Assembly: GCA_002269645.1 (NCBI GenBank)
Contig: NIVC01004236.1
Span: 1-29,899, forward strand
Length of the DNA: 29,899 bases
Reading direction: 5' to 3'
DNA from: Macrostomum lignano
Taxonomy: Eukaryota
Shown here: positions 1 through 29,899 of the stretch, piece after piece
Layout of the letters: every line of letters begins with the position of its first letter
Position numbering within the stretch: position 1 is the first letter of the stretch
Program-made: the position numbers and the translations under genes
Notes under the pieces: model-generated
What the model was told of the DNA's origin: nothing
What the model saw: the letters and a program-made list of their open reading frames with translations, nothing else
Databases searched by the model: none

Positions 1-170
1 ATGAGCGATTCTCTTATAACACCATGACCCTATGAGCGATTCCTTTATAACATCATGACCCTATGAGGGATTTCATTATAAAACCATGACACTATGAGCG
101 ATTTCCTAAAAACACGATGACCCTATGAGCGATTTCCTAAAAAACACGATGACCCTATGAGCGATTTCCT
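1..170. repeat. ~30-bp tandem repeat (CCATGACCCTATGAGCGATTTCCTATAA-like), intronic in BRCA2
   Basis: About 5-6 imperfect copies visible from base 1. Confidence 0.85.
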
Positions 171-189
171 AGCAACCAACCCCCCCCAC

Positions 190-585
190 CCGACAAAATC
201 GCACCCGATGCCCGCCGGAAGCAGCGGATCCCACATTCGCCCGAGCACCAGCAGGCCGCAGCCCTCGCGCAGCCAGGACTCGGCGCCCTCCTCCGGGTTC
301 CACACAGTCAGGGTGGCCACGGCGCCTTCGTCCAAGTCGGCGTCCTCGGTGCCGATGACCAGCAGGCGAACCAGCGGCGTCACCTGACGCTGCTGGACGA
401 GCGGCGGCAGCAGCTGCTCCGGAGCCGAGTCAGAACGTCTCGCTGACGCTCCGTCAGCCAGGCCTGCAGTTCGTCCGCGTTCAGGGCGGAGCGCAGGCGG
501 CCTGAAGCTCCTCGCCGGTGCTCAGCTGGGACACTTCATCAGGCTGGTAGAGACGGCCGCGCTGCTGCGGGGGCTTGGAGCCCAG
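190..585 (-). CDS. BRCA2: BRCA2 exon: end of tower/three-helix bundle and start of OB2 (needs 2-3 single-base frame corrections near 493, 420, 241)
   Basis: Acceptor TTTCAG at 588-586. Stitched translation LGSKPPQQRGRLYQPDEVSQLSTGEELQAA..ALNADELQAWLTERQRDVLTRLR..EQLLPPLVQQRQVTPLVRLLVIGTEDADLDEGAVATLTVWNPEEGAESWLREG resembles human RQQVRALQDGAELYEAV..YLEGYFSEEQLRAL..RDVTTVWKLRIV..ILSIWRPSSDLYSLLTEG (recalled). The 3' boundary (GT at 189-188) is uncertain. Confidence 0.8.
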
Positions 586-605
586 CTGAAATTGGGATGC
601 GGTGT

Positions 606-1041
606 TGGGATCTGGGAGGCTGGCGGCCCAGCAACTGAGGATCTGGGAGTCTGGCCCAGCAACTGGGGATCTGGGAGTCTGGCCAAGCAACTGGGGATCT
701 GGGAGGCTGGCGCCCAGCAACTGGGGATCTGTGAGTCTGGCCCAGCAACTGGGGATCTGGGAGTCTGGCCCAGCAACTGGGGATCTGGGAGTCTGGCCCA
801 GCAACTGGGGATCTGGGAGTCTGGTCCAGCAAATGAGGATCTGGGAGGCTGGCGGCCCAGCAACTGAGGATCTGGGAGGCTGGTCCAGCAACTGGGGATC
901 TGGGAGGCTGGCGGCCCAGCAACTGGGGATCTGGGAGTCTGGCCCAGCAACTGGGGATCTGGGAGTCTGGCCCAGCAACTGGGGATCTGGGAGTCTGGTC
1001 CAGCAACTGGGGATCTGGGAGGCTAGCGGCCCAGCAACTGG
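606..1041. repeat. GC-rich minisatellite GGGATCTGGGAG(T/G)CTGG(CGG)CCCAGCAACT, 27-30 bp units, filling a BRCA2 intron
   Basis: About 15 imperfect copies; same family as 22340-22632, 24389-25885 and 27800-28625. Confidence 0.95.
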
Positions 1042-1055
1042 AAGCAGCCACCAAC

Positions 1056-1513
1056 CTGGTCCTCCACAGCTTCCTCCATTCGCCGGCGGGCCTCAGCCTC
1101 GAACTCCCTGGCCCGTCGGTCCTCGGCTCGAGCCCCGCGGAACACCCTGGCGTCGCTGCCAGGGCTGCGCTCCATGAACTGCCGGGGTACCGCCGGCTGA
1201 CGAACAGGTGCAGAGCGCCAGCCTTGCCGCCGTCGGGCCGCAGTGAGCTGAGCGACACCGGCATCGGCGAGGCGTCGGCGAAGCCCAGCCGGACTCTTCG
1301 GTTGGCAACGCAGCGTCGGGTGCTGTTGCCATGGAGACGGAGAGCGGCGCTGGCCGGCGCTTCCAGCGGCTGGCAGGCCTCAGAGCAGCCAATCAGTTCA
1401 GCCTGGCAGGTGAGCAGCCGGGTGCCCGGTTTGATGAGGCCGGCGGAGGCTGCGCGGCACAGCAGGGGATCCAGCTGTGCGCCGATGCAGTACCAGCCGT
1501 CCGTGAGGGTCAC
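1056..1513 (-). CDS. BRCA2: BRCA2 exon: OB1 fold and start of tower (one -1 shift at G4 1184-1187)
   Basis: VTLTDGWYCIGAQLDPLL...AELIGCSEACQPLEAPASAALRLHGNSTRR...LGF..PMPVSLSSLRPDGGKAG..VSRRYP then, after the shift, RQFMERSPGSDARVFRGARAEDRRARE. This matches BRCA2 ELTDGWY..AQLD, LKISANSTRPA, PFPLPLSSLFSDGGNVG, RAYPIQWMEK..IFRNEREE. AG acceptor at 1515-1514, GT donor at 1055-1054. Confidence 0.95.
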
Positions 1514-1639
1514 CTAAATCGGGAAACTAATTAATGCGTCAAATGATCACACGCTGCTTATAAACTACTGACCAACAGTAGCAAGTGGTAAATAGTATAG
1601 GCAGAGAAAAATGCTGGCGAGACAATTGTCAGACGGCCA

Positions 1640-2265
1640 GACACAGACAGGTAGAGGGGAGACACAGACAGGTAGAGGGGAGACACAGACAGGTAGAGGG
1701 GAGACACAGACAGGTAGAGGGGAGACACAGACAGGTAGAGGGGAGACACAGACAGGTAAAGGGGAGACACAGACAGGTAGAGGGGAGACACAGACAGGTA
1801 GAGTGGCGACACAGACAGGTAGAGTGAAGACAGACAGGTAGAGGGGAGACACAGACAGGTAGAGGGGAGACACAGACAGGTAGAGGGGAGACACAGACAG
1901 GTAGAGGGGAGACAAAGACAGGTAGAGGGGAGACACAGACAGGTAAAGGGGAGACACAGACAGGTAGAGGGGAGACACAGACAGGTAGAGTGGCGACACA
2001 GACAGGTAGAGTGAAGACAGACAGGTAGAGGGGAGACACAGGCAGGTAGAGGGGAGACACAGACAGGTAGAGGGGAGACACAGACAGGTAGAGTGGCGAC
2101 ACAGACAGGTAGAGGGGAGACACAGACAGGTAGAGGGAAGACAGACAGGTAGAGGGAAGACACAGACAGCTAGAGGGAAGACACAGACAGGTAGAGGGGA
2201 GACACAGACAGGTAGAGTGGCGACACAGACAGGTAGAGGGGAGACATAAACAGGTAGAGGGGAGG
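1640..2265. repeat. 21-bp minisatellite GACACAGACAGGTAGAGGGGA in BRCA2 intron
   Basis: About 29 near-identical copies; source of the spurious ORFs at 1558-2350. Confidence 0.97.
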
Positions 2266-2357
2266 GGAGGATACACACAGTCTGACAGGGCAATGGCAGC
2301 AAGGATTGAATAGAAGCCGGGAGTTTCCTAATAAAATGCAAAGCCAGCAAAGTGAAC

Positions 2358-2502
2358 CTTGAGCTGCTGCTGCTGCTGTTGCGCTGGCTGCTTTCCAGTT
2401 TCTGTTCTGTCCGAGTTGCTGCTCCATTGCAGGCTGACCACCTGCAGTGCTAGACGCGAGCTGGGCGGAGAGTCGCGCTCGAGAATTCGACGAATGCAGG
2501 GT
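2358..2502 (-). CDS. BRCA2: BRCA2 exon linking helical domain to OB1 (absent from ORF track in this frame)
   Basis: (R)PCIRRILERDSPPSSRLALQVVSLQWSSNSDRTETGKQPAQQQQQQLK resembles human [22 protein letters not shown]. 145 nt with phase-2 start and phase-0 end, fitting both neighbouring exons exactly. Confidence 0.9.
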
Positions 2503-2674
2503 CTGGTTGATGGAGGAATAAGCAGTAATATCTTGGTTCATTTTGTTGAGCCGAAATCGAATTTTTATCTTGTTCGAGCAAGACTCTGCTAATTTGTCCC
2601 TAAGTACGAATTGTGCGCTAATAAAATTTTCAGCTTTCAGACAATTATAAAGCACAATAATAAAACTATAATTG

Positions 2675-2965
2675 ATTACACCTGCCCTAAATGGGCAGAT
2701 GTGCAACCAACAGCTCAGCCTCAGATATTGCGCGGCGCATCTGAAGGCTGCGTACGGCTGTTCAGTCCAAGGACCTGGGGGGGGGGTCGCCACACACAGC
2801 CTCAATTACCCCAGCTAATGCTGGCACCCATTTTACAGCTGGGTGAACTGAAGAAACGCAGAGTTTAGTGTCTTGCTAAAGGACACAAATCGTTCCGGTG
2901 AGATCAGGAATCGAACCCCCGACCTTCAAGTCGTGAGTCCGACGCTCCAACCACTGGCTACAGAG
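2675..2965 (-). mobile_element. tRNA-derived CORE-type SINE, copy 1
   Basis: Minus strand: tRNA-like head (GTAGCCAGTGGTTGG...GGTTCGATTCC) then TGTGTCCTTTAGCAAGACACT...CAGTTCACCCAGCTGTAAAATGGGTG, similar to the MIR/CORE motif. Three further copies in the window. Confidence 0.85.
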
Positions 2966-3720
2966 TGCAAGTAATATACAATAAATATATGCCACAGGAG
3001 ACAAAGTGCAACAGAGGTCAGTACATTGTACGTAGAAGTGTGTACGCGAGAGTGTGTTGCATCACCTTGGCAACAAAACTGAGTCTGTAAGATAGAATAG
3101 ACCCCCTCGTACACACGCAGGAGCATTTTTATTGTTCTACCATTTTGCGTCTTATAAGACAAACTCCTCAGCGCAAAATGGTAGCAGAAGAAACACAGTA
3201 GACAGCCACATCTTTGCACACGCAGTAAATCTCTGCAGAGTAGAATGAAAATATTTGAGAACAGATGCATTCAAAGTACGCAACGCGCACCGCCTTTTAA
3301 CAGCTTTCATGTCTCCAGCGCACAGAGCACAGAGCTATTCGAGTCTAACGGGGGTGTCGAGGGGCATAAGAGACGGACTAACAATAGAGCTCAGAGCTTT
3401 CCAGAGCTACTCAACAAGGAGGGCTGGGCTGCAAGTGCGCTTGAGCAGAAGAGCAAGAGAAAGAGATAAAATTCTTAAATCTTCATGCTTTTTCACCTGC
3501 TAACAAAGATAGAAGTTTAGAGTAAAGACTAAAGCCCAATATCTGAGTAGTTGAAATCTGAGCTTAACAGAAGCTGACAGAAAACCTGCAGCTCACAGCT
3601 GAGGATGCCAGAAGTTCGTCGAATGACCTTGGCCGCTCGGCCGAAAAATCAAGTGGTTGTGAGTTACTAACTGTCTAACTGTTGGATACTTTACTAAAAT
3701 GTGCATTTTAACATTGGTTA

Positions 3721-4855
3721 ATGACATCCAAAATTTCAGTTCGGCGTGGTAGACAACACGCCCAAGCTGCAGTTGGACATGACCGACGAGAGGAGCGTAG
3801 AGAACCTATCCAGGTGTGCCACTTTCTCATGCGAGAGGGCAAGGCGTGCTTGAGAAGCCTATTCGATTCCAAGCATCCAACGGACGAGCTAACGGAACAC
3901 TTGGCCTCGCCGGACATTCACCGGACGCTGAGGCGACTTAAGATCAAAGACATGCTAACCGAAGACGACTGGCAGACGCTCTACCCGAAGGAGAAATCTT
4001 CCGTGTCCGCTGACAACTACGACCTGCGTCTGCTGCTCCTGTTAGTAAAATACACCTGCGATGTGACGAAGCCGCAGCCAAACGGCTGGATGGGAGATCC
4101 GGAACCTCGCGATGACAGCCAGGGCGCAGCGCTGCAACGCCTACTGGGCATTCAACGCGAGCTCGCCTCGCTGCAGACCTTAAAGGCGAGCGCAGCTAAC
4201 AGACTGTTTAGCCGCATTGCCGAGCAGCTCCAGCGACTGGGACACTCGGGTGCAGCAGACTGTATGAACGCATACAAGCAGGACACTAGCATGGACGAGA
4301 CTGAATCGCGCTTCATTCTGGGCGAATTCCTCGTCTGGTACCGCCAAGAGGTCAGCCAGTTGAAGAGAGAAATCGAAAACCAAGAACGAAAGAAGAAGCG
4401 CGAAGAGATTCCTATTCTGCAGAAACGGCTCAAGACGCGCGATTTGGACACGTCGGAAACGAAAAAACGCCAGTCGGTTGTTGGAAAGGCGACGATGGAC
4501 ATGAGCGACAAGTCGCGCTGTCAGAGATGGGCTCATATCAAAACTGGCATGGTATTAGCGGAGCGCCTCATTCTCGACAAGTACTACGAACAGCTGCTCA
4601 ACGATGTAAAAGCGGACACAGTGGTTGAGCATCTGATGAACAAGGAGATTATTACCCAAGACGAGAGCACGGAAATATTTTCTACTCTGCGCAACAACGA
4701 GCAGATGTCGACGTTGATCGACTTTCTAGTGCCAAAATCTGGCAATGTGTTGGATGAGTTCGTTGAATCGCTGAAACCCAAGAACGAACAGGTGTACCAG
4801 CAGATGCACCAGGACTACCAGGCCGCTAAGGCCGACATCCTTGCTAATAAACCAC
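3721..4855 (+). CDS. NLR-like gene exon 1: DZIP3/hRUL138-type HEPN-like domain (~3808-4245), coiled coil, CARD-like death fold (~4552-4809)
   Basis: CLRSLFD..DWQTLYP..DNYDLRLLLLLVKYTC..PNGW..P..DDSQGAALQRL fits the invertebrate DZIP3-like HEPN pattern. LILDKYYEQLLNDVKADTVVEHLMNKEIITQDESTEIFS..QMSTLIDFLVPKSGNVLDEFVESL fits the CARD pattern. In-frame TAA just upstream of the ATG; donor C/GTAAG at 4856. Confidence 0.85.
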
Positions 4856-4932
4856 GTAAGTATTTATAATAATTAGTAAATCCTCTTCTAAGAGTTGATC
4901 ACAGGATTTTTCTGTTTCTTCTGTTTCTTCAG

Positions 4933-5074
4933 AGGGTCTGCCTTACTGTAACAACATTCTTCGAGAGCGGTACTCCACCGCGTACGCCAAATGGAATCCG
5001 ATTCCATGGTACACTAAAGTTGAAACAGACATTGCCGAATTCTACTGCCAACAGCAGCTGCTCAATTTGAATGG
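4933..5074 (+). CDS. NLR-like gene exon 2 (pre-NACHT segment)
   Basis: TTCTTCAG acceptor, GG/GTAAGT donor, phases 1 to 2 consistent with neighbours. QGLPYCNNILRERYSTAYAKWNPIPWYTKVETDIAEFYCQQQLL shows the LxxxY..P(I/L)PW pattern common before invertebrate NACHT domains. Confidence 0.85.
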
Positions 5075-5151
5075 GTAAGTAGCAGGAAAACAGATCAGAT
5101 CATTAAGCCAGACATAATTTTCAACTTTGATTTCTCAATTTAAAATTGCAG

Positions 5152-7690
5152 AAAGTCAGTCAACGCCTTCCAAGTTTTTGATTATAAGGAAGGCGAAAAA
5201 GACCCGCATACAGTAGTCATTGAGGGTGACCCCGGAACAGGGAAGAGTACGCTGGCTAAGTATATGGCCTACAAATGGTCTTTGGACGAAAACGTATTCG
5301 GACGGCCTTTCCAACTGCTAATCTTGCTTGATCTTAAAGTGACAGCGCCCACAGTGAAAGTGATGATGATGGAACAGCTTTTCGGAGGCGACTGCAAGCT
5401 GGCCGAACGCGAAATTTGGGAGGTGATGAACATGCACCAGGCGAGCACACTGCTCATCATAGATGGCTACGAAGACAATCTAAATGATGAGATGAAGAGT
5501 TTGCTATTTGAGAACATCATGCCGGAACTGCACATTCTGGTATTTAGTCAGACTAACTTTACAGTCAGACTGATGCACCGCTACCAGCGAAAGGTAATTC
5601 TGACCGGATTCGCCAAATCCCAGGCAGAGGAGTACGTTCAGAAGTACGTCAAACTAGCTAAGAAGCCGTGGGAACACTTTTCCTCGTTTCTAAACAAGCT
5701 AGTAGTGGCAAAAAAATCAACTGAGCTTCAAAAGCTGCTGGATGCAGCGAAAAAGTCGCAGGAGCCGCAGAGGCGACGCGGGTCGTCAGAATCGGCGACA
5801 TCTGTGACCTCGGCAAAGCCCAGAGACGAGCGACCTTTGGAGAGGGAAAACACGGACAAAGTCAGCACAAAACTAAGCCGCAGCTCTAGCAAGGGTCAAG
5901 GAAACGATCAGCAGCAACAACAGGATTCAAACGGTGAAAATTCAAATCAAAGCAAAATAGCGTCCCTGCGACATTACTCACAGGTGCCTTTGTACTGTTC
6001 GTTCTTCTGCCTGCTGACCGACATGCGCATGAGTATCGATCTGAACTCTCCGACAACAATTGTGGAACAGTTTGTCTCCTGCATCAAGTTGAAGCTGATC
6101 GAACGCGAAAAGGAGAGTCGCTTCGAAGCGAATCGCGCCTACGCAATGCTGTCCGAACGCGCTATGGACACCATAAAGAAAGGCAGCGCAACTTTCATTT
6201 TGGCCAAGGAGGACCACATGATGACTAAGTTCGGCCTGATTCAACTGGCTACAAACCTCACCGCAGAGGATAACCAGCGCTACATGTTTGGCAATCGTCT
6301 TATTCAAGAGTATCTCGCCGCGAAAAATCTAGACACTAGTGGAACAGATGAAGCTAGCCGCTTCTTCCAGAACATGAGTATGACTCCGATCTCCTACAAT
6401 GTTGTTGTGTTCTACTGCAGCATCCGCAAGTCGGACAACGACACGCCGGCCACCCGGGAACTGTTTGCAAAGATACTGCAGTATAACAAACGGCGAGGCA
6501 AAGCGAGTCGCATGAAAATGCCAGCGGCTACGTCGCCAGAAGACAGTCAACTGGTCGAGGGCAAGATCATGGACTACCAGCTCAGTCTGGAATGCGTGGC
6601 GGTCATGGACATGGCCCGCAGAGATCTTGGCAAGAAAATTGTTGAATCGCTGCCAGAGCGATTCACCGTGAAGCACGAGGGCATCATTCCGAGATTGTCG
6701 CTTACAGGCCTGTCCAAGATGATCAAGTTTAACCACACGACCATCCAAGAGGTGGACTTGCGCCTAGATCTGCTAGCCAAAGAGACGCTTGAGGCATACA
6801 AAAGTCTGGCTACCGCAATGAAAACGAACGTTCACATCAAGACGCTCCGCATCTACTGGACAGAGAAGGATCTAATGGCAGACTTCCTTCAAACCGTGTG
6901 CTGTCCGGAGCCAGAGGACCCCGCCAATTCTACAGGCCAGATGGAAATCAGGCGTAAGAAGCCCGATCAGACCGGCTTTCATCTGAAGAATCTTGAGTGC
7001 ATCGACGAGTCAGGAAAGAAGCTGGACCAGTTGTCGCCAAAAATGCTAAACAACATGCGCGAAGCCTGCTCGAACATGACTAAACTAGAAACGTTCGCAT
7101 TTCAAAATTGTCACCACATGTCGCTGGTTGGAAGCATAATAAAAAATTTGCCAACTAAATTTGCGGACAACCTGCGCATTCTAGACTTTTCTGGCTGCCA
7201 GATGAGCATAGTGGCATCGCAGGATCTCAACGGAAAGCTGATGGAGAGCAAGAGTCTAGAAGGCCTGATCTTGGCTAACCTCAAGATTGATGCGATGGCC
7301 TTTAACACTTTCATCGCCGCATTCTCTAGCAATCGGACCATTGTCCTGCTGGATTTGAGCGGAATCCGCCTGGACAATGTCTGCTTCTTCTCTCTATCCG
7401 AAGCGCTGAAAATTAATAACAAGCTTGAGAAGCTATTCTTACGCCAGGTGCCAATGGACACGAGAGCTTGCAAAGAGGTGGCTAGAATTCTAAAGATTAA
7501 TAAGATGCTGAAACTTCTCACGGTCACGCAGGAGGTCGTCAGCGAGGAGGGTCGCCGGGTTCTGGGCGAGGAGAGCCAGACGGAGACGCGCAAGAATCGG
7601 GCGGTCGTGGACGGCATCGGGGTGGAGTATCGGCAGAGACCGACGAACGAGAGGGCCAATACTAAGAGAAACCCGCTGTCAGTCAAGTGA
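5152..7690 (+). CDS. NLR-like gene exon 3: NACHT NTPase, winged helix and LRR region; full spliced protein 1271 aa
   Basis: Walker A VVIEGDPGTGKSTLAKYMAYKW (5225-5251), Walker B LLIIDGYED, ILTGF, P-motif YSQVPLYCSFFC, WHD FGNRLIQEYLAA, LRRs LRILDFSGCQM / LEGLILANLKI / IVLLDLSGIRL / LEKLFLRQVPM. Exon lengths 1135+142+2539=3816 nt, uninterrupted. Confidence 0.93.
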
Positions 7691-9149
7691 GGAAACCATG
7701 GCCGATGATGAAGACGCATCCTAACTATTATTATCAAATAACAGTGAATTTCAATAACTTTTTAAAAGTTGTGAATAGTTTTTGTTTAGCACTGCCCTCC
7801 TTCGTTAATACGGCCCACAAGAACTTTGTAACTGTTTGCACAGAACGAGAAATCCTAGAATTTAAGCGATATCTTACTGAGACAAAGATGATTTTTTCTA
7901 AAGTAAAAACTGTACGTAAAACATACAGTATTGTTTTAAGTTTATTTATTCTCTATAATAACATTAAGCTAAATGATACAATATAATTTTCAATTTTTTA
8001 ACAGACAGCTTTGTAACAGACTAACAGGAAAAGTTCTTGTCAATTTTTCTAGAAAAAATATAAACAAGTGAATAATAGTTTTTACACTTGGTTGGTTTTA
8101 AATGAAAATTTAAGACAGTGGGTACTTTAAACAAGATGATGATGAAGCGGCCCCAGTCGCTAAACACAGAATCCCAGCTCCAGTTCCATATAAGACCGAT
8201 CGTCCTTCTCTCTTGCCGTAGAGGGAGAAGATTAATTTGCCTGTCGATAAGAAGCCGAGCGACGAAGTTTGGGGTTGCTATGGGGGAGGGGGGTTAATGA
8301 ATCGAATGGAGGCAAAGTGTCAGACAGTAGTGAGATAGATAGGACCCATTCAATCGCGGCATCGATAGCGCTCACACTTATACTATAAGAACTATATAGA
8401 TTCTATATTCGAAAGTCTTGAGCGCATTGGCAGTTTGATTAAAATGCCCATAGCTATAGAGGTTGAAGCCACCAAACTCGCGCTGTCCCATCTTATCGTT
8501 GGGAGGGGGAGCCATAAATGGGAAAGAAAGAGAGAGAGAGACCAACAGGAGCTAGATCGGATAGAGAGAGAGCGAGTGAGCAATTATAAGAAACTGGGGA
8601 ATGTGAAGTTCCGAATGAGAATAAGGCGGAAATGAATAGGCCAGAGGCAAATGGTGAGGGGTGATATATAGGGATTCTGAGCAGTATAGACTCAAATAGA
8701 ATAGGAATGATAGAGATAGAAGAAAGTAAAATGCGGAGGCACCAAATTCCAGAGCTTCGACCGGTTCGAAGAGTTGATTGGTTGCAAAGAGGCACTGATT
8801 TATATACGAGCGTGTATATAATAATACATAGAAGGGAGAAGACTGCAGGGGCTTGGGATTGAATTTTGTTCGGTTTGCTTTTCAATGGGAGATAATGACA
8901 GTGCATAAGAATGAGGAGGTGGTTGGGAGAGGGCAAGGAGACTCAGAACTTGGACTGACAACTCTTATTCAAGCCTTACATTTTTGGACAACTATAAAAC
9001 TTGATTGTAGCTTAGTGTCTTTTAACTTCTCTTTTATTACTAGGTCGCATTTATATTGCTCAGAATGCAGTTAATTGTGTTTAAGGAACTAGCAATCTGC
9101 GCTCCTTCTGTTGGTGACGCAACAAAGAAAGGAATAACAGTTTTGAGTA

Positions 9150-9445
9150 AACTATATGTAAGTAACTACATGTAAGTTTTTTATGTGCAACCGACAGCTC
9201 AGCCGCAGCTATTTCGCGGCGCATTTGAAGGTTGCGTACGGCTGTTCAGTCCAAGGACTGGGGGTCGCCACACACACAGCCTCAATTACCCCAGCTAATG
9301 CTGGCACCATTTTACAGCTGGGTGAACTGAAGCAATGCAGAGTTAAGTGTCTTGTTTAAGGACAAATTGTTTCAGTGGGATCGGAAATCGAACCCCTGAC
9401 CTTCAAATTGTGAGTCCGACGCTCTAACCACTAGGCTACAACAGC
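9150..9445 (-). mobile_element. tRNA-derived CORE-type SINE, copy 2 (most complete)
   Basis: A box TAGCCTAGTGG (~9438-9428), B box GGTTCGATTTCC (~9394-9383), CORE-like body, short ACTTACAT/GTAGTT repeat tail near 9150-9180. Confidence 0.87.
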
Positions 9446-9769
9446 CGTAGTACAGTCAAGTCAGTATTGCTAATCTCTTCAGGAAAATGATGTTTAAAGG
9501 AAAGCAGCATCAGTCTTGAGAAACAGCTATCTAGCTGAAGATATGAGATTCCCTATGAGTTTTTTTGGCTCAAAACATCTGAGTAACCACCAAGAGCCAC
9601 AGAATTTCAGCAATTCCCCCCAATGAGCCTTGACATCTCAGCATTTCCCACACGAACCTTGGCATGTCCCAATTACCACACTGTCATTTTAAAATGTTTT
9701 CTCTGTGTTTTTGGCATGATTTTCTACACACTTTAGTTCCTTATCTGAACCTTTCTGAATTTAGGGCCA

Positions 9770-9945
9770 CACTTTAGGGCAATGAGAATCACACTTTAGG
9801 GCAATGGGAATACACCAATCACAGAATTTCAAGTGAGAATCACACTTTATAATCACACTTTAGGGCAATGAGAATCACACTTTAGGGCAATGAGAATCAC
9901 ACTTTAGGGCAATGAGAATCATACTTTAGGGCAATGAGAATTACT
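9770..9945. repeat. Short array of 22-bp ATCACACTTTAGGGCAATGAGA, reverse complement of the 14905-18077 satellite
   Basis: About 6 copies, partly interrupted. Confidence 0.92.
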
Positions 9946-10332
9946 TTATACTTAAAAGTTCAAACAAAATGACTCGAAACAGTCAGAAACTCGCAGACTG
10001 GGATAGAGGAAGGTTCTTGTTTTTTGCGTTTTTATTTGTTTACTCAATCCTAGCACGCCAAGTTCTAGCTGTGGGCCTCCTTGACACGAGGAGAAAGGGG
10101 AAGAAAAGGAAAAAAGGAAGGACGAGGTGCGTCAGTCGAAGGTACACACAGTCGAGCACGGGCGAATAAAATCGAAAGCTGGTGTGATAGGCCTTGAGAC
10201 GCAGCCAACAAATGGCCTTTAATATTTTAGCATTGCGGCAGGAAAATCCGCTGTAATCTGACACCGGCAATACAGTTTACAAACGAGAGCTGGCCAGCCC
10301 ACTAAACCAGCTGTCGGATTTCCTCCGCAAAG

Positions 10333-10716
10333 ATGAGCGACAATGAGGAACGAATCTGCCTCGTACCAAAAGACGACGACGAATGGAAGCAGCAAAAGCC
10401 GACGGTGACACAAGGAGACACGATCGATGCTACCATAGTAGAGGAGGCTTCAACTTCTTCATCGACGGCTGCAGTCACTACGGCACTGTCAGCAACAGCA
10501 TCGGCACCATCGGCAGCCTCAAACAGCAGCAGCAGCAACAACAAGCGAAGGAGAAAGCTAAGAAGAGCCGGTACAGTTATTGGTGGAAGCAAGAGATTTT
10601 CGAGCCATGGTGGCGGCGGGAGCGGCAGCGGCGGAGTGGCTGGAGGCAGACGGGTGCTGGCTAAGAAGGCCAGTCTGGTTGCTATCGCATCGTCCAAGAG
10701 GCACACAAGTAAAAAA
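10333..10716 (+). CDS. Atypical G-alpha gene, predicted exon 1 (128-aa low-complexity/basic N-terminal extension)
   Basis: ORF from ATG 10333 ends at strong donor AAA/GTGAGT (10717) in phase 0, matching the phase-0 acceptor at 11867. The linkage is inferred from phase only. Confidence 0.6.
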
Positions 10717-10754
10717 GTGAGTAGATCGGAGGCCACAAGATGTTGCATCAAGCA

Positions 10755-11020
10755 GAGGGGGGGGGGTTGTAGCCTACTGGTTAGGGGATTCGATTCTTGA
10801 CCCACCCAGAACAACTTGTGTCCTTGAGAAAGACACCTCAACTCTGCATTGCTTCAGTTCACCCAGCAGTAAAATGGGTGACAGCATTACCTGGGGTAAT
10901 TGAGGGCTTGTGTGGCGATGGCAACCCCAGATTTTAGACTCAACAGCCGCAAGCAGCCTTCAGATGCGCCACGCAATAGCCAGTTGTACGAGCTACATCT
11001 GCCTATTAAGGCAGGTGTAG
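10755..11020 (+). mobile_element. tRNA-derived CORE-type SINE, copy 3 (more diverged)
   Basis: TTGTGTCCTTGAGAAAGACAC..CAGTTCACCCAGCAGTAAAATGGGTG..TGGGGTAATTGAGG..CAGCCTTCAGATGCGCC matches the reverse complement of copies 1 and 2. Confidence 0.8.
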
Positions 11021-11866
11021 TAAAAAAGCTGTCAGTGAAGATGCTATGATAGTGGAGATGAGATCTCACTGGAGATCAGATATTAGTAGATAACATGAGA
11101 AAGAAATAGAGTTAAGGTGAAGGTAAAGATTATACTTCCGTGAATATAAGAGCTCAGTGGAGATTCAATATCAATAAAGACGAGATTTCATTAGGGATGA
11201 AGGTTGAGATGTCAGTAGGGATAAGTTCTCAATGTCATTTCATCACTGGTAGGTAGCTGTAGCCGACTGTAACTATAAATAATGATCAAATATGAATACA
11301 AGTCAATAAGATTGCAATCAAACAATTCTTTTTCAAAACTATCAATTGCTCGGCCGTATTAATTCCCCTATAGAACATTGGGGCGCCCAATTATGCTGAA
11401 GAAGAGATAAAGAAATTGACTATGAAAAAAAGGATGGGAAACGCGCATATTTTTATTTGCATATAACAACGCTTGTCCCCTAATTGCGATTGAAATTCAA
11501 TTATCCAGTACTAAATTTTCTATTTTGAGTTATGGCACGCATTATAGCTATATTGGATTAGAAGATAAGCAAATATATATTGGAATAAATTCGGCAAGGG
11601 GTGCTTAGGAAAATGAGTAGTGGTTGGGAGTACCAACTAGTTTTCTCCTCTATTCTCCGATTCCAACAATCTATAGTGCGAAATGCCAAATTCAGTGTGT
11701 TAAGGAAATGATGACGGCTCGAGTTACGAGCCAATTTCTGGAGAGGATTTAAAAAGCGCCAAACAGTCCTTCTGCCGTCTCACTCACAGATACCTGGGTA
11801 CACGCAAGAGACACCCGCTGAGGACTTAGAGATCTCTTATTCAACTCGCATCAAAACTTCTTACAG

Positions 11867-11996
11867 ATATCGGATCATTTTAACAGCATCAACAAGCTGG
11901 CTCAGAAGAGGGCTCTGATGCGTTCGAAGCAAATTGACCAGCTGTTGCTGACTGACCAGGAAGCCAAGCGCAAGGAGATTCACCTGCTGCTGATTG
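11867..11996 (+). CDS. G-alpha exon: alphaN helix and beta1
   Basis: ISDHFNSINKLAQKRALMRSKQIDQLLLTDQEAKRKEIHLLLIG resembles the canonical RSKxIDxxL..(K/R)ExKLLLLG. TTACAG acceptor, G/GTTTGT donor. Confidence 0.85.
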
Positions 11997-12082
11997 GTTT
12001 GTTTTTTTACTTTAGTACAACACGACACACGTTAAAACAGTTTCTTTCTTACCAAATAATTCCAAATATCTCGACGTCTTAA

Positions 12083-12710
12083 ATGTGTCTACCACAGCCT
12101 GAAGTGTGTCTACCACAGCCTGAAGTGTGTCTACCACAGCCTGAAGTGTGTCTACCACAGCCTGAAGTGTGTCTACCACAGCCTGAAGTGTGTCTACCAC
12201 AGCCTGAAGTGTGTCTACCACAGCCTGAAGTGTGTCTACTACCATATCCTGAAGTGTGTCTACCACAGCCTGAAGTGTGTCTACCACAGCCTGAAGTGTG
12301 TCTACCACAGCCTGAAGTGTGTCTACCACAGCCTGAAGTGTGTCTACCACAGCCTGAAGTGTGTCTACCACAGCCTGAAGTGTGTCTACCACAGCCTGAA
12401 GTGTGTCTACCATATCCTGAAGTGTGTCTACCACAGCCTGAAGTGTGTCTACCACAGCCTGAAGTGTGTCTACCACAGCCTGAAGTGTGTCTACCATATC
12501 CTGAAGTGTGTCTACCATATCCTGAAGTGTGCCTACCATATCCTGAAGTGTCTACCACAGCCTGAAGTGTGTCTACCACAGCCTGAAGTGTGTCTACCAC
12601 AGCCTGAAGTGTGTCTACCATATCCTGAAGTGTGTCTACCATATCCTGAAGTGTGCCTGCCTGAAGTGTGAAGTGTGTCTACCACAGCCTAAGTGTGTCA
12701 AGTGTGTCTA
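12083..12710. repeat. 21-bp minisatellite GTGTGTCTACCACAGCCTGAA in G-alpha intron
   Basis: About 28 copies; source of the PQPEVCL and LQAVVDT artefact ORFs. Confidence 0.97.
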
Positions 12711-13026
12711 AAAGTGTTACTCAGTCTAAAGTGCCCTTTTGAGAGTTCGGAACGTGTCTCACGGCATCTGTAGTGCGTCTCTCGACAGGCTAAAATGTGT
12801 ATACAGTCTATAAGTGTGTCTATCAATAAAAGAGTGTCTCACTATTAAGTTTAAGTTTATGCTGAAGTTTAATTTAAGTTTAATTTTATGAAATTAAAAC
12901 GACAGTATTCATTCATATTATCCGTTATATAGCGCTATTCCTTTAGATTTTTTAACTGCCAAGTTTTTTTCAACCAAAACGTATATTAACGTTTAATCCA
13001 GATTTCACTTTTTGACATTAACTTAG

Positions 13027-13211
13027 GCGGCAACGGATGCGGCAAGAGTACGTTAGTGAAACAGTTTCGAATTCACTACGGAGACGCATTCCCGGACGAG
13101 CAACGCAAGGCGCTGATCGGTCAGGTGCTGGAGAATCTAGCAGATGCGGTGCACATTGTGCTGGAGAATATGCGCACTAGGGACATCTGGTTTCACGATC
13201 CCTACATCAAG
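13027..13211 (+). CDS. G-alpha exon: P-loop and helix alphaA
   Basis: GGNGCGKSTLVKQFRIHYGDAFPDEQRKALIGQVLENLADAVHIVLENM resembles GAGESGKSTFIKQMRIIH..F...E....V.QN...AM..M. Phase-1 acceptor, AAG/GTAGGA donor. Confidence 0.92.
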
Positions 13212-13565
13212 GTAGGAAGGTAGCGGTTTTTTATTCTACATCAAAGTTTGATTGCAGCTGTTGTTGGTCAAAGGGACTTTTTCGAAATTCTAGAAATTAT
13301 CTATCAGAGGACTTGGGCCAGAAGGCTTTCGCTCGATTCCAGGCGTAGCTACATCAAATTTGAATCCACATATTGGGATATTTTTGCTCGACCCATGGCA
13401 GACAAAGTCGGGGCTGCAGTGCATCTTTAGTGCGCCCCTCATGTCTCTGTACTTGTGTAGCTTTGGCTTTAGGGAACCGCAAAAATTCAAGGGCTCACTT
13501 TCTCAGTGCCAGGGTTTTGGAGTTGGTTCTCTTGAACAAGCCCCAGGCAAATATTCATACACCAG

Positions 13566-13975
13566 ACCCGAATTCTGTGGCCCCGCATGGAATGCAACTC
13601 ACACGGAGATGTAAGACCATTGTTAATCGCGCACCCAACCAGGACATGGTTGAAGAATTCCAAGCCTACTGTCCGAAATTCAACAGTCAAATATTTCGCC
13701 ACTCCGGCAAACAAGTGGACATTGAGAACAGCATTCACTACGCGCACGTTGATTTTGTGGACGACGATACGCTGGCATCGGCGCCGACTGACACCGACCT
13801 GCCTAGCAGTTGCGGTCACGACAACGCGCACGAACTACTGTTATTCGATGTTAGCTACCGAGAGGCCAGGCGAAACAACTTAGACTTGAACGGACTTGAC
13901 GGACTGGCTTCGGGTGGGGACGGCAACGGAGGCGACACGGCGTCAGCTTCGTTAATAATCTATTATAATACGCAG
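13566..13975 (+). CDS. G-alpha exon within the helical-domain insertion (5' boundary unresolved: 13507 or 13566; a small exon ~13308-13344 probably precedes it)
   Basis: Open frame ..QDMVEEFQAYCPKFNSQIFRHSGKQVDIENSIHYAHVDFVDDD..YNTQ ending at CAG/GTGAGA in phase 0, matching the acceptor at 14388. Confidence 0.55.
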
Positions 13976-14227
13976 GTGAGAAAGACGCGTCTCACCGGAT
14001 GAGTCTATTTGGAGCATCGTATTAAATAGATAAAGAATAAGAAGTCCACGAGGATTATAAAAAACCAGTTATTTTCTTCTTATCATGTTTTCTTCTACAT
14101 GTAAAATGAAGTCATTATACAAGCGCACATTAAGATCTTAGTACATTTTGGTCCTCATAAATGTGAATTAATGTAACTATAAGGTCATTTCAAGCATGTG
14201 AATGCACATTTTTGTCCTTGTTTAGCG

Positions 14228-14355
14228 CGGCCCGGCGCCTCTAAAGGCTGCGTACGGCTGTTCAGTCCAAGGACTGGCACCCATTTTACAGCTGGGTGAA
14301 CTGCAGCAATGCAGAGTAAAGTGTCTTGCTCAAGGACACAAATTTGAACTCAAGG
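14228..14355 (-). mobile_element. CORE-type SINE, copy 4 (truncated, internally deleted)
   Basis: AAGGCTGCGTACGGCTGTTCAGTCCAAGGACTGG is fused directly to CACCCATTTTACAGCTGGGTGAACTG...GTGTCTTGCTCAAGGACACAA. Confidence 0.85.
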
Positions 14356-14387
14356 TCCTTTCTATCCGATATATAAAAACACCGCAG

Positions 14388-14797
14388 GGCCTCGAGGACA
14401 GCCAGTCCGAAGCGGACGACCGAGACCGTGAGCGAGAGACGCACACGGCCAGGACCTACATTAGCAGTCTGGAATTTGGCAAATTCTCCAGACGTCAAAG
14501 ACGCCAACAACTGCAAAACCTGAGCGGAGAGGATGCCGGACTGAACCAGCTGGACGATGGCAGCTCCGACAGCAGCTGCGCCAGGCTGGTTGAGCACCTT
14601 CACCTAGGCGACGCGCACGACACCGACTCCTCGGGAGGTCGGCGCGCCTCGTCAACCCTGGACGGCTTGCCGCCTCACGACGAAATCGTGTTCTGCTTCG
14701 TGCGACACATAAAGAACTGCATTGTGCAGCCGGAGTTCGAATTGTGCCTCGCTGATCACGAGTACTTCAAGCCGGAGATTACCTACGCCGAGATGTA
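14388..14797 (+). CDS. G-alpha exon: end of insertion, helices alphaC-alphaE (not in ORF track)
   Basis: GLEDSQSEADD...PPHDEIVFCFVRHIKNCIVQPEFELCLADHEYFKPEITYAEM. Ends TA/GTGAGT, completing Tyr with the C at 18196; 410 nt = 136 codons + 2. Confidence 0.75.
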
Positions 14798-14904
14798 GTG
14801 AGTTACTTCGTTTGTTTTTAGAGGGTCTGACAGACAGTCTAGCTGTCCTCTTGATTGTTAATCTGTTTTTTTATATTCAATAGTGACTAGTTCAGTAGGG
14901 CAGC

Positions 14905-17900
14905 GATTCTCATTGCCCTAAAGTGTGATTCTCATTGCCCTAAAGTGTGATTCTCATTGCCCTAAAGTGTGATTCTCATTGCCCTAAAGTGTGATTCTCA
15001 TTGCCCTAAAGTGTGATTCTCATTGCCATAAAGTGTGATTCTCATTGCCCTAAAGTGTGATTCTCATTGTCATAAAGTGTGATTCTCATTGCCCTAAAGT
15101 GTGATTCTCATTGCCCTAAAGTGTGATTCTCATTGTCATAAAGTGTGATTCTCATTGCCCTAAAGTGTGATTCTCATTGTCATAAAGTGTGATTCTCATT
15201 GCCCTAAAGTGTGATTCTCATTGCCCTAAAGGGTGATTCTCATTGCCCTAAAGTGTGATTCTCATTGCCCTAAAGTGTGATTCTCATTGCCCTAAAGTGT
15301 GATTCTCATTGCCCTAAAGTGTGATTCTCATTGCCATAAAGTGTGATTCTCATTGCCCTAAAGTGTGATTCTCATTGCCCTAAAGTGTGATTCTCATTGC
15401 CATAAAGTGTGATTCTCATTGCCCTAAAGTGTGATTCTCATTGCCCTAAAGTGTGATTCTCATTGCCCTAAAGTGTGATTCTCATTGTCATAAAGTGTGA
15501 TTCTCATTGCCCTAAAGTGTGATTCTCATTGCCCTAAAGTGTGATTCTCATTGCCATAAAGTGTGATTCTCATTGCCATAAAGTGTGATTCTCATTGCCC
15601 TAAAGTGTGATTCTCATTGCCCTAAAGTGTGATTCTCATTGCCCTAAAGTGTGATTCTCATTGCCCTAAAGTGTCATTCTCATTGCCCTAAAGTGTGATT
15701 CTCATTGCCCTAAAGTGTGATTCTCATTGCCCTAAAGTGTGATTCTCATTGCCCTAAAGTGTGATTCTCATTGCCCTAAAGTGTGATTCTCATTGCCCTA
15801 AAGTGTGATTCTCATTGCCCTAAAGTGTCATTCTCATTGCCCTAAAGTGTCATTCTCATTGCCCTAAAGTGTCATTCTCATTGCCCTAAAGTGTGATTCT
15901 CATTGCCCTAAAGTGTGATTCTCATTGCCCTAAAGTGTGATTCTCATTGCCCTAAAGTGTCATTCTCATTGCCCTAAAGTGTCATTCTCATTGCCCTAAA
16001 GTGTGATTCTCATTGCCCTAAAGTGTGATTCTCATTGCCATAAAGTGTGATTCTCATTGCCCTAAAGTGTGATTCTCATTGCCCTAAAGTGTGATTCTCA
16101 TTGCCCTAAAGTGTCATTCTCATTGCCCTAAAGTGTCATTCTCATTGCCCTAAAGTGTGATTCTCATTGCCCTAAAGTGTGATTCTCATTGCCCTAAAGT
16201 GTCATTCTCATTGCCCTAAAGTGTCATTCTCATTGCCCTAAAGTGTCATTCTCATTGCCCTAAAGTGTCATTCTCATTGCCCTGAAGTGTGATTCTCATT
16301 GCCCTAAAGTGTGATTCTCATTGCCATAAAGTGTGATTCTCATTGCCCTAAAGTGTGATTCTCATTGCCCTAAAGTGTCATTCTCATTGCCCTAAAGTGT
16401 GATTCTCATTGCCCTAAAGTGTGATTCTCATTGCCCTAAAGTGTGATTCTCATTGCCCTAAAGTGTGATTCTCATTGCCATAAAGTGTGATTCTCATTGC
16501 CCTAAAGTGTGATTCTCATTGCCCTAAAGTGTGATTCTCATTGCCCTAAAGTGTGATTCTCATTGCCCTAAAGTGTGATTATCATTGCCCTAAAGGGTGA
16601 TTCTCATTGCCCTAAAGTGTGATTCTCATTGTCATAAAGTGTGATTCTCATTGCCCTAAAGTGTGATTCTCATTGTCATAAAGTGTGATTCTCATTGCCC
16701 TAAAGTGTGATTCTCATTGCCCTAAAGGGTGATTCTCATTGCCCTAAAGTGTCATTCTCATTGCCCTAAAGTGTCATTCTCATTGCCCTAAAGTGTGATT
16801 CTCATTGCCCTAAAGTGTCATTCTCATTGCCCTAAAGTGTGATTCTCATTGCCCTAAAGTGTCATTCTCATTGCCCTAAAGTGTCATTCTCATTGCCCTA
16901 AAGTGTGATTCTCATTGCCCTAAAGTGTGATTCTCATTGCCATAAAGTGTGATTCTCATTGCCCTAAAGTGTGATTCTCATTGCCCTAAAGTGTGATTCT
17001 CATTGCCCTAAAGTGTCATTCTCATTGCCCTAAAGTGTCATTCTCATTGCCCTAAAGTGTCATTCTCATTGCCCTAAAGTGTGATTCTCATTGCCCTAAA
17101 GTGTCATTCTCATTGCCCTAAAGTGTGATTCTCATTGCCCTAAAGTGTCATTCTCATTGCCCTAAAGTGTCATTCTCATTGCCCTGAAGTGTGATTCTCA
17201 TTGCCCTAAAGTGTGATTCTCATTGCCCTAAAGTGTGATTCTCATTGCCATAAAGTGTGATTCTCATTGCCCTAAAGTGTGATTCTCATTGCCATAAAGT
17301 GTGATTCTCATTGCCCTAAAGTGTGATTCTCATTGCCCTAAAGTGTGATTCTCATTGTCATAAAGTGTGATTCTCATTGCCATAAAGTGTGATTCTCATT
17401 GCCCTAAAGTGTGATTCTCATTGCCCTAAAGTGTGATTCTCATTGCCCTAAAGTGTGATTCTCATTGCCCTAAAGTGTGATTATCATTGCCCTAAAGGGT
17501 GATTCTCATTGCCCTAAAGTGTGATTCTCATTGTCATAAAGTGTGATTCTCATTGCCCTAAAGTGTGATTCTCATTGCCCTAAAGGGTGATTCTCATTGC
17601 CCTAAAGTGTGATTCTCATTGTCATAAAGTGTGATTCTCATTGCCCTAAAGTGTGATTCTCATTGCCCTAAAGGGTGATTCTCATTGCCATAAAATGTAA
17701 TTCTCATTGTCATAAAGTGTGATTCTCATTGCCCTAAAGTGTGATTCTCATTGCCCTAAAGTGTGATTCTCATTGTCATAAAGTGTGATTCTCATTGCCC
17801 TAAAGTGTGATTCTCATTGTCATAAAGTGTGATTCTCATTGCCCTAAAGTGTGATTCTCATTGCCCTAAAGGGTGATTCTCATTGCCCTAAAGTGTGATT

Positions 17901-18077
17901 CTCATTGTCATAAAGTGTGATTCTCATTGCCCTAAAGTGTGATTCTCATTGCCCTAAAGGGTGATTCTCATTGCCATAAAATGTAATTCTCATTGTCATA
18001 AAGTGTGATTCTCATTGCCCTAAAGTGTGATTCTCATTGCCCTAAAGTGTGATTCTCATTGCCCTAAAGGGTGATTC
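14905..18077. repeat. 22-bp satellite GATTCTCATTGCCCTAAAGTGT, ~144 copies (3.2 kb) in G-alpha intron
   Basis: Direct reading; highly homogeneous with a few diagnostic variants. Confidence 0.99.
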
Positions 18078-18195
18078 AACATCAGTCTGATTACAGTTTT
18101 CAAGTTAGCGACAATTTTAACTTAAAACACTAAAAACTTACTAAAATGTTTAAGGCTCTGTAAAATAAAGATCACCAATCTAAATAAATCTACAG

Positions 18196-18324
18196 CTTTA
18201 TACAACACGTGGATCGCGTCATTCAAGAGGACTATGTGCCAACGCTGCAAGATATTTTGGCCATTCGCAAGCCGAGCGACGCAGTCAGACAGACCGAATT
18301 TCAAATTGCTGGCACCACTTTTCG
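18196..18324 (+). CDS. G-alpha exon: alphaE-alphaF, switch I
   Basis: YFIQHVDRVIQEDYVPTLQDILAIRKPSDAVRQTEFQIAGTTFR resembles [41 protein letters not shown] donor. Confidence 0.92.
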
Positions 18325-18349
18325 GTGAGCTTAAAGCGGATGCAGAATG

Positions 18350-19130
18350 TTCTGTGTCTACTTTCCTGTCGCTTCTGTGTCCACCTCTTTGTACTCGCTT
18401 TGTCCACCTCCCTGTCGCTGTAGTGTCCATTTACTGGTCGCTGCTGTGTCCACCTCGTTGCATCCGCTGTGTCCACCTTCCTGTCACTGTTGTGTCCACC
18501 TCTTTGCATCCGCTGTGTCCACCTCTCTGTCGCTGTTATGTCCATCTTCCTGTCGCTGTTATGTCCATCTTCCTGTCACTGTTGTGTCCATCTTCCTGTC
18601 ACTGTTGTGTCCATCTTCCTGTCGCTGTGTGTGTCCACCTTTCTGTCGCTGTTATGTCAATCTTCCTGTCGCTGTTATGTCCATCTTCCTGTCACTGTTG
18701 TGTCCATCTTCCTGTCACTGTTGTGTCCATCTTCCTGTCACTGTTGTGTCCATCTTCCTGTCGCTGTGTGTGTCCACCTTTCTGTCGCTGTTATGTCAAT
18801 CTTCCTGTCGCTGTTATGTCCATCTTCCTGTCACTGTTGTGTCCATCTTCCTGTCACTGTTGTGTCCATCTTCCTGTCACTGTTGTGTCCATCTTCCTGT
18901 CACTGTTGTGTTCATCTTCCTGTCGCTGTGTGTTTCTACCTCTCTGTCGCTGTTATGTCCATCTTCCTGTCGCTGTGTGTGTCCAGCTCTCTGTCGCTGT
19001 GTGTGTCCAGCTCTCTGTCGCTGTGTGTGTCCAGCTCTCTGTCGCTGTGTGTGTCCAGCTCTCTGTCGCTGTTGTGTCCATTTCCCGGTCGCTGTTGAGT
19101 CCACCTTTTTGCATCCGCTGTGTCCACCTC
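18350..19130. repeat. CT-rich ~23-bp degenerate minisatellite (CCTGTCACTGTTGTGTCCATCTT-like)
   Basis: Many variant copies; source of Cys/Leu-rich artefact ORFs. Confidence 0.93.
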
Positions 19131-19216
19131 CCAGCCTCCAATGTGTCTGTTTCCCTAAATTCCCTAAATTCAACTCCCTAAAATGTTTTGTGTCCACCTC
19201 CTTGAATCTGAATCAT

Positions 19217-19478
19217 CTGTGTACACCCCTGTCTATCTGTGTACACCCCTGTCTATCTGTGTACACCCCCTATCTGTGTACACCCCCTATCTGTGTACAC
19301 CCCTGTCTATCTGTGTACACCCCCTGTCTATCTGTGTACATCCCTGTCTATCTGTGTACACCCCCTGTCTATCTGTGTACACCCCCTGTCTATCTGTGTA
19401 CACCCCTGTCTATCTGTGTACACCTCCTGTCTATCTGTGTACACCCCTATCTGTGCGCACCCCCTGTCTATCTGTGTC
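19217..19478. repeat. ~20-21-bp repeat TATCTGTGTACACCCCCTGTC
   Basis: About 13 copies, each with a GTGTACAC palindrome. Confidence 0.93.
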
Positions 19479-19576
19479 CGACCTCCTTGGCTTTTTCATC
19501 ACATCTGGATATCATCAGCCAAGTCAATCAATTTATCTGCAATAAAAATCCGCCCAATTTTCATTCAAAACGACAG

Positions 19577-19706
19577 CATGATCGATCTGGCAGGCCAGAG
19601 AAGCCAGCGGCACAAGTGGATTCACTATTTCGAAGACGTCAACGCAGTGCTATTCGTCAGCTCTCTGTCTGGCTTCGGCGAGCTTGTCGAAGAGGAGGAC
19701 AGAACG
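19577..19706 (+). CDS. G-alpha exon: switch II
   Basis: RMIDLAGQRSQRHKWIHYFEDVNAVLFVSSLSGFGELVEEEDRT resembles [34 protein letters not shown]. Confidence 0.95.
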
Positions 19707-19789
19707 GTGAGAAACCACGCACGTCTTTCTAAATCATTAATCATCATAAATCATGTCATAAACAGACAATCCATCCGTACATTCTCCAG

Positions 19790-19945
19790 ACAATTAAAAT
19801 GTCCGACTGTCTATCAACATTCAGCGAGATCATCAGCAACAAGTACTGTGGAAGAAGGATTTCTTTCTGTTCTTAAACAAATTGGACGTGTTCGAGCAGA
19901 AGTTGAAGTCCAAGAGTATTACAGGACTGTTTCCGGACTATCGAG
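19790..19945 (+). CDS. G-alpha exon: alpha3 and NKxD motif (one -1 shift near 19847-19851)
   Basis: KMSDCLSTFSEIISNKY, then after the shift WKKDFFLFLNKLDVFEQKLKSKSITGLFPDYRG, resembling NRM.ESL.LF.SI.NN.WF....ILFLNKKDLFEEK.......FPEYxG. Confidence 0.88.
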
Positions 19946-19961
19946 GTGAGATTTTTCAGAG

Positions 19962-20480
19962 AAATCGCCCCTGGTTATCCAAGCAAATCACCCTGATTAT
20001 CCATCAAAATCGCCCTGATTATCCATCAAAATCGCCCTGATTATCCATCAAAATCGCCCTGATTATCCAAGCAAATCGCCTTGATTAACCAGGAAAATCG
20101 ACCTGATTATCCATCAAAATCGCCCCGATTATCCATCAAAATCGCCCTCATTATCCATCAAAATCGCCCTGATTATCCATCAAAATCGCCCTCATTATCC
20201 ATCAAAATCGCCCTGATTATCCATCAAAATCGCCCTGATTATCCAAGAAAATCGCCCTAATTATCAAGAAAATCGCCCTGGCTATCGAAGAAAATCGCCC
20301 TGATTATCCAAGAAAATCGCCCTGATTTTCCAACGAAATCTCCCACATTATCCAACGAAATCGCCATTTTTTTCTTGAAAATCGCTCCGATTATCCAAGA
20401 AAATTACCCTGATTATTCAAGAAAATCACCCTGATTATCCAAGAAAATTGCCCTGATTATCTGAAAAAATCGCCCCTAAT
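19962..20480. repeat. 22-bp minisatellite AAATCGCCCTGATTATCCATCA and variants
   Basis: About 22 copies filling the last G-alpha intron. Confidence 0.93.
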
Positions 20481-20549
20481 ATAGATAACAACGAACAAAC
20501 AGAATCGAGACATCAAGTTTGATCCTCCTCAATCGTCCTCAATCTCCAG

Positions 20550-20749
20550 GCCACGACGAGGTGAACCAGTGCGCGCAGTACATCAAGGAGAAGTTCACCA
20601 GCCTCATACCGAAGAACATGCCAAAGTCCAAGAGAATCTACACGCACCTCATCACGGCCATAGACATTGACAGCATGAAGCCCCTGTTCAAAGAAGTGCT
20701 GCATCGAATCGCTGAGGCGAACTTGAAGAAGAGCATCACGATTTTTTAG
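20550..20749 (+). CDS. G-alpha terminal exon (alpha4, beta6, alpha5)
   Basis: GHDEVNQCAQYIKEKFTSL..KRIYTHLITAIDIDSMKPLFKEVLHRIAEANLKKSITIF* resembles ..YI..KF..L..K.IY.HFTCATDT.N++.VF..V.D.I...NLK. Confidence 0.93.
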
Positions 20750-20900
20750 TCTAGCTTGCAAATTCTATGAACTAAACAGTCAAATTACTAACTTATGTAC
20801 TTTTGTCACCAAAGGGATCAAACAGGCTTATTATACGCAACAGTACCTTGCACCTTGCAAATCAAATTGTTGCGACTTTGTATAAATGTAACTAAACACT

Positions 20901-20906
20901 AATAAA
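20901..20906 (+). terminator. Candidate polyadenylation signal for the G-alpha gene
   Basis: AATAAA about 150 nt after the TAG. Confidence 0.45.
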
Positions 20907-20917
20907 TACATAGATAC

Positions 20918-21810
20918 TGACACAAACAAACAATCGATTGACACAAACCATTACTCTTAATAACACAAATCATTACTCTACTGACACAAATCAATACTTT
21001 ACTGACATAAATCATTACTTTACTGACACAAATCATTACTTTACTGACACAAATCATTACTTTACTGACATAAATCATTACTTTACTGACATAAATCATT
21101 ACTTTACTGACAAAAATCAATACTTTACTGACAAAAATCATTACTTTACTGACACAAATCATTACTTTACTGACACAAATCAATACTTTACTGACATAAA
21201 TCATTACTTTACTGACAAAAATCAATACTTTACTGACACAAATCATTACTTTACTGACACAAATCAATACTTTACTGACATAAATCATTACTTTACTGAC
21301 ACAAATCATTACTTTACTGACACAAATCAATACTTTACTGACATAAATCATTACTTTACTGACAAAAATCATTACTTTACTGACACAAATCATTACTTTA
21401 CTGACACAAATCAATACTTTACTGACATAAATCATTACTTTACTGACACAAATCATTACTTTACTGACACAAATCATTACTTTACTGACACAAATCATTA
21501 CTTTACTAACACAAATCATAAACCTACTGACACAAATCATTAATTTACTGACACAAATCATTACTTTACTGACACAAATCATTACTTTACTAACACAAAT
21601 CATAAACCTACTGACACAAATCATTAATTTACTGACACAATTCATAAACCTACTGACACAAATCATTAATTTACTGACACAATTCATAAACCTACTGACA
21701 CAAACCATTACTCTACTGACACAAATCATTACTCTACTGACACAAATCATTACTTTACTGACATAAATCATTAATGTACTGACACAAGTTATTAATCTAC
21801 TGACACAAAT
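20918..21810. repeat. 21-bp AT-rich minisatellite ACACAAATCATTACTTTACTG
   Basis: About 40 copies; source of the VSKVMIC and TDTNHYF artefact ORFs. Confidence 0.97.
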
Positions 21811-21893
21811 TTTAAATCTGCTCGCACAATATAAGAAGAGGTCAATCCCACATAAGCAAGACAACAACAGTATCCACTAGTTAAAGCACTCAC

Positions 21894-22337
21894 CGGTGTC
21901 CCAAAACGAACTCTCTATCATAGCGATACCTCAGCTGGTGCAGCAGGTGTTCCGGGCTGAAATATTTCACCCCAAAATCTTCATCGGGGGCAGCTGCGCC
22001 TCTGGCCGACATTCGCCATACCAGCAACCGGTAATGATTGCGAAGCCAAGCCTCTGTGAGAGCCGGGGCTCGAATCCCAGGCTGAGAGCGCAACTTCGTG
22101 AGCAGCTCCGACCAACCCGTGCCGTCAGAGAAACGAAAATCGCCGGCCAATTCGAAGTCCATGGTCGGCTGGAGACCGGCGGAGTCGGGAATCGGGGAGG
22201 CAGACAGGCTGACTCGCTCGCCCGATGCGGCAAGGCGGAGTCTGGCCAGGCTGAGTTCGCCCAGGCCCTTCTCCGTGGCCTGCTGAGGGGGCGCAAAAAC
22301 ATGATTGAACTGCATTCACCTTTGACGGACGTCTGCG
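21894..22337 (-). CDS. BRCA2: BRCA2 exon: helical domain (5' end contains a TGA at 22318-22316 or a compensating indel pair)
   Basis: GELSLARL..ERVSL..SQPGIRAPALTEAWLRNHYRLLVWRMSA..YFSPEHLLHQLRYRYDREF resembles human [58 protein letters not shown]. Donor CG/GTGAGT at 21893. Confidence 0.93.
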
Positions 22338-22339
22338 CT

Positions 22340-22632
22340 GGATCTGGGAGGCTGGTGGGCCATCATCTGAGGATCTGGGAGGCTGGCCCAGCAACTGGAG
22401 GGATCTGAGAATGGAGGCCCAGCAACTGGAGGGATCTGAGAATGGAGGCCCAGCAACTGGAGGGATCTGAGAATGGAGGCCCAGCAACTGGGGATCTGAG
22501 AATGGGGGCCTAGCAACTGGGGATCTGAGAATGGGGGCCTAGCAACTGGGGATCTGAGAATGGGGGCCCAGCAACTGGGGACCTGAGAATGGAGGCCCAG
22601 CAATTGGGGATCTGAGAATGGAGGCCCAGCAA
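22340..22632. repeat. ~30-bp minisatellite GGATCTGAGAATGG(A/G)GGCCCAGCAACTG(G) in BRCA2 intron
   Basis: About 10 copies; variant of the GGATCTG...CAGCAACT family. Confidence 0.93.
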
Positions 22633-22664
22633 CACAGAATCTGTAACCCGCAGTTCACACAAAC

Positions 22665-24084
22665 CGCAGCAGCAGTCGAGCAGTCGGAGTCTGCGGCTGC
22701 AACTGTCGCCGAGGAGCAGCGGCAGGCGAGGGCGCGGGCTTGAACCGGTAGAACGCACCCTTAGTAGCCGGAGTCGCCGAAGACGCCGAAGCAGCCCCAC
22801 CTACTGGCGTGTTCAGCCGAGGCGTCCGATGCTGCACCAGCATGGGGTGGTCCGTGGCCTCGGCATCTGCTGTCTGGGAGTGGACATGGAATTCGGAGTC
22901 TGCGGACTTGGTTGAGCAGCTTTGGTCGAAGGATTTGCCGGAGCGGAATCCTCATTCTCAGCGGCCGCAGCCAGGGCTTTGGCCCGAGCCATGGCGCTGG
23001 CCGAGACCTGCACAGCCCGACCGCCCGCTGTGGAGAAGCCGCCGCCAGCCCCGCCACTAGAAGTACTTGGAGCTGTGGCAGCCGAGCTGCATCTGGGACT
23101 GTCTTTATCGGCTTCATCAAGCAGTTTCTGCGCTCGCTTTAACGCCGAAGCTGAAACGCCAACCGAACGACCGCCTGCGGTGGAGAAGCCGGCCGGACCC
23201 TGATTGACAGGCCTGTTGTTACTAACGGGTTCCAGTTCCGCGTCCTCGGCTAGCTGCCGCGCCTTACGCAGAGCGGACGTCGATACTTGCAAAGATTTAC
23301 CACCGGCGGTTGAAAACCCGCCCTTCATATCGACGCTTTCTGGCGACAATTTCCTACCAGATTCGGCAAGATTCTCGTTGCTCCGATGGTTGGCCGCCTC
23401 ATCCTCCAATTGTTTGGCTTTTCGCATGGCCTCAGCTGAGAAGCTGACCAATCTGCCTGAGGCTGTACAGAACCCAGCAGGATTTTTCAAAGCACTGTTC
23501 ACACCGCTGGAAGGTTTACCAATGTTACTTCGCAGCCAGCTAGTGTCCTCGTCTTCCTCTTCGAGGTCTTTGTCTCTAAGATCTTTATCCGTTAGGTCTT
23601 TGTCCCTGTCCAGCCTAGCTGCACTTTCAGCCAGCACATTCTGTGTAAAGTTCAAGCTGCAGTCGGCTAGAAGAGCCTCGACGCCTTCTTTCACGTCGCG
23701 AATTTGCGTAGCAGTCAAATCGCCGTAATCCATTTCGCCTACTGAGTTCGAGTCGGTTGCTGCTGGCTTATTTTGTGCTTCGTCTGTCAGCCGGACAGGT
23801 GGAACTGGGTCAGGACAGTTGCTACGCGGCTCTGGTGGGCTGGTGCGCCGCCTGGATGCAATCCGACAGTCCAAAGCCTCGCGAGCTTCCGCGGTGACAA
23901 TGGCGACATCTTGGCGCGTCTCGGCGTCAGTAGGATAAACCAGAGGCACCGACCAGTGGGCCAAGAGTTTCAGAAGGTCTCGATGCGGCCGCAACGATGG
24001 AATGTTGTCCAGATAGAATGGCTGCGGGAGAATGCACTTTGCTACTGTTACTCCAGTTGGCATTTGTACCCCGGCGCCTGAATA
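22665..24084 (-). CDS. BRCA2: BRCA2 large exon with four BRC repeats (apparent -1 shift at G4 22844-22847)
   Basis: Most of track ORF 22813-24225. The true 5' end is at TGCTCAG/TAT (24084) after a 71-nt intron; after the shift the frame continues ..KGAFYRFKPAPSP..ARLLLR to the donor at 22664. Confidence 0.88.
22960..23480 (-). other. BRCA2: Four BRC (RAD51-binding) repeats
   Basis: GFCTASGRLVSFSAEAMRKAKQLEDE; GFSTAGGKSLQVSTSALRKARQLAED; GFSTAGGRSVGVSASALKRAQKLLDE; GFSTAGGRAVQVSASAMARAKALAAA, versus the consensus FxTASGKxVxVSxxSLxKAxxLFxE. Confidence 0.95.
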
Positions 24085-24155
24085 CTGAGCACACAAGCGA
24101 GCCAATACAGTTCTGCAGGCACTCATGCACACGCTCACACAGGGTGTACACGAAC

Positions 24156-24358
24156 CTCGAAAGCTACGGTGGTCTCGGCAGCAGCAGCAGCTGTGGCAGT
24201 GGCGGGCCGTAGCGCTGGATCGCAACAGTCCAGATCGTCATCAAGCGAGGCAGCGCACTGCTGATTGACAGCTGCTGCTGATGTTGCTGCTGGAGCAGCT
24301 GCTGATGTTGCTGCTGGAGCAGCTGCAGCTGTCGGCTCAGGGGTTGCCGGCTTTGAGA
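24156..24358 (-). CDS. BRCA2: BRCA2 exon, Ala-rich low complexity
   Basis: CCCGCAG acceptor; SKPATPEPTAAAAPAATS..DDDLDCCDPALRP..ETTVAFE; GAG/GTTCGT donor; 203 nt with phases 1 to 0 fitting its neighbours. Confidence 0.7.
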
Positions 24359-24388
24359 CTGCGGGATGGAGAGATTTTTATCAACATG

Positions 24389-25885
24389 AGATCTGGTAAG
24401 CTTGCCTAGCAACTGAGGATCTGGTAAGCTTGCCTAGCAACTGAGGATCTGGTAAGCTTGCCTAGAAACTGAGGATCTGGTAAGCTTGCCTAGCAACTGA
24501 GGATCTGGTAAGCTTGCCTAGCAACTGAGGATCTGGTAAGCTTGCCTAGCAACTGAGGATCTGGTAAGCTTGCCTAGCAATTGAGGATCTGGTAAGCTTG
24601 CCTAGCAACTGAGGATCTGGTAAGCTTGCCTAGCAACTGAGGATCTGGTAAGCTTGCCTAGCAATTGAGGATCTGGTAAGCTTGCCTAGCAACTGAGGAT
24701 CTGGTAAGCTTGCCTAGCAACTGAGGATCTGGTAAGCTTGCCTAGCAACTGAGGATCTGGTAAGCTTGCCTAGCAACTGAGGATCTGGTAAGCCTGCCTA
24801 GCAACTGAGGATCTGGTAAGCTTGCCTAGCAACTGAGGATCTGGTAAGCTTGCCTAGCAACTGAGGATCTGGTAAGCTTGCCTAGCAACTGGGGATCTGG
24901 TAAGCTTGTCTAGCAACTTAGGATGTGGTAAGCTTGCCTAGCAACTGAGGATCTGGTAAGCTTGTCTAGCAACTGAGTATCTGGTAAGCTTGCCTAGCAA
25001 CTGAGGATCTGGTAAGCTTGCCTAGCAACTGAGGATCTGGTAAGCTTGCCTAGCAACTGAGGATCTGGGAGGCTGGGTCAGCAACTTAGGATCTGGTAAG
25101 CTTGCCTAGCAACTGAGGATCTGGTAAGCTTGCCTAGCAACTGAGGATCTGGTAAGCTTGCCTAGCAACTGAGGATCTGGTAAGCTTGCCTAGCAATTGA
25201 GGATCTGGTAAGCTTGCCTAGCAACTGAGGATCTGGTAAGCTTGCCTAGCAACTGAGGATCTGGTAAGCTTGCCTAGCAACTGAGGATCTGGTAAGCTTG
25301 CCTAGCAATTGAGGATCTGGTAAGCTTGCCTAGCAACTGAGGATCTGGTAAGCTTGCCTAGCAACTGAGGATCTGGTAAGCTTGCCTAGCAATTGAGGAT
25401 CTGGTAAGCTTGCCTAGCAACTGAGGATCTGGTAAGCTTGCCTAGCAACTGAGGATCTGGTAAGCTTGCCTAGCAACTGAGGATCTGGTAAGCCTGCCTA
25501 GCAACTGAGGATCTGGTAAGCTTGCCTAGCAACTGAGGATCTGGTAAGCTTGCCTAGCAACTGAGGATCTGGTAAGCTTGCCTAGCAACTGGGGATCTGG
25601 TAAGCTTGTCTAGCAACTTAGGATGTGGTAAGCTTGCCTAGCAACTGAGGATCTGGTAAGCTTGTCTAGCAACTGAGTATCTGGTAAGCTTGCCTAGCAA
25701 CTGAGGATCTGGTAAGCTTGCCTAGCAACTGAGGATCTGGTAAGCTTGCCTAGCAACTGAGGATCTGGGAGGCTGGGTCAGCAACTTAGGATCTGGTAAG
25801 CTTGCCTAGCAACTGAGGATCTGGTAAGCTTGCCTAGCAACTGAGGATCTGGTAAGCTTGCCTAGCAACTGAGGATCTGGGAGGC
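24389..25885. repeat. 28-bp minisatellite GAGGATCTGGTAAGCTTGCCTAGCAACT, ~53 copies, BRCA2 intron
   Basis: Direct reading; contains a 700-bp internal duplication. Confidence 0.98.
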
Positions 25886-26068
25886 TTAGCGGTCGCCCAG
25901 CAAATGAGGGTCCAGAAGGCTTCAATACTGAACTTGTAAACTACATTGTATGCATTAGAGACGTATTTTGCTAGAGGATTTGTTGATTTCTAGAAGGGTA
26001 AATGTAAAACCCTAAAGATGCTACTAACTTGACAAAGTAGTTCAGTAAGTTCGGTAAATCCCACTCAC

Positions 26069-26234
26069 GCGACTGAGCAATCTCGGGCGTGACCAACGCC
26101 AGAAGTCATTCTGCTGCCCAGCTGAGTCGCCGGTGTCGCCCAGGTCGTCCCGGTGCAAAACTGTCGTGTACGAATTCGATCAGACTGGCCACGCTGGCTT
26201 TCAATTCGACATTGTGCCCGATGGGTATCGACAT
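26069..26234 (-). CDS. BRCA2: Probable first coding exon of BRCA2 (compensating +1/-1 indels at ~26150 and ~26102)
   Basis: MSIPIGHNVELKASVASLIEFVHDSFAP[DDLGDTGDSAGQQNDF]LALVTPEIAQS; strong C/GTGAGT donor in phase 1 matching the next exon; echoes human MPIG..EIF..DLGPISLNWFEEL. Confidence 0.6.
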
Positions 26235-26734
26235 TCGATTGCTATTTAGTTGCTATGCACTATTTTTAGAGATCGGTACGGGTTAGTAGGCAGTCTGGTA
26301 CTTGTTAGAGATGGATTCTTGGTCGCTGAAAGTAGTATATAAGTACGATAAGTACACACGAGTGCCATTGAATTTCCTCAAAAAATATGACTGAAGATGT
26401 ATCCGTGAGGTAATTATGTTCTGATCTGAGTTGTGCTCGGTGTTTCAATTACTTTTCTGTTAATCCTGCATTGCATAAGTCATATTATCTACTCGTAGAT
26501 TGCTGCTATGCGAGTGCAAATAGACAGCTGAAGTCAATTAATGTCAGTTGTGCCAGACAACACTGTAGTGCATGGTAATAAACTTGCAGTCCCTTTCCCA
26601 ATAATTTAGCATTGTCGAAATCGTGAAGCTTTTTGAGCAAATTGGGCTAGTGACAGTGCCTAGGAAGATTTTTTGACGATGTTTATTATCGAACTCAAGA
26701 ATTTTTTAGCTTGTCAAGCATCGAGTTTGAGAAG

Positions 26735-27190
26735 TTTTGAGCTTGAGAATTTAGAGCTTGAGAAGGTTTTGAGCTTGATGAGTTTAGAGCTTGAGATGGT
26801 TTTGAGCTTGAGAAGGTTTTGAGCTTGAGAAGGTTTTGAGCTTGAGAAGGTTTTGAGCTTGAGAAGGTTTTGAGCTTGAGAAGGTTTTGAGCTTGAGAAG
26901 GTTTTGAGCTTGAGAAGGTTTTGAGCTTGAGAAGGTTTTGAGCTTGAGAAGGTTTTGAGCTTGAGAAGGTTTTGAGCTTGAGAAGGTTTTGAGCTTGAGA
27001 AGGTTTTGAGCTTGAGAAGGTTTTGAGCTTGAGAAGGTTTTGAGCTTGAGAAGGTTTTGAGCTTGAGAAGGTTTTGAGCTTGAGAAGGTTTTGAGCTTGA
27101 GAAGGTTTTGAGCTTGAGAAGGTTTTGAGCTTTAGAAGCTTCGAGCTTGAGAAGGTTTGAGCTCGAGAAGGTTTTGAGCTCGAGAAATTT
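26735..27190. repeat. 17-bp minisatellite GAGCTTGAGAAGGTTTT
   Basis: About 21 perfect copies with degenerate flanks. Confidence 0.96.
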
Positions 27191-27799
27191 AAAAACCCTT
27201 AAAATCGTTTAAATTTATTCATATCCTACACACCAGTTTTATTATAAAAATTTCAAAAATTTCATAAATAAATAAAAACGCTATGACAAAGCAGCGAACA
27301 AAAAAGAAGTTTTAAATCAGCGACAGAAACACAGTGCTTTATTCGCTACTTTATGTCAATAGACAATTAATTGACTGATTTGGTGTATTGATTGATTGAT
27401 TGATTTGCGCTAGACTTTGTCAGGCAAAATGAAGTGTAGCACTGCAGACACTGCAATAGTAAACATCGGTAGTATTGGAATGGATGCAGTATTCTTTGTA
27501 AAACTGTGAATAATTTTATTTTAATTTACCTGACTTTGAAGTTCATTTTTAGGACGGCAATAAATCATAAACTAGCAGCCAAGTCTCAGACAGGAGGGTG
27601 CTAATTAAATATGAAATACGCACGCGACCGGCACATTTTAAAAGCGAATTGAAAAGAGCATGCCGCTCTGTACTATGCAGCAGTTACTACTGAAATACTG
27701 AGGCGCTCAGTAAGTAGCATATGTACAGAGCAAAACGTTAATAAAAACTGCTATATTACAGCAGCAGCAGGAGCACTAACTTCTGATGCGATAAAGCCC

Positions 27800-28625
27800 A
27801 GGATCTGGGAGGCTGTTGGCCCAGCAACCGAGGATCTGGGAGCTGGTGGCCCAGCAACTGGGGATCTGGGAGGCTGGCCCAGCAACTGGGGATCTGGGAG
27901 GCTGGTGGCCCAGCAACTGGGGATCTGGGAGGCTGGCCCAGCAACTGGGGATCTGGGAGGCTGGTGGCCCAGCAACCGAGGATCTGGGAGGCTGGTGGCC
28001 CAGCAACTGGGGATCTGGGGGGCTGGTGGCCCAGCAACTGGTGATCTGGGAGGCTGGCCCAGCAACCGAGGATCTGGGAGGCTGGTGGCCCAGCAACTGG
28101 GGATCTGGAGACTGGCCCAGCAACTGAGGATCTGGGAGGCTGGTGGCCCAGCAACCGAGGATCTGGGAGGCTGGTGCCCAGCAACTGGGGATCTGGGAGG
28201 CTGGCCAGCAGACTGGGATCTGGGAGGCTGGTGGCCCAGCAACCGAGGATCTGGAGGCTGGTGGCCCAGCAACTGGGGATCTGGGGGCTGGTGGCCAGCA
28301 ACTGGTGATCTGGGAGGCTGGCCCAGCAACCGAGGATCTGGGAGGCTGGTGGCCCAGCAACTGGGGATCTGGGGGCTGGCCCAGCAACTGAGGATCTGGG
28401 AGGCTGGGAGGCTGGTGGCCAGCAACTGGGGATCTGGGAGGCTGGTGGCCCAGCAACTGAGGATCTGGGAGGCTGGCGGCTTAGCAACGACGAGGATCTG
28501 GAAGGCTGATGGCCCAGCAACTGGGGATCTGGGAGGCTGGCGGCTTAGCAACCGAGGATCTGGGAGGCTGGTAGCCCAGCAACTGGGGATCTGGGAGGCT
28601 GGCGGCTTAGCAACCGAGGATCTGG
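27800..28625. repeat. GGATCTGGGAGGCTGG(TGG)CCCAGCAACT minisatellite downstream of the CEP85-like stop codon
   Basis: About 28 copies of 27-30 bp; source of six artefact ORFs. Confidence 0.96.
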
Positions 28626-28698
28626 ATCCGAATTCGAATGTCTATTTTAGAATGGAGCAAAGCTGGAGTGAATATTTACACACGCAGCCGTTGCCCAG

Positions 28699-29137
28699 TT
28701 ACTGCACCAGGCAGCTCTGCAGCTGGCCGCTGAGCTGATCTGCATACCGGGCAGCCACAGCCCGTCTGGCCGCATCCAGCCTCCGCAAAGCTCGAACTCG
28801 CTCCATCTCGGCTAAAACAGCGGCAGTTCCAGCCTGAGCGTCGACCTGCTGCTGTTGTTGCTGTTGTTGTCGATCTTCGATCTCGTCAGCAGATTCGCAC
28901 TGCTTGCCACCTGCGACACCGTCCTCAGCAGAGCTGCCCAGGCAGGAACAGCAGGCCCAGGTCCGGCTCCCGACCGTCCGCTAGCTGGCTGCACAGTTCA
29001 ACAAAAACTTGTCAACTCGTCAACGGCTGAGCCTGTCTCGCGAGCCAGTCGTTGTCGGCTCGTCGCCAGCCAGCGTCGGTGAGCTGGTCGAGCCGATTGG
29101 CTTTGGCTCTGGCCGAGACCAGCTCAGATAGGAGCGA
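28699..29137 (-). CDS. CEP85: CEP85/CEP85L-like centrosomal protein, terminal exon (3 apparent indels at ~29024, ~29005, ~28940)
   Basis: Stitched ..AVDEL..FVELCSQLADGREPDLGLLFL...AEMERVRALRRLDAARRAVAARYADQLSGQLQSCLVQ* resembles the human CEP85 end as recalled (..[52 protein letters not shown]). Ends in CaaX. Confidence 0.75.
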
Positions 29138-29194
29138 CTAGCGCGGAGTCAAGGGGATTGATTATTAACAAAAGAGTCGATCCTATAACGCAGT

Positions 29195-29800
29195 GATACA
29201 GTTGGTCATATAAACAGTCATATTCGTTTATATGAACAGTCATGAATTCAGTCATAAAAACAGTCATAGAGTCGATCATCTAAAGAGTCATAAAGTCGGT
29301 CATATACATGTACACAGTCATAAATTCGGTCTTAAATACAGTCATAGAGTCGATCATCTAAAAGTCATGGAGTCAGTCATGCACACAGTTATAAAGTAGG
29401 TCATTTAAACAGTCATAGAGCTGGTCATATAAACAGTATTAGATTCGATCACAAACAGTCATAAAGTTGGTCATATAAACAGTCATGGATTCGGTTATCT
29501 AAATAGTCATGGAGTCGGTCATCTAAACAGTCATAAAATCAGTTTTTTAAGAAATAGAATCAGTCATAGGATCAGTCATAGAGTCAGTCATGGAATCAGT
29601 AATAGAGTTAGTCAAAGAATCAGTCGCAAATTCAGTCAATAATAAGTTATAAATTCCGTCATATAATCAGTCATGGAATCAGTCATGGAATCAGTCATGG
29701 AATCAGTCACAGAGTTAGTCATAGAGTCAGTCATGGAATCGTCCATAGAATCAGTCATGGAATCAGTCATAGAGTCAGTCATGGAACCAGAGTCTGTCAT
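29195..29800. repeat. 12-bp-based repeat CAGTCAT(A/G)GA(A/G)T, degenerate towards 29195
   Basis: Intronic in the CEP85-like gene; gives the MTDS artefact ORF. Confidence 0.88.
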
Positions 29801-29821
29801 AGTCTCATCCAGCTCTCCAAC

Positions 29822-29899
29822 CTGTTTCTCCGCCATGCAGTCCAGCAATTGGCGTTGCAATTTTCCCAGATCCCGTTGCAATTCCGATGTCGCGCCTCG
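29822..29899 (-). CDS. CEP85: CEP85-like penultimate exon, partial (coiled coil)
   Basis: RGATSELQRDLGKLQRQLLDCMAEKQ ends at CAG/GTTGGA in phase 0, matching the acceptor at 29137. Confidence 0.65.

Follow-up and report, generated by a model that had tools for sequence, protein, structure and literature searches.

BRCA2 of Macrostomum lignano with an NLR-like gene and a predicted divergent G-alpha gene on the opposite strand of one expanded intron

The window analyzed here, a 29,899-nt stretch of Macrostomum lignano DNA, carries on its minus strand a BRCA2 gene whose helical-domain exon lies 19.4 kb away from the next exon. The question is whether this interval is a single intron enclosing two complete antisense genes, as a preliminary description had proposed, and whether, as was also claimed, an essential repair gene has received a large insertion here. 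Completeness refers here to coding sequences only. The explanation that we favor, and consider highly probable, is a BRCA2 orthologue with an ancient, expanded intron and two guest genes on the opposite strand, the frameshifts in the window being errors of the assembly.

The host gene is the M. lignano orthologue of BRCA2, read from right to left in the window. In the exons flanking the interval Pfam detected BRC repeats (four stretches, PF00634, E = 1.2e-31, window 24225-22816), BRCA-2_helical (PF09169, E = 2.4e-12) and BRCA-2_OB1 (PF09103, E = 1.8e-21), and the order helical to OB1 is collinear with BRCA2 of barnacle, annelid, oyster and amphioxus. Exon 1 (26070-26234, start codon at 26234) was located by tblastn and blastn to residues 1-55 of the annotated 1354-aa protein PAA86838.1 (P0006, BOX15_Mlig029441g1) and to positions 10001-10165 of contig NIVC01000262.1 (hereafter L002), from which it differs by two one-base indels. 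The low-complexity exon 2 (24156-24362; blastn to L002 11034-11216) is 24 nt longer in the window through an in-frame repeat indel, while exon 3 (22665-24024; aligned to L002 11348-12709), with the four BRC repeats, has one-base deletions at ~22847 and ~22678 compared with L002. The C-terminal part of the helical domain is encoded by exon 4 (21894-22279, ATEKGLG...YRYDREFVLGH+CG), which shares 98.4% amino acid identity with P0006 residues 569-697. Beyond the interval follow exon 5 (2358-2502, A+PCIRRILERDSPPSSRLALQVVSL...QQQLK), the helical-OB1 linker placed by the junction and by protein alignment, with one substitution vs. L002, and exon 6 (1056-1513, VTLTDGWYCIGAQLD...), the OB1 fold, which apart from a one-base deletion at ~1187 is identical in amino acids to P0002 and P0006. 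Exon 7 (205-585) shows three one-base G/C deletions vs. L002 (~495, ~418, and ~242), and a fourth (~187) lies just beyond its end. Further 3′ exons are located past the window start; as to OB2, tower and OB3, the precomputed Pfam list of the full-length P0006 comprises BRCA2, helical and OB1 only, the window itself ending before the 3′ exons. The 3′ exons in the window are identical in amino acids to M. lignano PAA75636.1 except at the frameshifts. The BRC exon, used as a query, matched nothing but a chimeric ML2 model (A0A1I8FL73, named Rab-GAP TBC) with no contig on record.

On the minus strand the interval starts with GT (21893-21892) and ends with AG (2504-2503), giving a phase-2 intron 4 of 19,391 nt (2503-21893) that falls within an Arg codon, shared by the helical-domain exon and its successor. 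The exon end at 21894 reads ...GGACACCG/GTGAGT (CG/GTGAGT), the next exon starts at 2502 with the A of ...TCAACCAG/A, and CG plus A makes Arg, so that the joined frame is ...YRYDREFVLGHR/PCIRRILERD... (also ...LRYRYDREFVLGHR-PCIRRILERDSPPSSRLALQVVSL...). The in-phase join that had been proposed, with A completing Arg, is borne out by these splice sites and by PAA86838.1, which has the exact junction (...GHRPCIRRILERD...). The Mlig_3_7 annotation was built from RNA-seq and transcript assemblies only (PMC5730564), and BRCA2 splicing across the interval is shown at annotation level, by an RNA-seq-built CDS containing the junction; this evidence comes from a contig paralogous or allelic to the window, by way of the public annotation of that contig rather than of the window. 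The reading of the interval as one intron within the BRCA2 DNA-binding domain is thereby supported. No BRCA2 exon is missing at the intron by comparison with barnacle BRCA2, which is continuous over the same stretch (...YRYDRELDGCQRPALRRITEADD...). The alternative of two BRCA2 halves, the 3′ one being trans-spliced, was rejected, as the OB1 exon has no upstream in-frame start codon and the annotated full-length CDS covers both halves. RNA polymerase would read BRCA2 through the entire interval, and the spliceosome would join 21894 to 2502 and discard the intron.

Introns of M. lignano are mostly short, with a mean of 1.1-1.4 kb (PMC5730564). In intron 4 the spans of the nested genes cover 75% and tandem repeats 32%, the latter in seven arrays identified by Tandem Repeats Finder. 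The largest is a 22-bp minisatellite of ~144 copies (14905-18077) in intron 5 of the G-alpha gene, and most of the 1.1 kb that separates the stop codon of G-alpha from BRCA2 exon 4 is taken up by a 21-bp minisatellite (20939-21810). A repeat search of the window found again only the 22-bp satellite. Rfam and tRNA scans of the window gave no matches. No compositional break between host and nested genes was seen in GC3, hence no hint of foreign origin.

Both nested coding sequences lie wholly inside 2503-21893, on the plus strand and with fitting splice sites, and the same holds in L002; Pfam searches on both models uphold the description of the pair as an NLR-type gene and a giant G-alpha. The NLR-like gene (3605-7690), a STAND NTPase of the HEPN_DZIP3-CARD-NACHT-LRR-like type, is oriented opposite to BRCA2, beginning ~1.1 kb from its exon 5. 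Its exons are 3605-3658 (by analogy with the model on contig NIVC01000870.1, hereafter L001), 3740/3721-4855, 4933-5074 and 5152-7690, with GT-AG introns; a possible additional 3′ mini-exon begins at 7790. The 1271-aa model matched HEPN_DZIP3 (2.5e-17), CARD (6.3e-9) and NACHT (4.6e-15; PF05729, profile positions 1-165 of 167), and contains the Walker A motif GDPGTGKST. No Pfam LRR match was obtained for the C-terminus at E ≤ 0.01. By eye, residues ~1050-1230 show an RNI-like LRR periodicity, and they align with an Owenia protein that is itself a ‘faint’ LRR match. In amino acids it is 99.4% identical to the 1292-aa gene annotated on L001, and its last exon is 100% identical to the 1013-aa gene annotated on L002. 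Our hand model of the L001 gene has 1300 aa vs. the annotated 1292, one boundary being different, and the 5′ region of the gene in the window has a single one-base indel. As the gene is called on two contigs by an RNA-seq-based annotation, its expression is shown. Surveys of NACHT genes found none in flatworms, with a count of 0 for Schistosoma (PMC9646362), and the locus thus documents an expressed NLR-like gene in a phylum for which these surveys reported none.

The idea of a large insertion fails on comparison with other animals. The same Arg codon is interrupted by a phase-2 intron in amphioxus, oyster, Haliotis, Patella and the annelid Owenia fusiformis. Because its position and phase are shared by amphioxus, molluscs and Owenia, the intron is, on sequence comparison, ancient and not an insertion. 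It would subsequently have expanded to 19.4 kb in this DNA-binding-domain region and come to host two independent protein-coding genes, both antisense to BRCA2. The Owenia intron (BRCA2 CAH1778041.1; GCA_903813345.2, CAIIXF020000002.1), bounded by AG/GTAAGT...TAG/G and spanning 11 kb (L004 52532-63527), already holds the same type of gene, an antisense HEPN_DZIP3-CARD-NACHT gene at 53257-60894. Aligned over the full length, it and the flatworm NLR show 24-31% protein identity and remain collinear outside the domains as well, the C-terminal half scoring E = 5e-42. Both genes have a mini-exon of 47-48 aa and the NACHT exon start in common, and in both species the NLR is antisense with its 5′ end facing the downstream BRCA2 exon. 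The other introns of Owenia BRCA2 contain four further genes (a GPCR, a sulfotransferase, a 671-aa protein and a RING/B-box protein). A nested NLR or G-alpha was not found in BRCA2 of oyster, Haliotis, Patella, amphioxus, Ptychodera, barnacle or GCA_000485595.2. The comparison of synteny that had been suggested as a check found NLR nesting again in Owenia and not in the three molluscs, amphioxus and the others listed; G-alpha nesting was seen in Macrostomum only among the species compared.

As Owenia has the NLR too, the gene would probably have resided in this BRCA2 intron already in an early spiralian ancestor. That the nesting is an ancient conserved host/guest pair, predating the annelid-flatworm split (>500 million years) and lost in molluscs, is a reading whose chances we judge to be even. 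Independent insertion of the two NLRs, members of a mobile and expanding family that share their position by coincidence, has a considerable probability, if somewhat short of even. In lophotrochozoans and cnidarians, HEPN_DZIP3-NACHT genes have expanded greatly and been rearranged in a lineage-specific manner, with 0 to 218 NACHT genes per genome (PMC9646362, PMC8260672), the three molluscs have the intron but not the nested gene, and the four unrelated genes elsewhere in Owenia BRCA2 indicate that these introns accept insertions readily. A coincidence would, however, have to reproduce the same intron, antisense orientation and polarity, the less common HEPN_DZIP3+CARD+NACHT N-terminal architecture, the collinear full-length alignment and the shared mini-exon and NACHT exon start, and the seeming rarity of NLRs in flatworms (PMC9646362) makes a random match less likely. 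If the conserved pair is real, it would provide an unusually stable, probably single-copy NLR orthologue within a family of rapid birth and death, and would raise the question whether a DNA-repair gene and an innate-immune/cell-death sensor share regulation. Orthology of the Owenia and Macrostomum NLRs would mean a rare deep positional conservation for an immune-receptor-like gene, and would offer, in the BRCA2-NLR pair, a ready way to ask whether linkage is kept or co-regulation imposed by nesting.

The candidate second guest gene (10333-20749), an extra-large divergent G-alpha of 694 aa, is located downstream of the NLR in the same orientation and ends ~1.1 kb from BRCA2 exon 4. It was found by tblastn with GNAI1 and modeled by hand in nine exons (10333-10716, 11867-11996, 13027-13211, 13616-13975, 14388-14797, 18196-18324, 19577-19754, 19837-19945, and 20550-20749), with GT-AG at all boundaries, consistent phases and an uninterrupted frame. 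Pfam G-alpha (PF00503) matched the model in two stretches (E = 5.6e-72). The motifs GGNGCGKS (GxxxxGKS), AIRKPS with the switch-I Arg, DLAGQ (Gln kept, first Gly replaced by Ala), NKLD (NKxD) and TAID (Ala kept) make up a deviant but plausible G1-G5 set. An N-terminal MG/MGC lipidation site is absent from the predicted start (MSDNEERICL...), the start codon having been picked by ORF alone, and ~230 extra residues lie inside the helical domain (exons 4-5). A homology search with the concatenated exons yielded one match, 24% identical, and neither an M. lignano protein nor a second locus. The gene is absent from both public M. lignano annotations. All nine exons are present in L002 at 99.1-100% nucleotide identity, with seven substitutions in 2085 nt (5 synonymous, 2 nonsynonymous) and 0.7-5% divergence in the introns, exceeding that of the exons; in L002, exon 8 contains one additional base, which would disrupt the frame.

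This G-alpha, whose frame is intact and whose GTP-binding motifs are plausibly so, would be expressed as a second guest gene, and we consider it unlikely that the NLR alone is a working nested gene and the G-alpha an unexpressed or dying relic. Such a relic would account for the lack of an M. lignano protein in either annotation and of any database match above 24% identity, for the RNA-seq-based annotation of L002 calling no gene at its position, for the one-base insertion in L002 exon 8, and for G-box motifs off consensus (GGNGCGKS, DLAGQ, TAID) in a protein without N-terminal MG(C). Yet nine open exons with canonical splice sites in the window, a Pfam score of 243 bits vs. a cut-off of 48.8, the retained catalytic Arg and Gln, Walker A and NKxD, and substitutions that are mostly synonymous (5/7) in exons diverging less than the introns argue for a maintained gene, and an assembly error such as those at other sites may explain the L002 indel. 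A working G-alpha would add an unannotated, highly divergent 694-aa member in a regeneration model with transgenesis tools, in which its expression and function are directly testable.

Compared with L002, eight one-base indels (seven deletions and one insertion) break the BRCA2 frame in the window. If real, they would make this copy a pseudogene, and since extra copies exist of much of the M. lignano genome (PMC5730564), the window might hold a decaying paralogue of a recently duplicated genome, with the nesting in a dead host. We regard this as improbable. Neutral decay would yield a large excess of substitutions over indels, but exons 5-7 show 1 substitution and 5 one-base G/C deletions vs. 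L002, which fits technical error; each deletion in the window BRCA2 is a lost G or C, between the shifts the translation matches the annotated proteins at 100%, and the far less GC-rich NLR, with 3.8 kb of coding sequence, has only its one indel. From this pattern the frameshifts look like errors of the assembly consensus rather than gene decay.

Collinearity with L002 over the whole length of the window also bears on the layout. Positions 1-9751 are 99.2-99.5% identical and positions 9942-25047 are 95-97% identical, this lower value being mostly that of tandem repeats. L002, in which a CARD-NACHT gene is called within BRCA2 on the opposite strand, has a tandem duplication that is not in the window, and the NLR/BRCA2-3′ part occurs once more, at 98.3%, on a third contig. 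The L001 contig of Mlig_3_7 departs completely from the window at 7812/7813, just beyond the NLR 3′ end; this break indicates that the locus is structurally polymorphic among copies, the L001-specific side probably being an insertion or a copy-specific rearrangement. That side contains a PHD-finger ORF with a protease-like motif. The break seemed to point to a misassembly, a reading rejected in view of the collinear L002. Because this independent contig is collinear, the layout is, as far as the sequences tell, not a misassembly. That a chimeric assembly joined two loci and BRCA2 is not truly interrupted is scarcely credible: L001 is unrelated after 7812, close to a tandem repeat at 9.8-9.9 kb the identity to L002 falls from ~99.5% to 95-97%, and the assembly is highly redundant (blocks of at least 95% identity add up to 180 Mb; PMC5730564), but L002 is collinear across both intron ends and the interior, including all nine G-alpha exons, and differs by only ~1% in unique sequence, minisatellites mostly explaining the lower identity, an RNA-seq-derived CDS uses the 21894-2502 junction, and the intron recurs in an annelid with a guest gene of the same kind.

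The preliminary description had further taken the arrangement to imply transcriptional interference or mutually exclusive expression. This does not follow from the surveys of nested genes cited in PMC3192792 (Yu et al., 2005; Assis et al., 2008), in which antisense nesting is common (373 human nested genes, ~63% antisense) and, in another of the studies cited there, expression in 109 nested pairs from human and 752 from fly is correlated neither positively nor negatively. Exclusive expression is also countered by the presence of BRCA2 and the NLR within the same RNA-seq-built annotation. We thus see an ordinary host/nested-gene organization with no regulatory coupling demonstrated. The statement that no report of the arrangement exists agrees with a full-text search, which found no paper combining ‘BRCA2 intron’ with ‘nested gene’; the novelty is that of an undiscussed layout only, since BRCA2-NLR nesting can already be seen in the public annotations of M. 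lignano and Owenia. As first stated the finding matters little, since antisense intronic genes are routine in animals, the intron is ancestral and the layout can be read from annotations.

In human NF1, intron 27b holds OMG, EVI2A and EVI2B on the opposite strand. As in pairs of the NF1 type, complete antisense coding genes, more than one per intron, lie here in a large gene that, by annotation, is spliced normally; the differences are the host (BRCA2), the guests (an NLR-like gene and a G-alpha) and the organism, a flatworm in which the arrangement is known from sequence and annotation alone. Extra-large G-alphas comprise mammalian XL-alpha-s from GNAS and plant XLGs. The flatworm G-alpha resembles these in having a G-alpha core with a long N-terminal extension at about twice the usual size, but it has ~230 extra helical-domain residues and a best database identity of 24%, and no relationship is claimed. 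Another close counterpart is the BRCA2-NLR of Owenia, with the same intron, orientation, polarity, domain architecture and NLR intron positions, in an intron of 11 kb without G-alpha vs. 19.4 kb with G-alpha in Macrostomum, the likeness of the NLRs being one of alignment. With the HEPN_DZIP3-NACHT families of lophotrochozoans and cnidarians the flatworm NLR shares an N-terminal DZIP3-type HEPN fused to NACHT and, possibly, C-terminal repeats; while those families form large, clustered arrays of fast turnover, the flatworm gene has an extra CARD and stands isolated in a repair gene (PMC9646362, PMC8260672).

The BRCA2 gene lies on the minus strand of the window, where Pfam searches place four BRC repeats in an open stretch at 24225-22816, the C-terminal part of the helical domain at 22315-21896 and the OB1 fold at 1513-1186. 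In a homology search the joined peptide was 99% identical to a Macrostomum lignano protein, and M. lignano PAA75636.1 is amino-acid-identical to the 3′ BRCA2 exons, except where single-base shifts alter the frame, which identifies the window as DNA of this free-living flatworm. The helical-domain exon terminates in CG at 21894, right before GTGAGT, and the next coding stretch starts at 2502, directly after ...TCAACCAG. Joining the two completes an arginine codon (CG + A) and gives the continuous frame ...LRYRYDREFVLGHR-PCIRRILERDSPPSSRLALQVVSL... As this joined reading is collinear with barnacle BRCA2 (...YRYDRELDGCQRPALRRITEADD...), the interval lacks no exon. It forms one intron of 19,391 nt (2503-21893), and the coordinates and phase proposed in the preliminary description are exact. 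The mean intron length in M. lignano is 1.1-1.4 kb (PMC5730564). Of the large intron, 75% falls within the spans of two nested genes and 32% within seven minisatellite arrays.

Both genes expected on the opposite strand, an NLR and a giant G-alpha, were recovered. Two long plus-strand ORFs (3721-4869 and 5264-7690) gave Pfam matches to HEPN_DZIP3, CARD and NACHT; between them lie a mini-exon of 142 nt and the beginning of the NACHT exon, including its Walker A motif (GDPGTGKST). All boundaries of this NLR-like gene are GT-AG, and the spliced model encodes 1271 aa (HEPN_DZIP3 2.5e-17, CARD 6.3e-9, NACHT 4.6e-15). For the second gene, tblastn with a G-alpha query returned six matches of exon size, spread from 11.9 to 20.7 kb. 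Reading the sequence yielded a model of nine exons (10333-20749), canonical GT-AG throughout and consistent in phase, which encodes an uninterrupted 694-aa protein scoring 243 bits on Pfam G-alpha. The protein carries an N-terminal extension of ~150 aa and ~230 additional residues in the helical domain, and its G-box motifs are kept in deviant form (GGNGCGKS, AIRKPS, DLAGQ, NKLD, TAID). No counterpart was found in either of two public M. lignano protein sets, and the closest database relative is only 24% identical. An acceptor-like ...TTTCCTCCGCAAAG stands immediately before the G-alpha ATG, and 2.5 kb separate the gene from the NLR, which is encoded upstream on this strand; we speculate that the two could form a polycistron resolved by a spliced leader, with G-alpha in the downstream position.

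One family of 28-31-bp minisatellites (GGGATCTGGGAG..CCCAGCAACTG) occupies several BRCA2 introns flanking the large intron on both sides and recurs downstream of the gene (607-1041, 22385-22633, 24382-25887 and 27801-28625; also 10225-11320 and 20344-21427 of the Mlig_3_7 contig NIVC01000870.1). The arrays within the large intron differ from this family and include a 3.2-kb satellite of 22-bp units (14905-18077), of which a short inverted copy occurs at 9851-9941. Short dispersed SINE- or MITE-like repeats with similar pseudo-ORFs (...GCVRLFSPRTG...LQLGEL...) were seen on both strands of the intron (2611-2868, 9176-9356, ~10800-10900 and 14183-14330).

BRCA2 relatives were collected by a whole-library HMMER search, their loci were fetched, and the intron site was compared at the Arg codon just before S/P-A/C-L/I-K/R-K/R. 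An intron occupies this codon in the oyster Saccostrea (phase 2, about 450 bp), Haliotis, Patella (about 0.9 kb), amphioxus (under 0.8 kb) and the annelid Owenia fusiformis (AG/GTAAGT...TAG/G, 11 kb). The site falls within a single exon in barnacle, Ptychodera and GCA_000485595.2, which we take to be Priapulus. In human, the exon 17/18 junction is at Arg2659, ten codons upstream. Since the intron is present in molluscs, amphioxus and Owenia, its position indicates that it predates the protostome-deuterostome split and became greatly enlarged in Macrostomum; the large insertion into an essential repair gene suggested previously does not fit an intron shared at the same Arg codon.

The homologous Owenia intron (52532-63527 of the Owenia BRCA2 locus) holds a called opposite-strand gene (53257-60894, 1146 aa) with HEPN_DZIP3, CARD, NACHT and a faint LRR match in Pfam. 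The flatworm and Owenia proteins align collinearly over nearly their whole length, with 31% identity over 177 aa in HEPN, 28% over 162 aa in NACHT and 24% over 554 aa in the post-NACHT/LRR half (E 5e-42). Both genes share a mini-exon of 47-48 aa (...YS..Y.K..PI.W...FYCQ...L...G), followed by a single large NACHT-to-end exon that starts ~22 residues before the P-loop, and in both species the NLR has its 5′ end on the side of the downstream BRCA2 exon. No nested NLR or G-alpha was found in BRCA2 of Saccostrea, Haliotis, Patella, amphioxus, Ptychodera, barnacle or GCA_000485595.2. Judged from these comparisons, a nesting ancestral to Macrostomum and Owenia has about an even chance of being correct. 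Separate insertion of an NLR in each lineage is a serious rival, with somewhat less than an even chance, because HEPN_DZIP3-NACHT families expand and rearrange in bivalves and cnidarians (PMC9646362, PMC8260672); the Schistosoma count is zero (PMC9646362). Against separate insertion, coincidence is unlikely for two genes that agree in intron and strand, in polarity, in three-domain architecture and in their internal structure. The Owenia BRCA2 gene (CAIIXF020000002.1:30175924-30258992; 83 kb) has five called genes in its introns (47165-80021 of the locus): a 7TM GPCR on the plus strand and, on the minus strand, the HEPN_DZIP3-CARD-NACHT gene, a sulfotransferase, a 671-aa protein without Pfam match and a RING/B-box/NHL protein. 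By eye, the HEPN Rx4-6H catalytic motif is degenerate in the flatworm NLR (..IQRELASL.., window 3721-4300, residues ~150-175) and likewise in that of Owenia (..IQAYLGSV.., 60500-60400 of the locus). In the pearl oyster this motif is kept in 194 of 202 HEPN domains of the same type (PMC9646362), and the degenerate forms may represent a shared derived loss of RNase activity.

Compared with contig NIVC01000262.1 (L002), the BRCA2 exons of the window show 20 substitutions, seven deletions and one insertion of a single base each, and a 24-nt repeat difference that keeps the frame. One-base indels relative to the Mlig_3_7 contigs, almost all a missing G or C, repeatedly break the BRCA2 frame (26160, 26100, 22847, 22678, 1187, 495, 418, 242 and 187), and another at ~3813 shifts the NLR N-terminus. 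Such breaks could mark this BRCA2 copy as a pseudogene, yet we consider this improbable: exons 5-7 combine five deletions, each of a G or C, with a single substitution, translation between the shifts matches the annotated proteins at 100% identity, and just one indel falls in the 3.8-kb coding sequence of the NLR. The indels bear the hallmark of errors made by the consensus where runs are GC-rich, a pattern typical of unpolished long-read consensus, and not that of gene decay. The older ML2 annotation has a chimeric, mis-named model here (UniProt A0A1I8FL73; 24022-29000, minus strand): BRCA2 exons 1-3 are joined to a gene that lies upstream, the BRC exon is partly translated in the wrong frame, and the product is called "Rab-GAP TBC domain-containing protein".

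The layout recurs on an independent contig. A cluster look-up with a BRCA2 fragment returned a second GenBank protein, PAA86838.1 (BOX15_Mlig029441g1, 1354 aa), encoded on L002, which includes ...YRYDREFVLGHRPCIRRILERDSPP..., the exact 21894/2502 junction. The L002 gene is 34 kb long, and the annotation places a CARD-NACHT gene inside it on the opposite strand. Window and L002 are collinear end to end, at 99.2-99.5% identity (1-9751) and 95-97% (9942-25047); the lower values reflect mostly minisatellite, unique intron sequence differs by ~1%, and all nine G-alpha exons are present at 99.1-100% nucleotide identity. Such near-identical copies are explained by the 180 Mb of the assembly that lie in duplicated blocks at least 95% identical (PMC5730564). 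RNA-seq was the only basis of the Mlig_3_7 annotation (StringTie/TACO, mapped de novo transcriptome, TransDecoder; PMC5730564), so that its CDS serve as transcript-level support that the large intron is spliced out and the NLR expressed. Contig NIVC01000870.1 (L001) matches the window at 98.3% (1723-7812) and 94.4% (607-2169), with the same layout of the NLR/BRCA2-3′ part, and past a sharp break at 7812/7813, ~120 nt beyond the NLR stop codon, continues into unrelated sequence; its divergence there is best read as a copy-specific insertion or rearrangement. Although L001 agrees only up to 7812, a chimeric assembly, the possibility raised in the preliminary description, is very improbable and effectively excluded as the cause of the nesting by the collinearity with L002, its nine G-alpha exons and the junction in the RNA-seq-derived CDS, and the nesting stands.

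The BRCA2 locus is structurally variable among copies, in the different sequence past the NLR in L001 and in a duplication in L002. A PHD-finger ORF with a cysteine-protease-like motif lies in the unrelated sequence of L001 (1-3500), and a 3′ mini-exon of its annotated NLR spans the breakpoint. In L002, the counterpart of window 569-5014, with BRCA2 exons 5-6 and the 5′ portion of the NLR, occurs twice in tandem (31590-41957), and stop codons interrupt the second of the NLR copies. The duplication may be genuine or an artefact of assembly, and it makes the host intron there either 20.6 or 26.5 kb long.

BRCA2 transcription would run through both nested genes, with the large intron removed as one unit. 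The NLR would have its own promoter ~1.1 kb from BRCA2 exon 5, and G-alpha might be an independent or an NLR-coupled transcription unit. The transcriptional interference or mutually exclusive expression predicted earlier is not indicated by any of these data; as cited in PMC3192792, host and guest expression correlates neither positively nor negatively across 109 human and 752 fly pairs. Some interest is added by the chance that the BRCA2-NLR nesting is deeply conserved, by an NLR-like gene expressed in a flatworm, according to the RNA-seq-built annotation, and by an unannotated, highly divergent extra-large G-alpha. A full-text literature search returned no paper in which "BRCA2 intron" and "nested gene" occur together, so this particular case is unreported, although GenBank annotations already imply it. 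The preliminary description likewise knew of no report. Arrangements of this kind are very well known: PMC3192792 cites ~373 nested genes in human, ~63% of them antisense, and in Drosophila ~6% of genes lie within introns (PMC3786989).

What the first reader, a model, noticed from the sequence alone, without database searches (positions are those of the whole stretch)
3721..7690. NLR with a HEPN-like plus CARD double effector module (HEPN-CARD-NACHT-LRR)
An intact 1271-aa STAND protein combines a DZIP3-type HEPN-like domain and a CARD ahead of NACHT-LRR. HEPN domains are RNase effectors in RNase L, Ire1 and bacterial defence systems, and CARDs recruit caspases or adaptors. The pairing suggests an inflammasome-like sensor with two outputs. 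If the host is a flatworm, a lineage where I know of little NLR characterisation, this would be a notable innate-immune gene.
Basis: partly seen in the sequence, partly recalled or inferred. Interest (0 to 1): 0.85.

Follow-up and report, generated by a model that had tools for sequence, protein, structure and literature searches.

The report
Flatworm NLR with a dead HEPN domain
This is one slightly damaged copy of a Macrostomum lignano (free-living flatworm) innate-immune-type NLR gene whose HEPN-CARD-NACHT-LRR layout is real, but it belongs to a family shared with molluscs, annelids, brachiopods and nemerteans, and its HEPN domain lacks the residues needed to cut RNA.

Summary
The domain observation holds. 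Pfam finds HEPN_DZIP3 (E=2.5e-17), CARD (6e-9) and NACHT (5e-15). The C-terminus matches ribonuclease-inhibitor/NLRP leucine-rich repeats (7e-8). An AlphaFold model of the CARD superposes on Apaf-1 CARD (TM 0.88).

The window is contig NIVC01004236.1 of Macrostomum lignano, so the flatworm guess was right.

Three corrections apply.
1. "Intact 1271 aa" is wrong at the N-terminus. Sister copies encode 1283 aa from ATG 3605. This copy and one sister contig lack one G after 3812, which frameshifts exon 2. GenBank starts this copy at Met49 (1235 aa).
2. The architecture is not flatworm-specific. Colinear HEPN-CARD-NACHT(-LRR) relatives exist in Lingula, Tubulanus, Owenia, Capitella, Lottia, Haliotis and Mizuhopecten. 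Aplysia's only canonical NLR was already described with these domains. The fusions were listed in 2013.
3. The "RNase output" is not supported. Canonical DZIP3-type HEPNs carry RNxx(x)xH. This protein and all seven relatives have a 5-residue deletion that removes the His.

Most likely it is a CARD-signalling STAND switch with a non-catalytic HEPN accessory domain. It is a new member of a known kind, of modest interest.

The parts
3605..3658 (+). Exon 1 of the homologue-supported gene model (MPEVRRMTLAARPKNQVV). It holds the authentic start codon used by the 1283-aa sister copies.
   Evidence: Translation of the window equals the N-terminus of P0001/P0009. A GTGAGT donor follows at 3659.
3659..3739 (+). 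Intron 1 (81 nt, GT..AG).
   Evidence: Indels between copies cluster here (3701, 3732).
3740..4855 (+). Exon 2, encoding the HEPN_DZIP3 domain, a long helix, a basic disordered linker and the CARD.
3812..3813 (+). Frameshift site. The window has CCAGGTG where two sister contigs have CCAGGGTG, so one G is missing. The authentic frame then terminates after 55 codons.
   Evidence: Three-way DNA alignment. The same GG allele is present in contig NIVC01004237.1. Re-inserting the G restores 1283 aa.
3829..3831 (+). Internal ATG (Met49 of the full-length protein) used as the start in the GenBank annotation of this copy (1235 aa). A protein starting here loses the first 14 residues of HEPN helix 1.
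   Evidence: P0006 sequence and locus L007 coordinates. Helix 1 spans aa 35-63 in the AlphaFold model.
3886..4302 (+). HEPN_DZIP3 (PF18738) match. The predicted structural domain runs from about 3788 to about 4437, including a 47-residue C-terminal helix.
   Evidence: Pfam E=2.5e-17. AlphaFold pLDDT above 90. No PDB structural neighbour was found.
4150..4179 (+). Position of the HEPN catalytic motif, here IQRELASLQT. The Arg is kept, the Asn is replaced by Glu, and the His-bearing loop is deleted.
   Evidence: Alignment of 127 HEPN_DZIP3 segments and family alignment A1.
4573..4812 (+). CARD (death-fold six-helix bundle).
   Evidence: Pfam E=6.3e-9. AlphaFold pLDDT is about 90. All top 50 Foldseek PDB hits are CARDs, the best being Apaf-1 CARD (TM 0.88, rmsd 1.5 A).
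4856..4932 (+). Intron 2 (77 nt, GTAAGT..CAG).
4933..5074 (+). Exon 3 (CARD-NACHT linker).
   Evidence: It is colinear with P0001.
5075..5151 (+). Intron 3 (77 nt, GTAAGT..CAG).
5152..7690 (+). Exon 4: NACHT, helical/winged-helix domains, LRR and stop codon.
5207..5653 (+). NACHT NTPase domain. Walker A is GDPGTGKST at 5225-5251 and Walker B is LLIIDGYED at 5450-5476.
   Evidence: Pfam E=4.6e-15. The family profile hits NLRC4, NLRP and NOD2 structures at E of about 1e-43.
5711..5956 (+). Low-complexity Ser/Gln/Lys-rich insertion of about 82 residues, absent from the seven named relatives.
   Evidence: Alignment A1, columns about 700-780.
6284..6322 (+). Winged-helix motif MFGNRLIQEYLAA. It aligns with NLRC4 KFFHKSFQEY, and the NLRC4 His position is Asn here.
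   Evidence: Profile A4 against the PDB with alignments shown.
7157..7573 (+). Ribonuclease-inhibitor-type leucine-rich repeats: four to five clear 28-residue repeats, with more degenerate ones upstream.
   Evidence: PDB phmmer hits to RNH1 and NLRP14/5/9/1 LRRs, E=7e-8 to 1e-4. LRR_6 hits occur in relatives.

Best explanation
The locus is one of at least six near-identical copies of a single Macrostomum lignano NLR gene. Full length is 1283 aa in 4 exons with short introns of about 80 nt. The gene belongs to a low-copy family present across Spiralia (brachiopod, nemertean, annelids, gastropods, bivalve, flatworm).

The fixed layout is: His-less DZIP3-type HEPN domain, long helix, basic linker, CARD, NACHT with helical/winged-helix domains, then a short RI-type LRR.

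By analogy with NLRC4, NOD1 and Apaf-1 it most likely works as a STAND switch (all steps inferred):
- The LRR and winged-helix region keep the NACHT closed.
- A ligand or perturbation allows nucleotide exchange and oligomerisation.
- Oligomerisation clusters the CARDs.
- The clustered CARDs recruit a CARD partner. In flatworms the known candidates are the single caspase-2-like CARD caspase and APAF-1 (PMC11463336).

The HEPN domain lacks the Rx4-6H catalytic His and the Asn. I therefore predict it is not an RNase. It is more likely a non-catalytic accessory module for dimerisation, regulation or RNA/ligand binding.

The copy in this window carries a 1-nt deletion in exon 2. At best it makes a protein starting at Met49 with a clipped first HEPN helix.

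Shown: gene structure, domain content, loss of the motif, family distribution, the frameshift. Inferred: the activation mechanism, the CARD partner, the role of the HEPN domain, an immune function.
For: Domains: Pfam; LRR; AlphaFold and Foldseek for the CARD. The family profile is colinear with NLRC4 from CARD through HD2 (profile 284-787 = NLRC4 20-512, E=6e-43) and also hits NLRP3/5/14, NOD2 and RNH1.

Family: an exhaustive phmmer search of 1.84 billion representatives gave 1062 hits. Only seven named non-self proteins are colinear over HEPN+CARD+NACHT. Pfam finds HEPN_DZIP3+CARD+NACHT in all seven, and LRR_6 in two (Mizuhopecten and Haliotis). The full-length alignment is colinear over about 1150 columns. 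In all-against-all phmmer, each member has the other seven as its best full-length hits, interrupted only by partial gene models.

Dead HEPN. The canonical motif is described in PMC9646362.

No close paralogues: the word-based full-length search found only the one 90% cluster from M. lignano. All seven annotated models fall in that cluster.

Frameshift.

Candidate partners: PMC11463336.
Against: - No functional or expression data were available.
- The HEPN model (pLDDT 94.7) has no significant structural neighbour in the PDB (best E=1.3). The 'HEPN' label therefore rests on the Pfam family match and the 2013 profile-based classification.
- Loss of the canonical motif does not formally exclude another catalytic arrangement.
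- NACHT-only neighbour-joining trees did not robustly recover the family. One method gave a 17-tip clade (the named members plus NACHT-only fragments). Another method recovered no such clade in the full-data tree or in any of 100 bootstrap replicates.
- The family departs from textbook NLRs at the winged-helix His, which is Asn or Cys, and at the sensor-1 Arg (by eye). Nucleotide handling may therefore differ.
- Strong conservation at low copy number is unlike fast-evolving immune NLRs and could point to a non-immune role.
- The GG/GGG difference could still be a recurrent assembly error.
Confidence: 0.7

Rival explanations
1. One reading: a dual-effector sensor in which activation releases both a HEPN RNase activity (as in RNase L or bacterial STAND-HEPN systems) and CARD-mediated caspase or adaptor recruitment.
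For: Both domains are present N-terminal to the NACHT. Active-looking HEPN_DZIP3 domains sit directly in the effector position of many bivalve and cnidarian NACHT proteins. Bacterial HEPN-STAND fusions are known (PMC3710099). The conserved Arg of the motif is retained in the M. lignano protein.
Against: The His of Rx4-6H is absent through a 5-residue deletion. The Asn is replaced by Glu. The same loss is shared by all seven relatives, several of which also lack the Arg. Loss of these residues across phyla, with the domain otherwise conserved, argues for a long-standing non-catalytic role.
Confidence: 0.08
2. The copy in this window is a defective allele or duplicate (a pseudogene in the making). 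The function resides in the GGG copies on other contigs.
For: The 1-nt deletion truncates the authentic frame after 55 codons. The same deletion is present in a second, independently assembled contig that differs from the window at 20 other positions over 8 kb, which argues against a random consensus error. Other annotated copies are also truncated: P0007 lacks the HEPN domain and P0008 is a 224-aa HEPN fragment. With at least six copies, selection on each is relaxed.
Against: The remaining 3.7 kb of coding sequence is open. It differs from the intact copy by one amino acid and three silent changes. In the 4.1-kb gene span, three of the four indel sites lie in about 300 nt of non-coding sequence. 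An in-frame Met 6 codons downstream could rescue most of the protein. The assembly is long-read based and indel errors cannot be excluded (my knowledge, not checked).
Confidence: 0.4
3. The family is not primarily a pathogen receptor. It would be a conserved cell-death or housekeeping platform: an NLR-type 'apoptosome' for CARD caspases, with the HEPN-like domain acting as a sensor or dimerisation module.
For: The family is low-copy and colinear across at least five phyla, unlike lineage-specific immune NLR expansions. The CARD model is closest to Apaf-1 CARD. Molluscs, annelids and brachiopods lack APAF-1 yet keep CARD caspases (PMC11463336), and all have this NLR.
Against: The margin of Apaf-1 CARD over NLRC4 and caspase-1 CARDs is small (TM 0.88 against about 0.8). 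Flatworms retain APAF-1, so no gap needs filling there. RI-type LRR sensors are typical of immune NLRs. There is no functional evidence either way.
Confidence: 0.2

Closest known systems
Spiralian HEPN_DZIP3-CARD-NACHT-LRR proteins. Examples: Lingula anatina XP_013410021.1 ('NLRC3-like'), Tubulanus polymorphus XP_074650995.1, Owenia fusiformis CAH1778043.1, Capitella teleta ELT89336.1, Lottia gigantea XP_009051454.1, Haliotis XP_071116058.1, Mizuhopecten yessoensis XP_021374729.1 ('NLRC4-like'), and the single canonical NLR of Aplysia (PMC9334734).
   Same: Same domain order and similar length (1098-1240 aa against 1283). The alignment is colinear end to end at 21-26% identity. They are mutual best hits. 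They share the 5-residue deletion that removes the HEPN catalytic His. The winged-helix His is replaced in all of them.
   Different: The M. lignano protein is the most divergent member (scores 227-378 bits against 430-970 among the others). It has a unique low-complexity insertion of about 82 residues after the NACHT core. It is present as several near-identical copies. None of these proteins has been studied functionally as far as I could find.
Vertebrate CARD-type NLRs (NLRC4, NOD1/NOD2)
   Same: CARD, then NACHT with HD1, WHD and HD2, then RI-type LRR. The family profile aligns colinearly to NLRC4 residues 20-512 (E=6e-43) and hits NOD2 and NLRP structures. Walker A and B motifs are intact.
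   Different: There is an extra N-terminal HEPN_DZIP3 domain and long helix. The LRR is much shorter. The WHD His is Asn. No orthology to a particular vertebrate NLR is implied. The NCBI names 'NLRC3-like' and 'NLRC4-like' are automatic.
HEPN_DZIP3-NACHT expansions of bivalves and cnidarians (PMC9646362, PMC8260672), e.g. Montipora XP_068695986.1
   Same: A DZIP3-type HEPN domain N-terminal to NACHT-LRR, from the same Pfam family.
   Different: Those proteins usually keep the RNxx(x)xH motif (194 of 202 pearl-oyster domains). They have HEPN directly before NACHT without a CARD, often in tandem, and are massively expanded (17-83 per cnidarian, more than 50 in pearl oyster). Here the HEPN is His-less, a CARD intervenes, and the gene is effectively single.
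Apaf-1 / CED-4 apoptosome proteins
   Same: An N-terminal CARD on a STAND NTPase with a C-terminal repeat sensor. The best structural match of the CARD model is Apaf-1 CARD.
   Different: The NTPase is NACHT, not NB-ARC. The repeats are LRR, not WD40. An extra HEPN domain is present. Flatworms have a separate APAF-1.
Human DZIP3/hRUL138 (founder of PF18738)
   Same: Homologous N-terminal helical domain (Pfam E=2.5e-17).
   Different: DZIP3 is a RING E3 ligase with TPR and other modules and has no STAND NTPase (PMC3710099, Table entry). No solved structure was found to compare.

Membership tests
Metazoan NLR (NACHT-LRR) | NACHT NTPase domain with Walker A (GxxxxGKS/T) and Walker B (hhhhDGxDE) | tested here: met
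   PF05729 E=4.6e-15, above the cut-off. GDPGTGKST and LLIIDGYED are present. The profile hits NLRC4, NLRP and NOD2 at about 1e-43.
Metazoan NLR (NACHT-LRR) | Helical domain 1, winged helix and helical domain 2 between the NTPase core and the repeats | tested here: met
   Family profile positions 284-787 align as a single stretch to NLRC4 20-512. The WHD region profile hits NLRC4 337-499 at E=1.7e-11.
Metazoan NLR (NACHT-LRR) | C-terminal ribonuclease-inhibitor-type LRRs | tested here: met
   phmmer hits RNH1 (E=7e-8) and NLRP14/5/9/1 LRRs over aa ~1095-1232. Pfam LRR models did not reach threshold for this protein, but LRR_6 does in two relatives.
Metazoan NLR (NACHT-LRR) | Winged-helix His that contacts the bound ADP (NLRC4 His443; recalled from the literature) | tested here: not met
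   The family motif F-x-N-x-x-x-Q-[DE]-[FY]-L-A-A aligns to NLRC4 KFFHKSFQEY with Asn at the His position, and Cys in the molluscs. This is a mechanistic detail and not a criterion for belonging to the family.
HEPN_DZIP3 (Pfam PF18738) | Significant match to the family profile over most of its length | tested here: met
   E=2.5e-17, 63.4 bits against a cut-off of 27, profile positions 3-140 of 144. Relatives score 88-138 bits.
HEPN superfamily, as an RNase | Rx4-6H catalytic motif (typically RNxxxH), which forms the composite active site in HEPN dimers | tested here: not met
   The sequence is IQRELAS-----LQT where canonical members have YYRNxxYG--H. The His is absent in all 8 family members. 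The canonical motif is described in PMC9646362.
HEPN superfamily, as a fold | Structural similarity to solved HEPN domains (four-helix up-down bundle) | tested here: inconclusive
   The AlphaFold model is confident (pLDDT 94.7, all-helical). Foldseek against the PDB gives no significant match (best E=1.3, prob 0.10). No HEPN structure was recovered and no contrary fold was identified.
CARD (death-fold superfamily) | Sequence match to the CARD profile and a six-helix death fold | tested here: met
   PF00619 E=6.3e-9, above the cut-off. The modelled helices span aa 291-387 with pLDDT of about 90. All top 50 Foldseek hits are CARDs, the best being Apaf-1 CARD (TM 0.88, rmsd 1.5 A).
Inflammasome or apoptosome-type signalling platform | Ligand-induced oligomerisation and CARD-CARD recruitment of a caspase or adaptor | not testable with these tools
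   Only candidate partners are known from the literature: the flatworm caspase-2-like CARD caspase and APAF-1 (PMC11463336).
Spiralian HEPN-CARD-NACHT-LRR family (defined here) | Colinear full-length alignment, mutual best hits, and the shared His-removing deletion in the HEPN domain | tested here: met
   A NACHT-only distance phylogeny was inconclusive.

The most novel reading that the evidence does not exclude
The His-less HEPN-CARD-NACHT-LRR protein is an ancestral, low-copy spiralian STAND platform. Its dead HEPN domain would act as an RNA or ligand sensor, or as a docking site for free active HEPN proteins. Its Apaf-1-like CARD would activate CARD caspases (caspase-2 or caspase-Y). That would supply the 'missing' STAND activator in molluscs, annelids and brachiopods, which lack APAF-1. 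The protein would be retained in a free-living flatworm, while Schistosoma is reported with zero NACHT proteins (PMC9646362).
Probability: 0.12. Interest if true: 0.6.

Novelty: new member of a known kind. Interest (0 to 1): 0.3.

Why it matters
NLRs have hardly been discussed for flatworms. I found no paper that links Macrostomum with NACHT proteins, and Schistosoma mansoni is reported with zero NACHT proteins.

This work shows that a tractable free-living flatworm keeps a bona fide CARD-NLR that belongs to a family shared with five other spiralian groups. M. lignano supports RNAi and transgenesis (my knowledge). That offers an experimental entry into a family so far known only from automatic annotation.

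The more general point is a caution. The presence of a 'HEPN' domain does not mean an RNase effector. In this conserved family the catalytic motif has been lost in every member examined, so its role must be something else.

Neither point overturns current views. The domain fusions were catalogued in 2013 and seen again in Aplysia in 2022.

Tried and rejected
- The word-indexed protein search with the HEPN+CARD fragment found nothing, not even the protein itself.
- The same tool with the family alignment returned only two unrelated NLRs. Both searches were uninformative, and the family was found only by the exhaustive search.
- NACHT-only neighbour-joining trees were inconclusive. A BLOSUM62-distance tree put the eight members in a 17-tip clade whose other tips are NACHT-LRR-only fragments. 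A first bootstrap run timed out and one script failed. With Kimura distances the clade was not recovered in the full-data tree or in any of 100 bootstrap replicates. I therefore rely on full-length colinearity, mutual best hits and the shared deletion.
- Foldseek of the HEPN model against the PDB gave no meaningful hit.
- A single-sequence PDB search with the winged-helix region gave nothing. The profile search was needed.
- Rfam found nothing in the window.
- Zhu et al. 2022 (Gene 843:146807), a survey of lophotrochozoan NLRs that may already list this gene, is not held in the library. I could not check it.
- I could not identify the organism behind contigs ERR14224704 and ERR14224706, which carry a 39-49% identical gene.
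- I considered whether the window holds a tandem NLR array. It does not: the rest of the contig is minisatellites plus one BRCA2-like exon.


Full report
**What is in the sequence**

Two long ORFs on the + strand (3721-4869 and 5264-7690) can be joined through two 77-nt GT-AG introns and a 142-nt exon.

Pfam assigns three domains to this protein, all above the curated cut-offs:
- HEPN_DZIP3: aa 56-194, E=2.5e-17
- CARD: aa 285-364, E=6.3e-9
- NACHT: aa 445-593, E=4.6e-15

No Pfam LRR model fires. However, residues ~1095-1232 match the repeats of ribonuclease inhibitor (E=7e-8) and of NLRP14/5/9/1, and 28-residue RI-type repeats can be read by eye. The architecture is therefore real and far beyond chance.

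**Origin and true gene model**

The protein is 100% identical over 98% of its length to 'hypothetical protein BOX15_Mlig026612g2' of Macrostomum lignano. The window is the complete contig NIVC01004236.1 of assembly GCA_002269645.1.

The full-length form is 1283 aa (P0001; contigs NIVC01003379.1 and NIVC01004146.1; a variant, P0009, lies on a 310-kb contig). It begins MPEVRRMTLAARPKNQVV|FGVVDN.... In the window this corresponds to:
- an ATG at 3605
- exon 1 at 3605-3658
- an 81-nt intron at 3659-3739
- exon 2 from 3740

Its first 31 residues are exon 2 read in the wrong frame. Homology to other phyla continues upstream of the junction only in the P0001 frame.

The two frames merge because the window lacks one G after position 3812 (CCAGGTG against CCAGGGTG). 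In the authentic frame this produces a stop after 55 codons. GenBank annotates this copy from the next in-frame Met (3829) as 1235 aa (P0006). Re-inserting the G yields 1283 aa that differ from P0001 only at V1233I.

The same GG allele occurs on a second contig, NIVC01004237.1. That contig differs from the window at 20 substitutions and 17 indels over 8 kb. The deletion is therefore more likely a real variant than a random consensus error, though I cannot exclude a recurrent artefact.

In the AlphaFold model the first HEPN helix spans aa 35-63. A protein starting at Met49 would lack half of that helix.

**Copy number**

Seven annotated models all fall into one 90%-identity cluster. They are Mlig026612g1-g5 and Mlig016872g1-g2, on six contigs. 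Three are full length and the rest are truncated.

The word-based full-length search found no other M. lignano protein. The next hits are cnidarian NACHT proteins at E=2e-6. The gene is thus effectively single, present as several near-identical copies. This fits what I recall of the partially duplicated M. lignano genome (my knowledge, not tested here). There is no lineage-specific expansion and no N-terminal domain shuffling among paralogues.

**Relatives elsewhere**

I ran an exhaustive phmmer search of 1.84 billion cluster representatives with aa 1-640. It gave 1062 hits at E<=1e-3.

Seven full-length proteins align colinearly from the HEPN domain through the NACHT (167-267 bits). Their sources are listed:
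- Lingula anatina (brachiopod)
- Tubulanus polymorphus (nemertean)
- Owenia fusiformis (annelid)
- Capitella teleta (annelid)
- Lottia gigantea (gastropod)
- Haliotis species (gastropods)
- Mizuhopecten yessoensis (bivalve)

All seven have HEPN_DZIP3+CARD+NACHT in Pfam, and two (Mizuhopecten and Haliotis) also have LRR_6. The eight proteins align end to end, LRR region included, at 21-26% identity to the flatworm protein. In all-against-all phmmer, each has the other seven as its best full-length hits. The only interruptions are partial gene models that start at the CARD or at the NACHT.

The next-best proteins have different layouts:
- Montipora: 2xHEPN-NACHT-LRR
- Saccoglossus: HEPN-NACHT
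- Branchiostoma: CARD-NACHT

NACHT-only distance trees were inconclusive.

Short Logan contigs from runs ERR14224704 and ERR14224706 carry a 39-49% identical HEPN+CARD / NACHT gene. It is probably from another flatworm, but the organism is unknown.

**The HEPN domain is predicted to be catalytically dead**

I aligned 127 DZIP3-type HEPN segments. Canonical members read ...ADIARIKYYRNxxYG--HA.... This is the Rx4-6H motif with Asn after the Arg, and it was reported for 194 of 202 pearl-oyster domains (PMC9646362).

The M. lignano protein reads ...ALQRLLGIQRELAS-----LQT. The Arg is retained, Asn is replaced by Glu, and a 5-residue deletion removes the His. The same deletion and His loss occur in all seven relatives, and the molluscs and Owenia have lost the Arg as well.

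The domain is nevertheless well conserved. Nearly invariant positions include W, P, D..A..R and the PxPxGW motif. It is modelled with very high confidence (pLDDT 94.7). It is a helical bundle followed by a 47-residue helix and a disordered basic linker (aa 252-279) that leads to the CARD.

Foldseek found no significant neighbour for it in the PDB (best E=1.3). The 'HEPN' label thus rests on the Pfam family match and on the profile-based classification of Anantharaman et al. 2013 (PMC3710099).

**CARD and NOD module**

The CARD model superposes on Apaf-1 CARD (TM 0.88 normalised to the target, rmsd 1.5 A over 89 columns). All 50 best PDB matches are CARDs: Apaf-1, NLRC4, caspase-1, NLRP1, RAIDD, ASC, NOD1, CARD9.

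The family profile matches NLRC4 colinearly from its CARD through helical domain 2 (E=6e-43). It also matches NLRP3/5/14, NOD2 and ribonuclease inhibitor.

Walker A and B motifs are intact. Two details depart from textbook NLRs:
- The winged-helix residue aligned to the NLRC4 His in KFFHKSFQEY is Asn in the flatworm, brachiopod, nemertean and annelids, and Cys in the molluscs. I recall that His as the ADP-contacting His443.
- The sensor-1 Arg is not conserved (by eye).

The flatworm protein alone has a Ser/Gln/Lys-rich insertion of about 82 residues after the NTPase core.

**Most likely mechanism (inferred)**

The protein is probably a STAND switch of the NLRC4/NOD1/Apaf-1 type, working as follows:
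1. The LRR and WHD hold the NACHT closed.
2. A signal permits nucleotide exchange and oligomerisation.
3. The clustered CARDs nucleate a CARD partner.

For flatworms the literature lists one CARD caspase (caspase-2-like) and APAF-1, and reports no CRADD or FADD (PMC11463336). These are the obvious candidates.

The HEPN domain cannot be counted as a second enzymatic output. Its conservation without the catalytic residues suggests a structural, regulatory or binding role. Options are dimerisation, masking of the CARD, RNA or ligand binding, or docking of free HEPN proteins. Which of these applies is open.

**Comparison with what is known**

- HEPN_DZIP3-NACHT proteins are the commonest non-LRR NACHT combination in many cnidarians, at 17-83 per anthozoan. 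They exceed 50 in the pearl oyster.
[quoted passage not shown] That is this architecture.
- I found no paper that mentions NACHT or NLR genes in Macrostomum.
- The pearl-oyster paper lists Schistosoma mansoni with zero NACHT proteins.
- A lophotrochozoan NLR survey (Zhu et al. 2022, Gene) could not be read.

**Verdict**

The 'double effector' interpretation fails on the catalytic motif. The architecture is neither unique to nor first seen in this lineage.

What is modestly new is threefold. The protein belongs to a conserved, low-copy spiralian family. That family has a uniformly His-less HEPN domain. A free-living flatworm retains it.

I rate it a new member of a known kind, interest about 0.3.

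Noticed in passing
window 1-170, 607-1041, 1639-2264, 12084-12699, 14905-18077, 18401-19107, 19215-19477, 19962-20475, 20939-21810, 22385-22633, 24382-25887, 26723-27186, 27801-28625, 29175-29790: About a third of the contig consists of at least 13 different minisatellite arrays with 12-31-bp units. The largest is a 22-bp unit repeated 144 times (95% matches) at 14905-18077. Four arrays (607-1041, 22385-22633, 24382-25887, 27801-28625) share the core GGATCTG(G/A)G...GGCCCAGCAACTG. Many of the long 'ORFs' in the mechanical list lie inside these arrays.
   Followed up: partly
window 22813-24225, minus strand: A 470-codon open frame contains four BRCA2 (BRC) repeats (Pfam PF00634, E=1.2e-31). It is presumably an exon of a BRCA2-like gene lying tail-to-tail about 15 kb from the NLR gene.
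   Followed up: partly
window 1-12233 against L001 (NIVC01003379.1) 6388-18712; window 1681-9751 against L006 (NIVC01004237.1): The contig has collinear sister contigs at 98.6% (45 gap openings in 12.3 kb) and 99.5% identity. Within the gene span, three of the four indel sites fall in the roughly 300 nt of intron/UTR. This points to real allelic or homeologous copies and not assembly noise.
   Followed up: partly
window 6284-6322, and alignment A4: The winged-helix motif of the whole spiralian family has Asn (Cys in molluscs) where NLRC4 has the His of KFFHKSFQEY. The sensor-1 Arg is also not conserved, and the Haliotis member has GQT instead of GKT in Walker A. Nucleotide handling in this family may be atypical.
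   Followed up: partly
window 5711-5956: A flatworm-specific low-complexity insertion of about 82 residues (Ser/Gln/Lys-rich, including a QQQQQ run) lies between the NTPase core and helical domain 1. It is absent from all seven relatives.
   Followed up: no
L003 799-1731; L004 488-1510 and 1825-2403 (Logan assemblies of runs ERR14224704 and ERR14224706): Short contigs from an unidentified sample encode a HEPN+CARD exon and a NACHT exon that are 39-49% identical to the M. lignano protein. This is the closest relative found outside M. lignano and is probably another flatworm.
   Followed up: partly
window 7111-7737 minus strand; 4152-4536 minus strand: Long antisense ORFs (208, 119 and 118 codons) overlap the NLR coding sequence. 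The 208-codon one had no Pfam hit; the two shorter ones were not scanned. I take them all as by-products of the coding strand's composition.
   Followed up: partly

Follow-up and report, generated by a model that had tools for sequence, protein, structure and literature searches.

Gene structure and introns

The window, a stretch of 29,899 nucleotides from Macrostomum lignano (contig NIVC01004236.1), contains a multi-exon Gα gene on the + strand at 10333-20749. An earlier note had placed a Gα gene there, and this is borne out by the Pfam G-alpha family (PF00503), which matches the joined conserved exons with E = 2.4e-75 (254 bits), far beyond chance. The closest PDB sequence matches of the gene product are Go, Gi, Gz and Gq. 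A GT-AG model of nine exons, with splice junctions and phases mutually consistent throughout, encodes 574 aa without and 685 aa with an exon in the helical-domain insert (candidate first exon E1 included), in agreement with the ~575 confident codons, 700+ aa in full and roughly nine exons claimed earlier. Eight coding exons, spanning 11867-20749, are well supported. Which exons are used, where translation starts and which base stands at 19847 are predictions from the genomic sequence.

E1 (10333-10716) is a predicted ORF of 128 aa, running from an ATG to an in-phase donor (SSKRHTSKK|GTGAGT, phase 0). The αN exon (11867-11996; ISDHFNSINKLAQKRALMRSKQIDQLLLTDQEAKRKEIHLLLI-G) matches Gαi1 in tblastn, aligns to planarian MNCNFK-ISSHLNTIN...SREIDQQL and ends in phase 1 within the P-loop Gly codon. 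The 185-nt exon encoding the P-loop (G1, GGNGCGKST) and helix αA (13027-13211; end PYIK|GTAGGA, phase 0) is 41-46% identical to fluke proteins; it is undivided, in contrast to the internal intron in Gi and Mytilus Gv. There follow the 111-aa insert exon (13643-13975; DMVEEFQAYCPKFNSQIF ... SLIIYYNTQ|GTGAGA, phase 0/0) and a helical-domain exon of 136 aa plus 2 nt (14388-14797). The latter has an acidic low-complexity start and then a conserved part, IVQPEFELCLADHEYFKPEITYAEM-Y, which matches planarian KEFFKPSITYADLYF and fluke EQPEFQ...VTYADSYF; its phase-2 border (TA|GTGAGT) is also present in Opisthorchis and Mytilus Gv. The switch I (G2) exon (18196-18324; FIQHVDRVIQEDYVPTLQDILAIRKPSDAVRQTEFQIAGTTF-R) is 58% identical to Fasciola and has the same length, 129 nt, in Opisthorchis. 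The switch II (G3) exon of 130 nt (19577-19706) ends MIDLAGQRSQRHKWIHYFEDVNAVLFVSSLSGFGELVEEEDRT|GTGAGA in phase 0, and the 156-nt exon for α3, β5 and G4 (NKLD) at 19790-19945 has a broken reading frame. The last exon (20550-20749) contains G5 (ITAIDID), helix α5 and the C-terminus ...ANLKKSITIF with stop codon TAG, and aligns to planarian KIYTHVTCCLDIDKMK...SNVKRMTLF. Its sole close database relative is P0019, a 93-aa M. lignano protein fragment that joins two modelled exons at the predicted junction PDYRG|HDEV. A possible polyadenylation signal (AATAAA, 20901-20906, + strand; a pattern match only) lies ~150 nt past the stop.

Each of the five G-box strings named in the earlier note is present at its claimed place: GGNGCGKS (split codon G|GC plus 13029-13049), IRKPSDAV (18263-18286), DLAGQ (19584-19598), NKLD (19876-19887) and ITAIDID (20651-20671). 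The C-terminal LKKSITIF is at 20723-20746, with the stop TAG at 20749. The exons had also been described as repeat-filled, but Tandem Repeats Finder places the minisatellites in introns. A 22-bp minisatellite of 144 copies (14905-18077) occupies most of the 3.4-kb intron that separates the helical exon from that of switch I, and further intronic arrays lie at 12084-12699, 18401-19107, 19215-19477 and 19962-20475. The intron splitting the helical insert holds a SINE-like fragment (14274-14385; non-coding by codon score), an inverted copy of an element at ~10760-10900 just past E1; the inverted repeat 10841-10884/14274-14317 is 93% complementary.

Helical-domain insert and N-terminus

The protein is longer than a normal Gα, as had been claimed. 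We attribute its size mainly to a lineage-variable insert in the helical domain, an N-terminal extension being the less likely contributor. The insert, encoded by exons 13643-13975 and 14388-14797, adds ~195-200 largely acidic, low-complexity residues between helix αA and the αC-αE region. Its start, DMVEEFQAYCP, matches planarian TLAKDFHNNCP directly after DPY(I/V)(K/Q). Exon 13643-13975 scores 0.27 bit/codon and is coding-like from ~13604-13640; by codon usage, exon 14388-14797 is coding-like from ~14376. No Pfam domain was found in insert exon 13643-13975. Across the family the insert is hypervariable, at ~+25 aa in the planarian, ~195 aa in Macrostomum and ~+270-300 aa in flukes. In the AlphaFold2 model of the Fasciola orthologue the Gα core is confident and the insert low-confidence, and the best Foldseek matches to this model are Gi, G11 and Gq (TM 0.69-0.76).

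Whether E1 belongs to the gene is doubtful, and a translation start within it, giving 685 aa, is improbable. In favour of E1 are an ATG in good context, a consensus donor that is in phase and a codon usage that is slightly coding-like (0.08 bit/codon, against an intron null maximum of 0.045 and 0.23-0.58 in the confident exons); the codon score falls past its donor. Its composition is low-complexity and rich in S, T, A and G, with a KRRRKLRR patch. A counterpart of E1 was looked for in the planarian and fluke orthologues and not found; the planarian (transcript-derived) and fluke proteins begin 6-7 residues before or after the start of exon 2. The upstream exon of the earlier proposal is thus far a prediction whose coding signal is weak. 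The exon-2 acceptor, cttcTTACAG|, conforms to the trans-splice motif of M. lignano, [T/C]TNCAG, and is a candidate spliced-leader acceptor. The 35-nt spliced leader of M. lignano ends in ATG (PMC8629364), and this ATG is in frame with exon 2 (11867-11996). Translation most likely starts at the AUG of a trans-spliced leader joined at 11866 (M-ISDHF..., ~558 aa). The MG lipidation signal is absent from the Macrostomum N-terminus.

Reading frame of the α3/β5 exon

The earlier note held that all G-boxes assemble in phase. In fact, a 1-nt deletion at 19847-19848 (+ strand) parts helix α3 (TIKMSDCLSTFSEIISNKY, frame 1, 19790-19846) from the NKLD segment (WKKDFFLFLNKLD..., frame 0, 19849-19945), the exon being 156 nt long where the flanking phases require 157. 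The site reads 'TG', the remnant of a Leu codon (CTG or TTG) minus one base. This Leu is conserved in the family, in KYLWKKDFF of P0019 and NKYLWRKDF of planarian Gαx1; the flukes have Y/H-M-A/L-R/K-K-D/E at equal length.

We regard the missing base as probably an artefact of assembly or haplotype. There is a smaller, though still substantial, chance that this copy was recently inactivated and makes no functional protein, for example as a redundant duplicate in a hidden-polyploid genome, a term applied to M. lignano in PMC10468722. The deletion between α3 and β5 leads to a stop at 19871-19873. To stay in phase, splicing would have to use an internal AG at 19825 or 19837, and either choice removes α3. 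Several near-invariant Gα residues are altered in the protein. These residues, however, are family traits common to the expressed planarian Gαx1, and the lesion is the sole one in ~2 kb of coding sequence, with zero in-frame stops and all splice sites intact. A pseudogene also sits poorly with lineage-specific insert exons that remain open and codon-biased, and with the Macrostomum protein having the shortest branch of its clade. The reconstructed Leu codon suggests that the lesion may be a CC or TT contracted by one base, the usual consensus error of long reads. The Leu is intact in P0019, and the remaining differences between the two assemblies are likewise indels.

A probable flatworm Gα lineage

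The locus is very probably the Macrostomum orthologue of flatworm 'Gαx', a vertically inherited, flatworm-wide and highly divergent Gα paralogue. Smed-Gαx1 (dd_Smed_v6_22522_0_1) of Schmidtea mediterranea is reported to cluster with no Gα family; a table of the study places its expression in a subset of the peripheral neural cells and records that RNAi gave no phenotype (Jenkins & Roberts-Galbraith, Genetics 2023, PMC10078920). As transcribed from a PDF alignment, in which OCR errors are possible, its sequence is 44% identical to the Macrostomum protein across 348 trimmed columns. Both proteins lack an MG lipidation start and share signature motifs from αN to the C-terminal tail: ISxHxNxIN, KQFRIH(Y/H)GD, NLADA(V/I)HIV, FKPxITYAxxYFIQ, IQxDYxPTLQDI, RKP(S/T) in switch I, NKYLW(K/R)KDF, IYTH...DIDxMK and N(L/V)K(K/R)...F. 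Smed-Gαx1 differs in its normal size (~385 aa as transcribed, with ~25 extra helical residues against ~195), in a Tyr for the catalytic Gln (DLGGY) and in a P-loop GKT.

A profile search identified fluke proteins of 622-752 aa that carry the family motifs, all annotated as hypothetical: D915_002867 (Fasciola hepatica, 633 aa), CRM22_002084 (Opisthorchis felineus, 622 aa) and CSKR_107116 (Clonorchis sinensis, 752 aa). They form one clade with Macrostomum, are 41-58% identical to it in the conserved exons, and are likewise extra-large through an insert at the equivalent place in the helical domain. Their N-termini are short, basic and unextended. The fluke insert differs in being longer (~270-300 aa), in lying within a single ~980-nt exon and in being unalignable to that of Macrostomum. 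Their nucleotide-binding motifs are more degenerate (GKN for GKS/T; DMAEQ or DLGLQ for DxxGQ), so that they may be pseudo-GTPases, with the Macrostomum protein as the most canonical member. Among other enlarged Gα proteins, yeast Gpa1-type fungal matches (453-466 aa) also gain length from an insert past helix αA, a likeness of architecture between inserts unrelated in sequence. Mammalian XLαs and plant XLG, also known as 'extra-large', are enlarged through N-terminal extensions, which is the least supported part of Macrostomum Gαx. The XL exon is treated in PMC5896119.

In NJ trees the Macrostomum, planarian and fluke proteins form a clade with 100% bootstrap, whose internal order follows the species tree (87%). 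Macrostomum is its least derived member, retaining 73 of the 96 family-invariant columns. The clade lies outside Gi/o, Gq, Gs, G13 and Gv. Since NJ draws the clade towards a long fungal branch, as is typical of long-branch attraction, its position outside all classes could be spurious, a product of rapid evolution from an ancestor of Gq, Gi or Gv type. The gene shares its six intron positions and their phases with the Gi/Gq/Gv group, in a seven-exon Gq-like layout, and has one additional intron splitting the insert. Its borders coincide with those in Opisthorchis, and Mytilus Gv carries two introns that it lacks; this comparison agrees with the exon-border analysis of PMC5896119. The intron positions indicate that Gαx descends from the Gi/Gq/Gv stock. 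The earlier description of a highly divergent Gα is upheld, with an identity of about 29-32% to any canonical class.

A sixth class of extra-large Gα (~700 aa), with a 128-aa N-terminal extension and without normal receptor-coupling features, appears unlikely to us. In its favour are the NJ position, the planarian study's likewise leaving Gαx1 unclassified (PMC10078920), the ATG-started E1, whose donor is in phase and whose codon score exceeds the intron null, and the total of 685 aa with E1 and the insert exon. The planarian and fluke N-termini, however, start near exon 2, without extension, and the C-terminus, previously said to lack the usual receptor-coupling pattern (LKKSITIF), is not aberrant but conserved: ANLKKSITIF has its match in planarian SNVKRMTLF and is similar to the 'NLK...' tail of Gi/Gq. 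Nor is the gene without relatives, as an unclassified flatworm Gα is already published and the fluke orthologues are annotated, if unnamed. As the Gαx clade is known from flatworms only and its introns are placed as in the Gi/Gq/Gv group, it looks like an offshoot that evolves rapidly rather than a class of ancient origin. Somewhat easier to entertain, but still not the reading we favour, is that Gαx evolves fast but belongs to a single known class, of Gq or Gv type, and is no separate lineage. Gαq/11 has the seven-exon layout, one undivided P-loop/αA exon and equal borders and phases; exon sizes in human GNAQ are 185/129/130/154 nt, and the 185-nt P-loop exon and the 129/130-nt exons recur in Gαx. 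The switch I Pro (RKPS) is found in validated reference sequences of Gq (RVPTTGI) and G12/13 (RRPTKGI). Yet Gq, at 28%, is less identical to Gαx than are Gi/o and Gv (30-32%), the motifs of Gαx at the C-terminus and the effector contacts are non-Gq, and the extra intron and large insert set Macrostomum Gαx apart. Gαv (GNAV1, the 'fifth class') gave the best full-length matches in the first search and shares QRSQRHKW (beetle Gv), VL(D/E)NL in αA, EDVNAVLFV..LSG and TTA(I/T)DT. It forms its own 100% clade without the Macrostomum protein, however, starts with an MG..C lipidation signal and carries canonical G-boxes; the two Gv-specific introns of Mytilus, at SFK|PAV and in a split α3/β5 exon, are missing from Gαx. 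Bootstrap values joining Gαx to a class are 0.02-0.04 for Gv and 0.00-0.01 for each of Gi/o, Gq, G13 and Gs.

The Macrostomum protein consists of a Ras-like GTPase domain and a helical domain with insert. It retains GxxxxGKS, the switch I Arg, DxxGQ, NKxD and TA(I)D, with Ser replacing the Mg-binding Thr, and with these motifs it should bind guanine nucleotide. Three features speak for slow or dispensable GTP hydrolysis and for a loss of RGS control: Asn at the position of Ras G12 and Gαi1 G42, an altered switch I (RKPSDAV), and a catalytic Gln and P-loop Ser that are not conserved among orthologues. Conservation of the α5 tail suggests that its partner, whether a receptor or some other protein, is conserved too. 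We take the Macrostomum gene to be a new and enlarged form within a flatworm Gα lineage that has barely been characterised.

Identity and exon structure of the Gαx gene

The plus strand carries a genuine Gα gene of the flatworm Gαx lineage, divergent and enlarged. The concatenated conserved exons match Pfam PF00503 with E = 2.4e-75 (254 bits, against a cut-off of 48.8 bits), and a PDB sequence search with the conserved exons returned Go at 2e-49, with further matches to Gi, Gz and Gq. Human Gαi1, its sequence validated against PDB chain 20zg_A (799.5 bits, residues 1-354), aligned to the window by tblastn in six collinear pieces, all on the plus strand, from alphaN (11906-11998) to the C-terminus (20537-20728). 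The exon model comprises E2 (11867-11996), which encodes alphaN, E3 (13027-13211), an insert exon (13643-13975), a helical exon ending at 14797, and exons at 18196-18324, 19577-19706, 19790-19945 and 20550-20749. Its introns are canonical GT-AG with consistent phases, the junctions having been read both by eye and by script. Every motif string quoted in the earlier note was located in the window, and G1 to G5 of the spliced protein read GGNGCGKS, IRKPSDAV, DLAGQ, NKLD and ITAID. Switch I (IRKPSDAV) retains the Arg and has Ser in place of Thr. The alignment revealed other non-canonical substitutions in the G-motifs, notably an Asn at the position of Gαi1 G42.

The large size of the protein is due to an insert in its helical domain, which, including the insert exon, has ~195 extra residues. 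Coding potential was assessed with a codon-usage log-odds score trained on the confident Gα exons and the adjoining NLR and BRCA2 exons. The confident exons scored 0.23-0.58 bit/codon and the BRCA2 exons lower (-0.06 to 0.14), while intronic windows had a mean of -0.24 and a maximum of 0.045 bit/codon. The segments at 13643-13975 and 14388-14663 scored as coding (0.27 and 0.28 bit/codon, respectively), and the coding/non-coding transitions around them are directly visible in sliding windows. Negative, non-coding scores were obtained for the open reading frame upstream of 13604 and for 14226-14387, an inverted SINE copy. Three exon candidates, 13257-13427 (frame 2), 13364-13642 and the SINE fragment 14226-14387, were rejected on their codon scores. 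The start of the insert exon, DMVEEFQAYCP, aligns with planarian TLAKDFHNNCP directly behind a common DPY(I/V)(K/Q) motif, which fixes the acceptor at 13643.

The candidate first exon E1 (10333-10716) is open, begins with ATG, ends in an in-phase GTGAGT and could add 128 residues, giving a protein of 685 aa as opposed to ~558 aa without it. This would be an N-terminal extension of the XL type (XLαs, plant XLG); it joins in phase, but reaches a codon score of only 0.08 in a region with few stops in several frames, and the orthologues have no counterpart. In the planarian, the N-terminus of the transcript-derived protein is MNCNFK-ISSHLNTIN, which begins six residues ahead of the equivalent of the E2 start (ISDHFNSIN), and the fluke proteins begin at nearly the same point. 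In M. lignano, ~30% of genes are trans-spliced to a 35-nt leader that ends in ATG, and the acceptors are enriched in [T/C]TNCAG (PMC8629364). The E2 acceptor, ending at 11866, is TTACAG, and a leader ATG would be in frame (M-ISDHF...). The starts of the orthologues and the fit of acceptor and leader therefore favour a leader-derived start over E1: translation probably begins at the AUG of the trans-spliced leader, a start in E1 seems unlikely, and an unseen short first exon is possible. Neither candidate N-terminus, MSDNEE... (E1) or M-ISDHF... (leader AUG plus E2), has the MG start of a lipidation signal, and the latter has no early Cys. A search upstream of the gene for a short lipidated first exon (MG... 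or MxC...) found nothing convincing.

Gαx lies in eukaryotic DNA rich in 17-31-bp minisatellites. A BRCA2 homologue on the minus strand (1184-1513, 2445-2519, 21908-22138 and 22816-24237), with BRC repeats, helical domain, 'RRILERD' exon and OB1 'TDGWY' exon, has a best database identity of only 35-49%. Its ~19.4 kb intron (2520-21907) encloses both Gαx and an NLR-like immune-type gene, both on the plus strand, which are therefore nested genes. The NLR-like gene (3721-4869 and 5264-7690), upstream of Gαx, encodes HEPN_DZIP3, CARD and NACHT domains and possibly a repeat-containing C-terminal part; its two long open reading frames are in different frames, so there must be an intron or another indel between 4869 and ~5186. 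A 22-bp minisatellite unit occurs as an array of four copies upstream of E1 (9851-9941) and, inverted, as one of 144 copies in the intron that follows the helical exon (14905-18077); the arms are 99% complementary and bracket the 5' half of Gαx. A 28-31-bp family (GGGATCTGGGAG...CCCAGCAACTG) recurs in the BRCA2 introns (607-1041, 22385-22633, 24382-25887 and 27801-28625) and is a source of long spurious open reading frames in several frames of both strands. A SINE-like element with the core ...GTGTCCTTGAG.AAGACAC...CACCCAGC.GTAAAATGGGT... is present in two inverted copies, one directly past the E1 donor (~10760-10900) and the other within the intron dividing the helical insert (14274-14385). 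ARAGORN found no tRNA-like SINE head in the window.

Relatives and the broken reading frame

A word-indexed search returned matches at ~30% identity only. It missed both an M. lignano fragment and the fluke proteins, so that concluding from this search alone that there are no relatives would have been wrong. When the last exon was used as query, an exhaustive HMMER search yielded a single true relative, P0019 (UniRef A0A1I8F8G0), a 93-residue M. lignano protein named 'Transposase' in UniProt that is really a Gαx fragment spanning alpha3/beta5 to alpha5. It is joined exactly at the predicted junction (...GLFPDYRG|HDEVNQ...). Four further matches to the last exon were taken as spurious: P0018 and P0020 (both TPR-like) and P0022 (Sel1-like) are unrelated repeat proteins, and P0021 (1352 aa) likewise matches residues 37-62 of the query repeatedly. 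With the window protein and two initial matches as input, a profile search retrieved proteins named 'G protein alpha v1' as well as hypothetical proteins of 622-752 aa from the flukes Fasciola hepatica, Opisthorchis felineus and Clonorchis sinensis, which are 41-58% identical to the conserved exons. In the 752-residue Clonorchis model, part of an intron appears to have been retained between switch I and alpha3. The alignment rows of planarian Smed-Gαx1, from the supplement of PMC10078920, agree with the window protein all the way from alphaN to its final residue. Shared signature motifs are KQxRIH(Y/F/H)GD, NL(A/T)DA(V/I), (V/I)TYA(D/E)xYF, IQxDYxPTLQD, R(K/E)P(S/T), ...LNK(L/S)D and (A/L)D(I/V)DxM(K/R), and of 96 columns invariant among the other three members, the window protein keeps 73. 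A literature search for a described extra-large Gα of flatworms turned up nothing apart from the entry on planarian Gαx1.

The earlier note had described the G-boxes as all in phase. As assembled, they join in phase only via internal AGs, at the cost of alpha3. Exon 19790-19945 is 156 nt long, whereas its transition from phase 0 to phase 1 demands 3n+1 bases. Helix alpha3 (TIKMSDCLSTFSEIISNKY, the counterpart of NRMHESMKLFDSICNNKW in Gαi1) is in frame 1 and runs into a stop, and WKKDFFLFLNKLD... of the same exon is in frame 0; the switch is also seen in codon usage. Three independent relatives have one more residue exactly at 19847-19848 (M. lignano KY-L-WKKDFF, planarian NKY-L-WRKDF, flukes Y/H-M-A/L-R/K-K). 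The 'TG' at this site is therefore a Leu codon minus one base, and the 1-nt deletion splits alpha3 from beta5 and NKLD. The internal acceptors 19825 and 19837 restore the frame arithmetically, but alpha3 is lost, and both its homology and codon usage are in the other frame. Nor is the phase restored by micro-introns of 7-15 nt.

We lean towards an assembly or haplotype artefact as the cause of the frameshift. There is no second lesion in this copy, its lineage-specific exons are still open and codon-biased, and its branch is the shortest in the Gαx clade; one possible origin of the lesion is the shortening of a two-base homopolymer by one base. The window and P0019 are identical save a few indel-shifted stretches, so the window probably stems from M. 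lignano or a very close relative. Since their differences are almost all frame-shifting indels, errors of this kind are suggested in one or both assemblies. Recent inactivation of this copy would also account for the single frameshift present, and we regard it as a serious possibility.

Phylogeny and gene structure

The references for phylogenetic analysis were human or mammalian Gs, G13, Gq, Gi1 and Go, together with eleven Gv proteins and fungal and protist Gα sequences. Checked against PDB chains, Gs and Gq were identical, G13 was identical beyond the Gi-chimera part of the PDB chain, which ends at about residue 33, and Gi1 and Go were full-length top matches at ~800 bits. In a neighbour-joining (NJ) tree of 348 trimmed columns with 300 bootstrap replicates, the window protein, Smed-Gαx1 and the fluke proteins form one clade with 100% support. 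Within it, the planarian and the flukes group together (87%), in agreement with the accepted branching order of flatworms. Gv alone is also monophyletic (100%). The support for Gαx joining any class does not exceed 0.04 (0.02-0.04 for Gαx with Gv), and the deep position of the clade is unstable and drawn to a long fungal branch, so the tree is no evidence of class membership, yet no proof of a sixth class.

Individual classes were considered by both sequence and exon layout. Gv membership, suggested by the first matches and judged by clustering with named GNAV1, a Gv-specific intron 2 position and an exon 7 that is split in many lineages, was rejected on the tree and the introns. The hallmarks considered for Gαi/o were an MG myristoylation start, a Cys at -4, a coding region of eight exons in which an intron interrupts the P-loop/alphaA segment, and clustering with Gi/Go; the bootstrap value is 0.00, the tail SITIF has no Cys and the 185-nt exon is undivided. 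Clustering with Gq has a bootstrap value of 0.00 at 28% identity, with long-branch effects possible. Gαs and Gα12/13, judged by sequence clustering and class-specific exon borders (those of G12 have none in common with other classes), gave 26-27% identity and bootstrap values of 0.00-0.01, and the gene has Gi/Gq/Gv borders.

These borders are a phase-1 split Gly codon, a phase-0 border after alphaA, phase-2 borders at TA|Y and before MxDxxGQ, a phase-0 border before alpha3 and a phase-1 border before the last exon. According to PMC5896119, such borders are common to preGNAI, preGNAQ and preGNAV, GNAI having eight exons and GNAQ seven. Because they are shared, they argue for a descent of Gαx from the Gi/Gq/Gv stock. 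In a comparison that included human exon lengths, Gαx has the seven-exon layout of Gαq/11, with six borders and their phases in common and without a Gi-type intron 2. The Gv gene of Mytilus californianus differs in having a split alpha3/beta5 exon and two Gv-specific introns, at SFK|PAV and after ...RETCMI, both absent from Gαx; its last 17 codons recur ~160 nt past the stop (32856-32906), perhaps through duplication of the exon end. The Opisthorchis Gαx locus has the same phase-1 Gly-codon border, border after alphaA, phase-2 TA|gt border, 129-nt switch I exon and unsplit alpha3/beta5 exon as the window gene.

The proposal in the earlier note of a new Gα class stands in so far as NJ joins Gαx to none of the tested classes, but the gene has relatives in planarians and flukes and its introns are of the Gi/Gq/Gv type. 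As a whole, that observation was largely right and its interpretation partly so: the gene is a real, divergent, enlarged Gα, but its enlargement is a helical-domain insert, its lineage had already been glimpsed and its frame is shifted as assembled.

Predicted function and significance of the lineage

No other member of Gαx is as canonical as the window protein, which has a mean identity of 29% to 16 canonical Gα sequences and keeps 39 of 60 pan-Gα invariant columns. Judged by sequence, it keeps the predicted nucleotide- and Mg-binding residues and the catalytic Arg and Gln; its switch I is altered. Planarian Gαx1 has lost the catalytic Gln, and the flukes have lost the P-loop Ser and the DxxG Gly. 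Together with the Asn at the Gαi1 G42 position and the altered switch I of the window protein, these losses suggest that fast GTP hydrolysis is not under selection in the lineage. In the liver-fluke proteins (P0056, P0058, P0060), GKN replaces GKS/T and DMAEQ or DLGLQ replaces DxxGQ, which makes these proteins possible pseudo-GTPases.

For the Fasciola orthologue, AlphaFold2 gave a model with a mean pLDDT of 67.7. Confidence is high in the Ras-like and helical core and mostly below 50 across residues 124-384, although some helices are predicted there. In Foldseek, the model superposes on Gi, G11 and Gq with TM scores of 0.69-0.76, and the matches are Gα chains, the majority of them in heterotrimer or receptor complexes. 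In the planarian, Gαx1 expression was seen in some of the peripheral neural cells, and its RNAi gave no phenotype (PMC10078920).

We put forward one rather doubtful proposal: Gαx would be an ancient, flatworm-wide sixth Gα lineage in which hydrolysis is dispensable and the helical domain serves as a platform for a hypervariable insert of 25-300 residues, the protein acting as a nucleotide-locked or nucleotide-independent scaffold. Being absent from the host, it would be a parasite-selective target, and the Macrostomum gene would be the least derived member, still competent as a GTPase.

Few signalling proteins of animals are as conserved as Gα subunits, which usually fall into five classes. 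Four records are first connected here, namely the unclassified planarian Gαx1, the unnamed fluke proteins, the 'Transposase' fragment of M. lignano and the locus in the window, and they represent one vertically inherited flatworm lineage. For genome annotation, the locus is a real gene hidden by minisatellite-filled introns and single-base indels. For flatworm biology, it provides a tractable Gαx orthologue in the transgenic model M. lignano, and in liver flukes it flags a G-protein relative that is absent from the host. The lineage tolerates very large, fast-changing helical-domain inserts and a progressive loss of catalytic residues, and for the evolution of Gα proteins it is a clear case of relaxed GTPase constraint.

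Follow-up and report, generated by a model that had tools for sequence, protein, structure and literature searches.

A likely G-alpha-a class gene in Macrostomum lignano, with atypical nucleotide-binding motifs that are mostly hallmarks of the class

To our knowledge, the five-class textbook scheme of G-alpha subunits ignores G-alpha-a, and we know of no biochemical work, partners or receptors for it; the protein was reportedly described by Knol et al. in 1995 as a G-alpha "containing atypical guanine nucleotide-binding domains". A natural deviation of the P-loop occurs also in G-alpha-z, whose motif GTSNSGKS has residues other than Gly and Glu at positions 42 and 43, respectively, and whose intrinsic GTPase is very slow. 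As to switch II, Thomas et al. are said to have found in 2004 that G202A hydrolyses GTP faster. For the G-alpha-a class we refer to a 2014 source (PMC3971589), and for its database name, "G protein alpha-a subunit", to the entries of Lymnaea stagnalis and Biomphalaria glabrata. In Gi1, the mutant G42V is deficient in GTPase activity, G42R fails to attain the active state, and in K180P hydrolysis is no longer coupled to the conformational change (PMC3285607). G183S blocks RGS proteins, and the Lys residues at 179 and 182 of G12/13 clash with the RGS box (PMC7572916, PMC12505447); for G12/13, a clash between switch I and the canonical RGS box is predicted (PMC7572916).

The window analyzed here is the whole stretch of 29,899 nucleotides of contig NIVC01004236.1 (assembly GCA_002269645.1) of the flatworm Macrostomum lignano. 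We consider it likely that its + strand carries, at 10333-20749, a G-alpha-a class gene of eight coding exons whose product, predicted at about 574 aa, with 128 extra residues at the N-terminus and some 85 inserted into the helical domain, is a working switch. The features are listed below, with residues numbered as in G-alpha-i1 and slashes marking exon borders here and in the text.

10333..10716, + strand: predicted exon 1, ATG plus 128 codons, Ser/Gly-rich N-terminal extension
11867..11996, + strand: exon 2, alpha-N helix and beta-1 strand, …KRALMRSKQIDQLLLTDQEAKRKEIHLLLI plus the first base of Gly40
11996 (G) and 13027-13028 (GC), + strand: split codon of Gly40, P-loop
13027..13211, + strand: exon 3, 185 nt, P-loop GGNGCGKST, alpha-1, alpha-A
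13029-31, 13032-34, 13035-37 and 13038-40, + strand: Gly41, Asn42, Gly43 and Cys44 of the P-loop, followed by Gly45, Lys46 and Ser47 (13047-49)
14388..14797, + strand: exon 4, remaining helical domain with the acidic low-complexity insert of about 85 aa, ending …CIVQPEFELCLADHEYFKPEITYAEM/Y
18196..18324, + strand: exon 5, 129 nt, linker 2 and switch I, …DILAIRKPSDAVRQTEF…
18266-18268, + strand: Arg178 of switch I, followed by Lys179, Pro180, Ser181, Asp182 and Ala183 (18269-18283)
19577..19706, + strand: exon 6, 130 nt, beta-3, switch II MIDLAGQRSQRHKWIHYFE…, switch III
19584-86, + strand: Asp200 of switch II, followed by Leu201, Ala202 (19590-92), Gly203 and Gln204 (19596-98)
19790..19945, + strand: exon 7, 156 nt in the window, alpha-3 and the NKLD box
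19876-19887, + strand: NKLD
20550..20749, + strand: exon 8, G5 box ITAIDI and alpha-5 helix, ending …ANLKKSITIF, stop TAG at 20747-20749
20651-20662, + strand: ITAI
20901..20906, + strand: candidate polyadenylation signal AATAAA, a pattern match 152 nt past the stop codon

GT-AG borders of consistent phase were found for 8/8 exons. The open reading frame of exon 1 closes in phase 0 at a perfect donor (AAA/GTGAGT), and L001 and L002, two further contigs of M. lignano, match the exon and 30 nt of flank on each side at 100% identity; its product has a polybasic KRRRKLRR stretch and a predicted N-terminus MSDNEE, with neither the Gly2 nor the Cys3 lipidation motif. Residues 10-40 of GNAI1 align to exon 2 (tblastn), whose acceptor is cttcttacag/ and whose phase 1 donor border (G/GTTTGT) is that of Lottia G-alpha-a exon 1. 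Exon 3 matches Lottia G-alpha-a exon 2 (about 186 nt), and its 185 nt presumably equal the human GNAI exon pair of 43 + 142 nt as well as the single 185-nt GNAQ exon. Exon 5 equals Lottia G-alpha-a exon 4 in length and phase. Exon 4 has an open frame, a perfect GTGAGT donor in phase 2, 0 substitutions relative to L002, and the motifs "QPEF" and "TYA..YF", common to the flatworm relatives. Its start at 14388 is uncertain, in-phase alternative acceptors being available at 14355 and 14292; the latter has in its favor a strong acceptor and a weak similarity to relatives, yet is dispreferred, lying within an interspersed repeat (14230-14344) with three other copies in the window. A helical-domain exon at 13258-13740, picked out by eye in three frames, gave no match to PDB G-alpha chains in any translation, and scoring of candidate exon combinations with a small HMM provided no discrimination; the segment 14388-14797 is preferred because of its perfect donor, right phases and family motifs. 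Fusion with the upstream NLR-like gene was rejected as well: the NLR reading frame stops at 7688-7690, the annotated protein ends at the same point, and the G-alpha gene opens with a separate ATG exon that closes at a consensus donor. An 808-aa NACHT open reading frame is also present in the window. In the annotated assembly no gene is called at the G-alpha locus, and the protein searches returned no Macrostomum protein among the matches to it.

The original prediction, confined to 13027-19598, described G-alpha catalytic residues retained amid altered P-loop and switch residues. Every residue that it named was recovered in the spliced + strand exons (P-loop GGNGCGKS; switch I IRKPSDAV with Arg178 kept; switch II DLAGQ with Gln204 kept; ITAI), along with NKLD, and to these we add a Lys to Pro substitution at position 180, which it had overlooked. 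The span lies inside the gene but covers only a part of it. Read errors are excluded as the source of the P-loop and switch codons: the P-loop exons are identical in L001 and L002, and the switch I and II exons in L002. Exon 8, with the ITAI codons, is seen in the window copy alone, so this check extends to the P-loop and switch exons.

Exon 7 of the window lacks one C between 19846 and 19847 (TAC CTG becomes TACTG), a loss that shifts the frame and leads to a stop at 19874-19876; with an alternative in-frame acceptor at 19825, the first half of alpha-3 would be lost and other residues would take its place. The L002 exon has the extra C, counts 157 nt, as does its Lottia counterpart, and reads TIKMSDCLSTFSEIISNKYLWKKDFFLFLNKLD in an open frame. 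The deletion in the window copy is probably an assembly error or indel. We find it rather doubtful that this copy is a decaying duplicate, i.e., a young pseudogene with a real frameshift, whose residues would be uninformative on a working protein. The premature stop, a second 1-nt deletion in the coding sequence of the neighboring NLR-like gene and the lack of annotation would fit such decay, as would the hidden tetraploidy reported for M. lignano (PMC5704211). However, both deletions shorten short runs of a single base (CC to C, GGG to GG) and are the sole exonic differences, with 0 substitutions between the window and L002 in 1525 exonic nt of the G-alpha gene vs. 62 in 5669 non-exonic nt (about 17 expected in the exons), an indel pattern typical of long-read assembly and not of neutral decay. 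Furthermore, exon 4 of L001 has two single-G insertions absent from the other two copies, so single-nucleotide errors do occur in M. lignano assemblies, and L002 is intact through exon 7, which in it has the class-typical length. Decay, even if true, would concern one copy only. As to selection on the exons, for which the lack of substitutions speaks, the argument is weakened by the fact that even synonymous differences between the copies are absent.

The spliced product matches Pfam G-alpha (PF00503) over positions 3-331 of 333 with 267 bits (E = 3e-79; curated cut-off 48.8 bits) and PDB G-alpha chains at E = 3e-50, Go and Gi being the best (175 bits). The G-alpha hallmarks are all present (G1 GGNGCGKS, switch I R178, G3 DLAGQ, G4 NKLD, G5 ITAI), as are W211 and the alpha-5 C-terminus. 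In the PDB alignment, conservation does not extend to D150 and S151, the nucleotide contacts of the helical domain. The reading frame is open at only about 30% identity to other classes, the identity to canonical classes being 29-34% vs. 38-67% among those classes. The protein does not belong to Gi/o: it has 34% identity to GNAI1 (vs. at least about 50%), a predicted N-terminus other than MGC and a position outside the Gi clade, and all three Gi/o motifs (GAGESGKS, RVKTTG, DVGGQ) are altered. Nor is it an orphan, as a word-indexed search with six matches of at most 33% identity had suggested; phmmer, run exhaustively with exon 3 on 1.84 billion representative proteins, overturned this, revealing relatives of up to 57% identity.

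Searches by profile, a tree and the exon borders all place the gene in the G-alpha-a class. In blastp, the spliced protein scored 231 bits against a bivalve G-alpha-a member, whereas the long flatworm proteins gave two high-scoring pairs each (157-159 plus 85-98 bits), and GNAI1 also two (143 plus 50 bits). The family profile scored members at 322-633 bits and canonical G-alpha at no more than 299 bits; its members are the Lymnaea and Biomphalaria "G protein alpha-a subunit" and proteins of Lottia, annelids, brachiopods, a nemertean, amphioxus, hemichordates and corals. Relatives were found also in a monogenean, a schistosome and a priapulid, and an anemone is among the organisms with members or relatives. 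In a neighbor-joining tree (347 columns, 60 bootstrap replicates), the G-alpha-a class including the M. lignano gene was recovered in 60/60 replicates, as was the group of this gene and the parasitic-flatworm proteins, while the class was grouped with G12/13 in 0/60. Long branches could mislead such a tree, though the shared motifs and exon structure agree with it: the protein follows the class in lacking Glu43 and Arg242 (it has Gly43 and Lys242), in the Pro180 and Ala202 of bilaterian members and, by its predicted N-terminus, in having no Met-Gly, and the Lottia G-alpha-a exons (about 186/276/129/130/157 nt) have the same border residues as those of M. lignano (185/410/129/130/157 nt, the 157 in L002), which has one extra 5' exon. 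The lengths 185/129/130 presumably match human GNAQ/GNAI exons too.

Membership in G12/13, to which the deposition of one relative as "G alpha 12a" and the similar Lys179 and TAI had pointed, is contradicted by the tree and the exon structure. More generally, it is highly improbable that we deal with a fast-evolving paralogue of Gi/o, Gq or G12/13 whose switch was altered in Macrostomum only: Go and Gi are indeed the best PDB matches, and Pro180 resembles Gq and G13 just as Lys179 and TAI resemble G12/13, but the identity to every canonical class is below the inter-class range, the bootstrap counts favor G-alpha-a, the atypical motifs recur in animals ranging from corals to amphioxus, and the exon borders are shared with Lottia G-alpha-a, whereas GNA12 is reported to lack borders common to other classes (PMC5896119). 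The gene thus is a new member of the old, little-studied G-alpha-a class and not a one-off, and the nucleotide-binding motifs are atypical in all members.

Glu43 is missing from the whole class (motif table), and Arg242 is lost together with it. Most bilaterian members have Pro180, Ala202 and, at 42, a residue other than Gly; most flatworm members have Ser181 and Ala183; and specific to the M. lignano gene are Asn42, Cys44 and Asp182, with Lys179 as one more addition to the class and flatworm traits. Flatworm members show no constraint at position 42 (N, I, T, P, R, H), which is Ile, Thr, Pro, Arg or His in the close relatives. So, while the atypical P-loop and switch design proved to be conserved in orthologues, Asn42 did not, and the picture of a singularly rewired Gi-like protein has to be given up: the odd residues are mostly hallmarks of an already named class and record no unique event. 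As a whole, the original interpretation is partly supported.

The sisters of the M. lignano gene are long G-alpha-like proteins (590-650 aa) of parasitic flatworms: Clonorchis GAA37642.2, Fasciola THD26375.1, Calicophoron CAL8096126.1 and proteins of Taenia, Echinococcus, Hymenolepis, Sparganum and Cichlidogyrus, named automatically as "guanine nucleotide-binding protein alpha-15 subunit" or hypothetical. Like the M. lignano protein, they have QPEFQ, TYA(D/E)xYF(I/V)xHVDR(I/V)IQEDY(V/I)PTLQDIL, a helical-domain insert, a variable P-loop, a switch I of the form R/Q-x-P-S-x-A-V and KKDF(F/V)(L/V)FLNK. However, their Pro-rich inserts reach 250-350 aa, that of M. lignano being much shorter, and core residues, all kept in M. 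lignano, are substituted: S47N in trematodes, K46R, R178Q, D200N/H and N269T in cestodes, and G203E/L/D/Q in neodermatans. Judging by these sequences, the flatworm lineage may be drifting away from GTPase function. It is possible, though we put it forward tentatively, that flatworm G-alpha-a forms a series from a working G-alpha to an "extra-large" pseudo-GTPase, with the Macrostomum protein as a transitional form. The latter would have kept the catalytic residues, freed position 42 and acquired the switch I P-S-x-A and a short insert; monogeneans, trematodes and cestodes would then have lost Ser47, Lys46, Arg178, Asp200 or Asn269 as the insert grew. In that case, the Macrostomum protein could act, without lipidation, as a switch independent of RGS proteins and possibly of receptors, and would offer in a transgenic model flatworm a tractable route to the function of G-alpha-a.

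As for the function of the protein itself, it has the parts for binding Mg-GTP and hydrolyzing it (GxxxxGKS, a hydroxyl at 181, DxxGQ with Gln204, Arg178, NKxD and the G5 alanine), and most likely retains a guanine-nucleotide switch function. Around the catalytic site, its design is that of the class and not that of Gi/q/s/12: Glu43 and Arg242 are gone, position 42 bears a side chain, and Pro180 and Ala202 are present. Intrinsic GTP hydrolysis and the GTP-driven conformational change would then be tuned otherwise than in canonical G-alpha, and the switch I face for RGS-box docking should be incompatible with RGS proteins. The protein would be neither N-myristoylated nor palmitoylated, bearing instead a basic Ser-rich extension along with the acidic helical-domain insert. 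By analogy with G42V/R, K180P, G183S and G12/13, altered GTPase kinetics and RGS insensitivity are plausible; these kinetic and RGS predictions carry the caveat that the analogies are drawn from Gi1 point mutants in a different sequence background. No net kinetic prediction is supported, because the reportedly faster G202A opposes the slower or uncoupled G42X and K180P.

We regard it as unlikely that the protein is a pseudo-GTPase or scaffold which binds nucleotide or nothing and, without cycling, acts via its extension and insert, as its relatives in parasitic flatworms apparently must. The loss of core residues and the long inserts in the neodermatan sisters, the unconstrained position 42 of flatworm members and the unconserved D150 and S151 speak for this, but M. 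lignano keeps K46, S47, R178, the hydroxyl at 181, D200, G203, Q204, N269, K270, D272, the G5 Ala, W211 and the alpha-5 C-terminus, and such retention is hard to explain without a nucleotide-dependent function.

In general, a single phylum is seen here to span a gradient from intact to degenerate catalytic sites, which raises questions testable in a laboratory flatworm: the kinetics of a G-alpha that lacks Glu43 and Arg242 and has Pro180 and Ala202, its possible blindness to RGS proteins, and the reason why parasitic flatworms keep a version probably unable to hydrolyze GTP. G-alpha-a constitutes a sixth, pan-metazoan G-alpha class; the locus indicates that flatworms keep it and supplies a gene model missing from the public M. 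lignano annotation.

Among the described systems, the G-alpha-a class shares with the M. lignano protein a P-loop without Glu43 (position 42 being Ala, Pro or Ser in the class), the switch I Arg-x-Pro, the switch II D-V/L-A-G-Q, the loss of Arg242, the absence of an N-terminal Met-Gly, the G5 "AIDI/AIDV" and the C-terminus NL(K/R)(K/R)xxxx. To these M. lignano adds Asn42, Cys44, Ser181, Asp182 and Ala183, as well as the predicted extension and the acidic insert, and its Pfam score is lower than the 324 bits of Lymnaea G-alpha-a. G-alpha-z, which is similar in having non-Gly at 42 and non-Glu at 43, differs as a Gi-class retrogene whose switches I and II are canonical, whose N-terminus is lipidated and which responds to RGS proteins (RGSZ), and has no phylogenetic link to the M. 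lignano gene. The borders of this gene are common to G-alpha-a and, judging by human exon lengths, presumably also to GNAI/GNAQ. G12/13 resembles the M. lignano protein in Lys179, a residue other than Thr at 182, Gln207 and the T-A-I G5 box, and differs in its canonical P-loop GAGESGKS, DVGGQ and Arg242 and, for GNA12, in lacking the borders common to other classes (PMC5896119). Finally, the Gi1 mutants G42V, G42R, K180P and G183S concern the same positions, with measured effects on hydrolysis, the conformational change of activation or RGS binding (PMC3285607; PMC12505447), and the G202A of Thomas et al. is a further mutant of this kind; all are, however, single changes in a Gi1 background, whereas those of M. 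lignano are combined, involve different residues (Asn42, Ala183) and are accompanied by the loss of Glu43 and Arg242.

The G-alpha-like gene of the window extends beyond the span assigned to it in the original prediction, and we model it as eight coding exons, with all borders of the GT-AG type and consistent phases:

10333-10716, plus strand, exon 1: ATG, 128 codons, donor AAA/GTGAGT; predicted
11867-11996, plus strand, exon 2: alpha-N helix
13027-13211, plus strand, exon 3: 185 nt, P-loop to alpha-A
14388-14797, plus strand, exon 4: remaining helical domain; start uncertain
18196-18324, plus strand, exon 5: 129 nt, switch I
19577-19706, plus strand, exon 6: 130 nt, switch II
19790-19945, plus strand, exon 7: alpha-3, NKLD
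20550-20749, plus strand, exon 8: G5 box, alpha-5, stop

The stop codon is followed, after 152 nt, by an AATAAA. The first attempts placed exon 4, wrongly, at 13258-13740, and 14388-14797 was adopted. The predicted product, with exon 7 taken from the overlapping contig L002, comprises 574 aa and matches the full Pfam G-alpha profile (267 bits); its predicted N-terminal extension is Ser/Gly-rich with a polybasic KRRRKLRR, the Met-Gly-Cys lipidation motif is absent, and the helical domain carries an acidic insert of ~85 aa. A short interspersed repeat occurs at 14230-14344, 2730-2890, 9217-9364 and 10813-10884 (reverse), in copies 88-93% identical; the first of these immediately precedes exon 4 and contains a strong acceptor at 14291/14292, probably unused by this exon. 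Intron 3 holds a 209-aa ORF (13373-14002, plus strand) with no Pfam match, whose motif RHSGKQVDIENS resembles a designed beta-trefoil lectin repeat in PDB and may be a chance likeness or the remnant of a different element.

A tblastn search with human GNAI1, together with six-frame translation, recovered all the motifs listed in the original prediction, each where it had been placed: the P-loop GGNGCGKS (the Gly40 codon being split between 11996 and 13027-28), switch I IRKPSDAV (Arg178 at 18266-68), switch II DLAGQ (Gln204 at 19596-98), NKLD at 19876 and ITAI at 20651. One further deviation, the replacement of Lys180 by Pro, had been passed over. The core residues K46, S47, R178, D200, G203, Q204, N269, K270 and D272 are retained, together with W211 and the G5 Ala, and the alpha-5 C-terminus is normal. 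The same region is found on two other contigs of GCA_002269645.1, L001 (the end of NIVC01003379.1; window positions ~1-15550) and L002 (~1037-19990), with ~99% identity to the window in the NLR part and 95-98% beyond it. Since they are not identical to the window, they can serve as independent copies, whether they are allelic, duplicated or the product of a different assembly. The P-loop exons do not differ between the window, L001 and L002, and the switch I and switch II exons are identical in the window and L002; sequencing errors are thus ruled out as the source of the unusual P-loop and switch residues.

As it stands in the window, exon 7 has 156 nt and its frame hits a stop at 19874. In L002 one extra C (TAC CTG TGG) makes it as long (157 nt) as the corresponding exon of the Lottia orthologue and leaves it open, reading …SNKYLWKKDFFLFLNKLD…. 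A second 1-nt deletion of the window (GGG to GG at 3815, in the NLR coding sequence) is evident from comparison with L001, L002 and the annotated protein, and both deletions shorten short runs of the same base. In turn, exon 4 of L001 contains two insertions of a single G (equivalent to window positions 14408 and 14702) that are lacking in the window and L002, so that public contigs, too, have indel errors or lesions of one base. Given these insertions, the same-base-run deletions and the substitution-free exons described below, an assembly indel appears moderately more probable than a biological lesion in exon 7.

Between the window and L002 we counted no substitutions in 1525 exonic nt (~17 expected) and 62 in 5669 (1.1%) aligned nt outside exons and tandem repeats. 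As synonymous changes are missing too, mutational or alignment heterogeneity may contribute to this difference, which makes it supportive evidence of constraint but not proof. More telling is that, at an identity of only 29-34% to any canonical class, the eight exons are nevertheless open (exon 7 as in L002) and the splice sites intact, which would not be expected of a long-dead pseudogene. Against function we counted the absence of a gene call at this locus in the annotated assembly GCA_002269645.1 and of Macrostomum matches in the protein searches made.

The G-alpha gene has two neighbours in the window. A BRCA2-like gene on the minus strand (24225-22813, 22315-21890 and 1513-~1090) has, according to Pfam, four BRC repeats and one exon each for the helical domain and OB1. 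The NLR-like gene BOX15_Mlig026612g2 (3605-7690, plus strand; HEPN_DZIP3, CARD, NACHT and a C-terminal repeat region), whose first ~42 residues are put out of frame by the deletion at 3815, and the G-alpha gene lie on the opposite strand between the helical-domain and OB1 exons, and are thus nested in ~20 kb of BRCA2 intron, although small BRCA2 exons may be present within this interval. The window is rich in minisatellites, which fill most introns of the G-alpha gene:

14905-18077 (intron 4), 12084-12699, 18401-19107, 19215-19477, 19962-20475 and 20939-21810: minisatellites with 20-23-bp units
607-1041, 22385-22633, 24382-25887 and 27801-28625: minisatellites with 28-31-bp units, in and around the BRCA2-like gene

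The array of 22-bp units comprises 144 copies in the window but only ~1 kb in L002, so array length differs strongly among copies of the region. The 28-31-bp units have the common motifs GGATCTGG… and …CAACTG and yield long spurious ORFs on both strands.

A word-indexed search, with a best match of 33% identity, suggested an orphan gene; this was overturned by an exhaustive phmmer search with exon 3, which retrieved 58 relatives of up to 57% identity. One group comprises proteins of 590-650 aa from trematodes (Clonorchis, Fasciola, Calicophoron) and cestodes (Taenia, Echinococcus, Hymenolepis, Sparganum), with shorter or partial proteins of Paragonimus, the schistosome Heterobilharzia and the monogenean Cichlidogyrus; the other, of 360-420 aa, comes from molluscs and one brachiopod. 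A Priapulus protein was also among the exon-3 relatives. A profile built from both groups and the M. lignano gene separated the family (322-633 bits) sharply from canonical Gq/11/14 (at most 299 bits). The family includes the 'G protein alpha-a subunit' of Lymnaea stagnalis and Biomphalaria, Lottia LOTGIDRAFT_188884, proteins of Aplysia, Haliotis, many bivalves, Argonauta and a chiton, and those of Lingula, Terebratalia (deposited as 'alpha 12a'), Lineus, Owenia, Paralvinella, Branchiostoma, two hemichordates, corals and an anemone. Against PDB a bivalve member was equidistant from Gi1 (251 bits), Gq (243) and a G13 chimera (241). In neighbour-joining trees (347 columns, 60 bootstraps) the G-alpha-a class with the M. 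lignano gene, the latter with the parasitic-flatworm proteins, and these proteins alone were each recovered in 60/60 replicates, and a grouping of the class with G12/13 in 0/60. In the Lottia gene the exon borders are the same (~186/276/129/130/157 nt); on human exon lengths, they also match those of GNAI and GNAQ. GNA12 is reported to have no exon borders in common with other classes (PMC5896119). Profile searches, the tree and the exon borders place the predicted M. lignano gene in the G-alpha-a class; its nucleotide-binding and catalytic core is intact. Knol et al. 1995 (J Biol Chem 270:18804) reportedly described the Lymnaea G-alpha as 'containing atypical guanine nucleotide-binding domains', and the class of de Mendoza et al. 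is probably the same one.

The original prediction read the P-loop and switch residues as a naturally rewired switch; the residues are real, but most of the deviations are shared by the class or by flatworms, so that a unique rewiring is not supported. Class-wide, Glu43 is replaced by Gly/Ser/Cys and the switch III Arg242 by Ala/Cys/Ser/Asn/Lys, which suggests a joint loss of a P-loop/switch III contact, and the N-terminal Met-Gly is absent. Bilaterian members have mostly Ala/Pro/Ser at residue 42 (Gly in the two brachiopods), Pro for Lys180 (Argonauta being the sole exception), Ala for Gly202 (DVAGQ), Leu/Val/Ile/Phe for Thr182 (Thr being kept in Owenia and Branchiostoma) and Tyr-Ile-like residues 176-177. 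Flatworms have Ser for Thr181 (Cys in two cestodes), Ala for Gly183 and a free position 42 (Asn, Ile, Thr, Pro, Arg, His). Peculiar to the M. lignano gene are Asn42, Cys44 and Asp182. Only the parasitic flatworms show S47N, K46R, R178Q, D200N/H, G203E/L/D/Q and N269T, as well as an insert of 250-350 aa; with several nucleotide-binding residues lost, their proteins look like pseudo-GTPases. The M. lignano gene is best classed as a new flatworm member, absent from the annotation, of a known but functionally unexplored G-alpha class. A possibly novel aspect is the course taken within flatworms, from an intact core in Macrostomum to a degenerate one in Neodermata; we know of no earlier description of it in the limited flatworm literature searched.

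With a basic extension, an acidic insert and no lipidation motif, the M. lignano protein might differ in membrane targeting or partners. G202A is said, after Thomas et al. 2004, to speed hydrolysis in Gi1. As to other mutants, a position-42 side chain can hinder the positioning of Gln204, as in the GTPase-deficient G42V, or the convergence of the switch regions, as in G42R, which cleaves GTP yet attains neither the active nor the transition state; and with K180P hydrolysis goes on without full activation (PMC3285607). RGS binding is blocked by G183S (PMC12505447), and in G12 the lysines at 179 and 182 would clash with the RGS backbone (PMC7572916). In view of these mutants and of the comparison with G12, it is reasonable to predict non-canonical GTPase and conformational kinetics, and blindness to RGS-box proteins, for the M. 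lignano protein; since its substitutions oppose each other and act in a background without Glu43 and Arg242, neither the direction nor the magnitude of the kinetic change can be deduced. Its Lys179 is common to G12/13 and several non-flatworm members of the class, but occurs in no other flatworm protein of our motif table.
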